A stretch of 64,000 bases of DNA from Emiliania huxleyi CCMP1516. Its lineage: Eukaryota. Made by a program: the position numbers and the translations under genes. Where the stretch lies: contig NW_005201287.1 in assembly GCF_000372725.1 (NCBI RefSeq), forward strand, positions 465,081 through 529,080, given 5' to 3'. Position 1 is the first letter of the stretch. Each line of letters opens with the position of its first letter. Positions 1 through 64,000 of the stretch are shown here, piece by piece. Under the pieces are notes generated by a model. It was not told where the DNA came from and did no database searches. It saw only the letters and a program-made list of their open reading frames with translations.

Positions 1-365
1 GTGGGGAGGTGTGGGGAGGTGTGGGGAGGTGTGGGGAGGTGTGGGGAGGTGTGGGGAGGTGTGGGGGAGGTGTGGGGAGGTGTGGGGAGGTGTGGGGAGG
101 TGTGGGGGAGGTATGGGGAGATGTGGGGAGGTGTGGGGGAGGTGTGGGGAGGTGTGGGGGAGGTGTGGGGAGGTGTGGGGGAGGTATGGGGGAGGTGTGG
201 GGGAGGTGTGGGGAGGTGTGGGGAGGTGTGGGGAGGTGTGCGGAGATGTGGGGAGGTGTGGGGAGGTGTGGGGAGGTGTGGGGGAGGTATGGGGAGATGT
301 GGGGAGGTGTGGGGGAGGTGTGGGGAGGTGTGGGGGAGGTGTGGGGAGGTGTGGGGGAGGTATGG
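1..365. repeat. Intronic 10-11 bp tandem repeat (GGGGAGGTGT)n
   Basis: Directly visible; the same unit occurs at 45795-45880 and as its complement at about 14295-14337. Confidence 0.95.
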
Positions 366-2773
366 GCTGGAGGTAGTGCACCGCCGAGCGGACGAGGACG
401 TGCGGGGCGGTGAGCGCGTTGAGGAGCAGCGCCGTCCGCGCGCCTGATCCGCCCTGCGAGGGGGCGAGCAAGGGGGAGGTCTCAGTCGCTTCGACACCGC
501 CGCCGAGGAGTCGCTCTCCTGTGCACACCACTCCCCCGAACTAGATGGCCGAAGGCTGACTACTGACTACAGTCTCCAGCAAGACTCTCCTCGCCTGCGC
601 GACGAGGAGACGTCGATGCTGGCCAACTGGACTACTCACTCCTTCCTGAGTAGTGACTACTCAGAGTAGTACTGAGCTCCTCGCTCGCCTGCGACGAGGA
701 GGAGATATTGATGTTGACGACGCGGCCCGTCTTGCGGTACGCCTCCTCGAAGGTGGTGTCGCCGTAGTAGCGGCGCGTGCAGCGCGCGAACACGTCGTTG
801 TCGACGAGCGAGCCGAGCACCTATTCACAGCTGCACTGTTCACAGCTGGACTACTCACAGTGCTGTCGACGAGGCGAGCCGAGCACCTATTCACAGCTGC
901 ACTGTTCACAGCTGGACTACTCACAGTGCTGTCGACGAGGGAGCCGAGCACCTATTCACAGCTGCACTGTTCACAGCTGGACTACTCACAGTGCTGTCGA
1001 CGAGGCGAGCCGAGCACCACAGAGTTGTAGAGCAGCTGCGGCAGCGGCGGGAACCAGCGGTCGGGCAGGTAGCGGACGGCGATGTCGCGCTGGATAATGT
1101 CCGACAGCATCTCCTGCGAGCGTCCACGAGGAGCGAGCTCAGAGTGGAGCTCTCCGTCGCGCGGGCTGGTGCCCGAGACGCCCCCTCCTGGTCGGTGTTG
1201 ACCGCGAGCACGCCGGCGACGATGGCGCCACCAGAGGTGCCGGAGACGATCCGCGGCATCGTGCCCGCCTCGATGAGAGCCTGCAGCAGACACAACCTCC
1301 TGCAACCTCGAGCAATCTCGTGCAGTCTCGTGCAATCTCGTGCAATCTCGCCTGCACGACGCCGAGGTGGTGCATGCGATCTCCTCCAATCTCGTGCAGT
1401 CTCGTGCAATCTCGTGCAATCTCGTGCAATCTCGCCTGCACGACGCCGAGGTGGTGCATGCGATCTCCTCCAATCTCGTGCAGTCTCGTGCAGTCTCGTG
1501 CAATCTCGTGCAATCTCGCCTGCACGACGCCGAGGTGGTGCATGCGATCTCCTCCAATCTCGTGCAGTCTCGTGCAGTCTCGTGCAGCCTCGTGCAATCT
1601 CGCCTGCACGACGCCGAGGTGGTACATGGCGAGCGAGCCGCCGCCCGAGAGGCAGAGCGCGGTGTGGCCGATGCAGACGGACGCGCGCTCGAAGAGCTGA
1701 AGCCTCTCGCGGTACGAGAGGCTGGCGCAGGGGGCGCCTGATCTCGGGTCATCTCGAGTCATCTCGGGTGATCTCGCGGCGCGAGAGGCTCGCGCACGGG
1801 GGGTGTGGGGGGGGGGGGGGGGGGCCCCCGCAAAGTGCTTGACCCCCCCGGCGAGCTCGTCGTGGAGCCTCTCGACAGCCTCCTTGGTGCCGACGCGGCA
1901 CCTGATTCAAAATGAGCCCTCCAGGTGGGCACTCAGCCCGCCCCCCCGCAGTTTTGCCCCCCGGGGGGGCACTCGGGGTGCAGCGCCCGCGAGTTTGTCT
2001 GCTCCTAATCTCCCACCAGCATCGAGGAAAGCAGCCGCATCAGCGCCTGCAGGTAGTCAGCGAATTCGTATCCATCGTTCTCCATTAGTTCACAGCAGCC
2101 TGCACCAGCGCCTGCAGGTCGTTTGACTCTCGCGCGCTCTTGAGCTGCGTCGTCGCTGCGCCGATCCGGTCGCAATTCGGCGGCGGCTCTGCGCGCCACG
2201 CGTCCTTGCCGTCGAGCGAGTCGAGCTCGCGCGCCGCCGCCGCCCACTCCACCCAAGGACCGGCCGCCTGCTGCCACCTCGAGGTGTGAAGAGGCGGCAG
2301 CGGGGCTGTTCCACCCGAGGACCGGCCGCCTGCAGCGTGCGGCGGAGCGCGACGCGGCGAGAGATGGAGCCTCCGCGGTACCAGCGCGAGGTGGACTCGA
2401 GGACGTACCAGACCTTGGACGCTATGTTGAGCAGCGAGACGCACAGCACCGACAGGGCGATCATCGCCATCTGCCACGCGACAAAGATGAGCTGTCCGGC
2501 AAGGAAGGCGGCGGCGAGGCCGGTCCACATGACCCACCGAAAGTACTGGCGGACGGTGACGACGGCGAGGACGGAGAGGAGGCACATCTGCCACGCCGAC
2601 GCCTCCGCCGTAAGGCTCCACAGCGCGCTGCCCAGCTCCATCGCCTCGTGGAGCGGGTGCGACGCGAGCTGGATGGCGTTCGAGACGCAGGTGTCGTAGG
2701 CGGCGTGGACGGCGCCGCCGCACCACTGCGGCGGCGCAGCGACGGCAGAGACGTCCGCCGCCTCGCAGCTCAT
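1..2773 (-). CDS. Patatin-like triacylglycerol lipase (SDP1/TGL4-like), multi-exon, 3' end runs off the window
   Basis: Exons give an N-terminal hydrophobic region, ALCLSGGGSLAMYHLGVV (oxyanion Gly motif), IVSGTSGGAIVAG (GxSxG nucleophile), TTFEEAYRKTGRVVNI and RRLLLNALTAPHVLVRSAVH; ATG at 2773. Confidence 0.85.
799..1018. repeat. About 65-bp tandem repeat in a patatin intron; each unit copies the start of the next exon (VLGSLVD)
   Basis: tgtcgacgag(g)cgagccgagcacc occurs near 799, 864, 930 and 995. Confidence 0.9.
1310..1625. repeat. 84-bp tandem repeat of the exon end/donor (HLGVVQ|GC) plus (ctcgtgcaat)n
   Basis: ctcgcctgcacgacgccgaggtggt occurs at 1347, 1431, 1515 and 1599. Confidence 0.9.
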
Positions 2774-2885
2774 GCCTGTGTAAATAGCAAGAGGGCGGGG
2801 CGTCGCGTTTCTTGCTGGACGACGGCGATTTCCAGCGATGCGCCCGCGATGCCCGCGACGTGCGTCCCTTGTCAACACGCCGCGA

Positions 2886-2909
2886 GCTGGGATAGGACCG
2901 CCGCAAGCG

Positions 2910-2972
<63 letters not shown>

Positions 2973-3494
2973 GATGGCGAAAAACTCGTCTCGCCACACG
3001 CCAAGGGCTTATGCTCTGGCGAGACGTGAGGCGCATGCGCCCAGGAGGGGAGGGGGCATGTGTAACGACACTGCTAGAGATGCCTTTCGGGGCCCAGAGA
3101 TAAAACTTCTGTGATGCCATGCGTGACCTAGTAGTGTCCCCAGCTATGGGCGTGTCCACGTTGGAGCCAGGTGTGGTGTGGGCGCGAGAATAGCTCCGCC
3201 GTTCATGGAGGCAACCGATGCGAGTCGACTGGTGTGTGTCGTCGTGGTTTCGTATCAAGAATTCTCTCTCTCTCTCCGCCGCAAGCGGCGTGGCGTGGGG
3301 CGGTTGAGCATGTCCCTCCGGGGGCCCCTCTGCGCCGGGGAGGCGTTGTTGGAGGCTAGGACGCAAGCGTCCGTCGCCTTTTTCAAACTCGGGCACCACT
3401 CCGCTACGCTCCGACCCGAATTTGGAGGGCCATGAAGTTTAAGGTGTTGCTGCGCAAAAGGGGCGGGGCGCGGGCGCGCGCGGCGGGCGTCGAG
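2886..3494 (+). repeat. Dispersed repeat family A (about 230 bp), copy 1, interrupted by the insertion above
   Basis: Near-identical to 34420-34663 (+) and 7418-7620 (-). Confidence 0.9.
2913..3275. mobile_element. 363-bp insertion with (GA)n and (TC)n ends and a 15-bp target-site duplication, nested in repeat family A
   Basis: ccgccgcaagcggcg at 2898-2912 and 3276-3290; the uninterrupted site is present at about 34435. Confidence 0.8.
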
Positions 3495-4052
3495 AGTTCT
3501 TTTTGGAGACCAGACCTTTATGCTTTCTATGTCTATCTATCATGCTTCATGACACGACACGCGGTGTGGTGGAGCTGGTGGAGCTGTCAGCTGATCGATC
3601 CAAGCGGGTGGGGAGTGGGGGGCATGGCTGGGCATGCAGGTCCGCCAGTCGGCCCGGCCTCTGACGTGGTGCTGCCGCTGCATTCGCTGAAGAAGAGAGG
3701 TGCGACTTGATTGGAGGCGCTGGAGGCGATGGCGCTAGCAAAGAGGGAGGTTGGGCCGGGCCGTGAGGGGCTGATGGCGCTGGCCAGCGCGGGGTGTGAG
3801 ATGCCGTCGTCGTCGTATACAGGCTGGCCAGGTCCGCAGGTGGCTGCGCTCGGGCGAGGCGCGCGCGCATGGCGGGCCGAGCAGCTCGGCATCTATGGTG
3901 AACCCCCAGATGTCGCGATGGCCGATGGCGGTCCCGCTTTTCGTTTTCCCGATCATTTCGTCCGTCCAATCGAAGGAAGCGCCGGATCGCCCATGTTAAT
4001 GGAGTTAGCCAAACTTGAGGTGACGTTCTTCGTCGCAGATTCCGTGGTTTTT

Positions 4053-4200
4053 GCACGGTATTCGAATTTCCGCTATTTGGTCGTGTGGGTGTGAATCCCG
4101 GGATTAGTCAATGGTACCGCCTCCGCGTCGGCGACGCGGGCGCCTTGCGGGCAGAGCCCTGAGCCACCCTTATGTCTTGCGCGGTCAAAAGAAGAAAAGG
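4053..4200 (+). repeat. Dispersed repeat family D, copy 1
   Basis: gcacggtattcg...gtcaatggtaccgc...ttgcgcggtcaaaag is also at 35866-36005. Confidence 0.8.
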
Positions 4201-4368
4201 AAAAACCACCGACGGCTGCGAGGACGGCGAGGCACTTAGCTCCGGTACCGTCCGTACACTCGATCGTGAAAGCGATCACCACATCCCCCCCACACACACA
4301 GAGAGAAACCTACCTTACCTTACCTTACCCCCCCACACACACACACGCAAACACACTGGCACTCACAG

Positions 4369-5937
4369 TCACCTCACCTCCGCCTGCGGGCAGGAGCCCT
4401 TCTCCTCCGCCGCCTCGGCAGCCGCGCCCGCCCCACTGCCCGCCGGCTCGACGGCCTCCGTCGTCTGCTCCGCGGTCTGCGGCGCGTCCGCCTGCAGCCG
4501 CGGAGAGATGGCCACGGGGGAGATGGAGGCAACCTTGCGGAAGATCTCGCCCATCCCGCTGTTGAAGCCGTTCGCCTGCGGTGCGGCGGGGCAGAGACAT
4601 GATCAGAGACATGGTCCCGCCTGCCGTCTGCACCTCGGCGCCTCGGGGGGCTGCCTGTTCGCCCGGCTGACCTCCCACCTGCCTCTCTCTCTCCCCTGCC
4701 TCTCGGCTGCCTCTCATCTGCCTCTCAGTTCACTTCAATCTCGGGTCGATCTCGTCCTCCCCTCGGCTAGCACGCACCTCCCGCTCTCGGCACATCGGAC
4801 CGTACTCGCCCTCGTCCTGAAACGAGACTCCGTCCTCGCTCCTGCTGACCCGGCCCGGCTCGGGGGCGATCGGGGCCGCCTAGTCGCGGGCAATCTCGGG
4901 TCCTCTCGAGTCCTCTCGGCGGATGCGCCCGCCGTCGCGACTCCAGCGGGCCGCCACAGCGCTGGCCGCAGAGCCGTCGGCGGCGACCGCGGCGCGCGAG
5001 GCTTGCTCGGCGGTGGCGGGCGCCGCGCCGAAGAACATCGAGATGATTGGAAAGCCTGCGCGCACGTGAGCGGTGTGTGGAGCAATATCAAATCTCGACC
5101 AATCTCGGTTCATCTCGACCAATCTCGGTTCATCTCGGTCCATCTCGGTTCATCTCGTGCCGTGGTCGGAGAGGGAAGCGCCGATCAACCTGCCGTCCGC
5201 ATCGCACCGCACCTCGGCCGCCTCGCGCTCGAGCGTCGTCTCGCCTAAGGGGGAAGGCTCCGAGAAGGCTCGACGAAGGCGCGGCGCCCCGTCTAACCGG
5301 ATGCCCCGATGTCTCGCCGCGGCCGTAGAAGGGCTGCACGAAGGGCTCGCGCAGCTTGGGCGGGTCGTCGCACGGGTTGCCGACCACCGCCCAGTAGTAG
5401 CGGCGGACCTTGCAGGGCGAGGGAGGGAGGGGGGTTGGCCTGTCGCCTCTCTCCACCTCCCAGAGTGCTTCGGCGGCTCGCGGAAGACAGAGAGGCAGCT
5501 GCAGAGAGGGGAGAGGAAAGCAGACGCGCCTCCCCGCCCGCGAGCGTGACGTTGGCAGTGTCGACTCGTATAAAGTCCTGCGTGTCACACACGCACGGCC
5601 AGCAGCAGTAGTACATGAACCCGCTCACGAGGCCTCCGCCGTCGACGCGAGGCAGCGTAAGGCGGTATCGCGTGTAGTCGCTCGGGCGGGTCGGCGAGCC
5701 AGAGACGGCGCAGAAGCCCGTGAACATCTCCTCCAGCTTCGACGGCGCCAGCTGCGACGCGCGCTGGAGGATGAAGCTCACCCACAGGTGCGAGGCTGCG
5801 TTTCTGTTGCCGTGTTTGAAGATGTTGCCGTACTCGCTGTGCAGGTCGCGGACGGTCGCAGGTCGCCACGGCGGCGACACGCCGGCCACAGCGATGGAGG
5901 CTAGGGAGAGCAGAGCGATGGGCGGACGCCTCGACAT
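4369..5937 (-). CDS. Uncharacterised Cys-rich, probably secreted protein, multi-exon
   Basis: Signal-peptide-like start MSRRPPIALLSLASIAVAG; conserved-looking motifs GFCAVSGSP, MYYCCWPCVCDTQDFI, VGNPC and GMGEIFRKVASISP. Confidence 0.65.
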
Positions 5938-6026
5938 GAACGTGTGAAATGCCCCGACTCTGAAAGTTCGCGTTCTGCCTGCAGTACCCGGAAGTGACCA
6001 AATCAAAAGAAGAAAACCCGCGTCCG

Positions 6027-6756
6027 ACACAGCCACAGTTAGTGTGAGAAAAGAAAGCTGTTCCGGCTCCCACAAAAACCGCTTCGCTCGCGAGGGAGAC
6101 GCTACACCCGCGAACGGGGCCATGCAGACGAGTCGCCTGCGGCTGGGACGCCAGCCGAGACGGGTACGCCGGGCGCTGGGCGGAGCCTATTCACAGAGGG
6201 CTAACGGGCATTTTTTGCTTCGCTGCGCGGCCTGGGAAGAGGGTTCGCCGCAGTACCCGGAAAGTCTCAAATCAAAAGAAGAAAACTCACCGAGTTCCGC
6301 GCCCCGCGACACAGCCACAGGGAGAGCACGACGAGAAGGGGGAGACCGCGAGGTGGCACGAAGGTTGCAGCGAGAATCGGAGAGAGACTGTGAAGAGAGA
6401 TAGGAAGAGGCGGACGCCCAAGCGCCAAGGGTGGGCGACGGCTAGCGCACCACACCCCTCTCCTTAAAATCCCTGTGTGGTGGCGGCGTGCCGTTCTCCC
6501 ATCCCTCCCCTGGGTTGTCTGTTTTCTTTCTTTCTTTCTTTTACACAGCCACAGTTAGTGTGAGAAAAGAAAGCTGGGTTCCGGCTCCCACAAAAACCGC
6601 TTCGCTCGCGCGGGAGACGCTAAACCCGCGAACGGGGCCATGCAGACGAGTCGCCTGCGGCTGGGACGCCAGCCGAGACGGGTACGCCGGGCGCTGGGCG
6701 GAGCCTATTCACAGAGGGCTAACGGGCATTTTTTGCTTCGCTGCGCGGCCTGGGAA
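6027..6756 (+). repeat. About 210-bp direct duplication (6027-6237 and 6543-6756), non-coding
   Basis: cacagccacagttagtgtgagaaaag...ttcgctgcgcggcctgggaa occurs twice; the flank at 5980-6038 is repeated at 6250-6320. Confidence 0.9.
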
Positions 6757-7119
6757 TAGGTAGGTAGGTGGGCACGGAGCCTGGCGGTTGGCGCCCGCAA
6801 TAGGTAGGTAGGTGAGGTGACCCTACCCCGGCCGCCCTCCCCGCCACCGCCGATAATGAGCAGGCCACCCTCTTCGCCGCCGCCCTCCCCACCGCCCTCC
6901 TCCCCGCCGCCCTCGCCGCCGGCCGAGGCAGCCCGGGCGGAGGAGCGGGCGGCGAGCCGGGACCTGCGCGCCGCTGGTTGGACATGCGCGTCGGCTCGCC
7001 CGAGGACTGCTATCGCGACCCTCCCGTCGTGCCGCAGCCTCCGACGAGCTCTGCAACCGAGGAGAGTGAGGGTGCGCCTCCCCTCACTGCTGGCCTGGCT
7101 GCGCACCGCCCCACAAAGC

Positions 7120-7268
7120 ACCCCCTCGAGCATCTCTACAAGTACAAGTGCAAGGGCGACCTTCTCCAAGTCGTCAACGCGCCCGGCGGCTCCGGCAAGA
7201 CTTTAGCCTTGGCCACCCTCCTTGCGGAGCAGGAGGAGATCCGCTCTCGGTCGGCACGTGGCAGCTAG
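7120..7268 (+). pseudogene. P-loop NTPase/helicase fragment
   Basis: LLQVVNAPGGSGKTLALATLL (Walker A) followed by a stop. Confidence 0.35.
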
Positions 7269-7417
7269 TCGAGGGACACGGTAGTTGTGGACCCCCGGAG
7301 TGTCTGAGGACAGGAGAGAGAGAGCTTTTGTGGTGTTGGTGTACGCAATAACGGGACAGGGTAGTCGTTCTCTCTAGCTCCCCTTCTAGCTCTTAGCATG
7401 AGCTGCGCCCTGGTCCG

Positions 7418-7620
7418 ACCCCTTTTGCGCAGCAACACCTTAAACTTTCAGGCCCTCCAAATTCGGGTCGGAGCGTAGCGGAGGGCCCCGAGTTTGAAAC
7501 CAGGGCGACGGACGCTTGCGTCCTAGCCTCCAACAACGCCTCCCCGGCGCAGAGGGGCCCCCGGAGGGATGCTCAACCGCTCCACGCCACGCCGCTTGCG
7601 GCGGTCCTCTTCCCAGCTCC
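7418..7620 (-). repeat. Repeat family A, copy 2
   Basis: Reverse complement of 3276-3465 and 34430-34630. Confidence 0.9.
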
Positions 7621-7624
7621 GCTG

Positions 7625-7839
7625 AGGGCCCGTGCGTTGGAGCACTTGGAGCACTTGGAGTGCAGTCATCAACCGCACATCCAGGGCCGGGGAGCTAAGA
7701 AGCGCACCCAGCGGGCCGGATGATTGGCATCGGGTTGCGGGCAAGAGAGCCCTAGCCCCGGGGGTGCGCGTTCGCAGGGCAAGGGCCTTAAAGTAAACAC
7801 GGGTCCCCGAGGGTTGGCTCTGCGCTCCGGGTTTCCCCT
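7625..7839 (+). repeat. Repeat family B, copy 1
   Basis: Matches 8660-8825 (+), 59662-59815 (-) and partly 39351-39379. Confidence 0.9.
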
Positions 7840-8659
7840 AGTATCGGTACCTTCTATATCCAAAAGTTATTTAGTACCACCCCGGCTAGGTACGTCGGCG
7901 AACGATCGGAAGGGTGCCGCCTGCACACAAATGGAGTCCAGCGATGTGGGACCTCACTCCCAGAAGCTTGGAGCTTCAGGCCGCGACCACGTGGCTAGGT
8001 GGACACTGTACTCTACCGACCTCTACACCCCTAGACAACCCACTCCGACTAGCATACGGTGTCGGCCCGACCGCCCTGCGGCTCCAGCTACCAGCTGGCG
8101 CCGCTCGGCCCGGATGGAGGCGCCTGGGGCGCCAAAAATCGCGGAGCCGGCGACGTCCTCCAGCCAGCAGTAGGATCCGGCGTCCGACCCGCCCCCTCGG
8201 CGACCCGAGATGGTCTTTCCGACCCCCGAGGCTTCCACTCATGACTCATCTCCTGTCGAGATGCCCCACTGTGAGACCCGGTCGCCCCACACCAGCAGCC
8301 TATGCACACCATAGTTCGGCAAAACTCCACGCGCGAAATGGTGCGCAGCTAGAGAAAGTGGTCCAACTTGGCCCCGTGCTTGGGAGGTGGTTTTTTCAAC
8401 CGCACTAGTCTGGATAGGTGTGATATGTCCGGATAAGTTATGTTTGGCACCGTCCGAAAGAGAGGGACTCCATGATGGGCCTGCGCACCGCGGCGCTTAT
8501 CTACCCGCTATTTCGCCACTTCGCACCGCTGTCGAGAGGGGGGTTCTCGCGGGCTCCTCTTGCCGGAGAGGGTAGGCTGGCATTAGTGTCTTGTGAGTTG
8601 TGTGTTAGGGTGCCCACAGGACCCAAAAAAAGAAAGGAAAAAAGAAATGGGGCACTCCC

Positions 8660-8825
8660 AGGGCCCGTGCGTTGGATGGAGCACTTGGAGCACTTGGAGT
8701 GCAGTCATCAACCGCACATCCAGGGCCGGGGAGCTAAGAAGCGCAGCAAGCGGGCCGGATGATTGGCATCGGGTTGCGGGCAAGAGAGCCCTAGCCCCGG
8801 GGGTGCGCGTTCGCAGGGAAAGGGC
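8660..8825 (+). repeat. Repeat family B, copy 2
   Basis: Direct copy of 7625-7787. Confidence 0.9.
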
Positions 8826-8848
8826 GCGAAACGTTTTTCTTCATATGA

Positions 8849-10552
8849 GGGGCGACCTGGACTGGCTGCGCGGCCTTCCTCTCCTGGCAGGGGACGCACG
8901 GCACGTCGCTCGCGGCCCAGCTCGACGCGCGGCAAACCACCATCACGCAGGACACGCTGCTCACCTGGGCCGCTCGTCACGGGCAGGCCGAGGCGGTGCG
9001 GCTGCTGCTAGAGGGCGGCGCGAGCGTCGGGGCGGCTGACAGCGGCGGCGCCACCGCGCTCCTCCTCGCGAGCGAGGAGGGCCACGTCCAGTGCGCCAGG
9101 CTGCTCCTCGAAGCGAGCGCGGCGATCAACCAGGCCGATGAGAATGGCGTCACGCCGCTGTACGTCGCGAGCCAGCAGGGCCAGGTCGAGTGCGTCCGGC
9201 TGCTTCTCGAGGCCAGCGCGGCGACCGACCAAATCGCACAGGGTGGCGCCACGCCGCTGTACGTCGCGAGCCAGGAGGGCCAGGTCGAGTGCGCCAGGCT
9301 CCTTCTCGAGGCGGGCGCGGCGATAGAGCAACCCATGGACGACGGCACCACGCCGCTGAGCGCTGCGAGCATCAACGGCGAGATCGAATGCGTCCGGCTG
9401 CTCCTCGAGGTCGGCGCGGCGGTCGACCAAGCCAAAGACGGTGGCGCCACGCCGCTGTACTTCGCGTGCCAGAACGGCCACCTCGGGTGCGCCCAGCTGC
9501 TCCTCGAGGCTGGCGCAGCGATCAACCAAGCTACAGAGGATGGTGCCACGCCGCTATTCATCGCGTGCCAGGAGGGCCACCTCGAGTGCTTGCAGCTGCT
9601 CCTCGAGGCTGGCGCAGCGATCAACCAAGCTACAGAGGATGGTGCCACGCCGCTGTTCATCGCGAGCGAGAAGGGCCAGCTCGTGTGCGCCCGGCTGCTC
9701 CTCGAGGCCGGCGTCGCGATGGACCAGGCGGACGAGGACGGCGTCACGCCGCTACTCAAGGCGTGCCAGAACGGCCACCTCGAGGTCGCCAAGCTGCTGC
9801 GCGACGCTGGCGCTGACATCAACCAAGCGATGAACGACGGCACCACGCCGCTGTTCATGGCGTGCCAGAACAACCACCCGGAGATCGCCCGGCTGCTTCT
9901 CGAGGCCGGCGTCGCGATGGACCAGGCGGACGAGGACGGCGCCACGCCGCTGCTCGTTGCGTGCCAGAACGGCCACCTCGAGGTCGCCGCGCTGCTTCTC
10001 GAGGCTGGCGTGGCGGTCGAACAAGTCACGCCCCAAGGCGCCACGCCGCTGAACATGGCGTGCCAGGAGGGCCACCTCGAGGTCGCCAAGCTCCTCTCCT
10101 CCTACGGCGCCTCCCGCGCCGCAGTGCCAACCGTTGGCACGCCCGAGGAGATCGCAACCGATGAGGGCCACGTCGACCTCGCTGCCTGGCTGGTCGCCAG
10201 CCGCGGCTGGACACCGCTCGCGCACCTTGAGACCCTCACCGCCGCCCGCGCCACCTCCCTCCTGCGCAGCGGCGCAAGCTTGCACGAGGGCGAGCCGACG
10301 CCACTGCGGCGCGCCGCGGGCGGCGCGGGCGAGGCGGCGGCGCTGGTTCGGCGGGCGGCGGCGCCGTGGTCGCCGGCAAGCCACTCGCTCTTCCCCGCGT
10401 CGGCCCGCGAGCGGGCGGCGCTCCTCGTCCGCTCGATCTACGAGATCCACGAGCGGTACCATCTCGACTCGGCAGGAGCCACGAACGGCATCGCGGCGCT
10501 CGACTTTGGCCACTGCGTCTTGGGTTTCGCGATCACGCGCGAGACGCAGTAG
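8849..10552 (+). CDS. Ankyrin-repeat protein (about 12 repeats); 5' end uncertain or possibly disrupted
   Basis: Tandem 33-aa G(A/T/V)TPLxxAxxxGHxExxxLLLEAGA repeats; frame is open from 8849 with no in-frame ATG ahead of the repeats. Confidence 0.9.
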   Translation, partial: GATWTGCAAFLSWQGTHGTSLAAQLDARQTTITQDTLLTWAARHGQAEAVRLLLEGGASVGAADSGGATALLLASEEGHVQCARLLLEASAAINQADENGVTPLYVASQQGQVECVRLLLEASAATDQIAQGGATPLYVASQEGQVECARLLLEAGAAIEQPMDDGTTPLSAASINGEIECVRLLLEVGAAVDQAKDGGATPLYFACQNGHLGCAQLLLEAGAAINQATEDGATPLFIACQEGHLECLQLLLEAGAAINQATEDGATPLFIASEKGQLVCARLLLEAGVAMDQADEDGVTPLLKACQNGHLEVAKLLRDAGADINQAMNDGTTPLFMACQNNHPEIARLLLEAGVAMDQADEDGATPLLVACQNGHLEVAALLLEAGVAVEQVTPQGATPLNMACQEGHLEVAKLLSSYGASRAAVPTVGTPEEIATDEGHVDLAAWLVASRGWTPLAHLETLTAARATSLLRSGASLHEGEPTPLRRAAGGAGEAAALVRRAAAPWSPASHSLFPASARERAALLVRSIYEIHERYHLDSAGATNGIAALDFGHCVLGFAITRETQ

Positions 10553-11090
10553 GAGCCCGTTCGCGCGCGGCGCGGCGCTTGGCGCTGCGCCGTGATCTCG
10601 GTCATGCGGATCGGCTAACATGACGCCTTTTTGGTCAGCGGTTTGAACTTTTCCGCGCGAGCTCGGCATTCGGCAACACGGCATGTGTGGCTCTGGACAC
10701 TGGACGGATAACAGACTGGAGCGGCGAGGCGGGCAGGTTCCGCACCGCTATAGTACTTCACATGCATAAAGCGCTTATACAGTTGTAAGGAAACATGGGT
10801 TGAGGAAATCCGGGCGGGGACGCGACCCACTTCACGCCACGCTGCACGCAGACGGTCCCGCGCCTCGCCGCTATGGACCCAGCCCCCGCCTCCCGCCACT
10901 ATGATTATTGGCTCGTTGCCTTCCAGGAGCCGCGAGCTCGGCAGGTCACGCCGTCGGCTCAAGCCGCGAGCGCTCTGAGTCTCCAGAGCCGCGAGCGGTG
11001 GTCCAACGGCTGAGCCCAGAAAGCTCGCCGCGCAGCAGCGGCGACACAAATTCTTTCAATACCCTAGCCCCTAGGGGTACCTCGAAACCA

Positions 11091-11978
11091 ATGTCGCGCT
11101 CGCCCCGCGCACGCACCGACGACGACGCCCCGCCCACGGACTGGCTGGGCGAGCTGCCGCCGGAGCTGCACCTTCGCATCCTCGAGGGCGTCGACGACTT
11201 CTCCGACTGCGCCGCCTTCAGCCTCGCGTCGCCGCGCCTCGGCCTCCTCGCCCTGCGCAGCGGCCTGGCGCGCTTCAAGGACCCTCTCTTCGCCGTGGCG
11301 ATGCGGCTGCTGCTCATCGAGCGCTTGCATGCCGGATCGTTCGTCGGGGCGCCCATCATGGACACGCTCAACGAGGCCACCCTTCGCGCCTACGCCGCCG
11401 ACCGCCGCGCCAGCGCCGACAATTTCCCGTGGCTTGCGAGGGTGAGCCCGGCACTCCGCCTCTCGTCGGAAGTGACGGGTGCTGGCGCGAGTCGCGCCGA
11501 GTACTGGAGACTGCGGCGCGGCGAAGAGAATGGCGCGATGCTGCGGCGGCGCCTCTTGCAGTCCGGCATGGTGCAGCACTACGAGGGCGAGCGAGGCCGG
11601 GAGCGGAAGGTGCGCTTGGTGATTCCCAGCGGCAAGGTGCAGCACTACGAGGGCGAGCGAGGCCGGGAGCGGAAGGTGCGCTTGGAGACTGCCGACGGCA
11701 CCGTGCAGTACTGCGAGGGCGAGCAAGGTGCGGAGCGGAAGGTGCGCCTGGAGTCCAACGGCTACGTGCAGCACTACGAGGGCGAGAAAGGTGCGGAGCG
11801 GATGGTGCGGTCGGAGCTCCCCGACGGCAGCGTGGCGTACTACGAGGGCGAGCGAGGCGAGGGCGAGCGAGGCGCGGAGCGGATGGTGCGCGCGGAGTTT
11901 CCCAGCGGCATCGTGAAGTACTACGAGGGCGAGAAAGGCGCGGAGCGGATGGTGCGCGTCGACGCCGCCTCGCTCTAG
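11091..11978 (+). CDS. F-box-like N-terminus plus about 6 copies of a ~23-aa beta-hairpin (MORN-like) repeat
   Basis: DWLGELPPELHLRIL; repeats of GxVQHYEGERGxERxVRxE. Confidence 0.7.
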   Translation: MSRSPRARTDDDAPPTDWLGELPPELHLRILEGVDDFSDCAAFSLASPRLGLLALRSGLARFKDPLFAVAMRLLLIERLHAGSFVGAPIMDTLNEATLRAYAADRRASADNFPWLARVSPALRLSSEVTGAGASRAEYWRLRRGEENGAMLRRRLLQSGMVQHYEGERGRERKVRLVIPSGKVQHYEGERGRERKVRLETADGTVQYCEGEQGAERKVRLESNGYVQHYEGEKGAERMVRSELPDGSVAYYEGERGEGERGAERMVRAEFPSGIVKYYEGEKGAERMVRVDAASL

Positions 11979-12275
11979 TTACGCAGAATCGCGCGACGGA
12001 TGAAGGCAAATCTCTCACTCACGCACACACACACACCGCACCGCACCCCGCCCCCGCACTCGCCCCCCTAGGTTGGAAGGAGATGAGGAAATGGAACAGC
12101 CCAAGGAAAGGAGCGGAACAAACACGTATTTTAGGGTAAAGTTGTGCGTCACGCTGCGCTTTTCAGTTATCACATTTCTGCAAGATTTTTTTCGCGCGCG
12201 AACTTGTATACGCGCGCTCTCGGGCTCTCGGGCACGGGGCGAAGGCCGCCGAGCTCCTTCGGCGTCGGTGCTCTC

Positions 12276-15200
12276 ATGCTCCTCGTGTTGCTCTCCGCCC
12301 CGGCCGGCGAGCTGTGTGGTGCGGAGACGCGGCGCATCAGCGCGCGCAACCTCCTACTCAGCCCGCACACGCCCTTCTCGCTCGAGGCGGCGCCGGGCTG
12401 CTTCAAGTGGTCTGCGGCCGACGTGTCCCTCGTGCAGGTCGTGCGGCTGGAGGAGGCGGCCGGCTGCCCGCACGGGTCGAGTCGGCGGGTGCAGCTCGTC
12501 ACCCGCGCCCTCGCGCCGGGCGGCTGCGAGGGCGGCCGCGGCAAGGGCCACTGCCGAACGATGGTGCTCGCGGTGCCGGTCGAGGGCGACGGGTCGGAGG
12601 CGCGGGGCTCGGCGTCGTGCTTCGGGGACGAGTCGCTGGGGTGCGAGGTGAACGTGGGGCTCATCTCCTCCCTCTCCATCTCGACCACCACACGCGAGAT
12701 GGTCGCGCAGGACGACGAGATGCAGTGGCTGCAGGCGCACGGGTACGACGTCGAGGGCAACGAGTTTTCCGAGTCCGCGATGCGGAGGCTCCACTTCCGC
12801 TGGCGGTGGGAGGGGCCGAGCGAGCTGTCGTTTGTGGACCTCGCCACCACCCGCCAGATCCTCGACTCCGACCTCGAGGCCCTCGCCTCGCGACCCGAGG
12901 CGGCCCGACTCCACTACCGCGTGCCGGTGCACGCAACCACCCCCAACCCGGCAGTGCAGACGTCCGCCACGCTGCTCAACGAGACGGCGGCCGCGAGGCA
13001 GCAGGTCAGCGGCCTCGTCTCGATCCGCATACGTCCGGCGCACGTCATGCTCTGGCCCGGCCGCCGCGTCGCCGTCCCGCCCGGCTCTTGCCTTCGGTAC
13101 CACCTCTGCAGCCACCAGGAGGGCGTCTGCCACACGCCGGAGAGCTTCGACCGGCGCGCGGCGCAGCTGCTGCCGAGAGGGTCGCCCGCGCCGTCCACGC
13201 GCTGGTCGATGATCGGCAACCCTGCGGTCGGATCGGTGGATGGAGGCGGCGTCTTCCACTCCCTTCTAGGAACCTTCTAGGAAGCGAGGAGTAACTTCTA
13301 GGAACTTTCTAGGCGGCGTCTTCCACGCGGCGGGGAAGGGCGAGGCGGACGTGGCGATGAGGCACGTCGCGATGCGTATCCACGCGGCCAAGGCGCCCCT
13401 GGTGGTTGCCGCGCCGCGCGAGCTCTCGCTCTCTGTGCCCGAGCCTGCCGAGGCTGCGGCGGCGCGCCGACTGCTCCGCCGCCCTCCCGCGGGCTGCCCT
13501 CGCCTCGAGGCGTCTCGAGGTCTCGAGGGGTCGGGCGGGGGAGCGGGGCCGGTTCTGGCGGAGGACGACCCGCGCACTGTCTACCTCGTCGCCGGCGAGG
13601 CTCGCAACGCGTCGCTCCACGTCTTTGCGCACGACCCGCTCGTCAGTGCGGACGGCGTCCCCGCGTCCGAGCGGCTCCTGCTCAACGGCTCGGCGCCGCT
13701 GCCGCTGCTGCCGCACTCCGCACAGACGTGCGGCCGCTCCGACAGGCACCTCGTTCCGACTCTCTCCCTCGGCGGCGGCTGCTCCGCCGCGGGCGAGCCT
13801 CTCCCGCCCGCTGCCGACGAGCTTGCCGCCGCGCCCCTCGCTGCAAGGGCGGCGCCAGGCAATGCGGTGGCTCTGGCGGCTGTCGACCTTGCGGGCGGCG
13901 GGGAGGCGTGCAGCAGCGCCTTCGACGGGTGCCTTGTGGGCGGCGCTCCGCCAGGCGAGGGCAGTAGTGGGAGGAGGAGGGGTGGCGGGAGTAGGCAACG
14001 CTGACACATCTCCTCGGGGCAGCACTGAGAAGAATGCCACGACACCATCAAGCACAACAGCGTTGGTACGGCGCCCCGGCACCCCCTCCCCTTCCCCCTT
14101 CCCCCTTCCCCGTCCGCCAGGCGCTCCCGCCATCCCAACCTGCCAGTGCGTCCGCTTGCGCGCCTCCTCTGTCGGACTCGCTTCGCTCGACGCGCGGCTC
14201 GGCGCGGCGCCCGACGGCTCGTGGGGCGAGCAGCGCGCGTGCGTCCCTCTCGTCGTGCTGCCTCCTCTCGCCGTGCAGGAGGCTACCCTCCGATCTCCCC
14301 GCACCTCCCCTCATATCTCCCCGCACCTCCCCACACCTCGCCGTGCAGGAGGCTACCCTCGTCTACCCCTGGCTCTGCGCTGCGCACGCCGAGGCGCATC
14401 CGCTGCCGCTGCCCTCCGTGTCCGGGGGGTGTGGACGCGCGAGCCCGCCATGCTGCGAATGGTGCATTCGGCCAACCCCGCCATCGGCGTGTCGTTAGGT
14501 CCGGCTGCGTCAGCTGGCGGGTCGAGCAGGCTGGACCTCAGAGCGCGGCGGCGGTGGCGAGCGATCGCTACCTCTCGGTGCGCGGTGCGGGCAGCGTCTC
14601 TTTGCGCGCGACCGACGTGCGAGCTCCGCAGGCGAGCGAACCCGAACCCGAACCCTAGCCCGAACCCTAGCCCGAACCCTACCCCTACCCCTAACCCTAA
14701 CCCTAACCCTAACCCTAACGCCGCAGGCTAGCGCCGCCGCACGCGTCGCCGCCGTCGAGGTCGCCTCGCTGCTCGCGATCTCGTCGGGCGAGCTGCCAGC
14801 CCTCGTCGGAGGAGGGGCGGGAGGCGAGGCGCGCGCCGCGGTGCTGGCGGAGGCGGCGGCGCCGGGCGCCGAGCTGGAGGCGGAGGCGGGCTCGGAGCTC
14901 GAGGTGGTCGTCCTCTTTGCTGGCCGCGACGGGTCGCCACTCGCCCTCTCCTCGTGCGCAGGCCTGACTCCTTCTTCTTCTTCTTAGTCTTGTCATTGCT
15001 CTAGTGGCAGTAGTAGTCTCATCATCGTCATTGGTATCATCATCTCGTGCGCAGGCCTGACCTCTTCTTATTCTTCGTTAGTATGACTAGTGTTCTCTCG
15101 TGCGCAGGCCTGACTGTCGAGTGGAGCCTCGAGCCGCTCCAGGCCCGGCGGAGGGAGGGGAGCGCTTTCGCGGCGAGCGGCGGAGGAGGGGCTGCCGGCG

Positions 15201-18200
15201 GGGAGCTGAGCGGCACCGCGGCTTGCCAGCCTCGCTGCGGCGGCGGAGGAGGAGGGGGAGGCGGAGGCGGAGGCGGAGGCGGAGGGGGAGGGGGAGGGGG
15301 AGGCGCGAGGGAGGGCGAGGGGCACCACTCTTGCGCGGTGGTCCGCGTGCGCGCGGTGGCGGCGGGCGCCGCCTCGCTCCGTCTGCGCGCCGGCACCCTC
15401 TGCTCGCAACAGGACGTCCTCCAGCGGTCGGTCGCTCTCTCGTCGCACGTTCCCCCGCCCGAGGCGGCGGTACGACTCTGCGCGCCGGCCGAGACGGCGC
15501 GCAAGGGCGACCCCTCCCTTCCGGCGGAGCACCTCGAGTTTTCGAACCTGCCATCCGCGCTGGTCCGCGCAGCTGAAGGGGGGGGGGGGGGGGGCTCCCT
15601 GCGGCTGTCTTCACGCCTCGTGGTGAGTGAGAGCAGGTCCGCGCCGCTGCGGGCGACGACTCCTCCCTCCGCCCCCGCATCGACGCGACGACGAGGCTGC
15701 TCGCGGTCGAGTTCGTGGGAGGGAGGCTGGAAGGGGGGCGGGTCGTGCCGGGGGCGCGGCCACACTCGCTCGTCGTCGCGCTGCGGTGCCAGCCCTCCGC
15801 ACGGGCGCAGCGGAGCTGCAACCGCTGCACCGCAGACTGTGAGTCGTCTCGCCGATGTGCAATCAGGTGCCACGCGCCGCACGAGCAGCGCGTGCGCGTG
15901 CACCACGCGCCATCCAACTTCTCCCTCTCCTTCTCCGTCGCCTGCTCGCCGCCTCTCCGCCCGGTGCAGCACGCGTGCGAGCACGACGCCGTCCGCGGCG
16001 CCGAGCAGCGGGGCCGCTGCCCCGTCCCCCTCTCCCTCGGCTCCAACGGCTCCTTCCGGCTGCGGGGCCTCTGGCCCGGCGCGGGCGTGGCGGCGGAGGA
16101 GCTGCCGCCCGAGGAAGCCCCCGCCGCAGCGCTGGCAGACCTCTCCACCGCCGACGTCTCGCCCCCGTGCGGCGGCGACGGCGCCTGCGAGGGTGAGTGG
16201 GAGGTCGCCGTCCGCGGCAGTAAGCTCGGCCCGGCGCGGGTCGCCTTCTCGGTCGCCGGCCACCCGTCGTGTGCGTCGCTGCCCGTGGCTGTCCGCGTCA
16301 GGCACGCGGGCTTCGTGGCCGCTTGCCCTTCCTCGCAGCTCGCACTCGGCGCCTCGATGCGGTGCCACGCGCTCCCCGCCGCCGTCGCCGAGAGCGGCGC
16401 CGCGACCGACCCGGCCGCCACCGCGCGCATGCTCGACGGCGCGACCTTCGAGTGGCGGACCGAGGGCGGGCTCGCGGTCGTCGAGCCCCCCGCCGCAGCC
16501 AGCGCCAGCCGCGAGGCGCCTCGGCTCGGAGAGGCGCAGGGCACTGCTGCGCGCGAGAGCGCCGCGTCGGTGGTGGTGACTGGCATCGCGACAGGCCGCG
16601 CCTCGCTCCGGCTGCGCGCCTCGTCCGCCCCCGACGAGTACACGGACTCGCTCGCCGTGCTCGTGCGCCCGCGGCTGCGGCTGGCGACGCCCCCGGAGCT
16701 GCAGGCGGCGCACGCGGACCCGCCCGTCGTGCCTCCGAATGCGACCGTCCAGCTCGAGGCTGAGCCGTCCGCCGACGCCGAGGCGCGCCGCTGGCATGAG
16801 ACCAGATCATCATGTCTCAGATGTCACACCGAGGCGCCTTAATGTATCAAGGCGCGCCGCTGGCTGCTCTGCGACAGCTACGACGCGGCGGGGGAGCCGG
16901 TCGTAGCGCACGGCGCCGCTAGCGTCGGCGGGTCGGTGCTGCGTGTCGGCGAGGCGGCTGGTTCCGTCTGCGTGCGCGCCGCGTCTGACGCGACGTCAGG
17001 AGAGCGCGAGATTGCCCGAGACTGCCCGAGACTGCCCGAGATTGCCCGAGATTGCCCGAGATTGCCCGAGATTGCCCGAGATTGCCCGAGACTGCCCGAG
17101 ACTGCCCGAGAGGCCCGGTCTGACGCGACGCGAGGAGAGTGCGGGGCGGACACACACTTTTGCGCCACTCTCGAAGGGACACACACACTCTCGAAGGGGG
17201 TGGTGACCCTCATCGCCGTGTGGCGCGAACAGGCGACCGGGCGGTAGACGCAGGGCCGACTCTGGAAGGGAGGCTGCTCGTCGAGGTCGCTCCAATCGCC
17301 CAGGTCCGCCTCCTCGCTCCGACGGCTCCGCCGCCGCTGACTAAAGAGGCGTACGCCGCCCTCCACGGCGACGTCACCACCGACACGGGCGCGACCGCGA
17401 TCGCCGCCGCAGCGGCGAGGGCGACGCGCGCACCCGCGACCGGCGGGCAGGAGGTTGGCGGCGCGCTGCAGCTGGTTGCCGGGGCGGAGACACTTGTGTG
17501 TGGCGCTGCTTTCGACGCGGTGGGGCGGCGGGGCTCTCCCCCCCCCTCCCCCCTTCCTAACAACGAGCTCAGGCTGCTTCCTTTCTCTCCTTCAGGTCGG
17601 GCGGCGGATGCTCCCCTCGTCTCTGCCGGAGGGGTGGCTTTCCCTTTCCGCTTGGCCTCCGGGGGGCGCGTCTGTGCGGAGGGCGAGGAGCCGCCCGGCC
17701 TCGCGAACGGCAGCCGGCGCAGTGCAACTCATGCGTCCGTCCCTTGCTCCTTAGGTCCATCAGCCCGGCCTCGCAGACGGCAGCTGCGCAATGGTGCGCG
17801 CCGACGAAAGGGCGCTCGCTCTCTCGGAGGACGGCACGCCAAGCTCGTACCTCTTCGCGTCGAGCCGCCTCGCCCGCCCCGCCGCCGCAACCTTCTCGCA
17901 CCTCGCCCGTGCGCCCGCGGGGCCGGCCGCTGCGCGAGGGCAGTCGCAGCGGCACGACCCGCCCGCGGCGGCGCGGGGCGTGCCTACGTCGCCGCCGCCG
18001 CCGCCGCCGCCGCCGCGGGACATGGACGCCGCCGCGGAGCGTGGCGTCGTCGGAGGAGGGAGGGGCGACTCCGACGGGTCACGGGGCTCCCACTTTTGGT
18101 GGTGGCTGCTCTACACGCTGGCGGTCGTCGCAACCACGGCGGCGGTGATGCCGGGTGCTGTTCTCCTACTAGACTTGTCTCATTCATGAACGGTTGGTCA

Positions 18201-18393
18201 ATAGGCGGCGGTCGTGCTGGGTGCGGTGTTCGCGGGGCAAGGGCCGCTCAGCGCCGAGGCGGTGGCCGCCCGCGCTGCGAGGCGCGAGGCGAGCCTGATC
18301 AACCCGCGCAAGGACCACCCCAGCGCGCAGTCCTTCGCCTCCGTCGGCGGGCCAGCGTCGCCGCGGCACCGCTCGCCGGGCTTTGGGGACTGA
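12276..18393 (+). CDS. NUP210: Nuclear pore membrane glycoprotein gp210-like, multi-exon
   Basis: Signal peptide; FSLEAAPGCFKWS and CEVNVGLISSLSISTTTREM...LQAHGYDVEGNEFS...FRW resemble the gp210 N-terminus; long beta-rich body; single C-terminal TM (WWWLLYTLAVVATTAAVVLGAVFAG) and short tail ending at TGA 18391-18393. Confidence 0.7.
14637..14719 (+). repeat. Intronic telomere-like repeat grading from (CCCGAA) to (CCCTAA)n
   Basis: Directly visible between a GC donor and an AG acceptor. Confidence 0.85.
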
Positions 18394-18674
18394 CACATAC
18401 GCCGCTTGTCGGCACGCCGAGGCCAAGAGCCGCCACTTGCGCCACACGACCAGAGAGCCCACAGGCGGCGGGGCGCGGGGGCTTGAGAGTGGATGTGGCG
18501 CGTCACTGAGGGTTTGGTGAGGGCTTTTTATTGAGCGCGTTTTGCTCCTAATTATGGAAGGATGCACCCAAGATGCAAGAACACTGCACACTGGTCACTG
18601 CACACTGGACATTCTCATTGCAGTGTGCAGACACAATCACCCCTTTTTTTCCCGTCACAGCGCTGCCTCCCGGG

Positions 18675-19088
18675 TCATTGTTCGCTAGTCGTCTTGGTCG
18701 GGTCGGCGATCGGGAACCCGCCGCCGACTATATCCGCAATCCGAGCAATCACAGTGTCGGCCTCGGCAGCCAACGGCGCTGGCTGCTCCAAGATTCGTTG
18801 GCGATCTATCCGATCGTACAGCTCATCGCGCGTCTCCCAGTCCGTTGGGTCGCAGCTCGCGAGTGCCGCCTTGAGACGCTTCATCGTGGGCGATCCTGCA
18901 TGCTCACCCGGGCCTTCTGCACTACCAGCTGCACCATCATTGTCGCCAGCGGCTGATGCTGAAGCCGCGATTCGGAAGGCTGCAGCGCTCCGCACAGGAG
19001 GGAAGGCACCCACGGCGACAGTGCGGAGCGCGCCGGCCGTGGCCGCGACATTGGCGACGAGGACGACGAGCGCGCGCCGGCACAGCAT
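18675..19088 (-). CDS. Small hypothetical protein with a signal/transit-like N-terminus
   Basis: MLCRRALVVLVANVAATAGAL..., then an acidic helical C-terminus. Confidence 0.35.
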   Translation of the reverse strand: MLCRRALVVLVANVAATAGALRTVAVGAFPPVRSAAAFRIAASASAAGDNDGAAGSAEGPGEHAGSPTMKRLKAALASCDPTDWETRDELYDRIDRQRILEQPAPLAAEADTVIARIADIVGGGFPIADPTKTTSEQ

Positions 19089-19192
19089 GTGCAATGTGGT
19101 TCTATGAGGGAGGAGACGCGTCGGCCGTCCCGACTGCAATCAAGCGCGAGATTTTGATCAAGAATTCAAGAAAAATTGTACCAATATAGAAG

Positions 19193-19494
<302 letters not shown>

Positions 19495-20249
19495 GGACAC
19501 CGCTCACGCCACTGGGCCTTGCGCTTGTAATGCCGTGTGGCTCCTGTCGTCTAGACGTGGAGTCGCGAGGGACTAGCCTGGCCCTTGCCCCACCACCTCG
19601 TGTGTGTGGAGAGCACCCCTGGAGCACTGGAGAGGTTTACCTTACCTCACCTCACCGTAGGTGACGCCGCACCTGCTGAGTGACGTGGAGGAGTCAACCT
19701 CCTCGACCGCGGACCGCCGGCTCCGAGCCGGCGGAGGGCGGCAGCGGGCGGCGGAGGCGCAAAAGCCGTCTCGAGGCCTCGACAACGAGATGGTCTGAGG
19801 CCGGCCGCCCTGAACGCTGCCCGAACCCTTCATTTGACAGCCACGCCCCCGCGTCCGCTTTCGTGGCGAGGACGGGGCCTTATTGCTGGCCAGCCTGAAA
19901 ACTGCGCTCCGCGCGCGCACCGCAGGCGTCCACGCCTCGAGCGACGCCGCTTGATCTCTTTTCTGTTGTTGTGTGAGTGTCGTCAGTTTTGCGTCACAAA
20001 CGTGGCGAGTATCGAGTATGTCGTGCGTGTCGAGACGCATCACAGCCAGCGGCAGTTTTGCAAAATCTACGCGGGCTTAGTGAAGCGTTGCACGGACGCA
20101 TACAGATCAGTAACGCCAAGCCGTCGCGTGTAGAGTACGATTACGCCCGCGCACCTCGAGTTAACTGAGTGAGAACTGGGTGTGAGATGTATAGGCGTGG
20201 AACTTGGAGTTGGCGGCGGGCGCGCTGCACAGAGCCCCCGAACTTCTCA

Positions 20250-21680
20250 CTACGCCCACACCTCGACGCTCTTGGGCAGCAGCTGGTTCGACTGGTCCTC
20301 TCCGTGGCCTAGGCAGCCGGTCTCACCCTCGCCCCAAGCAAAGATGGAACCGTCGGCGGTTATGGCAAGGCTGTGCGCGACTCCAGCCGCCACAGCGTTG
20401 ACGCGCTGGTCAGCAAAAGCCGCGACCTTCTTCGGCTGCAGCTGGTTGTGGCCGTCGCCGTGGCCCAACTGGCCATAGCGTCCAAAGCCCCAGCTCCAGA
20501 CGGCGCCGTCGGCGGTGAGGGCGAGGCTGTGAAGACCTCCAGCCGACACGGCGATGACGCGCCGCCCAGCGAAGGCCTCGACCTTCTTCGGCAGCAGCTG
20601 GCCCTGCGTGTCGCCGTGGCCCAGCTGGCCGTGGCCTCCCAAGCCCCAGCTCCAGACAGAGCCGTCGGCGGTGAGGGCGAGGTTGTGCATGTTTCCAGCC
20701 GACACAGCGACGACGCGCCGACCAGCAACGGCCTCGATCTTCTTCGGCAGCAGCTGGTCCTGCTGGTCGCCGTGGCCCAGCTTGCCAAAGATTCCATTGC
20801 CCCAGCTCCAGACGGCGCCGTCAGCGGTGAGGGCGAGGCTGTGGCTGCTTCCCGTCGAAACAGCGACGACGCGCTGGCCAGCCATGGCCTCGATCTTCAT
20901 GGGCAGCAGCTGATCCTGCTGGTCGCCGCGGCCCGGCTGCCTGCCTGAGTAGCGATTGCCCCAGCTCCAGACGGCGCCGTCCGCGGCGACGGCCAGGCTG
21001 AAACCATCTCCAGTCGACACAGCAACCACGCGCTGGCCCGCCAAGGCCTCGACCTTCTTCGGCTGCAGCTGGTGCTGCTCGTTGCCGTGGCCCAACTTGC
21101 CGGAGCCTCCATCGCCCCAGCTCCAGACAGTGCCGTCAGCGGCGAGGGCGAGGCTGTGGCTGTCTCCAGCCGACACGCTCACGGCGCGCTCGCCGCCCAG
21201 CGTCGAGGGGAGGCGGGTTGGCGTGTTGAGCCGCGTCACGCCCCCGCCGTGGCCCAGGAGCCCTGGAACCTCCACTTCCTCCTCATCGTCCTCGTCGTCC
21301 TCGTCCTCCTCGGGGTCTTCACTCTCCGCCTCACTGCCGCACGACGAGAGCCGCCCCTCGCCGTCGATAAAGAGGCTGCGCCGACTGCCTGCGGCCGCCC
21401 TCGCCGGCGGGTTGGACTCGCGCAGCAACGCAGCGGAGCACAGCCACCGCACGGCGCAGCTCTCGTCCTCTGGCTGCGCCGGCAGCTCGAAGCCGCGCTC
21501 TTGCGCCCGCAAGCGGATGCCCTCCCTCGCGAGCGAGGCGTGGAAGAGGAGGGAGACGGCCGCGACGCGAGCGATGTCGACGGCCTCGCAGCGAGAGACG
21601 ACGCGCACGAGGAGGTCCGTGGGGAGGTCGAGGAGGCGGGTGGGCGGCGGTTCTTCCGGCGAGGGAGCGGCGACCGACAT
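20250..21680 (-). CDS. F-box-like + RCC1-repeat protein (UVR8/HERC-type beta-propeller)
   Basis: LLDLPTDLLVRVV; repeats of VSAGxxHSLALTADGxVWSWGxGxxGxLGHGD. Confidence 0.9.
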   Translation of the reverse strand: MSVAAPSPEEPPPTRLLDLPTDLLVRVVSRCEAVDIARVAAVSLLFHASLAREGIRLRAQERGFELPAQPEDESCAVRWLCSAALLRESNPPARAAAGSRRSLFIDGEGRLSSCGSEAESEDPEEDEDDEDDEEEVEVPGLLGHGGGVTRLNTPTRLPSTLGGERAVSVSAGDSHSLALAADGTVWSWGDGGSGKLGHGNEQHQLQPKKVEALAGQRVVAVSTGDGFSLAVAADGAVWSWGNRYSGRQPGRGDQQDQLLPMKIEAMAGQRVVAVSTGSSHSLALTADGAVWSWGNGIFGKLGHGDQQDQLLPKKIEAVAGRRVVAVSAGNMHNLALTADGSVWSWGLGGHGQLGHGDTQGQLLPKKVEAFAGRRVIAVSAGGLHSLALTADGAVWSWGFGRYGQLGHGDGHNQLQPKKVAAFADQRVNAVAAGVAHSLAITADGSIFAWGEGETGCLGHGEDQSNQLLPKSVEVWA

Positions 21681-23050
21681 ACATGTGCAAGCGCGGAGAA
21701 AATTCTTTTTACATCTCGCACCCGGAAGCGGAATGTTCGCTGCCGTGCTGCTTCACTGCACTCTGCTGCGCGCCTCGCGTATCGGCGCAAGCGCCACCGC
21801 CCCGCGCGGCCGCCGCCGCCGACGACGACTCCTTTGCCTCCCAAGAGCTGGCGCGCACGTGGGAGAGGACCGGCAAAGGGAAGCGATGCTGGCAGCCGGG
21901 TGATGCGACGGGGGACACCAGGGACGACGCGCGGCTCCTCTTCACCTCTTGGAGACTGACGCCCCTGCGGCTGCGCACGCGGCCAGGCTGCCTCGACTGC
22001 GTCCGCTGCCAGTTGGTGCTCTCGCACATCGGGCTACCCTTTCGGTGCGAGTCGGCATCTCAGACAACGCGGGCATCGCGGGCGTCGAGGAGATTTGTGA
22101 GTTTGCGGAGGCCATGGCGGCGACGATGCGGGACGTGACGCCGCTGGCGCCGCCCTCGGGCCGCGCGGAGGTGTTGGAGTGGCTGGAGGAGGCGAGGGCG
22201 GCGGCACTGGGCGGCGACGACGACCTGACGGGCTTGCTCGATCGCCTCGCCGGGCTGCTGGGCGGCGGTGGCGACGGCAGCGAGTCGAAGGTGCAGTTTG
22301 GGGCGAGGGCCGCGCAGCGGGCGCGGCTCGCCGCAGCCTATGCGAGCCTCTCCAACGGCGGCTTCGGGCTGGAGGATGCCGCCGCCCTAGCCGCACTGAG
22401 TGCTCTCGCGAGCAGGGCCGGGGGCAACAAATCAACTCTCTCTCACAGCAGACAGGCTCGACACAGGGTGCGGACTGGCGCACGTGCGCTAGCACTATCA
22501 CAGGCAAACCAAGAAAAAGAATGCCATAAAAAATTGCACAGCGCCTTCGCGCTTCGGTGTCTTCAGAGAGATAGGAAGAGGCAGTTTTCTGGCGCGGAAA
22601 AGAAACGAAGAGAAAACATACGGATTCATACGGACACAGCCTAATCGACGGCCCATAACGAGGGGCCGCGTCGCCCCTCGTGCTGTGCGCCTTTTGTGTG
22701 GTGCCAGTCCGTGCGCGTGCCACAGCCAGTCTGCTGTGAGAGGGGCGAGGCGGTGCCCGGTGCCGAGCGCAGGCGGAGCCCACAGTCTGTTTTCTCGTTT
22801 TTCGTCGTTCATGTTGTTGTTTTCTGTTAAATTCTTTTTCATGTACGCCGCGGGGTGCGCACCTGCGCACCGCCCGCGCCGAGGACGAGGAGCCTGAGCC
22901 AGAACGAGAATTGGAAGGGGAGGAGAGGCCGGAGCGGCGGAGGAGTTTGTCGGCCTCTTCGACGGCTCATAAGGGGTTGTTGTGCCTTTTGTTGTGCCAG
23001 ACTGCCAGTCCACAGTACGCGAGCTGGTCCCTCCCCAAGCGCCGCTTTCT

Positions 23051-24789
23051 CTAGGCGGCCGCCCCGAACAGCCCTTTCTCAGCGAGCAGACCCGCCGAGT
23101 TGCCGACGCCCGCGACGCCGACGAACTCGTCCACATCGCCGCCGCAAACAGCGAGCACCATCTCGCCGACGGCGCGCCTGTTCACAGAACAGGAACAGTG
23201 TGAAGAAAGGCGCTCTTCACACTCACAGGAAATCTCGCCACGGGCGCGCTTGACGATCGTGTCGCTCGAGCAGAGCTGCTGAACCAGCAGGGCACCGAGC
23301 GGCGCAGACTCGCCTGCTCACAGTTGTCTATGTGTGCATCCACAACCCCTTGGTGTCGACAGGCACCGAGCGGGCGGTGTCTCGCCGAGAGGTGCGTTCG
23401 GGTCTCGCCCCATCACGCCACCGCCGTCCTCCGCCTCGGGGAAGAGCGCCTGCCGAGATACAGCTAAGATATCGCCGAGAGATCGCCGAGGTACCCGCGT
23501 CGCCTCGGGGAAGAGCGCCTCGCGCATCTCCGCCGCCGCGGCCTTGTCCGCCTCGGCGACCCTCTGCGCCGCGAGCAGCGGCACGAGCAGCCGCCGGTCG
23601 CCTGTTGTGCGGCTGCCACGGGTGAAGACACGCTGCTCACATCCACAGCAGCGGCATAACCGGCCGCCGGTCGCCTGGTCGCTCCGACACTCCGCGAAGC
23701 AGAGGCGGCAGCAAGCTCACGACGGCGCGCCACGGCAAGCAGGTGGCCCCGGCCCCGCCTGGCGCCGCGACGACCAGCTGAAGGGCGGCCAGCTGCGCCT
23801 ATTCTCGACAGCGTGCGCAGTAGTACCGGCAACATCAGACGGCCAGCTGCAGGGCGGGTGAGTCGCGCCTCGCGCAGCGGCGCGTCCTCCCCGGCGGGGG
23901 TGGCGGAGGGGGCGTCAGCTACCGGCTCGACCGCCAGCATGGCCGCAACCTGCTCAGCCGCGGATGCGGCGAGGGCGGCGTCGCCGAGACTCCGCAGGCA
24001 GTTGAAGCCTGTTGGTCATTGAGATGCAGTCAGTACACCAGCCACTTGTATTCTGAAGGGCAGCAGGCAGTTGACGCCGGAGCGGGCGGCGTTCTCGCAC
24101 AAGCAGAGCAGCTGCGTGCGGGCGGCCCGCTCGGCGCCGTGGAGCTCCTTGGCCACCCATCCCACAAGGCGGAGCAGGACGCGGGCGAGGCGAGCGGAGG
24201 CACCCACTGCGCCGCCTTGGTCGGCGGCCGGAGGGAGGAGGGTGAGGCGGAAGGCGATCCGCGACCAGGCGACGAGCTGGCCGAGAGGGACGGCATCCGG
24301 AGTGGAGAGAGCGGCCGCGATGTGCTCCTCGGCGCGCAACTCTGAGCGGAGGGGCAGCGCTGCTCCGACACCGAAGGCATTCCCACGAATCACTAGGATA
24401 TTGTTGAGCAGGATGGACGCCTCGCGGGCGAGATGAGACCAGCCCGACGCGAGGCCGAGCTCAGACAGACCCGCCGCCCGGCCCGCGCTGAGGAGAACCG
24501 ACTCGTCGCAGAAGTCCTCGGTCGCCGTGCCGGTACGCGAGAGCAGGCGCAGCGCCAGGGCGGCGTCGGAAGCCAGTCCGGAAGCCTCGTCTTGCATCAG
24601 CGGGATCAGAGCGCGAACCACGACCTGCACTTGGGTCGCTGGATGCTGGCGACCACCGTCGGTCTGCTGCTGAGCAATGAACGTACTCAGCGCGGCGCCG
24701 ATTCGGGAGAGTTTGTTTTGTCCGATTCGGTCGACCTGCACGATATCCGCAGCTGGTTGCTCGCTCACCGCAGCCAAAAGTGCGTCCAT
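23051..24789 (-). CDS. RIC8: Ric-8/synembryn-like G-alpha GEF/chaperone, multi-exon
   Basis: ALRLLSR, EASILLNNIL, SRIAFRLTL, MREALFP, and a last exon AVGEMVLAVCGGDVDEFVGVAGVGNSAGLLAEKGLF matching the Ric-8 GxGNxAGLLAxxGL signature. Confidence 0.65.
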
Positions 24790-24878
24790 GGACGGGAAAG
24801 GTAGCAGCGCTCGAGCCGCCCTCCGATAGGTCGGCCCTACTCGACTTGTGGCGCCGGAATTCTTTTTCTTTAAAGTGT

Positions 24879-25047
24879 AGCTCTTACGAACGTACCGAAG
24901 GTGAACTGCTGACAGGGTTTGCGCTTTTCGTTAATGCTAGATCTAGCTCGCGCCTGTAAGCACCTGTCGACCTGTGTGGAAACAGAGTTTTCTTACTTTT
25001 CTTTTTGTAAAAGCAGCAGTTCACCCTCGGGTACGTACGTAAGAGCT
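24879..25047. mobile_element. MITE-like element with about 33-bp terminal inverted repeats
   Basis: agctcttacgaacgtaccgaaggtgaactgctg pairs with cagcagttcaccctcgggtacgtacgtaagagct. Confidence 0.7.
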
Positions 25048-25311
25048 TCATCACTGAAAAGTCACCCAGGGGAACCCGAAAGAAATATCGCGCTCGCCTT
25101 TCGGTTCCATCGAGCGGCACGTCACGGCGACTCGATTGCTCCGATGGCGTCTGTCGCCTCCGGGGCAGCTATTATGCCTGGTCTGTGCCTTCCGCCCCGT
25201 GTGAGCTGGTCAGAAAATGCTACAACTTGCCACAACAGCAACGATCAGTGCAAGAACTTCCAATCGCTGGAGATATCGGTAGCGTCGCCGACTGCGTCCT
25301 CGACTGCGTAC

Positions 25312-25383
25312 ATGATGAAGGCGAAGCGCGTGATGGAGATTGGCATGTTCACGGGTTGCGGCGCCCTCACCATCGCCGAGGTC
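25312..25383 (+). pseudogene. Isolated O-methyltransferase (CCoAOMT/Methyltransf_3-type) SAM-motif fragment within a chimeric ORF (25144-25716)
   Basis: MMKAKRVMEIGMFTGCGALTIAE, flanked by unrelated Pro-rich and Cys-rich sequence. Confidence 0.55.
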
Positions 25384-25884
25384 CCTTCGCCAGACTTTGG
25401 ATACACCACCACCACCTTCCCGCCATCATCGCCGCCGCCACCGCTGCCGCCACCGCCACCACTCCCGTCTCCGAGACCCCAATCAGCTCCCCCGTCTCTG
25501 CCTCCGAAGACAGCCATCATCACAGACGGGCAGTGCAAAGTCACAGCATCCGGCCTGTGCCTTGCGGCTCTGCACGGCCCCGAATTCGCTGATTGCCCGC
25601 CCCCATCGATCGGGTACTCGCGCAAAGAGCAACGGTATGTCGCCGTCCAGCCAAAGCGATGCGCGTGCGAGTTCCGCCTACTCGGTGGGGTGAGGTACTG
25701 CAGCCGCTCCGTCTGACGGTGACGCTGACGGTGACGCGGGGAGGACACGTTTTTGCGTGCGAGAGACGCTGCACGCGTGTCCAGTACGTGTAAGTGTCAA
25801 GTACGTGCAAGTGTTCAGTACGTGCAAGTGTCCAATATTGCACAGGCGAATTCCAGAGTTCCTACACATCTATACACGTATAAT

Positions 25885-28494
25885 CTTAGGGGACCCCTAG
25901 GCTTAAAAGGGTGGGCCCTGGGGCGCCTGCGGCTTAAACGGCTTAAAGCGGGCCATGGCCCATTTTAAGGCTGCCTGGGCCGCCGATTCCTTAAACGGTC
26001 TTAAACCCTTAAACGGCGCGGGAGAGCTCCCGAGGTCGATGGTCCGGGAGGCTCCCCCGGTAGACGCCGCGGAGGCCGGGAAGCTGGCTACAGTCAGCTA
26101 GCACGCGTGTCGCGTCCCCTATATGCGAGTATGGCTCCTGCCAGTGCACCAGACTTACAGATGTGTCTTCAGAGGCGGGTTTGTGCCCAATAACGGCAGT
26201 ATTGGAGAAAACGGCAGTAACCCAGCGACGCATGCCGGCGAGGCCGCCCCCTGTGGGTGGGCCGAGCGGCGTCGGCCATCGCCGAAGCTCGAGGGTGGCT
26301 CCCCAGTGTGCGAGGGACAGAACTCAGGCGAGACGATGGTAAGACAAAACCCCGACAAAGCGAGTATCCGCTCCGCGGCGCAACCCCTCTCGGGAGGCTC
26401 GGATGGCTCGTGGAGGCTCGGTATGGCTCGGTATGGCTCGCCTCGGTATGGCTCGGGCTCGGGGTGGGTGGGATAGCTCGGGATGGTTTGCGTTGAGGGG
26501 CTCCCCTTCCGCGGGGGGGGGGGCTCACAGATGGTTTCAATGCAGTAAAAGGCGCTATGGTCAGCTCTGCGCGCCAAACGTACAAAGGTCCAAGTAACGG
26601 ACTGACGAGAACAAGGTTACCTACGGTACATCGTCATCGCGCGGCAGGCATGCACGCGTGTACAGCCGCGTAGACCAAATCCCACGCGCGACGTAATCTA
26701 ACCCTCACGCCAGCTTAAGAATCGATCTCTCTAACCCTCCCTCACGCAAGCCCTGCTCGGAGCTCCTCGAGCTCCTCTTGCGCGCGCGCGAGATCAGCCG
26801 CCAAGCGACTGCGGGTGGCGTCATGCGCCGCGCACTCCTCTCTGAGCAGCGCAGCGAGCAGGGCGACTTCTCCATCCGGCTGGGCGCGGGCATTCTCGGG
26901 TCGCTCGGGCACCTGCTGGGCGTGATCGAGCATGGAGGCGCTCCGGTCGGGCGCGCTGCATTTGTGCGCTTCTTCCGAGTGCGTCGAAGCCTCGCCGCGT
27001 GCCTCGGTAAGTGTCGGATCCTCGCTCTCGAGCTCACTCACGTGCGCGAGTCGCTGCACCGCCTCGCCGAGCCGGCTCTGATCGGAACGGCCAGAAGACC
27101 GCGGTCCCTCCCGCCAGAGTATGGCAGGGAAGAGCGACGTGTGGTCGAGGGAGCACGAGCGGCCGTCGCCAGGAAGGTTGTACATGCGCTCCTCGGCAGA
27201 GCGCGTAAGCAGGTCCGTGAAGCCGCCCACCGCGGAGTCGAGGGACCGGGCAGGTGGATCGTGCAAGTCGTCGTCGAGCGAGCGGCAGCAGATATTCGTG
27301 GGTGTGGAACCGAGCGTACCCTCGGTCACGTAGAGCACGCGGCCGCCGGGGCAGCGCACCAGCTCCGCCGTCACGTGCTGCAGGAAGGGCACTTGGCGCT
27401 TGGTGTAGTTGACAATCTGCATGGTCGCACTCCCAGTGGACAGGAGCTCCTGGGTGAATCGCGACGCCAGCCGGCGATCGGACCCTGGGCCCTGCAGGAT
27501 CTTTGGCGGCGCGCCGATGCACTCGCGCCCCCATCCGCAGTGATTGAGCCACGCACTGTTGGCTGCAACGATCCCGAATGGCGGCTCGGAGTCAACCACA
27601 ATCGTGAGGCACGGCGAGCGTCCGACGCGGAGGTGCAGCGAATCGGGCGCGATCTTGCGCGTTGGCGAGTGCCAGATCGACCCGTGCGCGTCGGTGCTCG
27701 ACGCGGCCGCTTTCGCCGCGGCCCAGGCGTCGACTGCGGCTTGCATGATGAAGAACAGAGCCGAAGAACAGAGCCGATGAGAAGATGGTCGACAGAGCGC
27801 TCTGCGTGACGTGTTCCTTGTTACCTCGGGCGGTCCCCTACCAAACCAACCACACGTGTCCCTCGCTTGCGCGCGGGCGCGTCAACTGATTTTCATTGAC
27901 CGACGCCTGTCGCGACTCGCGAGCACCCTTAGACAGAGGGAGGGGACACCTGAGCGCGTGTTTGCGTCCTCCGAGGGCGGCGATTAATTAGGAAAGCGCA
28001 CTGCAAACAGCTTTACCCGAGTGGTCCAAGAATACAGCTACCAAACAGCTTTACGTACGGGACAACCAACAAGAAAAGAACGGCGTGAACATAACTGGTA
28101 CTGGTGTGAGACTGTAGGAATTCGATCGCGCCGTCCCTCCGTCGGCCGCGCTCCGCGCCGCCCGCCGCGTGCTCGTCGTGCCGCGCCTGCAGGTCGGTGA
28201 GCAGCGCCGTCGTGTGCTCGTGCGACTGCGTGAGCGTCGCCAGCTGGGCCGCCGCGTGCTCGTACGCGCGCGCCATGACGGACGATTTTCTTAAACGGTC
28301 TTAAAAGAGCTAAGAGGGACCCCCCGTGCCTGCAATCTCTTAAATGGCAATTTAAGCCCCCAAACCTCCTCATTTCTTAAAAGCTCTTAAAAAATCCAAG
28401 AGAGGGGTCGGGGGGCGGGAGAATCCAAAAAAGCCGTCCAAAAAGCCACAAAAAGCCAGAAATCCGGCCCTCAGAACCCTTGGGATCCCCTAAG
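25885..28494. mobile_element. 2.6-kb non-autonomous hAT-type element carrying a cargo gene
   Basis: TSD cgtataat at 25877-25884 and 28495-28502; TIRs cttaggggacccctagg and ccttgggatcccctaag (15/17); TTAA-rich subterminal repeats at both ends. Confidence 0.85.
26742..27746 (-). CDS. PAS (LOV-like) domain protein with C-terminal coiled coil, inside the hAT-type element
   Basis: PPFGIVAANSAWLNHCGW...KILQGPGSD...IVNYTKRQVPF; intronless 334-aa ORF. Confidence 0.75.
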   Translation of the reverse strand: MQAAVDAWAAAKAAASSTDAHGSIWHSPTRKIAPDSLHLRVGRSPCLTIVVDSEPPFGIVAANSAWLNHCGWGRECIGAPPKILQGPGSDRRLASRFTQELLSTGSATMQIVNYTKRQVPFLQHVTAELVRCPGGRVLYVTEGTLGSTPTNICCRSLDDDLHDPPARSLDSAVGGFTDLLTRSAEERMYNLPGDGRSCSLDHTSLFPAILWREGPRSSGRSDQSRLGEAVQRLAHVSELESEDPTLTEARGEASTHSEEAHKCSAPDRSASMLDHAQQVPERPENARAQPDGEVALLAALLREECAAHDATRSRLAADLARAQEELEELRAGLA

Positions 28495-28624
28495 CGTATA
28501 ATACGCACAAATAGCACGTCTCTATAGAGCCGTACACGGCTTTCCTTGTCAATCCGCGTTTTTGGTAAGGGCTAGTTCCATTTCACTGTGGCACAGCGCG
28601 CGTTACTGTTGTGGCCTAAAGTCT

Positions 28625-29141
28625 GGGCAGGTTGTGAGGATCACGATGCCGGCGTGAACACGACTAACTGACGGATCCGCTCCTGACAGTCGCACGCGCC
28701 GCGCTGCGGCGCGTGCGACTGTCTTTGTTTGAAGTTAAAAGTCGAATCAGAGCGCCGTCGGCGCTGATCCTCGTTTTCCTCCCACGGACCGCCCGTCCGG
28801 GACCGCTCCGGGACGCACGCCGGCGAAGCACCATCAAGCTGCTGTACGGCCCCGGAATCGCCTTCCCAGGCTTAGCTAGACTGAGAGATATTGTGGACAT
28901 GATTGGTCTCTAGAAATATACACTGACACTGAACCTCCAAGAGCTCGTCCCGGTCCGTCACGGCCATCCTCGGCCTCCGGAGGGCCCCCGGCCGCGGCGC
29001 GGCGCGGCGGAGTCACAAATCCGACGGCAGAGCACCGGGACGCGGTCGGGCGATCTGAGGCCCAACTAGGCGAATGCACATTGCCCATCCAGGGCTATCA
29101 CCTGGACTTATCAACAGGCGCCTGCGGCGCCGTACTCAGGA
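28625..29141 (+). repeat. Dispersed repeat family C (about 520 bp), copy 1
   Basis: Matches 41495-41699 plus 42547-42870 (+) and 56634-57200 (-). Confidence 0.92.
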
Positions 29142-29223
29142 GCTGCTGCTCCTGCTGCTCCAACCTGTTCACACTTTCGTACGAGTACATGTTACAAAAC
29201 CTTGATTTGACCATTTGCGCCAG

Positions 29224-29358
29224 TTGGTACCTCTCGGTGCCTTCCAGAGGCAGCTGCGACCCCGCCGAGTGGACGGGCGCACACGGCAGGTGGCGCGGTG
29301 TGCGCCCGTCTACTCGGCGGGATCGCAGCTGCCTCTGCGCGTCCTGGAGATGTACCAA
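29224..29358. other. Long fold-back hairpin (40-bp core stem, 13-nt loop)
   Basis: 29245-29284 pairs with 29298-29337 at 38/40; an outer 12-bp stem 29224-29235 pairs with 29347-29358. Confidence 0.85.
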
Positions 29359-30289
29359 ATCGTCGCCGCCGGAGACGACTCGACGCCGCTGAGATCGGAG
29401 ATCAAGCTCTGACAGGTCGCACGTCGCTCCTTTGACGCCGACGTGACTCACCCGTGCAGATCACATCAGGACACGGTCTCGACACGCTCGGTACGACGCC
29501 TGCGACCCGTCTTGGGTCAGGTGGCACGACGCTCATCGCGCCTGCCAGCGCTGCCGTGCAGGTTGCCACGACGAGGTCGAGCACGCTTCTATACGCTCGC
29601 CCAGCCTTCCTTTCCATCCCATTAGGCAGCCTGGGAACGGTGGCGGTCAGAGGCAAAGCCTGCGAGGGGTGGTGGAACCACATGTCACGGCTACCGCCGG
29701 CTCGACCCCACGATAGCCTCCGGAGGCTGACTTTGAGGCACAATCATCGGACGACGTCGGCGAGTTGAGTCGCGCTCGCGGTAGCCAGATGACCTCTCAT
29801 ACTAGTATCATCGGCCATGGCCGCAGGAAGCGCGGGGGATTCCGCTGGGAGCAACACGGAGCTCCGTTGGACGCGTTTTCAAGATTAGCGTGTCAGAGTG
29901 AATTGGAACTAGCCAAGAAGATCGCAATGTTCCCATCTGGTGCTCTCTTTTCTGACATTTTTAAAGCCGTAACTCATAACGCCAAGGTGCGTGTCCTTCA
30001 CCTCGCCGCGTGTCGTACACACGTGCGCGCACACACCGTGTGTCGTTCCTCTTGGATGCGTCGCTTGATGACTTGGGGGACTCGGCCCTTGCGACTGGTC
30101 CGCCTCCCCGCCCTCCACCCCCCGCCCCTCTCACTCTCCGCCATCGCCAAGCGTCTACCCCGATGCCAACCCCCCCCCTTCTATCCGTTCTGAAGGCTTG
30201 ATTGACGGTCTGATGCGACCGACGGCTGGTCGGTCGAGTGCGCTGTCTCGGCAGCGCCGCAGTCCGCTCGAGCTCGGGCGAGAGATCCC

Positions 30290-33200
30290 CCCGAGATCGC
30301 GCGAGATCACGACTGGCTCAGCAGCGCCGCCGTCCGTTCGAGCAGAGCGCCCGGCAGCTTGACAGCGCGCGGCGTGCAAGCGCGGCGGCGGTCGAGGTAG
30401 CCCGAGAGCGCGCGGAGGAGCGTCGCCTGATGAGACACGCCCAGGACGTGTCACGGCCGTGTCCGTGCCGCGATGCAACGGGCGCGTCGCGCCGCAAGCG
30501 TGAGAGACATGCCCAAACCTCGGCTCCTCTCGGCTCCTCTCGGCTCCTCTCGGCTCCTCTCGGCTCCTCTCGGCCCCTTTCGGCTCCTCTCTGCGCATCT
30601 CTGCGCATCTCTGCGCATCTCTGCGCATCTCTGCGCATCTCGGCGCATCTCGGCTGCCTCTCGCCTGCGCCGGCTTGAGCGGGGCGCCGGGCGGGGCGCG
30701 GCTTGCCTCGCGCACCTCGGAGGCGAGCAAGTCCCACATCGACCTACTCCGGAAGGGGGAGGGGCTCAGCAAGGAGCACGCCCCTCCGACGCGAGCGAGC
30801 TGTCGCGTCGACCTCGTCAGCGAGTCGATGGCGACGGCGCCGGCGAGGCGAACCTCCGCCGCCAACTCTCCCCAGTCGGCGCGCACGACGGCGAGTGCAG
30901 CCGCGAGCTGCTCCCTGGGCTGCCAGCGCCAGCAGATCGAGGCCGAGTCCTCGACGGTGAGCGAGGCGTGCACCCACCCGCTCGGAAGCAGGAGCGTCTG
31001 CCCGCCCCGCGCCATCACAACCTGAGCGCCGGCGAGCCGACGGGGGAAGTCCGCCCCACCGCCTCCGCCGCCGCCCGCCTCGTGGCCGCTCTGCTGCAGG
31101 AGCCGCAGGTTGGACGGCGTCGGCGGGGCCACCACGAAGAGCTGCGCGCCCCACAAAAGGTGGTGGATCGCCGCGCTGCCCCAGGGAGAGAGGCGGTAGC
31201 GCGCCGCGGACGCGCCGCCCATCGAGAGGGTGAGGACGGGGAGGGGCGACGGCCACCAGTCGGGCGTGAGGCTGGAGGAGGCGAGCTGCGGCGGCATGTC
31301 GGCGAGGGGGATGCCGGAGAAGCCGCCGAGGGAGAGCGAGGAGGCGCCCCCGACGTAGTCCTCGCCGCTCACAGCGTGCTCGCAGTGCAGCAGCGCCTCC
31401 CGCTGCGCGGGCGGCGTGCCAAACTGCTGCAGCAGCCACGGCACGCCCACGACCTCGACGCCGCCGCCGGCGCGCAAGTCCGAGGCTGCAACCAGCGTGG
31501 TCCGCTTGAGCTGGCGCTTCGTCTCGCCGACGACGTCGCCGAAGCCACCCCAGGGCGGCGGCGACACGCCCAGCCCGCACCCCGCACCCGCCTCCGCGTC
31601 GCCCTTGACGAGGAGAGCTCCCTCCTCCGCGCCTTGCTCCGCCCGGCGCAGCGCGTCTCGCGGCTCGAGCGGACACGCGGAGAGCGAGAGTGACTCTGGA
31701 AGCGCGGGCAGCGCGCCGCCCGAGCGGAGCAGCACCAGCCGGCAGAGGGCCTCGGCAGGGAGGGAGTCGAGGCCGTCGGCACCAGCCTCGCGCACGCACG
31801 CCGCCACGTCCTCGGCGCGCACGAGCGACGGCACGGCGGCGAGCAGCCGCCGCCGCACCTCCCCCTCCTCCTCCGCCGTGGCGGCGGGGGGGGGCGCCGC
31901 CCTCGCCGCCTCCCACGCGCCTGTGGGGGCATGTCTCGGACGCGTCGTGGACGTGTCGTGGACGTGTGCGCCGACCCCCTCGTGCACGTACCAGGCGCCG
32001 CATTTGGGCCATCTCCCCGCTATCTCTCCGCCATCTCTCGGCCATCTCTCGGCCATCTCCCCGCCATCTCCCCGCCATCTCTCGGCCATCTCGCCGCCAT
32101 CTCCCCGCCATCTCTCGGCCATCTCTCGGCTATCTCCCCGCCATCTCTCGGCCATCTCCCCGCCATCTCCCCGCCATCTCTCGGCCATCTCTCGGCTATC
32201 TCCCCGCCATCTCTCGGCCATCTCTCGGCCATCTCTCGGCCATCTCTCGGCCATCTCTCGGCCATCTCTCGGCTATCTCTCGCCGTCGAGGGGTGCGGCT
32301 CCCTCCTCCTCGCCGTCATCCGTCCCGGGCAGGCAGACAGGCTCCGGCGAGCCGGACGAGGCACCGTCGGCAGCGGTGTCGTCGGCGGCGACGTCGGCGC
32401 GCGCTCGCTTGGCGGCATGTGGCCGGAGGCCTCCCTTGGCCTTGAGGACGCACGCATGGCGAAGCCGGCCCGGCCCTCCGAACTTTGGCTTGTCGAGGCA
32501 GTGGAGGCACTCGCCGCAGTCCTCGGGCGGGGGCGGCGCCGACGGGTCCCCGGCCGACCCGCCCTTCTTGCGCCGCTTCCGCCCCGCCCCGCTCCGGCGC
32601 GGCTTGGACGCCGCCGCCGCCGCCGCCGCCGCCGACGCCGCCGCCGCCGCCGCCGCCCCCGCCGACGCCGCCTCCGCCGTCGCCTGCTCGTCCTCGCCCT
32701 CCGCCTCCTCCGCCTCCTCCTCCGCCTCGCCCGCCCCGTTCCCCTCCTCGTCGTCGTCGCTCTCGTCGGCGGCGGCGTCGGCGCCACCGCCCTCCAGATA
32801 GCGCGCGTACACCAGCGCCGCCTCAACCTTGGTCGAGAAGGTTCCAAGCGCCTTCTTCTTGACCTCGACTCGGTACGTCGTCTGCCGCCGCTTGCCAACC
32901 ACCTGCGCCACCCGCGCGCAAGGGTCAGGCAAGGTTCAGGCAAGGGGCAGGGGAAGGGGCAGAGGGAAGGCTTCAGGGGCAGAGGGAGGGAGGAAAGGAA
33001 GAGGGAGGGGACAGCTCGCGACAGTTCAAAGCAAGCTCAGGGACGGTTCAGGGAAGGGGCGGCCCGACACCCGTGTGCCACACCTGCCGCACGCACGCGT
33101 ACCCAGTGTTCGACTTTGTCGAGCGGTGGAGACGGACGCCGTGGAGTGAGGCGAGGAGCGGGTCTCCGTCTGGACCGACCCGCGGGCCAGGGTCCCCCTC

Positions 33201-34379
33201 GCCAGCCAGCTCGCCCTGGCCGTAGTACGGGTCCTCCTCGCCGCACCCCCGCCCGGAGGCATGCGGCGGAGGCGGCGGGCGCTCTGCGGCCCTCTCCGCC
33301 GCCGCGGCGCCGTCACGAACCTGAGTCGCGAGCTGCTGCAGCGACGCCGTCTCCGTCACGCCCTCCCGCTCCACCGCGGCTCGGCAGCGAGTATAGGCGG
33401 CCGCTGCCAGCCGCGCCGAGTGGAACTGCCCGAGGCCGACCTGAGTCTTTCCGTTCCAGACCATCGAGATGAAGCCGGTCTTGTTGGCGTAGACGCCCGC
33501 ATACCCCGACTTGGCCCTCGTCGAAGTGATCAGCTCATACCCTCGCCAGTGCTCCACGCCACTGCCCTGCTCGCCCTCCTCCTCTGCCACTCCTCCGCCA
33601 CCACTGCCGCCGCCGCCGCCGCCGCCTCCGCTTCCGCCGCCGCCGCCGCCGCCGCGGCGGCCACGGTTGGCGGCGGGCAGGGCGGCGGCGGCGGCGGCTG
33701 CGGCGGCTGCGGAGGCGGAGGCGGAGGCGGAGGCGGAGGCGGAGGCGGAGGCGGAGGCGGCGGCTGTGGCAGGTGGCGCACTGGGTGCGGCGGGCGCCTT
33801 TGGCGCCGGCGGAGCCTCGCGAGGCACGTCCTGCAGCCGACGGTATACGGAGCCGTCTGGCGCATGGTACGTGTTGTGCCGGTGCGGCCCGAGCTCGATG
33901 CGCCAGCCGGCCGCGGCGGCGCCCTCCCACAGGCGCTGGTCGATGTTGGTCGCCGCGGGCCCAGAGTCGTACGTCCCGCCCCACCGCGGCCGCTCGCGGT
34001 GCCGCGCGTCCCTCGAGTGCCGCTCGCCGCCCCTCCCGGCATCGCCACCCCTCCCGCCGGCAAAGGCGCCATGAGCGCTGCCGCTCCCCGACCGCCGCGC
34101 GCTGGCCGTGGCGGCGGCGGCAAGGGCCGCGAGCTCGCGCTGCACCGCGGCCATCGCGATGCCCACCACATCTGCTGTCGCCCCTCCCAGCTCGACCGCC
34201 TCTGGGCTCGAGGCGGGCAGCACGCCGCCGCCGGCGTCCGGTGCGGGCGCCTGCGGTGCTGCTACGTCGCCTTCTTCGACCAAAGGAGCCGGCGCGGCGA
34301 TCGTTGCGCCGTCGGGCAAGCCGCTCTCGCCCGACGAGGGCGGCGGCTGAGGCGGAGCCGATGCACCCTGGGGCTCCAT
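30290..34379 (-). CDS. Multidomain chromatin protein: MBD-like, two AP2-like repeats, CXXC zinc finger and degenerate JmjC (KDM2/PHF8-type); multi-exon, 3' end approximate
   Basis: GWRIE...YHAPDGSVYRRLQDV; SGYAGVY...GLGQFHSARLAAAAY; NTGYACV...LGTFSTKVEAALVYARY; DCGECLHCLDKPKFGGPGRLRHAC; HHLLWGAQLFVVAPPTPSNL and GQTLLLPSGWVHASLTVEDS. Confidence 0.75.
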
Positions 34380-34419
34380 CTATGCGGCCTGCCAATAGAA
34401 ATAAGAAGCGGCCCCCGCG

Positions 34420-34663
34420 AGCGTGGAATAGGACCGCCGCAAGCGGCGTGGCGTGGAGCGGTTGAGCATCCCTCCGGGGGCCCCTCTGCGCCGGGGAGGC
34501 GTTGTTGGCAGTTGTTGGCGGCTAGGACGCAAGCGTCCGTCGCCGTTTTCAAACTCGGGGCCCACTCCGCTACGCTCCGACCCGAATTTGGAGGGCCATG
34601 AAGTTTAAGGTGTTGCTGCGCAAAAGGGGCGGGGCGCGGGCGCGCGCGGCGGCAGGCGTCGAG
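34420..34663 (+). repeat. Repeat family A, copy 3 (uninterrupted)
   Basis: Near-identical to 2886-2912 joined to 3291-3494. Confidence 0.9.
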
Positions 34664-34699
34664 CGCGGAGCGGCAAACACAATGACGTCGGAAAGCTCT

Positions 34700-35760
34700 G
34701 CATCAAGTATACAGTAGGCGCCAGGACGCGTGTGAGCACGTCGACGTCGAGCTCGAGCTGCTTGAGGGCGGAGAGATACGCCTGGGAGGGCGGTGAGGTG
34801 GCGGGGCTGGGCTGGGCGCGAGGCGAGAGGAAGGGGGAATGGGGAGGGGGGGAGGGGAGGAGGAGAGGGGAGGGGGAGGGGAGGAGGGGAGGAGGGAGGG
34901 GAGAGGAGAGGCGGGCGGAGTGAGGAGTGAGGGATGGGTCGGGAGGAGTGAGGCAGGGGAGTCGAGGCGGGAGGCGGGAGGGAAGGCGGGCGGGGAGGCG
35001 GGAGGGGAGAGGTTCCGCTCACCAGCCTCTCTGCGAGCACCGCCTGCTCCAATCACCCTCTCGTGCGCGACCGCCGTCTCAAACTTCTCGCGCGCCTGCG
35101 CCTCCAGGAGGGCCGCTGCCTGCTGCAGCTGCGTCGAGTGCTCCGCGCTCAGCTGCTGCAGCTGCGCTGAGTGCGCCTCCGCCGCCGCCGCCTGCTCCTC
35201 GCGGAATCGCTCGACCAGCTGCGCCTCGATCGCAGCCTTGGCCTCCTCGACCGCCGCCGCGCTCGCCGCCTCCTGCCGTCGCATCAGCTCGACGAGCTTG
35301 GCGGCGTCCGCCTCCTCCTGGCACTGCAGCGCTTGCTGCAGCCGCGACGTCTCCGCGTCCCGCGACTGATGCGCCTTGAGCAGCTCCATCAGGTGCGTCA
35401 CCTTTCCCTCCAGCTCGGACGCCGCGGTGGGAGCCGGCGGCGCGCCGTCGCAGCGCGCCGGGGCCGACGGCGAGAGCCTGTGGAGGAGCCGGTGGAGCAG
35501 TCGAGACTGCTGACCACTCCTCCATGGTCCCCCGCCGGTGGACGCCGAGTGCAGTCATCGGTATGCGGGAGGCGTGCTCAAGGGCTGGCGGGGCGGACGC
35601 GACGACCTGGCGTTGCCGTCGCGGAGGGCTCGGGCTCGAGTGAGCGCCGCCGGCGACGCGTCGTTGCGGCCGTGGCCGCGCGGGCCACCTGCATCGACGG
35701 GCTGCTTAGGGGGGGGTGGGGGCGCCAATGAGACGCTTGCCCGTCGGCAATCCATCCCGT
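34700..35760 (-). CDS. Coiled-coil protein fragment, possibly mitofilin/MIC60-like; probably truncated
   Basis: Long heptad helix ending KFETAVAHER...SALKQLELDVDVLTRVLA; abuts repeats on both sides. Confidence 0.3.
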
Positions 35761-35865
35761 GTTGGCTTCAATTGTACGTACTTTTAGCTTACTCTCTCTC
35801 TCTTCTCAATTGTACGAACGTCTTGGCACCAGCTGATGGCTTGGGTCCCAGATCGCCCAGTTCGT

Positions 35866-36005
35866 GCACGGTATTCGGATTTTGCTATTTGTTCGTGTGG
35901 GGGTATGTTGCAGATTTGTCAATGGTACCGCGTCTGCGACGCGGGCGCCTTGCGGGCAGAGCCCTTAGCCACCCTTTTATCTTGCTTGCGCGGTCAAAAG
36001 AGAAA
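35866..36005 (+). repeat. Repeat family D, copy 2
   Basis: Matches 4053-4200. Confidence 0.8.
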
Positions 36006-36149
36006 GCAGAGGGGAGGAGTTGCCGCAACACGAGAAGGAACCCGCCGGCGAGGGGTCCGACCCCCCCCAGAGGCTTCACCACATGCTAGGGGGGGGGTGG
36101 GGCGTGAGTAGAAGTGTGCGCCCCCCTCCCGGGAAGCGATGTGCGCCTG

Positions 36150-37125
36150 CTCTTGTCACCGAGCACGAGCTTGCCGCAGGCTCGTGCACGGACCATGTTG
36201 GCCGCCGCATACATGGTGCCGTTGTGACGAATGTTGTGCTCGCACGGAATGTCCTTCGATCCGTTTGCAAGCTGGTCGCCCTTCCGCATACCGATGGTGA
36301 CTGTCTCACCAGCCGCCTCCTTGGCGTCGTACACGTACTTGGCGCTGGAAATGTAGTAGCCGTGGCGGCGCTGTAGCGCCGTGGCAAAAACCTCCGAGGT
36401 GATTTTGGAGGAGTGCCGGCCGTCGGGGGAGAGGTCGAGCCACGCTCCCGAGGCGAACTGAGAGACGGCGATGAAGCGTGTCGCCTCCCGATGTTTGACG
36501 CCGTCCGGGTCATCCATCTCAGCATCCAGCCGCTCGCAGGCGGCGAGGCAGCGAAGCCACCGCTCGTGCGACGCAATCTGAGCGAGCGTGCCCTGTTTAG
36601 GGACTGGAGAAGTGCTCTGCTCAGAGTAGAGGTCGGAGACGGGCGGCATCTTGCTAACGAGCGGGAGGCCGGACGGACGGTAGTACCCAAGGTTGTAGTT
36701 GATGTTGACCATCCCAAAGTCGACATTCATGCTTGGCACGGGCGCGGTAGACGCCCCAGAGCTTGATGCAGCGGTCGCGGATGGAATTGTAGTATTTGTT
36801 GAAGTAGACGAGCAGCGGCGGTTGCACGAGAGGCGGCGCGCCTGGTAGGCCCGCCTGTCACGTAGCGATGGCCAGACGGCGAGGAAGGCGGCGACGAAGC
36901 ACGCGTCGGCGACGTCGGCGTGCCCTCCGATGTTTGAGCCGCCTTTCGCCACCGAGAGCTGCACCTCCTCCCAGGCGCGGTCGAGCTCCTTTGTGGGCGT
37001 GCCGTTTGCCCTGGCGAGGATCTCGAAGCCGAAGGAGGTGCGCAGCCGCGGGAGCACCATCGTGTTGAGGACGGGCACGATGAATGACGTTGGGCAGGTG
37101 TGAATCCGCATCCAATAGCACGGGG
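36150..37125 (-). mobile_element. Non-LTR retrotransposon fragment (CRE-like, post-RT region), truncated
   Basis: WEEVQLSVAKGGSNIG...ACFVAAF, SGAWLDLSP...FATALQRRHG and IRHNG motifs; no RT catalytic core visible. Confidence 0.6.
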
Positions 37126-37298
37126 AACGGGGTGCCGTTGCGCGAGCGCAGTAGCTTGTAGAAGAGCTGCGAGACGTCCTGGTCTTTGTCGGTGTCACGC
37201 AGTTCACAGCCTTGTTATTGAGAAGAAAGTACCTCGTATATGGCGCTGTGCGCTGTTCACACCTGCCCAACCATTCAGCACAGGTGCACACCCAGCAC

Positions 37299-38698
37299 AT
37301 GGACGACGCTACGACCGCGGCCCTGCGTGCGCGTCGACCAGTATGCTGGGAGAATCCAGCGTGCGACGAAGACGGAGGCTGTGGCGTGCTCTCTCGCGCA
37401 GACCTCGACGCGAGCGTGCGGATGTGGGCGTGGCTCCGACCCCTCTTCGTCCTGCTCTTCCCAGAAGAGGTCACCAACCCACCGTGGGGCGAGCCCGGCA
37501 CCGTCTCCTCTCCCCTCCGCCGCATCGACGCCATGGGGCGAGCGCTGGGCCTCCGTCCTGGCCGCTGCCTGCTCAAGGCGGACTCGAACCTCGCCGTCTG
37601 TGGGTCCGTCAAGGCTCGCGGCGGCATGTTTGAGGTGTTTAATGTGGCTGCGCACCTCGCAAAGGCCTTTTTCGGCGGTTTGGAGGTGCGCGAGTCCGAG
37701 CTCCAGTCGGTCTTTGACCCTCGCGGCGCCGGCTTCTCCTCGGCCGCCCTCGCCGAGGACCCAAAGCTCCGTGCGCACCTGGCAGAGCGAGAGATCGTCG
37801 TCGGCTCTACGGGCAACCTCGGCCTGAGCGTGGGGCTCGGCGCCGCCGCCCTTGGCATGCGCGCGGTCGTGCACATGTCGACCGACGCAAAGGCGTGGAC
37901 GGAGAGCTAGGCTCTCCTCTACGAGCTGACTTCAGTGAGTCAGTCCATCAGTAGGCGTGGAAGAAGAGCCTGCTCCGCTCGCGCGGCGTCGTCGTCGTGG
38001 AGCACGCGGGGCTGTACGACGAGGCCGTGGCGGCCGGGCGGGCGGAGTCCGCCTCCAACCCGGCCTCACACTTTGTGGACGACGAGTCGAGCCGCGTCCT
38101 CTTTTTGGGCTACAGCGCCGCCGCCTTCGAGCTGCGCGCGCAGCTCGCCGAGCTCAACGTCGAGGTCAGCCCGGAGCGGCCCCTGGTCGTGCACATCCCC
38201 TGCGGCGTTGGCGGCGCGCCGGGCGGCCTCTGCTGGGGGATGCACCTCGCCTTTGGCGCCGCACAGCCCGTCCGCGTGTTCTTTGCCGAGCCAGTCGCCG
38301 CGCCGTGCGTCACGCTCGCCCTCTGCACGGGCAAGGGAGCGGCCGTCTGCGTAGCGGACATTGGCCTCGACGGCAAGACAGAGGCGGACGGCCTGGCCGT
38401 CGGGCGGGCATCTGCGCTGTGCTTCGAGACTTGCGCGCCTCTGGTCGAGGGGAGCTACACCATCGAGGATTGCACGCTGTTCGAGCACTTGGGCGCGCTC
38501 GTGGAGCTCGAGCGCAGCTTCATCGAGCCGTCGTGCTGCGCGTGCTTCGCCGGGCCTGGCCACCTCGCGGCGGGGTCGCAGCGGGCGCGCTGGCTCCTCG
38601 CGGAGGGGACCCACGTCTTTTGGGCAACGGGCGGCTCGCTGGTCCCGGAGGCTGAGCGAGAGGCACTCGTCGCTCGCACACCCATGGGACGGCAATAG
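37299..38698 (+). CDS. dsdA: D-serine dehydratase (ammonia-lyase), PLP fold type II; exons 37299-37892 and 37955-38698
   Basis: LLKADSNLAVCGSVKARGG, GSTGNLGLSVG, VHMSTDAK|AWKK, HFVDDE..LFLGYS, PCGVGGAPGG, ADGLAVGRAS and WATGGSLVP; a 62-bp GC-AG intron restores the frame. Confidence 0.93.
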
Positions 38699-38798
38699 CC
38701 AGTTCACTGAACTCTCTGCAACCCCGTCGACTAAAGTAGGGCCTAGCGCGTAGGCTGTCTGTCTCCGCTCTCTCGTTGTAACTTTTATGCGCTGACCC

Positions 38799-39168
38799 TA
38801 GAGCTGTCAAACGTTAACTTTGGGCCTAACAGTTGCACTATTGTTGGCTGAAATCCTCAACGTTGTTCAAGTGTTCTCCCCAGCCCAAGCTGTTACTGTT
38901 TGTTACTGTTGTTACTGTTGTTCAGTGGTCAGCAAGCAGAAAATGCCAAAAAACCCGGGTAAAACCCGAAAATACCTGGGGTTTTCCAGGTATTTTCGGG
39001 TATTACCCGCACTGGACGCTGGAGATCGTCGTGGGTCACTGCCAGGCCTTCCTTATTGTTGTTCAGCTGGCCTAACGTTAGCTACTGTTGTTGGGGAGCC
39101 CCACTGTTGTTCTGTTGTTACTGTTAACACTAGCAACACTGTTCAGCTCTTAACGTTTGACTGCTCTA
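38799..39168. mobile_element. 370-bp hAT-type MITE
   Basis: TSD gctgaccc at 38791-38798 and 39169-39176; TIRs tagagctgtcaaacgttaa and ttaacgtttgactgctcta (18/19); ACTGTT subterminal repeats. Confidence 0.92.
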
Positions 39169-39407
39169 GCTGACCCGTGACCGCTGAAAATACTAGTACG
39201 CTACAGTACGGGGTGTGGCGTGTGGACCCTGAGTTGCATACAGTTACAGAGGCTGGGCGTGGGGGGTTGTGCGCCTTCCAGCCCCCCCCCCCCCCCCCCC
39301 CGCGCGTCGGGTAGTAAAAAAACGCGCATTCCGGCCAAAACTTTTGCCCTTGGAGCACTTGGAGTTGGAGTGCAGTCATTGCCGCGAGTTGTATTTTGCG
39401 GCCCCTC

Positions 39408-41221
39408 ATGGCTGCCTCCGATGAGTTCGGGTGCCTACTCGAAGACAAAGACGACTTGCACTCTCGGCGGCTGAGCGGAGCCCTCAGTGTTGCGCACGAA
39501 GCATTCATCGCCATCGACGGCTGGGCTCTCCGGGGCAACATGGAGGTGCTGCCATGGGTGCATCGAGGCCCCAGCTGTCCATGCGAGCAGGACGTCACTG
39601 CTGGCGGCGAGGCAAAGGCCTGGAGCGAGACGCCGCATCTTTTTGCTGCAGCTCGCCGGCGTGCGCTTGCCAGCTACGACACCGACGCGGTTGGCCTGTT
39701 CGCTGCTCTTGCCAATGCACAGGAAGAGTACGCGGCAGCGCTGCGGGAGCTGGGCAGCCGGTTTGTTAGGGAGAGAGCCGAGCTTGAAGAGGACGATGGC
39801 TACCTCGCAAGTTGGGCGAACGCGTTGCGTGCCGGGCCGACGTTTGCTCGTTCGGCGCAATACATGACGACCAACCAAGGTCTTCCACGCGTCTAGCTAT
39901 GAACAAACAGGGGCACTCACAAACCATGCGTGCATACACCGCAGGACACGCTCGCCACCGTTCACCGTAGGCTGGACGATGCTGCAGCGCATCGTCGAGG
40001 GGTCTGTCAAACCTAGATTTGCCGCTGTGTTGCCGTTGCCAGTCCCGCGCTGCCTAGACATGCACATTCACCACCGCCCCTCCGCCATTAGGCTAGCAAA
40101 GACGCACGCGGAATCGGCGAGGCAGATCCACGTCAGCGTTATCGGCCCGCTGCAGTCGGCGATCCGAGGCGCCAGAGTGACGAGCCAGCGGGCGCTGGCA
40201 GAGGTGGACGCGGCGACCGACCGCGTCCTCGAAGCGCGTTGCGCGGCAGCAGCGGCGGCAGAGGTGTACGGCAGGGAGCTGTTTATGTGGCGACGACAGC
40301 CTCTCCCTACTGCGAGCGCTGACCTCGCCAAGCACGCAACTGCAACCGCTCTCCGGGTCGCCGCTTGTGAGTGCGCCGCGGCGCTTCGGGAGGCAAACGC
40401 AGCGACTGATGCGATGAACAAGAAGAGGGTCCCGGCGCTGCTCGCCGAGCTCGAGTCTTCCGAGGCGCGACAGGTCGAGACTAACAAGCCAGATTACAGT
40501 GAAGGAATCCAGACGCGGCTCTTGGGCACACAGGCGCGGCGGCTGCGTGCCGTCCAGGCCGCCTTCGCCGCCTTTGCAGCTCCTCCATGCTCCGCCTGCC
40601 TCCCGCCTAGCGACGCAGAGGCGCTAGCCCAGGCGAGTCGCAGCATGTCTGTGCGGCGTGATCTCGCCGCCTTTGCCGCCTCGCATGCTCCAGAGGCGGA
40701 AGGGGCGACGCAGGAGAGCGGGAGGCTCGACGCGCCACGCTTCTGCGCCGAACTGGCCGCGCTTGGCCTCCCTTCGGCGCTCGAGGCGGCGGCAGAAGCA
40801 CCCGCGGAGACGAGCGTGGCTGCGGTCTTGGGGCAGCGCTCCGCCCGTGCCATGAAGAGCACCCGTTCACCTCCCGTCTATGGATAGGCGCCCGCTGCAT
40901 CGTGGAGCTTCACCGCGTCCCTACCCAGCGCCCTAGCCGCATCGCTGCCGCTCGGGATCGCCTCGAAACTCCTGTCGGGGGCGCAGCAGCTCGAGTCGGC
41001 CTCGTTCGCCCTCCTCTCGCCCCCCAGCGATTCCGGGGCACCGCTACTGACCCGGCCGTGGGCTGCGTTGGGGCCGGCAACGGCGGGGGCGGTGAAAGGT
41101 GCAGACGACAGCCCGGGCCGTGAAGTACACGAGCTCGGGCCGCCGCCGCTCTCCCCCCCGCCGCGGCCGCCCGCGACGGTGTACCGCGCGAGGTTCTCCC
41201 ATTGCGTCTCGCGGACGTCGA

Positions 41222-41256
<35 letters not shown>

Positions 41257-41298
41257 ACTTTTTCACCACCGGATGCGGGCAGCCGTGCATGTGTGTGA
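39408..41298 (+). CDS. Helical protein, F-BAR-like, multi-exon (boundaries approximate)
   Basis: ANAQEEYAAALRELG, AKTHAESARQIHVSVIGPL, VPALLAELESSEARRL and SMSVRRDLAAFA follow F-BAR helix patterns; low-complexity tail. Confidence 0.4.
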
Positions 41299-41494
41299 GC
41301 GCATGCATGTTCTGAGTTCAAGAACAGCCGGGCTCGGAATGGACACCGGCGCGGAGCGGGGACCCCGAAGTGAGGTTGTTAAGCGGAAATTGTTTTCGCG
41401 GCTCCCGTGGTGACTACCTGTGTTAGTGCCAGTGCGCGCTGCAGTCCCGTGCCCAGTGTCGTGCGAGGGAGTTTGCTTGTACTCGTCGCCCTGA

Positions 41495-42870
41495 ATGGTT
41501 GCCCAGGTTGTGGAGGACACGAAGCTAGGATCCCGGCGTGAACACGACTAACTGACGGATCCGCTCCTGACAGTGGCACGCGCCGCCTCTGTGGCGCGTG
41601 CGACTGTCTTTGTTTGAAGTTAAAAGTCGAATCAGAGCGGTGTGTCGGCGTTGTCCTCCATTTTCCTCCCCTGGGCCCCGTCCGGGACCGCTCCGGGACT
41701 TGGGGCAAACGTAGATTTCCTGCCCAGCGTAAGGATATTTCTGTCATTTATTTCGTCTTTATTTCGTGCCCCACCACGGCAAATTTGCGAGAAATTTCTT
41801 CGCCCTCAAGTTTCGCCCCTTTCCGTTTCGCCCATGTTGGACACCCATGTTGGACCAGGCACCGTGCGGGCCTGCCGTGCCTTGCTTGAGCCGGCAGGCC
41901 CGCGCGGCAGTGATGGTGCGCCTCCGCGGAGAGGCTGACGCTGGTCATCGGTCAGCGGTCAGCGGTCATCGGTCACCGGTCAAGCAGGTCATCGGGCGTC
42001 AGTGTCATTCAGGCGTCAGTGTCATTCGCGTCAACCTTGCCACCAAAACCCACGCCAATCTCAACCTTCGAAAGCAATGAGCGACGACGACATGGACACG
42101 GAGTACCTCGCCACCCTGCAAGGTGCCGCTGCCGGCGATTCCGCACCGCAGGAGGAGACAACCATCCAGTCTGCGCCTGCCTCGCCAGTGCGAACCGAGG
42201 AAGCGCTGGAAGGCATCAAAGTCAACGACAAGATCCAGCACAAGGTGCTCAAGTTCCAAGGGCGCGTCGTGCAGCTCGGCTTCGCGGCGGAGCGTGTGTT
42301 CTCCATGCTCAAGTCAATGTTCGGCGACCAACAAATGGAGACCTTGGCAGATATCATCCAGACGGCCTTAATGCTCCGCATCAACGAGCGCCGCGTGGGC
42401 TGAGTGAGCACAGTATGATTGGGAACAGTACTCGTATATGAATAGTAGGATCTTGTCACGGGTATGGTAAATTTCCGGAAATTTCTCCTTCCGAACAAGC
42501 CTGTCATATTTCTCAAAATATTTCGGGAAATCTACGTCTGCCCCAATCCGGGACGCACGCCGGCGAAGCACCATCAAGCTGCTGTACGGCCCCGGCATCG
42601 CCTCCCCTGGCTTAGCCAGAGTGAGAGATATTATGCACACGGTCTGTCTCTAATACTCATCGACACTCCACCTCCCAGAGCTCGTCCCGGTCCGCCACGG
42701 CCATCCTTGGCCTCCGGAGGGCCCCCGGCCGCGGCGCGGTGCGGCGGCGTCACAAATCCGACCACAGAGCACCGGGACGTGGTCGGGCGATCTGAGGTCC
42801 AACTAGGCGTATGCATTGCCTATCCAGGGCTATCACCTGGACCCATCAACAGGCGCCTGCGGCGCCGTGG
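41495..42870 (+). repeat. Repeat family C, copy 2, split by a hAT-type insertion
   Basis: 41495-41699 and 42547-42870 rejoin to match 28625-29135. Confidence 0.9.
41700..42546 (+). mobile_element. 847-bp internally deleted hAT element
   Basis: TSD tccgggac at 41692-41699 and 42547-42554; 21-bp TIR ttggggca(a/g)acgtagatttcc; ORF 42077-42403 ends AAERVFSMLKSMFGDQQ (hAT C-terminal dimerisation motif). Confidence 0.92.
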
Positions 42871-43098
42871 ATCTCTGCAACAAACTCTGCATGTGCATGT
42901 GCAGGCGGTAAAATTCTTTAAAGCGGGCCGAGAGACTGGAGCGCGAGAACGAAGAGAGACATGCTGTCTGAGGCCGTACGGCGTTTTTTTTCGAAAAAGA
43001 TATCACGTCGAAAAAGATATCACGCACCCAGTTCTCGCGTCGCGCTTGCCGCCGCGCCGCCCGGGGCCGTAAGTGCCGGGCCTGATCTGGAGCTCTTC

Positions 43099-43788
43099 AT
43101 GTTCCTACGGCTGATGTCGAGCGTCGTCGCCGCACCAGCGGAATCGCCGAGCCTCAAGCTGCTCGCGCTTCACGGCTACTCGCAGAATGGTGCCGTCTTT
43201 CGCGATCGCTCTGGCGGATTTCGGAAGCCGTTGAAGAAGCTGGGCGCGGAGCTGCTGTACGTGGACGGCCCATTCGGGTGCACCGCACAGGGTGAGGATG
43301 AGGTAGAGGCAGACGCGGACTTGGAGAAGCGGGCTTGGTGGCGCGGAGGATCTCGTCAGGAGACATACGTCGGCTGGCGTGAGTCGCGTGCGGCGCTCTG
43401 CTCCACGTGGCAGCGCGAACGGTGCGACGGAGTCCTTGGCTTTTCGCAAGGCGCAGCAGCTGCAGCGATGCTGTGCGCCGACCTCGAGCCGATGCCAAAG
43501 TTCGCCATCATCGTCTCTGGATTCGTGCCGAGAGACCGTGATGTAGCCTCATCCCTGCTCAAGGGCGGGCTGCCTGTCCCGTCCTTCCACCTCTTTGGCA
43601 GCACCGACACACTCGTTGAGCCCGATCGGTCACGGGCCTTGGCAGCGCTCTTCGAGAGCCCGACTGTCGTGGAGCACACTGGAGGCCACATGGTGCCCTC
43701 CTCTGCCCCAGTCCGGGAGCAGCTCGGCGCCTTTCTGCAATCGCTGGGCCTGGCACGCCCCGCGCGGACAGACACAGATTATCGGTGA
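43099..43788 (+). CDS. OVCA2: FSH1/OVCA2-family serine hydrolase
   Basis: LLALHGYSQNG, DGVLGFSQGA, HLFGSTD and HTGGHMVP (Ser-Asp-His triad). Confidence 0.92.
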   Translation: MFLRLMSSVVAAPAESPSLKLLALHGYSQNGAVFRDRSGGFRKPLKKLGAELLYVDGPFGCTAQGEDEVEADADLEKRAWWRGGSRQETYVGWRESRAALCSTWQRERCDGVLGFSQGAAAAAMLCADLEPMPKFAIIVSGFVPRDRDVASSLLKGGLPVPSFHLFGSTDTLVEPDRSRALAALFESPTVVEHTGGHMVPSSAPVREQLGAFLQSLGLARPARTDTDYR

Positions 43789-44749
43789 CATCGGAGAGAG
43801 GAGAGGTTGACCGACTTGCCGGAGCGGTTCTAGGTGGACGGAGAGGTCCGTATGGGGTATGGCGTTGGCGTGGTACACGACTAAGGTCACGAGGGAAATT
43901 TCGCGCGACGGGTGTGTGTGTACGACGATTTCATTCTCTTACTATCATTTCGTGCTGGTTTTTTGTCTCAGAGTGAGAGAGACCGACGCGTGACGGCGTG
44001 AGAGCAACGGCCAACGCGCCCCCGTGAAGCCCCCCGTCGACGCGCTGTCGAGCAGCCTCGTCCCCTCGCAAACCGCACTCTCACACACGCGCACACAAGG
44101 TGACGCGCAACTACAGCACCACCTGGCACGCGCACACCATACAGCGACAGCTATCTAACGTTAGGCACCTGAGCACACTCACACCCACCCGTCGCACGCA
44201 CGCGCCCCACTGTGTAATGGCGCGCCGGCCGTACAACACAGTACCGTCTGACTCCACGCCTGCTGCGCTCGCCCCGCGTGCTCTCTTTTGAGCCCCCTCC
44301 CCTCTTCCTCACCGTACCGCATCCCCCCCCCCCCCCCCCTCCCCCCCGCCCCCGGGGTAGGCACGAGAGGCACGAGAGGCACGAGAGGCACGAGAGCGCG
44401 CCTCCCGTGCCACGCAAGTGCCTCCCTTCCCGCCGCCTCTCTCCCCGAGCACCGACCGCCGGCGCCAGCCCCCCGGCCGCCCGCAGCTGCTCAGAGCGAG
44501 GTCTCGGCCTCTGTCGAGGCGGGACGAGGAAGGGTACGTACAGCCCCCCCCCCCCCCCAGGAGGGGAGGGGAGGGGGGGGAGGGGCTGCTGGAGAAGGGC
44601 CTCTCCGCCTCCGTCCCTCACTTGTCCCTCAATTGGCCCTCACTTGGCCCTCACTTGTCCCTCACTTGTCCCTCACTTGTCCCTCACTTGTCCCTCATTT
44701 GTCCCTCACTTGTCCCTCACTTGTCCCTCACTTGTCCCTCACTTGTCCC

Positions 44750-47127
44750 TCACTTGTCCGACACTTGTCCGTCCGCGTGCAGCCACTCGAGCCCGAGGCC
44801 GAGGAAGAAGCCCTCGCGCCTCGCCTAGGTGTAGTGGGGGGGGGGAGGGGGAGGGGGGGAGAGGGAGGGGGGGGGGTCGCTCCAAGGATAGCGAGGAGGG
44901 AGGCGCGCTCGATCTCGGTGGTATCTCGGTGGTGATCTCGGTGGTGATCTCGGTGGTGATCTCGGTGGTGATCTCGGTGGTGATCTCGGTGGTGATCTCG
45001 GTGGTGATCTCGGTGGTGATCTCGGTGGTGATCTCGGTGGTGATCTCGGGGGAGATCTCGGTGGTGATCTCGGGGTGATCTCGGGGGAGATCTCGCCTTG
45101 TCGAGGACGGCATCCGAGTAGCGAGGCCTGGGGCCAGCGCCGCGCCATCCCTCGTCGGGCCGCGCCGCGAGCGACTCGTTGGTCTGCAGAGAGGGACCCG
45201 AGGTGAGCCGAGAGGCGGCCGAGAGGAGCCGAGAGGAGCCGAGAGGAGCCGAGAGGAGCCGAGAGGAGCCGAGAGGGGCCGAGAGGGGCCGAGATTGCCC
45301 GAGATTGCCCGAGATTGCCCAGATGGGGAGGCTCGTGTACGTCTGGAGCAGCCAGGCCACACGAGCTCTTCGGAGGAGGTGACCTCGCGCCATCTCGGCC
45401 GATCTCGGCCAATCTCCGCAAGCCGCCTGCAGCAGCCACGCCACCAGCTCGGCCGAGGAGGAGATGTCTCGCCGCTGCAGCAGCGCCGCCTTGTGCAGCT
45501 CGTTGCGCAGCGCGTCCACATTCAGGTGCGGCGCGCGGCACGACGTCGACGGCTTGAACATGGCGGGGAACTGCGCGCGCAGCGACTCTGCCGCCTGCGT
45601 CAACCGCTTGCTGGTGCTCATCAATGACCAGGCGCTGACTAGGAATGACCAGGCGCTGACTAGGCGCATGGTTCCGCCTGCGTGATGATTGCGGCCTCCT
45701 CCTCGCCCGCACCGCCCTGGTCCTGCGGCGGGGAGGACCAACGCGATGAACAGCTGTAGGTGGTGCTCGCTGGGGGGGCGACGAGGACGAGATATGGGGA
45801 GGTGTGGGGAGGTGTGGGGAGGTGTGGGGAGGTGTGGGGAGGTGTGGGGAGATTTGGGAAGGTGTGGGCAGATTTGGGAAGATTGGAGGACGGGCCTGCG
45901 GCAGGTCGACCAGCGTGACCGGCTCCACCTTGTTGATCTCGGTGAAGAGCTCGCGCACCTGTCCACAACCGCAGCTGTGAAGAGACGCCGTTCACACCCT
46001 CGAGCCGGACGCGGGGTCGCGCACCTCTCTCTCGCCCATCGGCTGGTACACCTGCCGAGATTGCGCGAGATGAGCCGAGATTGCGCGAGATCTCGCCGAG
46101 ATGGCAGGCGAGATCTCGCCCAGAGGCCGGCACGCACGCGTTCGGCCTCGTGACTCGGACGTGGCTCGGAAGTGGCTCGGACGTGGCTCGGAAGTGGCTC
46201 GGAAGTGGCTCGGAAGTGTCTAGGCTCGGAAGTGTCTAGTGTCGCCTCCACCAGCACCCTCGCGAGGTCGGGGCGCAGCTTGCCCTTGGAGGAGAGCACG
46301 TGCGCCGCGCCCAGCCGGTGCTGCCCGTCCACAACCATCCCGATCGACCCGCACCCGCCGCCGTCCGCCCCGCCGCCCGCCCCGCCGCCCCCGCCGCCCC
46401 CCCCGCTCTCCACCACGCAGATCGAGCCGGGCCAGCCAGCCACGCTCGAGCGCTGCTTTGCCTTTGCGATGAGCTCGGCTCGCTCTGCACGGAAGGCGCG
46501 CTGCTTGTGCCACGTGCTCGTGCCGGCCCAGAGGGTGGTTGGCGAAGCAGAGTACAGCCGCTTGTGCCCGTCGTCTCGCAGCAGCTCCCCAAACACCGGG
46601 TGGGCGCCGCTCGCGGCATCGCCTCCAAGCGCGGCGTTCGCGTCGGCGACGATCTGCGCGGCCACCAGCGCGGCCTCCTCCTGGGCGGCGGCCATCTGTT
46701 GCTGCTCCTGGGTGGCGGCACGGCCCAGCTTTTTCGCCACCGACCGCTGCTCCAGCTCGCCGTACTTGAGCCGTCCCACCATCGCCTCGAGCTCCGCCTT
46801 TGACGCCTCGACCTCCGCCTGCAGCTCCGCCACGCGGCGCGACTCGCCCTCCGCCTGATCGCGCATGCCCCGCAGCTGTGCCGACACGCTCGGAAGCTGC
46901 TGCGCCTCACGCCGCGCGGCGCGCAGCTCCTCGGCCGTCCGCGACAGCTCGAGCTGCACGTCGGCCGTCTTGTCCTTGTGCTGCCGGAGCTCGAGCGCCT
47001 CACGCGTGACGGCGCTCAGCGCGCTCTCCTTGCCCTTGAGCGCCGTGCTCAATTTCTGCATCTCGACCGTGAGGCGCTTCACCTGGCCCTGGGCTTGCTC
47101 GAGCTCGGCGGAAGCGGCCACGCCCAT
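44750..47127 (-). CDS. Coiled-coil + DGQHR (ParB/DndB-like) domain protein, multi-exon
   Basis: Long heptad N-terminus; WHKQRAFRAERA, WPGSICVVE, VVDGQHRLGA, ELFTEINKVEPV and FKPSTSCRAPHLNVD. Confidence 0.7.
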
Positions 47128-47761
47128 GGCGGGGGCTCAGGAGGTGGCGGTTAGATCTATCGTTGCACCTCTAAAAAGAATTCGATCGACTCTCACAGCA
47201 CACTGGCACGACAAAAGCGCGGACTGGCACACACACCGGCTCACCACCGGAGCCGCCTAAGCGACTCCGTTAAGAACGGCAATGCCCTCCGCACCATGCA
47301 CAATGCCGCTCTCCCCGCACGCTAGCTCGTTCACCGTCTGCCACGCCACAGCGGTGGGGGGGAGGCCTGACAAACGCTGCATTTGCAGGCCGTGCCAATT
47401 CTTGGTTGTTAGGAGGAGCGAACTGCTCCCTCCTCCCTCGCACAACACTGGCTGGGCACGGGACTGGCGCGCACTGGCACTAACACAGGTACACCACGGG
47501 CGACGTGGTTGGGCGCTCGCACGGCCGTGTGGGCGGGCGCAGCTCACTTGATGCGGGCCTCGGTGTGCAGCGGCGCGGTGCGGAGCAGCGCCGAGGCCGC
47601 GAGCGAGCGCGGCGACGCTGAGGCGAAGGCAGCTCGCATGTCGATACCCCCGGTCGCAAAGAAGAAAAACTGAGAGCCAAAAAAATCCTCCCGTGAAAAG
47701 AAACCCGGCGTTATACAGAAAGAAATCGAAAGAGAACCCGCACGATGTAACAGATCGCGCC

Positions 47762-49311
47762 ATGTCCTCCAGCGTTGAGAAGCGGGCTATTGCAGAGCGT
47801 GCGGTGGCTGAGAGAGCCGCGCTGGTGCAAGCTGCGTTGGCGAGGGCGGCTGCATTGCAGCGGGCGGCCGTGCTGAAGGGAGCTGGTGCAGGGCCGGCAT
47901 TGGCAGAGGGTGCCGCGCTGGTCAAGGCGGCGTTGGCGAGGGCGGCTGCATTGCAGCAGGCGAACGCACGAAAGGCGGTAGATGTAGCTGCTGAGGCCGC
48001 AGTTCTTGGCACGGCAGATGAGCTGGCGAGCACGAAGGTGGATGGTTCATGCAACGAGAGGCAGGAGGACGCTAGTGCCCAGGCAACCGCAGCCCCTCCT
48101 GCCCCAGCAGAGCCGGCAGCCGCCCTCCCCTCCGCCACCGATCTCGGCGTGGACGAGGAGAGGCTAGAGCAGTGGCGCAAGTTCGGCGGCGGCGACCTGG
48201 AGCCGGTCGTCGCGAGCGGCGCCGTCGCCCTCCTCGACGCTCGGTGGATCATCAGCCACGCCGAGGCGGGCGGCGCCCTCACACACCGCCAGGCGCTGCC
48301 CAAAGAGGCCTTCCTCTCCCTCGCTGACCTCGTCGAGGCGACCACCAGCCCCTTTTCCCTTCCCGTCGCCGCGCTCTCCTACCCGTGGCTGACCAAGGAC
48401 CACCCCGACCCGCGCGGAGCCAACCTCGCCCGCGTCGCAAGGGCGCTCAAGGCCCTGCTCACCTCCCCGTACATCCCGCGGCTCGGCGTCTTTTGGGACT
48501 TCGGTTCGCTGCACCAGCACCCCGACCCCGCCAACGGCGTCATGCGCACCGAGGAGCAGAACGCGCTCTTCAAGCAGGGGCTGGGCTGCCTCGGCACGCT
48601 CTACTCCCACCCGAAGGCATACGTGCTGCGGCTGACCTCCTTCCCGGACGGCCACAAGGCGGAGGACCAGGCCGAGGGCACCAACGTGGCCAAGTACTTT
48701 GACCGCGGCTGGTGCTTCACCGAGCAGAGCTGGGCGAGCCTGACTAAGGCCAGCCTCCTCTCGCTCGACCTCGGCAAGATGCGCGACGGCGAGGAGTACA
48801 ACTGGTCCAGCCTCACCGCCGACTGCACCCAGGCCGGCGGCCGGCGCCCTCCGCTGCATCCGGCTCGGTTTGCGGCGGAGCTGGAGACGAAGAGCTTCAC
48901 CAACGGCAAGGACGACAAGCCGCTTGTGAAGCGGCTGTACCAGGCCGCCTTCGAGGAGCAGTTTGGCAAGGCGACCGAGCTGGACTACGGCCGCCTCGGC
49001 TGGGGCGACGCGGAGGCGGCGCAGCTGGCGGAGGTCCTCGCGAGCGGGGCAGCGCCGCGGCTCGAGACGCTCTATCTCCAAGACAACAAGATTGGTGTCG
49101 AGGGCTGCAAGGCGCTGGCCGCCGCCCTCAAGGAGGGGGCCGCCCCGAGCTTGAAGGCGCGAGACGCCACCCCTCGCCACACGCCCCTCCCCCGCCCAAT
49201 GCTCATCACTGCGACTCCCCTCGCTTGCAGAAGCTCGAGGTGGGCTGGGAGAACAGGGAGCAGCCTGAGCTGGTGGCCGTGTGCGAGGAGCGCGGCATCG
49301 AGCTGGTCTGA
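47762..49311 (+). CDS. HET-like domain + RNI-type LRR protein; intron about 49157-49230
   Basis: ALSYPW..DHPDP, VFWDFGSLHQ, LGTLYSH and YFDRGWCFTE; LETLYLQDNKIGVEGCKALAAAL. Confidence 0.75.
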
Positions 49312-50074
49312 GCCTCTCCAGCCCCGGCCGGGGCGCGGGGCACGGGGCGACCGCCGCGCGAGCACGGCAGAGAGCGACAGACCGCTCGGTTGTGGAGCAC
49401 GACGTACGGGGTACGGCTTTACAGCGACGGTGGGGGCTGGGAGGGGGCGCGCGCGCAGGTATTTAGTGTCTCTCCCCCCCCCCCCCCCCTAATCGCTTTG
49501 TGTACGTGCAAGCCAAAAACGGGATTTTTTGGGCAAGGCGTCTATTCGGTGCTCTGCACGTTAGAGCGTGCGGCAGGCGTGCGGCAGGCACCTGCCGGAC
49601 GCAAATGGGGCCGCCTGGTGGCCTCCGAGCGCCAGCCGAAGCAACCCTCGTCGTGCCCCGACACCCCCCCGACTCATGATGTGCCGCTCTTGCCTGTGTG
49701 GCCGCTGACGGCGGGACCCCGTGCGCGGCTGCGCCGCAATCTCGTCACTGCCGTCGTCACACCTGTCCACAGATGCGACGGGTGCCTGTCCGACCGCGAC
49801 AAACAGGCCTCGTTGCGGATCGCCAGCCCGCCCGTTGCCTCCGCAGACGCCCAGCTAGCCGAATCGTCGTTACCTTCCGCAGACCGACTTCGCGAGCGAG
49901 CGGGCGCGTTCTAGATGACGGTCACGCCCAACTCACCGGCCTTGTGGCCTGAAACCGATTCTGAGCCCTGCCTCCCCCGAGCGGGTATGGCCGCTGCCCG
50001 GCGGCCCGCGGTACGATTCGGTCCCGCCACCTCCCCGCCGTCCCGGTTCCCGCAGGTGAATTAATGCGAGTTCG

Positions 50075-51095
50075 CCACCCTCCTCGCCGCCCTCTCCGCC
50101 ACTGTCGCCTCCGCGCTCTCCTCCGCCGTCGCCGCCGCCCTCGCCTCCACCGCCCTCTCCGCCACCCTCCCCGCGGCCTTCTCCACCGCCCTCTCCGCCG
50201 CTCTCTCCTCCGCCGTCGCCGCCGCCCTCGCCGCTGCCGTTGCCGCCGCACTCCTCCCCGCTGCCGCCCTCACCCTCCCCGCCGTGCCGTCGGTCTCGCC
50301 GTCGCCTTCTTCCGTGTCGCTGTCGCCGCTCCGCCGTCCGTGTCGCCGTCGCCGCCTCGGATCCGTCCGTGTCGCCTTCGCCGCCTCCGTCCGTGTCGCC
50401 TTCGCCGCCTCCGTCCGTGTCGCCGTCGCCGCTGCCTTCCTCCGTTTCGCCATCCCTGCCGCCGATCTCACCTTTGCCGCCTCAATCCATGTCGCCGTCG
50501 CCGTCGCCGCCGTCGGTCTCGCTTTCGCCGCCTCTGTCCTCGTCGCCGTCGCCGCCGCCGCCGTTGGAATCGCTCTCCCCGCCGCCGTCGGTCGTGTCGA
50601 CTTCGCCGCCTCCGTCCGTGTCGCCGTCGCCGCTGCCTTCCTCCGTCTCGCCCTCCCCGCAGCAAGCTCGCTTGCCGTCGCCGTCGCCGCCATCGGTCTC
50701 GCTTTCGCCGCCTCCGTCCGTGTCGCCGTCGCCGCCTCCGTCCGTGTCGCCGTCGCCGCCTCCGTCCGTGTCGCCGTCGCCGCTGCCTTCCTCCGTCTCG
50801 CCCTCCCCGCAGCAAGCTCGCTTGCCGTCGCCGTCGCAGCCATCGGTCTCGCTTTCGCCGCCTCCGTCCGTGTCGCCGTCGCCGCCTCCGTCCGTGTCGC
50901 CGTCGCCGCCTCCGTCCGTGTCGCCGTCGCCGCTGCCTTCCTCCGTCTCGCCCTCCCCGCAGCAAGCTCGCTTGCCGTCGCCGTCGCCGCCATCGGTCTC
51001 GCTTTCGCCGCCTCCGTCCGTGTCGCCGTCGCCGCCTCCGCCGTCGGATTCGCCTTTGTCGCCTGCTCCGTCCGTGTCGCCCTCGCCGCCGTCAC
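50075..51095 (+). repeat. Pro/Ser-rich (SPSPPPSV) coding-like minisatellite with a 24-bp subunit and a 150-bp higher-order repeat
   Basis: ctccgtctcgccctccccgcagcaagctcg at 50641, 50791 and 50941; ORF 50240-51139 is extensin-like. Confidence 0.85.
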
Positions 51096-53271
51096 ATTTC
51101 GGCATATACACAGTTTCCACATGTGCAAGTTCTTCTTGATGCACACGGCGGTGCAGCCCCCGGCCATAGCGGGCAACTCAAGGCATCGACGCTCTCGCCG
51201 AAGCCCCTGTGCACTGTCCGGCACTTGCCGCCGTTTTATTCGGCGCAATGGCCGGCGTTGAAGCTCCGAACCCAGGCGCAGCCGAGCCCATTTCTTTCAG
51301 AGACAATACCAACAACCTCTTTCACTCATTCTTAAAACAGTACCGGCCGGGATTTCGAAGATAGTGCTAAAATGGATACCTGCCTGGAGAATGGCATTTA
51401 ATTTCGCGGACCGGCTCTTAACAATCAGGTCATGTCACCGCTTAATGTGCATGTGCGTGGCCTACGTCAGAGACCAAGTGACCAGCCGTCCCGGGCAATT
51501 TGTGACCCGTCTACGCCCTCGCGCCTCGGGCGCGGCCGGCCGCCCGGCCGGCTGCCCCGTTGACTTCCCCGCCGCGCGCTACGCGTTCGTGCTACGCGTT
51601 CGTTCGCAGTAATCTGGCTTAGTTCAGAGAGGTCGGGTCGTCTCTATGCGTATCACAGCGCGGCGCTGGCCTGCGCAAAGGCGGGCATGTAGTCGAATCA
51701 ATCAATCATCCATCCCGACATTTGATGTTAGTGGCAAAACCGCGGAACCGAAAATGGCGTTTAATTTTGCGCACCTGCTGTCCGCCGCCTGCGGCGGCGC
51801 TGCGCGCCGCCTACGCGCGCTGCGCGCGCGTTTTCTCTCTCTTTTTCTGTCTTTTTCACAGTGTAATTTTACCGAAAAAATGCCATTTTTTGCACCTCGC
51901 CAGGGCCATAAGTCACACCCAAACGGCTCCTGTGACGACAAGCCCCGGGTCCCTCATCGCGGCTGACTCGGCTGACGTCTAGCTCTACAGCCCGTTCCAC
52001 CACGTTAGCCGCCTCGCGTCGTCGTCGAGCGGGTCGCAGCCAGGGTGCCAGGCCCATCGCCTGGTCACAGCGGCGGGGCGGCGTGAGGGAGGGCATCTCG
52101 AGGCGCCGACATCGTGTCAGAGGCCGTGGGGAAGGGGGTGGGGTGGGGTATCTGGATCGCGCCCGTCTTCGTCGTCCCAGCACTCCATCTCGAGTCATCT
52201 CGGGGCATCTCGGCGCATCTCGGCTACTCTCCACACCGCCATCGTCGTCCCAGCACTCCACCGTCGTCTCGGAGGGAGGAGGGTACTCCTTGGCCACCTG
52301 CGGGGCGAGATTAGCCGAGGCGAGATTAGCCGAGATTAGCCGAGATTGGACCCGAGGGTACTCCTTGGCCACCCGCGGGGCGGGTGTTCGCCGCCTCCTC
52401 TGTGTCAATGTCTTGCTGTCTCGGCGGTTACCCCCTCACCCGCCAGCGCCAACCGCGAAAGGCACTCAACGGTGGGCTGCACTCTCGTGCAGTCTCTCGG
52501 GTACTCGGTTGCCCACCCACTCTAGCCGCGCCTAAGCGACTCCCGCGAGGATAAAAGAATTCACAAAGGAAGGCGGTCGCACGTACGGTCAGCGGGAGAT
52601 GCAGATGGGTCATGGGGCACATGGTCCCTCGAGGTAGCAAATTTAAGTCCCAACACCCAAGCTCGACGGCTTTTTCTCACTTCTCAGTCTCCCACAGTGA
52701 CTCGCACTTCTTTCTCTCTCGCGCGGGCGACTCCACTCGGCCCCCTCTCCTCCTCGTGCGCTCGGGTGCCCGCTACAGGTATAGAGCCCCTCTCAGCGCT
52801 CGCTCCGCGCTCACCAGTCCGTGTACCAGACCCTCCGTCGGAGGCTCCGTCTGGGTACACTGACACTGTTCCTGTGCGCTGTGGGTATTTTAGAGGGGAG
52901 GAAGGCATGTTGTGCGAGTAGGGATCCCTTATGTAGATGTTAGAGGTGGGTTAAGAGGGAGATGTGCGCGAGCTGCGGGACCGCCGGGACGGCGGGCGGG
53001 TGATTGCGACTCGCCGCCACCCACTTTTGGCGACTTTTGGCGACCTTTGGGACGCGCGATCGATCGGCCGAGATCGACATGGCGGGCGAGGCCGTCACGG
53101 CCATGATCGTGGCTGACGACGCCGGCGACGACCCCCTGGCGGACCGCCGCGAGGACCGGGAGGCGGCGGCGGCGCGGGAGAGGAAGGCGAAGGTGGCGAA
53201 GCTCAAGTCGCAGACGGAGAAGGATCCCTATATAGGACAAAAGCGTCGAAAATGTCCCAAAAAGCGTGTCT

Positions 53272-53420
53272 CGAGTTTGTTGCAGCCCCACAGCTGGCGC
53301 GCGCTGCCAGGAAGCACCGCTCGCGTGTCGGCGGCACTCCCTGGCACCCAGGGAGTGCCGCGAACCGACCAGACCGAATAGGCTCGACGCCGCGCTCGCT
53401 GTGGGGCTGCAACAAAGTCG
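53272..53420. other. Branched inverted-repeat structure
   Basis: Perfect 19-bp stem 53276-53294/53398-53416 enclosing a perfect 14-bp stem 53331-53344/53348-53361. Confidence 0.8.
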
Positions 53421-53556
53421 CCGCCGAGCGTGCCACCGACGGCGTCCCGGCGGCGGTGATGGAGTGTGAGACCTGAGGCTACGGAGGTGACGCCTGAGGT
53501 ACCGGCCCGTGCACAGCGACTCAGCCGGCGACCGCCACGGGCTCAGACGAGACTTG

Positions 53557-53667
53557 TGCGACGGTGTATCATTCACTTTATGCCACCGTTGCATATCCCG
53601 ACGGCCGTCGCAAAACTGCAGTTTTGCGACGGTGTATCATTCACTTTATGCCACCGTTGCATATCCG
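53557..53667 (+). repeat. 41-bp direct repeat at 68-bp spacing
   Basis: tgcgacggtgtatcattcactttatgccaccgttgcatatcc occurs twice. Confidence 0.9.
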
Positions 53668-54155
53668 GATATGCAACTTGTCGACTCGTTCCGGCTCAGC
53701 TTCACCATGGTCATCGGGCGTCTGTCGACGTCAGGACCACCCATACAGCTCGCGGGTTTGAGGTCGCAAGAGCCAAGATGGTGGCGTTTGGACATCCCAA
53801 CCATCACACAAGACAGCCTGTAGGTGATGGCGGGACGGCGCAGTGTTTGTGGCACTCGGCAGTAGGCACCCGCGGCACGGCCCCGCTGAGCGCTGTCGGG
53901 GGCTCTCACGGGCTGCGGAACCGGCCCCAGAGAGGGAGCCGGTCCGGGCGAGTGTGGCAGCTCCTGCGCTAGTATGGGCACCCTCTATCACAACACTACT
54001 GATCCTGGTCATTAGAGCTGCCAGGGATAGCGTCAGGAGCCGGTAGGAGTCAAAACCTCTCATATTTGAGACATCGTGTCCCATATACGTGTACCCCATA
54101 TACTCGCACAACGAGCCGGAATATCGACATGGGGCATTTACCGCGTGTGGCTCGC

Positions 54156-55030
54156 TCACAGCCTCGCGTCCAGCGGCGGCGCCGCCTCCTCCTCGCCCCA
54201 GTCCGCCTCCATGGCGTCCAGCACGCGCAAGCACGCCGCCGCGTCGGTCGCCGCGTACGCCGCCTGCTCCTCGCTCAGCGGCCTAGCCGCCCAGTCCGAG
54301 CACTGCTCCTGCTTGTCGAGCCGCTGCAACAGCCAGTGCGCGCACGCCGCCTGCAGCGACGGCGCCTGCGAGCGCGACCCGAGCCCCGCGTCCTCCGCAA
54401 GCCGCTGCACCTAGGCGGGCGAGAGCAAGACGACGGTGCGGCCGAGTCGCCAGAGCCGCCCCCTCAGCCGAGAGAGCCGCGGCACATCGACAGTCGCCTC
54501 CCGGATCCGCCGCACAAGCGCGCGACCCTCCTCCTCGCCGCCCACCGCCTCCGCCTCGCCGCCTCCGCCCGCCGCCTCCGCCTCTCCGCCCGCCGCCTCC
54601 GCCTCGCGGAGCCACGCCGCCAGCTTCTGCGCGTCCGCCGCAAAGGCGAACCCGACCGGCAGCGGCGGCGCTGGAGAGAGCAGCAGCGAGCGCAGCTCCG
54701 ACCCGAGTGCCGACAGGTACTGCGCCGCCGCCGGGCCGCGCTGCAGCGCGTCGCAGACGAATGCAGCCTCCCCGCTGCCCTCCGTGACGGCGAGCTGCAC
54801 CTGCCGAGAGGGCATGCGCCGCACACGTGAGGGTCGCGGGCGGCGGGAGGGGGCAGGCGAGGCGGCGGGACGCGGAGCCGCGCGCCGTCGCCAGCACCGC
54901 GCCGCCCACGCCGCCGCCCTCGCCCTCGGCCCACTCGGTGTCGATCCCGACGCGCGCCGCGCCGGCGAGGGCGGCCCTCATCTCGCGCACGCCCTCCGCG
55001 TCGCCCACCCAGACAACCCGCGGGGCAGGC
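54156..55030 (-). CDS. DEDDy 3'-5' exonuclease (EXD3/mut-7-like), multi-exon
   Basis: VGIDTEW, VQLAV, VGFAFAAD and LDKQEQCSDWAARPLSEEQAAYAATDA. Confidence 0.85.
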
Positions 55031-55552
55031 GCCGGTGAGCAGGCTCGACTGGCCCGCGCGCCCCTCCCCCAAGCCCTCGCCCAGCCTGCCCGCCAGCCTG
55101 GCTGCGCGGCGGGCCTTCGCGCGGGACAGGCAGGCGGCGCGCGCCTGTCGGAAGGGGGTCGTGGCCCGGGGGGGGGGGGGTGATGGGGGGGGCGGAGGGA
55201 GAGGGCGGGTGGCTAGGGCCAGGGTCTGGGGGTTTGCTCCTCCCTCTCCCTTTGCCCCTCCATCGCCGCCGGAAGCTCCCGCGCCGACAGCGCCGACACC
55301 TTCGCCTTGATTGGTGTCCCCGTATTCGTCAATGATTAGTGTCGCGGGAGTACCAAAGGCCGGTGCCTNNNNNNNNNNNNNNNNNNNNNNNNNNNNNNNN
55401 NNNNNNNNNNNNNNNNNNNNNNNNNNNNNNNNNNNNNNNNNNNNNNNNNNNNNNNNNNNNNNNNNNNNNNNNNNNNNNNNNNNNNNNNNNNNNNNNNNNN
55501 NNNNNNNNNNNNNNNNNNNNNNNNNNNNNNNNNNNNNNNNNNNNNNNNNNNN

Positions 55553-56501
55553 CTCCACCCTCCACCTCTGCCTCCTCTTCCGCCGCGGCCTCCCCAACCG
55601 CACCGGCCGCCGCCTCCTCCCCCGCCACCTCCTCCAATGCCACAGCGGCGCCGCGCGCCGCAAGCCACGCCTCGAGCGGTGCCACCGCGGCGTCGATCGC
55701 AGCTGCCACGGCGGCGGACGAGTCGGCGTCTCCAGGCCGTCCGGCGCGGCCCACCGGCAGCGGCGGCGCCGGCCCCTCCGCCGCGTCGCCCCCCCTCGGC
55801 GCGGCGATCGGCTTGCGCCCGCGGTTCTTTTTGCGGCGGCTCTCTGCGGTTGTCGGGTTGACAGCGAGCCGCGTCACCACATCTCCCTCCGCCTCAGGGT
55901 GGAAGCGAGGGTCGAGGTCGCCGTACACCTGGCCGTCGTCAAAGCGAGCCTTGAAGTCGAGCCAGCCACCCGGCCGGAGCAGCGGCCTCCGGTCCTCCGG
56001 CAGCGCTTCGATCCGCATCCGCAGCGGCGGCGGCAATACCGCCGGCTCGGCCCGCTCCGCGCTCTCCACCGCGGCCACCGCCGCGGGCGAGAGGTGTGTG
56101 GCGGCGAGAGAGAGGACGCTCTGCCCCTTGTTGTTGAGAAGGCGGGTGCGCGCGCCGCGCCGCAGCAGCAGCGACACCACGTCGCTCCGGCAGCGCGTCA
56201 CCGCGTAAAAGATTGGCGTCTTGCCGTAGCTGTGGTCGCCGGTCGACCACGCGTCGAGGTCGCAGCCGAGGTCGAGCAGCCGCTCGACGTTGGAGAGCGC
56301 GCCGCGCCAGCAGGCGTGGTGCAGCGGAGAGCGGCCGCTCTCGTCGAGCGCCTCGTCCACCTCCCGGGCCGCCGAGTCGCCGAGCCGCGCGAGCATGGCC
56401 TCGAGCGCGCCTCCGTCGGCGGCGCCGGCGGCCCGCCGCAGCGCTGCGGCGGCCGGCGGAGGGTGCGCGACGGCGATGGAGGCGCCGCCGGCGATGAGCA
56501 T
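55553..56501 (-). CDS. Ankyrin-repeat region, probably the N-terminus of the exonuclease gene (link hidden by the N gap)
   Basis: GRSPLHHACWRG, GKTPIFYAVTRC and NNKGQSVLSLA; frame is open into the gap. Confidence 0.75.
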
Positions 56502-56633
56502 GGCCGAGGCCGATCGATGTGTTGCAGTTAAAACGCTCGTAGTCGGATTCGGGGCGGGCTGACCGGTCTGCCGATGGGTATGCACTGGCCGCGCGTCCTT
56601 CCACCCGGAGACGCGCCTACCGGGTACTGTCCA

Positions 56634-57200
56634 ATATGAAAGTGTGAACAAGTGGGAGCAGCAGCTTCTGACCACGGCGCCGCAGGCGCCTGTTGATAGG
56701 TCCAGGTGGTAGCCCTGGATAGGCAATGCATACGCCTAGTTGGACCTCAGATCGCCCGACCGCGTCCCGGTGCTCTGCCGTCGGATTTATTTAGAGTGAC
56801 GCCGCCGCACCGCGCCGCCCGCGGCCGGGGGCCCTCCGGAGGCCGAGGATGGCCGTGACGGACCGGGACGAGCTCTGGGAGGTTCAGTGTCAGTGTATAC
56901 ATTGTAGAGACTGACCATGTGCACAATATCTCTCAGTCTAGCTAAGCCTGGGGAGGCGATTCCGGGGCCGTACAGCAGCTTGATGGTGCTTCGCCGGCGT
57001 GCGTCCCGGAGCGGTCCCGGTTGGGCAATCCGGGGGAGAAAACTCAGGACAACGCCGACGCCGCTCTGATTCGACTTTTTACTTCAAACAAAGACGGCGG
57101 CACGCGCCGCAGCGCGCGGTGCGTGCCGCCGTCAGGAGCGGATCCGTCAGTTAGTTGTATTCACGCCGGGATCGTGTCCTGAGTAACTTGCCCAACCATT
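56634..57200 (-). repeat. Repeat family C, copy 3
   Basis: Reverse complement of 28625-29141. Confidence 0.92.
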
Positions 57201-57214
57201 CCTCCAGCAGAGTA

Positions 57215-57414
57215 GCCGGATATGGGGTCTGTCCACACTGGCTGGCCCCTCCCAGATAGGTAGGCAGGTTGGTCTTGTTTCGCCCAAAAGGGCCCTGCAA
57301 TATAGGTAGGTACCCCCTATTTTCATCTTTTTTCGCTTCGCTGCGCGGCCTGGGGATAGGTAGGTAGGTAGGGCGTTTTGGCGCGAGTCAGTGTGGACAG
57401 ACCCCCTATCCGGC
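57215..57414. mobile_element. 200-bp MITE with 26-bp TIRs and TA flanks (Tc1/mariner-like)
   Basis: TA|gccggatatggggtctgtccacactg ... cagtgtggacagaccccctatccggc|TA (25/26). Confidence 0.85.
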
Positions 57415-57726
57415 TAGGAGCCGGAACCCTGCGGCCTGCTGGAGAGCCGCGAGAATTTTACTGAGTATCTCGCACGAACTCCCCCAAGTGACTTTAGTAC
57501 AAAAAATCAGAGAAAATTCACAAGCGCTCGCGGAGCCGAGCCACGCGTCACGCAGCAGCCCTGAGGTGCCCTGAGCACACATGCGAGCGGGGGAATATCT
57601 CGTCGTGCCTTATAAATTTCTCTCTGGCTAAATTCTAACAGTCACGAGAGAGAGTCTCAGTGGCGTCTCGGGGAGTCCCGAAGGTAGCCATAAGGCGTTT
57701 AGACAGTCGTACCGAGCAAGGGGAGA

Positions 57727-59193
57727 TCATGAGTACACCGTGAGCCTACCCTCCCGGTGCCAGCGGGCGTAGATCTCGTGCTCCTTCTCGAACCAATGGA
57801 GCGGCTCATCGTTCTTGGCTGGGATCGCCTTGGTACAATTCGCCTTAGGCTTGCCGTAGTAGTGAAAGGGCTGGCACGGGTCGTCCGTGAGACCAAAGAG
57901 AGAGACGTTGCGGCAAATTTGCAGGGCGATGATCACGGCGATGAAGCCTGTGCTCGGCCGCATCGTCCCGGACGTGCGCTGCCACATGCACCCCTCACCC
58001 GTCGCCCGGCAGATCTCGGCGAGAGCCTTGTGGTAGATGGAGTCAGTAATGAGGAAGACGCGCGACGGCGTGACGAGCGTCTCCGCGGCGGTGGCCGTCT
58101 TGTTCAGCGCCGTCGACTTGTGTACGCGGATCAGGTACCGGAAGAAAGAGGACACCGAGAGGTGTGAGTTGGAAGTGATCAAGCCAATGGCACGCCGCTC
58201 CTCCGGCACGCTGCGCTGATGCCTCTCAAAGTGCTTCATCATCCCCTCCACGCCGAAGAAGACGTTTATGCTCGTCCGCGTCCCCACATTTTTCTCAAAG
58301 CCCTTGTTGATGATCCAGTTTGGCCGCAGGACGAGCGAGTGGCCGTCAATCTGCGCGCCGTGTTCGAATTTGCGGAGCGAGCCACTCGCCCCGACCACAG
58401 CGCAAGTGTCACACATCTCGCACCCATCGGGCCAGGCCGACGACATGAGGCTATTTCGCGGAAGCTGCTCGATAAACGGCTGAAATTTGCTCGCGGCGAA
58501 CGGCTTCTCGTTCATAAACATCTTCTGGCTGCGGACGAGGTCGCGGCTCCAGAGCACCGGCACAGAGGCGGCACTGAGAGCCGCACGCATTTCCGGTTTG
58601 GCGCAGAGCCGCTGTCGCATCGACGCCTTTGGCGCAACATCGGGTGCAGAGGCGTTGCACCGCGGCAGCGGCATGTTCAGCGCGGACTGGTTGGTAGCCC
58701 CACTGCGCTGTGTATGGGGGCGGTTATGCCAGATCCGGATGTTGTCATGTGCCCGTGGTTGAAACATGTGCCCGTGCACGTTGTCGTTGAACATTGTTGT
58801 TTGCTCCGGTGGCGACACGAGGCGGCTGACGCCCGCATGAGGTGTTCGGTTTACTCGGATGGGTGGCACTCGAGGATGCAGCTTCATTGGAGCCTCATTG
58901 GCGGGCTGCGTAGACTCTCCACCAGCTGCGGCGAGGACAGCGAGGCTGGCGGGCTGCGGAGGAGGGATGGGTGGCGCCGTTGTGCGTACGAGCGTGAGAA
59001 CCACCCAGCCCAACACCGCGTTGGCGACAACAGAGATCAGAAGGGCGACGACAGAGATCAGAAGGGCCGGGCCATGTGAGCACGAATGGCGCGACGACGA
59101 CACCGATGCGACCGAGCTTGAGCGCTCGAGGCGTGGCCGGAGTAGAGACGGCACCGATGCGACCGAGCTTGAGCGCTCGGTAGGCTTGAGCAT
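57727..59193 (-). CDS. Glycosyltransferase family 29 (sialyltransferase-like), type II membrane protein, intronless
   Basis: N-terminal TM; sialylmotif L CAVVGASGSL...GAQIDGHSLVLRPN, S PSTGFIAVIIALQICRNVSLFG, III HYY and VS HWFEKE. Confidence 0.92.
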   Translation of the reverse strand: MLKPTERSSSVASVPSLLRPRLERSSSVASVSSSRHSCSHGPALLISVVALLISVVANAVLGWVVLTLVRTTAPPIPPPQPASLAVLAAAGGESTQPANEAPMKLHPRVPPIRVNRTPHAGVSRLVSPPEQTTMFNDNVHGHMFQPRAHDNIRIWHNRPHTQRSGATNQSALNMPLPRCNASAPDVAPKASMRQRLCAKPEMRAALSAASVPVLWSRDLVRSQKMFMNEKPFAASKFQPFIEQLPRNSLMSSAWPDGCEMCDTCAVVGASGSLRKFEHGAQIDGHSLVLRPNWIINKGFEKNVGTRTSINVFFGVEGMMKHFERHQRSVPEERRAIGLITSNSHLSVSSFFRYLIRVHKSTALNKTATAAETLVTPSRVFLITDSIYHKALAEICRATGEGCMWQRTSGTMRPSTGFIAVIIALQICRNVSLFGLTDDPCQPFHYYGKPKANCTKAIPAKNDEPLHWFEKEHEIYARWHREGRLTVYS

Positions 59194-59661
59194 GCGAATC
59201 CTATGGGGAAATGATGCTGATTAGACGATGCTGCTTGGATAGAGCATTGCGGTGTGGCAGAGGGAGGGAGGGGGAGAGAGAGGTGCAGAGGCGGGGTGAG
59301 CGACGCCGACGTGGCGCAGTGGGTGCTGACGGCACGCTCAAGGTGCGTTGTTTGTGCGAGTCGAGCTGAAGGGGCTGTTGAGTCCGCGAGACCGCGAGGC
59401 GGTGGCGTGTCTGTCGCCTGTTTTTCAAAGGTGGGTGTCTGGCCGTGAGACGCTGGAGAAGGAGTGCGAGAGAGTCGCCGTTCTTTCAAAAAAAAATTGC
59501 CGGGTCGGCTGGCGAATAAACGAGCGAATCAGGGGGAACCGGAGCCCCGGGAGGGCGGGCGGGGGAACCCTGATACGGGATGCTGAGTGAGGACCTGTGT
59601 ACGTGCGTGGTGTACAGTGGCGTGTCTACTAGCTCCGAGTAGAGGGGGCGTTCTGAAGTTA

Positions 59662-59815
59662 AGGGGAAACCCGGTACACGGAGCCAACCCTCGGAGACCT
59701 GTGTTTACTTTACGGCCCTTTCCCTGCGAACGCGCACCCCCAGGGCTAGGGCTCTCTTGCCCGCAACCCGATGCCAATCATCCGGCCCGCTGGGTGCGCT
59801 TCTGAGCTCCCCGGC
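59662..59815 (-). repeat. Repeat family B, copy 3
   Basis: Reverse complement of 7685-7839. Confidence 0.88.
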
Positions 59816-60812
59816 CTCCCGCCGAGACCGGCTCGGCGCGGCGCGTGGCCGCACGCCGCCGTTGAAAAGGCGATAGGAGAGGGGAGAGCGCCGGCCACAT
59901 CCGGATCAAGCGAGCGCTGACGTGTAAGGTGTCTGCGCTGCTCCGGTGTGTGTGGGATTCTGCCTCCCCCCATCTGGGCGGCGAGGTGTTCGCGGTGCGA
60001 TGCCCGATCGTGCGCGATAGTCTCCCATTGTGCGTGGTGTGTCGGTGTGTCGGTCGTCCGGAGTGTGGCGGCGCCGTTGCATGCAGCGACAATACTGTAA
60101 GAATACTCCACGTGCCACGACTGCTTTGACTGACGTGACTCTGACTGACTGATGAGTGCTGATGGATGATCTCCGACAACCCAAAACCCCAAAATGCAAA
60201 TGCGGAGTGGCCCCACTTTGGCGTGCAGATCCTGCGTCTCTCACTGCCCGAACAAAAGAGCACAGAGGCGGGTACCGCCGACGCAGGTCCCACACTAGCG
60301 CGGCCTCCGACGGTCTGCACGTGATCGAGGTACAGAAACGGTGGTGCCGCAGCTCACACCCTAATCTATCTGCCTTAGGCACGGGGAGCCAACGGAGCCA
60401 TCGCGCATGCCCGCATCGCGTGCGGCTCCCTATAGGCGGCTCCGAGGTCTCCCGCCGAGACCGGCTCGGCGCGGCGCCGTTGAAAAGGCGATAGGAGAGG
60501 GGAGAGCGCCGGCCACATCAAGCGAGCGCTGACGTGTAAGGTGTCTGCGCTGCTCCGGTGTGTGTGGGATTCTGCCCCCCCCCCCCTCTGTGCGGCGAGG
60601 TGTTTGCGGTGCGATGCCCTTTCTCGTGCGCGATCGCCTCCCTTTCTGTGGTGTGTCGGTCGTCCGGAGCGTGTGTGTGGCGCTAGCGTGTGGCCGACAA
60701 ACCAAAACCAAAATGCAAATGCGGAGTCCACTTGGCCCCACTTTGGCGTGCAGATCCTGCGTCTCTCACAGGTCTCTCACTGCCCGAACAACAGAGGCGG
60801 GTACCGCCGCAG
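59815..60812 (+). repeat. Diverged tandem duplication (59815-60280 and 60449-60812), non-coding
   Basis: Shared blocks from ctcccgccgagaccggctcggcgcggcgc to cagaggcgggtaccgccg. Confidence 0.88.
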
Positions 60813-61251
60813 GTCGCCATAGCAAATAAGAGGGCTCCCGCGGCGATCAACACCGCAACTCCTTTTCTAAATCTAGCTGAGGGGCTCGCTAAACGCTCGC
60901 CGAGCTCCATGCTGTGCAACACCACCTCCTCACTAATCGTCAGGGGCGGAGAGCGCAGTGCACTGCGGTGAGGCTGCGCAGCGGGGGCTCGCCCCCTGCA
61001 CCGCGCTCAGCGGCACAGGGGAGGGCGGTCGGTGGCGGCGGCGGCGAGGCGCGAGGCGGTGGCGGCGGTGGTGCGGGCGGCGGGATGACAGGGGAGGCGG
61101 CGGGATTGACAGGGGAGGCGGCGGCCACGAGCGGAGCGGCGCAAGAAGGGGGGGGGGGCGGCGGCGAGGCGCCGGTGAGCGAGGCGCCCGCGCCATCAGA
61201 GGGACGCGCCGCTGCGAGATGGAGGGCGGCGGTGACGGAGGCGAGGCGCGA

Positions 61252-61289
<38 letters not shown>

Positions 61290-61873
61290 ACGGCGGCACC
61301 GAGTCTCGGTGAGCGGCGGCGGGAGGAGGAGCAGCGGCGGCGCTCGCTCGCTGTTGACGGGAGCGCTTTTGAGCCTGGGAGCCCATGCCACTGCGACCGG
61401 CGTGCCCGGGACGGAGATCGCGCGCGCGCCGCCACTCACGACGCGCGCGCGATCTTCGCGGAGTCGGGAGTCCCCAGAGGGAAGCGGTCTTCTCGGCCGA
61501 CGTCCAGCGGCGCGCAACCCAAGGAAGCGTGCGCAGCGGAGGCGGCCTAGCACCGGCTCGGCGCCGGGCGGTTGCGCTGCCCGCGAGCCGCGTCCTGAGC
61601 CTCGGCAGCGCGCTGCGCGGCGCGGCGCTCGCGCCGCTTCGGTGCCGAGAGCGGCATGATGGTTCGCCAGCCGAAGCTCGAGACTCCTCGGGTCGAGCAC
61701 AATTGCGTTACATGGGCATGGCCGGGGTTTCTGCACCGAACGATCTTACTTTCGGTCTATCGAAAGTGTTGCTATAAAATTCTCTTTCCCTTCTGCGCGG
61801 CGCGTTTCCGTTCTCGCAGCTTTGCGGTCCGGCACCGCTTGCCGTCCAGCTCGCTCGGCCCGCTCGTGCCGCC

Positions 61874-64000
61874 ATGCCCTTCGCGCCAATCTCGCTCGAC
61901 GAGATGAACAAGGAGGTGCTCGCGTGGGACATCTACCAGATGCTCGCCGGTGGGCCGCTCTACGATGTCAAAAAGGTCCCGGTCCGCTTCACCTCCATAG
62001 ACCAGTACCTCGACATCTTTGAGCCGCTGCTGCTCGAGGAGTGCCGCGCCCAGATCCTGCGCTCGATGGGCGAGTCGGAGCCGGCGCCGCACCACCTCAA
62101 GCTCCTCTCAATCGAGCAGAACGAGCCCTTCCGCCTGATGCGCTTCCAGCCGCCGCCGCCGCCCGAGGGAGGCAAGCCGCACTTCTTCGAGACGGACATC
62201 GTGCTCGTCTCGTACGAGCCGCTCGACATGGACGCGGCCGCCAAGCGCGGCGACGGCGAGGACGAGGACGAGCCCTCCACCGGCGGCGACTTTCACGCGC
62301 TCGGGCTGGTCGCGTCGGGCGGCGGCTCAGAGCATCTGTCGATCAAGCTGCACCTTCCGTCGCAGCGGACGGCGCGGATGCCGCAGGCGCAGTTCAAGCG
62401 GCTCTCGATGCTGCACCGCGTGATGGTCCCCTCCTCGGGCCACTGGTGCGTCCGAGAGGCCGTGCAGCGTGCTGCTGGCGAGGGGAGGCGCGTGGTGACG
62501 GCGCCTCCTCGTCGCTCAGGTACGTGCAGAAGCTGGGCAACATGGTGACGATCAACCGCGAGTTCCAGGCGCTCTCCTCGATGCGAGACCAATCAACTCG
62601 CCAATGATCGATTCATCACTTCCTCCCCCGGGCGCTGTACTCGATGCGGGACTAATCAGCGAATTCGTTCATTCCTCACTCCCCCAGGCGCTGTACTCGA
62701 TGCGAGACCTGCCGCTGTGCGAGGCTCTGCTGGGTAGATGCGGAACTACGTGTGTGTTCACGCTCGAGCGCTCGAGAGGACACGCCTTCGGCTGTACTCA
62801 GCTCTGCTCAGCCGCATGCACTTTATCCGCAGCCCTTGCATCCACGCGCTGCCCTCAGAGCACACCGCTCGCACACCGCTCGACTCTGCCGCTCCTGGCG
62901 CAGGCGCTGCTGGCGCCTGGCCCGTCGCGGCTTCCCGCCTCCGCGACTCTCAAGCCGTCGGAGCGCCCGCTGCGCGCCGTCGAGACGGCAGCGAGCTACG
63001 TTTGACTAGCGCGCAGTCCTTGGTGTGGTCCATAGGAAGCCTTGCTGCGCGCAATCGAGACGCGATTCGACAAGTCGCAGCTGCAAGCGATCCGCCTCTC
63101 CCTCACCGGCCGAGGAGCGAGATGAGCCGAGATGAGCCGAGATCAGCCGAGATCAGCCGAGATCAGCCGAGATCAGCCGAGATGAGGTCCGCCCCTCCCT
63201 CACCGGCCGACGAGCGGCGCTCGTGTGGTTGGCCAGCTTCACAGCTGTCTCTGTCTGGACTGGCAGCCCCTGTATGACCTCTCTCTCTCTCTCGCTGCAG
63301 GCGTGACGCTCATCCAGGGCCCTCCTGGCACCGGCAAGACTAAGACCATCCTCGGCGCTCCCTCTCCCGCCCTCCTCGCGAGAGGCGCCCTCCTTGCCCC
63401 GAATGAGAGACTGGCTCCCACACACCCCCTCCAGGAATCCTCTCTGTCCTCCTCGCGACGAGGGACGCGCGCGCGCGGCAGGAGGAGGGCGCCGCCGCGC
63501 CGCCGCCCTCCGCCATCGCCCCCCTCTCCCCCGACGACCCGCACACCCGCCCGCCGCCCCCCTCGGTCGCCTCCCTCCTCGCCGCCGCGTCGCCATGGCT
63601 CCGCTCCAGCAGCTACGCGGGCATCGACGCGCCCGGCGTCAGACGCGCGGCCGCGCCGCCCGCCGCCCCCTCCTCCGCCGCCCCCTCCTCCTCCGCCGCC
63701 CCCTCCGCCGCCGCCCCCTCCTCCGCCGCCCCGGCCGCCCTGTCGCGTGGCGTCTTCCCGCACGCCGCCGAGACAGACCGCCACCTGTCTCTCGGCCGCG
63801 CCACGGTAGAGGCCCCTCCGAGGCACGTGCTAGTGTGCGCCCCCTCCAACGCCGCCATCGACGAGATCGTCGCCCGCATCCTCGGCCGCGACGGAGGCGG
63901 AGGGGGAGGGGGCGGCGGCATGCTCGACGGCGCGGGGCACCCGTGGGTGCCGGACTGTGGTGCGGGTGTGCGGCCTGGGGTGGCGGAGGGACTGACTCAC
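61874..64000 (+). CDS. SEN1: SEN1/senataxin-like (UPF1-like SF1) helicase, multi-exon, runs off the window
   Basis: VPVRFTSIDQYLDIFEPLLLEECRAQI, TINREFQAL, LIQGPPGTGKTKTILG and VLVCAPSNAAIDEIVARI. Confidence 0.88.

What the first reader, a model, noticed from the sequence alone, without database searches (positions are those of the whole stretch)
799..62710. Introns bounded by direct copies of the exon junction: apparent ongoing intron birth by AG|GC tandem duplication
Seen: in many genes the start of the intron repeats the start of the next exon, and often the intron end repeats the previous exon end. Examples: aggcggcgtcttccac 13244/13311 (16/16); ctcgccgtgcaggaggctaccctc 14267/14337 (24/24); ccgcaggc(g/t)agcg around the telomere-like intron; ctcgtgcgcaggcctgac at 14951/15044/15097; aggcgcgccgctggc 16781/16850; a degenerate copy 18139/18205; cgcctcggggaagagcgcct 23432/23501 (20/20); aggcgtgga 37891/37953; 28/29 at 52279/52354; 24/26 at 62565/62684. 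Most of these introns are 62-75 bp and identities run from perfect to eroded, like an age series. Established: duplication of an AG|GT proto-splice site is a proposed but rarely documented intron-gain route. Inference: tolerance of GC donors makes any duplicated AGGC spliceable, so this may be a genome-wide intron-generating or boundary-homogenising process. The intron interiors are unrelated to each other, unlike introner families.
Basis: partly seen in the sequence, partly recalled or inferred. Interest (0 to 1): 0.85.

Follow-up and report, generated by a model that had tools for sequence, protein, structure and literature searches.

The report
Algal introns born from duplicated breaks
In this marine alga-like genome most introns examined begin with a short copy of the exon that follows them, followed by unrelated filler DNA, which likely means they arose when a staggered DNA break in a gene was filled in and patched and the duplicated bases happened to supply a splice signal.

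Summary
All ten named repeat pairs are present. RNA contigs skip the segments (11 joints listed; 10 in two studies), and DNA contigs keep all 14 introns they bridge. Of 42 introns modelled, 25 carry a junction copy above the 99th percentile of mismatched pairs: 22 copy the start of the next exon, 3 the end of the previous one. All 42 downstream exons start with G. The intronic copy decays at all codon positions and its donor drifts toward consensus. Distant orthologue loci lack 10 of the 14 senataxin intron positions. A relative pair 95% alike differs by a telomere-repeat intron with a 3-base duplication. Best reading: intron gain by fill-in of a staggered break plus filler (the Daphnia route, with longer repeats), made productive by GC/GA donor tolerance. 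It is not whole-unit AG|GC tandem duplication: interiors are foreign and only 22 of 42 have AG before the donor. 'Ongoing' is not shown; no intronless allele was seen. Rewriting of old introns remains open, because 3 of the 4 positions shared with relatives carry strong repeats. The scan noted single look-alike introns in other genomes, not this prevalence.

The parts
454..688 (-). Intron of a patatin-like lipase gene, 235 bases, with an internal second copy of the donor-spanning junction (599/691)
   Evidence: ORF model; repeat pair; Pfam Patatin on neighbouring exons, below the curated cut-off; no RNA laid
821..1017 (-). Intron made of three near-identical 66-base units, each = copy of the next exon's start + filler ending in AG
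   Evidence: ORF model only
1281..1603 (-). Intron with an 84-base unit (upstream exon end + intron start + short filler) repeated about four times
   Evidence: ORF model only
2047..2111 (-). 65-base GC-AG intron, junction copy on both sides
   Evidence: ORF model only
2268..2329 (-). 62-base GC-AG intron, 23/24 junction copy
   Evidence: ORF model only
12276..18395 (+). Gene with 13 introns and an open 1611-residue frame after splicing; weak NUP210 Ig-domain hits below cut-off
13246..13312 (+). 67-base GC-AG intron, 16/16 repeat (2 bases left, 14 right of the junction)
   Evidence: RNA joint in X11 and X13; kept in DNA X9, X10
13955..14120 (+). 166-base GC-AG intron, 11-base exact repeat (8 left, 3 right)
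   Evidence: RNA contig length 374 = model; kept in X9, X10
14282..14351 (+). 70-base intron, 24/24 repeat; equivalent cut 3 bases upstream with a GA donor
   Evidence: RNA joint in X11, X13
14632..14726 (+). 95-base GC-AG intron with telomere-type (CCCTAA-like) filler and a 12/13 repeat
   Evidence: RNA contig length
14962..15107 (+). 146-base intron of two units (93 + 53) with three copies of an 18-base junction; the middle copy is a zero-length exon
   Evidence: RNA joint in X11 skips both units; kept in X9
15563..15636 (+). 74-base GT-AG intron, 13/14 copy of next exon start
   Evidence: RNA joint
16783..16851 (+). 69-base GC-AG intron, 15/15 repeat
   Evidence: RNA joint in X11, X13; kept in X9
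17000..17232 (+). 233-base GA-AG intron holding a second, internal copy of its donor-spanning junction (16983/17118, 23/26) around a 10-base array
   Evidence: RNA joint
17683..17754 (+). 72-base GC-AG intron; 20/22 copy starts 10 bases after the donor
   Evidence: RNA joint
18139..18204 (+). 66-base GC-AG intron, eroded 18/21 copy of next exon start
   Evidence: RNA joint in X11, X13
23050..24789 (-). Gene of unknown family; six introns of 69-73 bases (23178-23249, 23314-23385, 23450-23518, 23602-23674, 23799-23868, 24009-24077), all six with a copy of the next exon's start
   Evidence: open frame after splicing; scores; no RNA laid; cut points were chosen partly from the repeats
37893..37954 (+). 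Only intron of a D-serine dehydratase-like gene, 62 bases, 15/17 copy; splits a motif that is continuous in homologues
52298..52372 (-). Predicted 75-base GT-AG intron between the 28/29 repeats at 52279/52354; splicing not tested
   Evidence: no RNA piece listed here
61874..64000 (+). 5' part of a senataxin-like gene; introns 62446-62519, 62569-62687, 62724-62903, 62961-63035, 63115-63300, 63355-63434
   Evidence: RNA contig length 275 = model; protein alignment; orthologue loci
62569..62687 (+). 119-base intron of two diverged units (63 + 56), three junction copies; same position as a telomere-repeat intron in L004/L005

Best explanation
These are spliced introns whose first 10-30 bases copy the exon that follows them, and they likely arose when a staggered double-strand break in coding DNA was filled in, duplicating those bases, and rejoined across 35-55 bases of filler. 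Shown: splicing, the duplication, the foreign filler, the decay of the intronic copy, and absence of most positions in distant orthologues. Inferred: the first copy supplies the donor (this genome accepts G|GT, G|GC and G|GA); the second copy or, more often, the filler's end supplies the AG; so removal restores the original message exactly and the event survives. Inferred: selection then tunes the donor (+3 to G), the rest decays, and the direct repeats let the unit be duplicated again or hit a second time, giving the double and fourfold units. Inferred: some fillers are telomere repeats added to the broken ends by telomerase.
For: Splicing. Excess over controls. 42 of 42 downstream exons start with G, 38 with GC/GT, and the donor dinucleotide equals the exon's first two bases in 35 of 42. 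Mismatches between copies fall 6/7/7 on codon positions 1/2/3, 13 of 20 non-synonymous, so the intronic copy is unconstrained; +3 differs toward G in the intron 12 times, away from G once. At 62961 and 63355 the homologues agree with the exon copy, not the intron copy. L001/L002 and L003 are uninterrupted across all six window senataxin positions; 10 of 14 positions in the window-type gene have no counterpart in the relatives compared (read by eye). The dehydratase intron splits a motif continuous in 11 homologues, two named D-serine dehydratase by a source. L004/L005 differ from the 95%-identical L003 by an insert of (TTAGGG)n then (CCCTAA)n with a 3-base AGG overlap, the pattern expected if both ends of a staggered break were extended and joined; window intron 14632 has one-sided telomere-type filler. 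No full-length family among interiors. Simulation: 25% of random events are spliceable under loose rules against 4.8% for GT only; 3.3% against 0.2% under strict rules. Precedent: Daphnia neointrons (PMC4202315, passages).
Against: No intronless allele was seen: 14 of 14 bridged introns are kept in DNA runs X9, X10, X2, X7, X4 (joint tables were cut, 9 and 95 rows hidden) and all six in L006. The intronless comparators lie in another clade; the nearer loci L007-L009 end before the positions, so gains are not dated and loss in the comparators is possible. 4 of 14 positions coincide with an intron in a relative and 3 of these 4 carry strong repeats. The lopsidedness is stronger than a symmetric break model predicts: 8 of 15 exact repeats extend <=3 bases left of the junction against 15% expected under loose rules (P about 0.0006); under strict splice rules the expectation is 34%, which the data do not clearly exceed. 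Repeat pairs are denser in genes (18 in 37 kb) than outside (4 in 27 kb), whereas untargeted breaks filtered by selection should give the reverse. Fillers show no excess of inverted local copies (P 0.49), only a weak excess of direct ones (P 0.04), and no more hairpins than exon controls. 17 of 42 introns pass neither one-sided test.
Confidence: 0.58

Rival explanations
1. Old introns are rewritten. A break inside an existing intron is repaired by copying briefly from a cDNA of the spliced message across the junction, so the intron's 5' part is replaced by the next exon's start while the old 3' end stays. Loss followed by regain at the same site would look alike.
For: Explains the copy starting at the junction (22 against 3), the excess in genes, second events centred on existing donors (16983/17118, 63091/63188, 599/691), and strong repeats at 3 of 4 positions shared with relatives, including a perfect 29-base repeat in L006 at a position where L003 also has an intron.
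Against: 10 of 14 positions are unshared, and L001 and L003 share only 1 of their 5 and 6 positions, so turnover is high anyway. The shared position at 62569 is occupied in L004/L005 by a sequence that its 95%-identical relative lacks, which fits parallel gain; parallel gains were 48% in Daphnia (PMC4202315, passages). Does not explain telomere-type fillers or why all 42 downstream exons start with G.
Confidence: 0.18
2. Whole-unit tandem duplication: 60-90 bases of exon are duplicated, spliced at AG|GY, and the interior is later replaced by slippage and deletions.
For: Duplications of this size do occur: DNA runs X2, X7 and X4 carry a 60-base duplication plus 3 bases at 58899-58958 that the window lacks; 66- and 84-base units are amplified at 799 and 1297; an 82-84-base duplication in L001.
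Against: Perfect 15-29-base copies abut unrelated, lower-GC filler (60% against 71%). Mean identity is clearly raised only to about +20 on the right and weakly to about -11 on the left. 20 of 42 upstream exons do not end in AG. No intron among the 42 is a full-length exon copy.
Confidence: 0.1
3. Insertion by a retroelement's enzymes (target-primed reverse transcription) of short RNA ends, for example 3' fragments of excised introns, giving long variable target duplications and a filler that brings its own acceptor.
For: Would explain variable 10-30-base duplications, the copy starting at the junction, and fillers that share intronic minisatellites. Non-LTR-derived introners exist (10.1101/2024.06.04.597373, passages).
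Against: No filler matched another intron's 3' end or any other window sequence beyond simple repeats and short matches (only 64 kb searched). No poly(A) or common tail. A simulation with fillers forced to end in YAG gave only 33% short-left repeats. Head-to-head telomere repeats in L004/L005 are not explained.
Confidence: 0.1
4. Reverse-transcriptase template switching between the direct repeats, not splicing.
For: Direct repeats can cause such artefacts (PMC8240250, search listing and abstract start only). All RNA evidence is from cDNA-derived contigs.
Against: All 11 listed joints allow G[T/C/A]..AG ends; joined forms are in the main contigs of two studies; removal gives a 1611-residue open frame and gap-free alignment to homologues; joints with 2-4-base overlaps behave the same.
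Confidence: 0.02

Closest known systems
Intron gain by repair of staggered double-strand breaks, Daphnia pulex (PMC4202315, passages; reviewed in PMC3443670, passages)
   Same: Insert flanked by a direct repeat of adjacent exon bases, unrelated interiors, second insertions into young introns, parallel gains at one site.
   Different: Repeats here reach 24-29 bases against 4-12 reported; they mark 25 of 42 introns examined, not only a set of polymorphic neointrons; the duplication supplies GC or GA donors; the copy is lopsided; some fillers are telomere repeats; no presence/absence allele was found in this species.
Tandem genomic duplication of an AGGT-containing exon segment (PMC3443670, passages)
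   Same: A duplicated exon stretch provides splice signals and the message is unchanged.
   Different: Only 10-30 of about 70 bases are exon copy; the acceptor often comes from filler; donors are mostly GC.
Introners (PMC9860276, passages; 10.1101/2024.06.04.597373, passages)
   Same: Splice sites taken from a target duplication; many lineage-specific introns; bias toward genes discussed there; a 4-base-duplication family is reported in the haptophyte Chrysochromulina.
   Different: Introner duplications are 3-9 bases and interiors form sequence families, often with terminal inverted repeats. Here duplications are longer and variable and no family was found among 42 introns. Neither text contains the word Emiliania (supplements not read).
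Emiliania huxleyi gene structure (PMC4028052, passages)
   Same: 56-65% GC-AG donors, some GA donors, 65% G+C; the window gives 25 GC, 12 GT, 4 GA, 1 GG of 42. The window's assignment to this species group is my inference from these traits, not a tool result.
   Different: That paper ascribes GC donors to high G+C content; the passages seen do not mention junction repeats. Here the GC donor is usually a copy of the next exon's first bases.
Amphioxus 'mirage' minisatellites
   Same: Tandem amplification of exon-intron boundary units, as at 799-1018 and 1297-1628.
   Different: Accounts only for the amplified units, not for single units with foreign filler.

Membership tests
Spliceosomal-type intron | Removed from RNA, kept in DNA, G[T/C/A]..AG ends | tested here: met
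Break-repair (staggered DSB) intron gain | Direct repeat of adjacent exon bases at the two ends, above background | tested here: met
   25 of 42 above the 99th percentile of mismatched pairs
Break-repair (staggered DSB) intron gain | Interior is foreign filler, not an element family and not an exon copy | tested here: met
   (42 window-type and 12 relatives' introns, plus the 64-kb window); whole genome not searchable
Break-repair (staggered DSB) intron gain | Intronless ancestral allele with one copy of the repeat in the species or a close outgroup | tested here: inconclusive
   None in five DNA runs and L006. Intronless in distant orthologues. Met for the relative pair L003 against L004/L005, but with a 3-base repeat
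Break-repair (staggered DSB) intron gain | Repeats enriched in young against old introns | tested here: inconclusive
   3 of 4 positions shared with relatives carry strong repeats; shared may mean parallel gain
Break-repair (staggered DSB) intron gain | Dependence on end-joining enzymes or telomerase | not testable with these tools
   needs induced breaks and mutants
Tandem genomic duplication (AGGT model) | Intron is a full-length copy of flanking exon | tested here: not met
   copy covers about 10-30 bases; identity near background beyond about +20 and -11
Tandem genomic duplication (AGGT model) | Both splice sites come from a duplicated AG|GY | tested here: not met
   20 of 42 upstream exons do not end in AG; met for a subset such as 14282 and 14962
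Introner (transposon-derived intron family) | Many introns with near-identical interiors | tested here: not met
   only minisatellite, telomere-type and homopolymer matches among 42; small sample, so rare families could be missed
Introner (transposon-derived intron family) | Fixed short target duplication (3-9 bases) and/or terminal inverted repeats | tested here: not met
   exact repeats vary from a few bases to 29; filler folding no stronger than exon controls; no dedicated search for terminal inverted repeats was run
Non-LTR retroelement insertion | Source RNA copy elsewhere and a common 3' tail | tested here: inconclusive
   none within 64 kb; genome not held

The most novel reading that the evidence does not exclude
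In this coccolithophore-like alga and its relatives, most introns are made without transposons by a gene-targeted break-and-patch process. The duplicated exon bases create the donor, which would explain the genome's GC-AG majority; telomerase writes some of the fillers; and the same junctions are hit repeatedly, so a large part of the intron complement is a datable series of births and rewrites.
Probability: 0.35. Interest if true: 0.9.

Novelty: new variant of a known kind. Interest (0 to 1): 0.74.

Why it matters
Most intron gains leave no trace of how they arose, and large-scale gain has mainly been credited to transposons. Here about 60% of the introns examined still carry a built-in record: two copies of the same bases, one constrained and one free. 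If this holds genome-wide, each intron can be dated by its own copy divergence, the tuning of new splice sites can be followed step by step, and break repair can be weighed directly against transposons as a source of introns. It also offers a mechanistic reason for the unusual GC-AG majority in this algal group, and the telomere-repeat introns in relatives point to telomerase as an intron writer.

Tried and rejected
Whole-genome counts: no genome is held. A scan of viral contigs for the 10-base intronic repeat, hoping for more DNA of this organism, found 0. The second read-laying was dominated by mobile-element repeats; its joint table hid 95 rows, so the senataxin introns rest on one RNA contig's length, and 52169, 52279 and 59096 were not tested in RNA or properly bridged in DNA. 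Local templating of fillers (inverted P 0.49, direct P 0.04) and hairpin excess (5 of 31 with z below -2 against 4 in exon controls) gave no real support. An idea that mismatches would be mostly synonymous, meaning the intron copy was once coding or came from another allele, was rejected (7 of 20 synonymous). The 42-base pair at 53557/53625 first looked like a non-genic example; it lies inside a 124-base insert in a repeated element and is a different thing. Four intron-bearing genes (4380-5850, 30200-34400, 44400-47130, 54150-55330) and the 52000-52420 fragment were left out of the count of 42 for lack of RNA or homology models. The intron at 1738-1827 has an uncertain (GG) donor and was kept in the 42. 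Literature: ten searches found no paper describing junction copies in this algal group or telomere-repeat intron gain. The Emiliania genome paper and a rice insertion paper are not held; a recalled DOI for a Phaeocystis paper returned an unrelated preprint. The genome paper's supplement, which I could not see, may describe these introns.
Full report
Setting. The window is eukaryotic, about 66% G+C. No whole genome is held. From the G+C content, the majority of GC donors and the 10-11-base intronic arrays I infer a coccolithophore of the Emiliania/Gephyrocapsa group; PMC4028052 (passages) reports 56-65% GC-AG junctions and some GA donors in E. huxleyi. No tool named the organism.

1. The observation. 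All ten named pairs are present at the given coordinates. A mismatch-tolerant scan found further pairs, for example 1705/1772, 2037/2102, 2248/2310, 17693/17763, 23769/23838, 62969/63044 and 63091/63188. With five protein-repeat regions masked, 22 pairs of score >=14 lie 55-130 bases apart, against 1-4 in each of 20 local shuffles; 15 of 31 pairs at 30-260 bases fall at 60-79.

2. They are introns. RNA contigs laid on 11950-19150 list 11 intron-sized joints, all 11 in run X11 and 10 also in X13, a different study (9 further joint rows hidden). Two more introns follow from the contig's length (374 letters between pieces, 374 in my model). Splicing all 13 gives an open 1611-residue frame. In the senataxin-like gene one RNA contig has 275 letters between its listed pieces and the six-intron model gives 275; the spliced protein aligns to nine homologues without an insertion at any junction. 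DNA contigs keep every intron they bridge: 9 of the 13 in X9 and/or X10 and 5 of the 6 senataxin introns in X2, X7 and/or X4. A reverse-transcription artefact is unlikely because every joint allows G[T/C/A]..AG ends and restores frame and homology.

3. Anatomy. I modelled 42 introns: 13 (RNA), 6 (RNA length and homology), 1 (homology), 14 (open frame only, cut points partly chosen from the repeats) and 8 from the same-species locus L006 (homology, by eye). Excluding the two consensus bases, 22 have an intron start that matches the next exon's start and 3 an intron end that matches the previous exon's end above the 99th percentile of 1722 mismatched pairs; 17 pass neither one-sided test, some of them with shorter two-sided repeats. 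All 42 downstream exons start with G and 38 with GC or GT; the donor equals those two bases in 35; only 22 upstream exons end in AG; 25 introns are 62-76 bases long. Mean identity between donor and acceptor flanks is 0.4-0.8 from +2 to +18 against about 0.3 in controls for most positions, and near background beyond about +20; the left side shows only a weak rise.

4. Direction and age. Of 222 aligned positions in the stronger copies, 20 differ, 6, 7 and 7 at codon positions 1, 2 and 3, and 13 would change the residue. So the intronic copy is free and the exon keeps the original; at 62961 and 63355 homologues agree with the exon version. Position +3 differs toward G in the intron 12 times and away once, as expected if new donors are tuned after birth. 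The window and L006 differ at 9 of 692 intron and 3 of 1053 exon positions; five perfect repeats have 0 mismatches in 94 bases (upper bound about 3%; chosen for being perfect). The youngest may be about as old as within-species variation, but none was seen to segregate.

5. Fillers. They are lower in G+C than flanking exons (60% against 71%), form no full-length family, and share only minisatellite, telomere-type and homopolymer stretches. They are not detectably copied from the flanks in inverted orientation and are no more hairpin-rich than exon controls. Several introns carry more than one event: two or three units at 14962, 62569 and 821, four at 1281, and a second donor-spanning copy inside 454-688, 17000-17232 and 63115-63300.

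6. Relatives. A metagenome scan with a senataxin alignment gave nine loci. L001/L002 (52% protein identity) and L003 run uninterrupted across all six window positions. L006 is the window's species and continues the gene with eight more introns. Of these 14 positions, 10 have no counterpart in L001/L002, L003 or, over the part they cover, L004/L005; 4 coincide, and 3 of the 4 carry strong repeats in the window-type gene, one a perfect 29 bases (positions matched by eye). L004 and L005 are 95% identical to L003 and carry, where L003 is continuous, an insert that reads (TTAGGG)n then (CCCTAA)n with a 3-base AGG overlap, at the same position as window intron 62569. By the one-sided test only 1 of 12 relatives' introns passes, though a second scan shows exon-copy pairs at three L001 introns. 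A tree of the N-terminal region puts the window with L009, P0001 and P0002 (100/98) apart from L001, L003 and L004 (L002 and L005-L008 left out as near-duplicates, and P0009 because it equals L001), so the intronless comparators are distant and the gains are undated. The dehydratase intron at 37893 splits a motif continuous in 11 of 11 homologues aligned, out of 120 listed; protein alignments do not show whether those genes have introns.

7. Mechanism. The anatomy (copy, filler, copy) is what fill-in of a staggered break with filler gives. In simulation on the window's own coding sequence, 10-30-base duplications with random filler can be spliced out exactly in 4.8% of cases with GT donors only, 20.8% with GC and 25.3% with all donors seen; with strict signals 0.2%, 2.2% and 3.3%. 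Telomere-repeat fillers point to free DNA ends. Two facts fit less well. The copies mostly start at the junction (8 of 15 exact repeats extend three bases or fewer to the left; expected 15% under loose rules and 34% under strict rules). And pairs are denser in genes than outside (18 in 37 kb against 4 in 27 kb, gene limits drawn by me). Both suggest targeting to transcribed DNA or to existing junctions, and keep the rewriting rival alive.

8. Known systems. Closest is break-repair intron gain in Daphnia (PMC4202315, passages: 4-12-base repeats, second insertions, 48% parallel gains). The AGGT tandem-duplication model (PMC3443670, passages) fails two defining tests here. Introners (PMC9860276 and 10.1101/2024.06.04.597373, passages) fail the family test in this sample. 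PMC13518057 (passages) reports widespread interstitial telomere repeats in another coccolithophore without, in the passages seen, linking them to intron gain. PMC10290126, PMC2784329 and 10.1101/2024.05.26.595999 (passages found for intron terms) do not describe junction copies. Ten searches found no description of this pattern; the original genome paper and its supplement were not available.

9. Verdict. Real, spliced, far above chance, and most likely a record of lineage-specific intron gain by duplication with filler. It works like the Daphnia break-repair route; membership lacks the intronless allele. New in repeat length, prevalence, lopsidedness, the link to GC/GA donors and the telomere fillers. 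Interest 0.74; new variant of a known kind.

Noticed in passing
L004:1093-1226 and L005:2149-2307 against L003:1745-1750: Intron made of head-to-head telomere repeats (TTAGGG-type then CCCTAA-type), GT..AG ends formed by the repeats plus a 3-base duplication, absent from a 95%-identical relative; a second telomere-repeat insert starts about 95 bases further on. L003:3450-3647 is another telomere-filled intron with a 16-base exon copy.
   Followed up: partly
window 58899-58958: DNA runs X2, X7 and X4 carry a 60-base tandem duplication plus 3 bases here that the window lacks; in frame in a minus-strand open frame.
   Followed up: partly
window 52900-54117: About 1.2 kb skipped by a contig of run X4 and highly repeated in all DNA runs: a mobile-element insertion that is present or absent between strains.
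   Followed up: partly
window 53552-53675: 124-base insert missing from other copies of that element, flanked by a 6-base direct repeat, holding a 42-base direct repeat and perfect palindromes of 28 and 22 bases.
   Followed up: partly
window 14962-15107: The middle junction copy forms a zero-length exon (acceptor directly followed by donor), a possible recursive splice site.
   Followed up: no
window 12276-13245, 61874-62445, 37299-37892, 24078-24789; also L001, L003: First exons are long and intron-free while introns crowd the gene body, the opposite of the 5' bias left by reverse-transcription loss (recalled). Several neighbouring genes (ankyrin-like 8830-10550, repeat protein 20250-21680) look intronless.
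   Followed up: no
window about 2010 (minus strand): One in-frame TAG remains in the patatin-like gene model: a nonsense allele, an assembly error or a missed small intron.
   Followed up: no
window 37299-38697: D-serine dehydratase-like gene; best hits (58-63%) include eukaryotic transcriptome proteins and then many 49-56% hits that look bacterial, a possible transfer followed by intron gain.
   Followed up: partly
L001:2851-3752: Introns of this lineage share a short motif near their starts and two share a 44-base stretch at 82% identity, a possible introner-like family; here the exon copy tends to lie at the intron's 3' end.
   Followed up: partly
L007-L009, after residue about 161 of the senataxin orthologue: Long A+T-rich microsatellite intron at a position absent from the window; a third intron style among related algae.
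   Followed up: no
window 59096/59147: 32/33 direct repeat with an 18-base spacer upstream of a gene, without a splice signal: a duplication-plus-filler outside coding DNA.
   Followed up: no

Follow-up and report, generated by a model that had tools for sequence, protein, structure and literature searches.

How did an apparently transcribed gene come to lie between the terminal repeats of a short DNA transposon that encodes no transposase? This question is raised by positions 25877-28502 of the window, that is, of the whole stretch of 64,000 nucleotides analysed here. An earlier note had read these positions as a recently mobile, non-autonomous hAT element moving a complete sensory gene of PAS/LOV-like type. 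The TIRs, the 8-bp TSD and one whole, transcribed-looking ORF bear out a non-autonomous element with host-like coding DNA; its placement in hAT is not borne out, and the finding is smaller than had been claimed, since movement of the loaded element is no more than putative. The locus is best classed as one Pack-TIR-like copy within a family of probable P type, whose linked transposase bears a chromodomain but no THAP, and it contains an orphan gene. The explanation that we favour, and regard as reasonably probable, starts from a ~490-bp MITE that is likely mobilised by a P-type enzyme; one of its copies contains 2.04 kb of single-copy DNA, including an intact PAS gene that appears to be transcribed, and this insert was probably acquired through microhomology-guided repair.

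Outline of the Element

The two copies of the TSD, CGTATAAT, match exactly (25877-25884 and 28495-28502), each copy lying directly outside its TIR. The left 17-bp TIR (25885-25901, plus strand) reads CTTAGGGGACCCCTAGG, the same as the common TIR of its family, and the right TIR (28478-28494, minus strand) is the inverse of this sequence with two changes relative to the family TIR, so that 15 of 17 positions agree. A TSD and TIR structure of this kind is expected by chance about 0.004 times per window according to a simple analytic estimate from base composition. In addition, CTTAAACGGTCTTAAA is found at both ends, and CTTAAA/TTTAAG motifs occur seven times in 25885-26030 (146 bp) and six times in 28280-28494 (215 bp), with none in the cargo. 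The element contains no transposase: the five transposases linked to its family (see below) gave no tblastn match to the window. On all of these points, namely the perfect TSD, the 17-bp TIRs, the TTAA-type motifs near both ends and the missing transposase, the earlier note was accurate.

Membership in an Abundant MITE Family

The cargo is enclosed by a left arm (25885-26246), with CTTAAA/TTTAAG subterminal motifs, and a right arm (28283-28494), both of which belong to subfamily A of a MITE family as judged by alignment, with metagenome alignment and contig depth used for the left arm. The search for the TIR pair elsewhere, which had been proposed as a check, proved productive: a TIR-pattern scan of metagenome contigs returned 84 loci, 76 of which are members of this family. 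The other eight were dropped as unrelated, seven of them (L029, L031, L042, L043, L053, L066 and L082) sharing one flank in AT-rich DNA and the last (L065) matching the pattern alone. Both ends are present in nine contigs, 483-537 bp apart and always without cargo, which gives a MITE size of ~490 bp. Two subfamilies, A and B, have the first 131 bp and the last 55 bp in common. Six subfamily-A copies share 94-98% identity with one another and 93-97% with the arms of the PAS-holding copy. Summed contig depth is hundreds-fold higher over the arms than over the flank (18,855 vs 56 in run X2; 51,101 vs 85 in run X4), which is read as "many" alone because summed contig depth is not a copy number. 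Run contigs also link 26243/4 directly to 28283, representing the cargo-free form of the MITE. Neither a TIR match nor a transposase relative was detected in viral contigs.

The PAS-holding copy has several features that are present in none of the nine full copies: a 67-bp insert (28393-28459), a 7-bp duplication in the right arm and the two TIR changes. The 67-bp insert is delimited by alignment and by joints 28392->28460/1 in run contigs, and ~50 bp of it resembles another repeat (L021 1736-1788, 96%; L028 1186-1231, 93%). A composite of two MITEs was considered and rejected, as the arms are exact complementary halves of a single MITE.

Among the full MITE contigs, one (L005) has an 8-bp TSD and two representing one site (L008/L070) have a 7-bp TSD, while the remaining six of nine have none. 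These six are explained as assembly chimeras, which is supported for one contig, L075, whose left flank pairs with the right flank of L064. When 33 distinct left flanks were compared with 43 right flanks, six exact 8-mer pairs, one 7-mer pair and no 9-mer pair were obtained, against a control mean of 0.075. The family thus generates 8-bp TSDs and, once, a 7-bp TSD.

Cargo, Joints and Transcription

The cargo (26247-28282) comprises ~2.04 kb of DNA with 65% GC, is single-copy by depth, contigs and alignment, and has neither a TIR nor a transposase of its own. It is flanked by a CG dinucleotide on each side, at 26245-26246 within GGCCG (alignment and a joint in run X2) and at 28283-28284 within GGACG (alignment and run contigs). 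The X2 joint, 26244->28283, skips 2038 letters, with 2 letters fitting both sides. The corresponding MITE joint reads GAGGC-CG-ATTTT; given the CG at each side of the cargo, the MITE lost no base. This 2-bp microhomology is of a length that can arise by chance. A nested TE was rejected as the nature of the cargo, there being no TIR, TG..CA or CTRR end at its borders; the latter two are terminal motifs of other superfamilies.

Within the cargo, the uninterrupted 334-aa ORF with PAS and coiled-coil regions that had been described before was recovered at 26742-27746 on the minus strand (GC3 0.80). Its upstream spacer (27747-28012, minus strand), defined from sequence and RNA cover, consists of a pyrimidine-rich leader and a presumed promoter. 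Next to it, positions 28013-28282 (minus strand) hold what looks like the 5'-truncated tail of a second, coiled-coil-like gene. The 87-aa ORF previously described there as a second coiled-coil fragment (28013-28276) is present, and its description can be refined to a cut gene tail, the frame being open as far as the junction at 28282 (GC3 0.98 in the first 50 codons); this ORF has no Pfam match and no RNA contig cover. An opposite-strand ORF at 26823-27809, likewise with no Pfam match, was treated as a shadow.

The PAS ORF appears to be transcribed, as indicated by RNA or RNA-like contigs in four runs, two of them marine; the proposed check on its expression thus gave a positive answer. One contig covers the PAS gene in each of X5 (26610-27733) and X7 (26594-27737), giving an RNA-like span of 26594-27737, with the minus strand inferred from the ORF, and nothing lies over 27744-28211. 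The kind of runs X2, X3, X5 and X7 is guessed or off record, X5 and X7 being called RNA-like. X8 and X9, marine RNA runs from different studies, contain pieces of the PAS ORF without differences and nothing over 27814-28285. RNA cover in all four runs is confined to the PAS ORF and its UTRs. The missing RNA cover outside the ORF is a weak hint. Elsewhere in the window, X5 and X7 skip most of 30423-30807 as if spliced.

Copy Number and Alleles

None of the 84 metagenome loci contains a match to the cargo. Unbroken contigs extend over it in X2 (26206-28324) and X3 (26550-28341), with flat depth and uninterrupted borders. No second cargo sequence or donor was found in the contigs at an identity of at least 88% in X2 and X4 or 92% in X3, contigs showing presence rather than absence, and there is no cargo donor elsewhere within the window. 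In X4, the flank depth of ~124-128 splits at 25807-25911 into one allele at 47.6, which is identical to the window and enters the TIR, and another at 76.4, which has two differences. As the cargo depth (50 and 39) equals that of the flank allele at 47.6 of 124, X4 points to a single loaded allele.

X3, X4 and X5 agree in their left junction, and their junction contigs extend 27-30 letters into the element, the bridge rule being 31 letters. An empty site with a single TSD had also been proposed as a target for searching; the corresponding joint, 25884->28503, is absent from the nine joints of one run set and from the 15 of 54 joints listed in the other. The proposed survey of cargo variation was informative in part: it yielded no other loaded loci (0/84), but X2, X3 and X4 carry three distinguishable cargo variants that differ at a few non-coding sites, and on this basis the loaded allele seems to be common to several strains. 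Five variant sites (26455, 26512, 27799, 27960 and 28113) were recorded in the part of the cargo outside the ORF (1,030 bp), and no change in the PAS ORF is among those listed in seven of the 16 runs (contigs of X2-X5 and X7-X9). This difference offers a weak hint of constraint on the PAS ORF, and only a weak one because two of the five sites lie in simple repeats and only listed changes were counted.

In view of the single-copy state of the cargo in DNA-like runs, its occurrence at 0/84 loci, the two changes in the right TIR and the lack of an empty-site joint among those listed, recent mobility of the loaded element is at most putative, and the element may have been filled in place.

A Linked Transposase

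The search for an autonomous partner with the same TIR, another proposed check, led to the 3' end of a transposase. L024 is a subfamily-B MITE copy with ~620 extra bases between its arms (99-100% identity). Its insert contains a 256-aa frame that runs from the right arm to a stop codon beside the left arm and ends in a SAP domain. Going by this orientation, the left arm of the PAS-holding copy (25885-26246) would correspond to the 3' end of the parent element. L055 holds 15 nt of the same stop region. The link between TIR and transposase is therefore one contig of subfamily B, with 15 nt in L055, whereas the PAS-holding copy belongs to subfamily A. Among the 84 metagenome loci, no complete autonomous element with these TIRs was found, L024 being a deletion derivative.

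Five proteins, one of them named from Chrysochromulina tobinii, have C-termini that share 53-60% identity with the L024 frame. Five full-length relatives measure 1,349-1,437 aa and are organised in the order C2H2-like finger, coil, FDAxKV, xDN, D(2)H, SDQxE, chromodomain and SAP, and both the chromodomain and the SAP domain were detected in 8/10 transposase members. In the member P0153, the putative catalytic residues, assigned by motif position, are D526, D633 and E865, with the D(2)H motif at D690-x2-H693. The D, D and E are conserved in 6/6, 10/10 and 9/10 of the rows reaching each site, and D(2)H in 10/10. Pfam TNP-like_RNaseH_N (PF21787) matches four of ten members under the cutoff (best E 0.0027). 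The first Atlas hit of the core is an unnamed fungal cluster (0.96), and the P-transposase families PF21787/21788/21789 are neighbours at 0.94 (200-202 of 256 features). Foldseek ranks Drosophila P transposase first and second (E 0.048 and 0.2) with a poor query model (mean pLDDT 50.8). These matches make a split RNase H core with a GTP-binding insertion domain, a trait of the P superfamily, a candidate feature of the enzyme. PDB sequence searches with the transposases gave only chromo, SAP or coil matches and no P transposase, and a wide VIA structure search returned generic helical matches alone (best Z 7.0) and was uninformative.

The hAT transposase signature is a C(2)H motif. A partner of this type, with C(2)H and hAT Pfam domains, was not found, which holds for the L024-linked transposase: no CxxH lies between D2 and E in any of the five full-length proteins, and none of the 14 Pfam families matched at E up to 10 is a hAT family. 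The THAP domain also gave no match, and all five proteins have a C-x1-3-C...H-x3-5-H finger instead; the enzyme is for this reason filed, on its predicted domains, as a THAP-less, chromodomain-bearing variant of P type rather than as a canonical P element.

Origin of the Loaded Element

With regard to the enzyme, the MITE was probably mobilised by a member of the P superfamily rather than of hAT, since the relatives of the L024-linked transposase have a predicted P-type core (DDE, D(2)H). The individual lines of sequence evidence are each modest but concordant. TSDs of 7 and 8 bp fit the P superfamily, and the 8-bp form fits hAT as well; in the available portions of the sources, 8-bp TSDs are reported for P elements too (PMC7776569) and 7-bp TSDs for the P-superfamily elements 1360 and Galileo (PMC3698922). 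A Pack-hAT moved by a hAT transposase, as the earlier note had it, now appears very improbable. Such an element would have the 8-bp TSD, short TIRs and subterminal repeats that are present here, hAT 8-nt TSDs and Pack-hATs are known from plants (the accessible part of PMC8903248), and the L024 insert might itself be captured DNA; yet L024 resembles a deletion derivative in having its stop codon next to the left arm, a 7-bp TSD occurs at one family site, and the only TIR-linked transposase is of predicted P type, with D(2)H, no CxxH and no hAT domain.

As for the cargo, the reading that we favour would have a P-type transposase, lacking THAP but equipped with a chromodomain and a SAP domain, recognise the CTTAGGGG ends together with the CTTAAA motifs and produce the 7-8-bp TSD; this enzyme most likely spread the MITE. 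A break in one MITE copy would have been filled from a chromosomal template at the CG microhomology, the template supplying one gene's tail along with a promoter and the whole PAS gene, and a second, later repair would have added 67 bp of another repeat. The template locus would have been lost from the sampled strains or have belonged to another lineage. PMC8277862 explains most single-copy Pack-TIRs by gap filling, with a median microhomology of 2 bp, and reports this process for artificially activated P elements in Drosophila. The same source has the model expecting a parent copy nearby, and the absence of any donor counts against it here. Given that the arms are only 3-7% off their sisters, a surviving parent should be caught at 88% identity; as none was, the parent has probably been lost or the capture took place in another lineage.

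Two other histories compete with repair in place. An unlikely one, though it deserves weight, is that the loaded 2.6-kb element jumped here whole and is or was the vehicle of an accessory PAS gene without a fixed chromosomal home. The perfect TSD with both TIRs, the apparent one-allele state in X4 (where the other flank allele lacks the left junction), the lack of a donor at 88% identity or above, and the three cargo variants in X2, X3 and X4 together with transcripts in two marine studies are all in keeping with it. It is opposed by the single copy per genome indicated by depth, the absence of cargo from all 84 loci, the identical left junction in X3, X4 and X5 (in contigs reaching only 27-30 letters into the element) and the two changes in the right TIR, and an empty MITE could equally have made the TSD. 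Less probable still is that a larger P-type parent carried the cargo natively as passenger DNA and gave rise, by deletion, to both the PAS-holding copy and the MITE. This would account for the missing host donor and for the right-to-left orientation that both cargo ORFs have in common with the L024 transposase, and the microhomology fits deletion as well as insertion. On the other hand, the cargo contains no transposase remnant, the cut gene tail begins exactly at the junction common to the MITEs, and the TIR changes and the 67-bp and 7-bp inserts are missing from all nine full copies, so that the PAS-holding copy looks derived rather than ancestral. A broader proposal, which we offer as speculative and rather unlikely, is that haptophytes harbour a THAP-less P clade with chromodomain and SAP domain that selects or avoids targets by reading the chromatin marks of its host, that its MITEs act as gene shuttles, and that a transcribed PAS sensor gene, either relocated or imported from another lineage, has no home other than the PAS-holding copy and segregates in wild plankton as a presence/absence allele.

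Comparison with Known Transposons

The family resembles the Drosophila P element and its superfamily (1360, Galileo, THAP9) and the MITE BuT5 in its 7-8-bp TSD and internally deleted, non-autonomous copies, and the linked transposase resembles those of the superfamily in its putative DDE triad with D(2)H and in a leucine-zipper-like coil ahead of the catalytic core (available portions of PMC7776569 and PMC3698922). It differs from the P element in its 17-bp TIR beginning CTTAGGGG, in the size of the linked transposase (1,350-1,440 vs 751 aa), in an N-terminal C2H2-like finger with no THAP match and a C-terminal chromodomain and SAP domain, and in its host, which is probably a haptophyte. This host assignment draws on the C. 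tobinii relative, one Atlas cluster and the marine runs, and a GC content of 65% fits Emiliania or Gephyrocapsa. The layout of the transposase was not found in the literature searched, and the open-access papers covered by the searches yielded no report of a chromodomain P transposase or of PAS capture in haptophytes.

With animal Pack-TIRs and plant Pack-TYPE elements, as described in the accessible parts of PMC8277862 and PMC8903248, the locus has in common non-TE coding DNA inside a TIR element with TSD, short joint microhomology, little loss of TE sequence, a single copy and transcription, and a cargo-free form and the CG at the joints are likewise seen here. It is called Pack-like because no parental copy was found in the contigs (at 88% or above in X2 and X4, 92% in X3) or in the window. 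In contrast to those elements, its cargo goes beyond fragments and includes an entire ORF together with the region upstream, between ends of probable P type in an alga. Among the cases found in PMC8277862, whose supplementary list may hold natural P-type examples, P-element capture is represented only by artificially activated Drosophila, and the available text of the plant Pack-TYPE paper (PMC8903248) has 0 occurrences of P elements or algae. The capture of genes by TIR transposons is well documented for plants and animals, for the most part as fragments whose parent gene remains; here a whole, apparently transcribed gene lies within a MITE, and no parent was found. Should the one-allele state be borne out, the locus would provide a concrete case of accessory gene origin in algal pan-genomes.

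The PAS Protein and Its Relatives

The predicted structure and homologues place a PAS domain with an N-terminal cap at residues 1-145 of the 334-aa protein, followed in the predicted structure by a disordered linker (146-290) and a C-terminal helix or coil (292-333); in the AlphaFold model, pLDDT is mostly >90 for residues 1-140, the middle is disordered and a helix spans 292-333. The Pfam PAS match lies under the cutoff (E 0.013). In Foldseek, the best LOV chains (from proteins such as phototropin, aureochrome and EL222) align with the PAS fold at E ~1e-8 and an rmsd of 1.7-3 A over ~105-116 columns, and the best PDB sequence matches are also LOV domains (E 4e-5). Of the label PAS/LOV-like, the PAS fold stands and canonical LOV does not: GAPPKILQG occupies the position of GxNCRFLQG, with proline in place of the adduct-forming cysteine, as in 55 of 70 aligned relatives, and there is no kinase, bZIP or HTH output domain. 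Flavin binding or a light response would be putative at most. The former description as a complete sensory gene thus holds for the ORF, but the LOV cysteine and an output domain are missing and the C-terminus is unlike that of relatives. Judging from the model, the protein would be a soluble PAS module without photochemistry, forming dimers by way of its coil and lacking an output domain of its own.

A full HMMER scan returned 442 relatives, the best single-domain one being 42% identical over residues 7-147. The PAS protein keeps 30 of 40 consensus positions, which places it 14th from the lower end among 71 sequences, whose median is 80%. A membrane-like hydrophobic stretch is present in 47 of 53 aligned relatives of at least 190 aa and not in the PAS protein; a frameshifted membrane tail was looked for in other frames of the gene and not found, and residues 146-334 gave no match to any of 160 proteins compared. 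The marine PAS and transmembrane proteins (P0002, P0008, P0021 and others) differ from it in their membrane stretch and in having no counterpart of residues 146-334, and resemble it, at no more than 42% identity over residues 7-147, in W66, C70, N113 and an upstream "W25" cap.

Possible second cargo and ends of the MITE family

Among the metagenome loci matching the TIR pattern of the main element (window 25877-28502), L055 carries, at positions 51-1046 of the plus strand, a subfamily-B left arm that includes the last transposase codons and is joined to a DEAD/RecQ-like helicase fragment (Pfam DEAD, E 3.7e-6). This is possibly a second cargo, on a contig that lacks the right end.

In two further loci, L051 and L011, the family ends are interrupted at a TTAA. 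The sequence past the break in L051 has the inverted repeat GGTGGCAGTCCGGG at its borders and a TTAA on either side; it is a nested TTAA-targeting element. The subterminal TTAA motifs of the family seem to be landing sites.

A single AT-rich, gene-dense locus type (L029, L031, L042, L043, L053, L066 and L082), with a GC content of 39-42% in the three loci checked, shows a match to the left end that covers its opening 27 bases; this was regarded as a chance match.

Relatives of the PAS protein

Protein relatives of the cargo PAS ORF, including P0002, P0008, P0016, P0021, P0022 and P0025, form a large unnamed single-PAS group in which W, C and N residues are invariant, the LOV cysteine is absent and most C-termini look membrane-like. 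All seven members looked up are annotated only as "hypothetical protein".

Other features of the window

At 25117-25914, RNA-like contigs from two public sequencing runs, X5 and X7, overlie the left neighbour of the main element, which shows a weak O-methyltransferase match (E 0.0032), and these contigs extend as far as the left TIR or enter it. Just to the right of the main element starts one copy of a three-copy repeat (28624-29181, 41529-42868 and 56635-57194; mutual likeness 85-90%).

A second TIR element (41692-42554) has an 8-bp TSD, TCCGGGAC, and the 17-bp TIR TTGGGGCA(A/G)ACGTAGAT. TCCGGGAC occurs once in the paralogous repeat near 28800-28815, which is an empty site for this element. 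A short internal ORF contains "FAAERVFS", reminiscent of a hAT C-terminus, a likeness that Pfam did not confirm. A 370-bp MITE (38791-39176) has an 8-bp TSD, GCTGACCC, and the TIR TAGAGC(T/A)GTCAAACGTT, whose start is hAT-like. An assembly gap of 184 N occupies 55369-55552.
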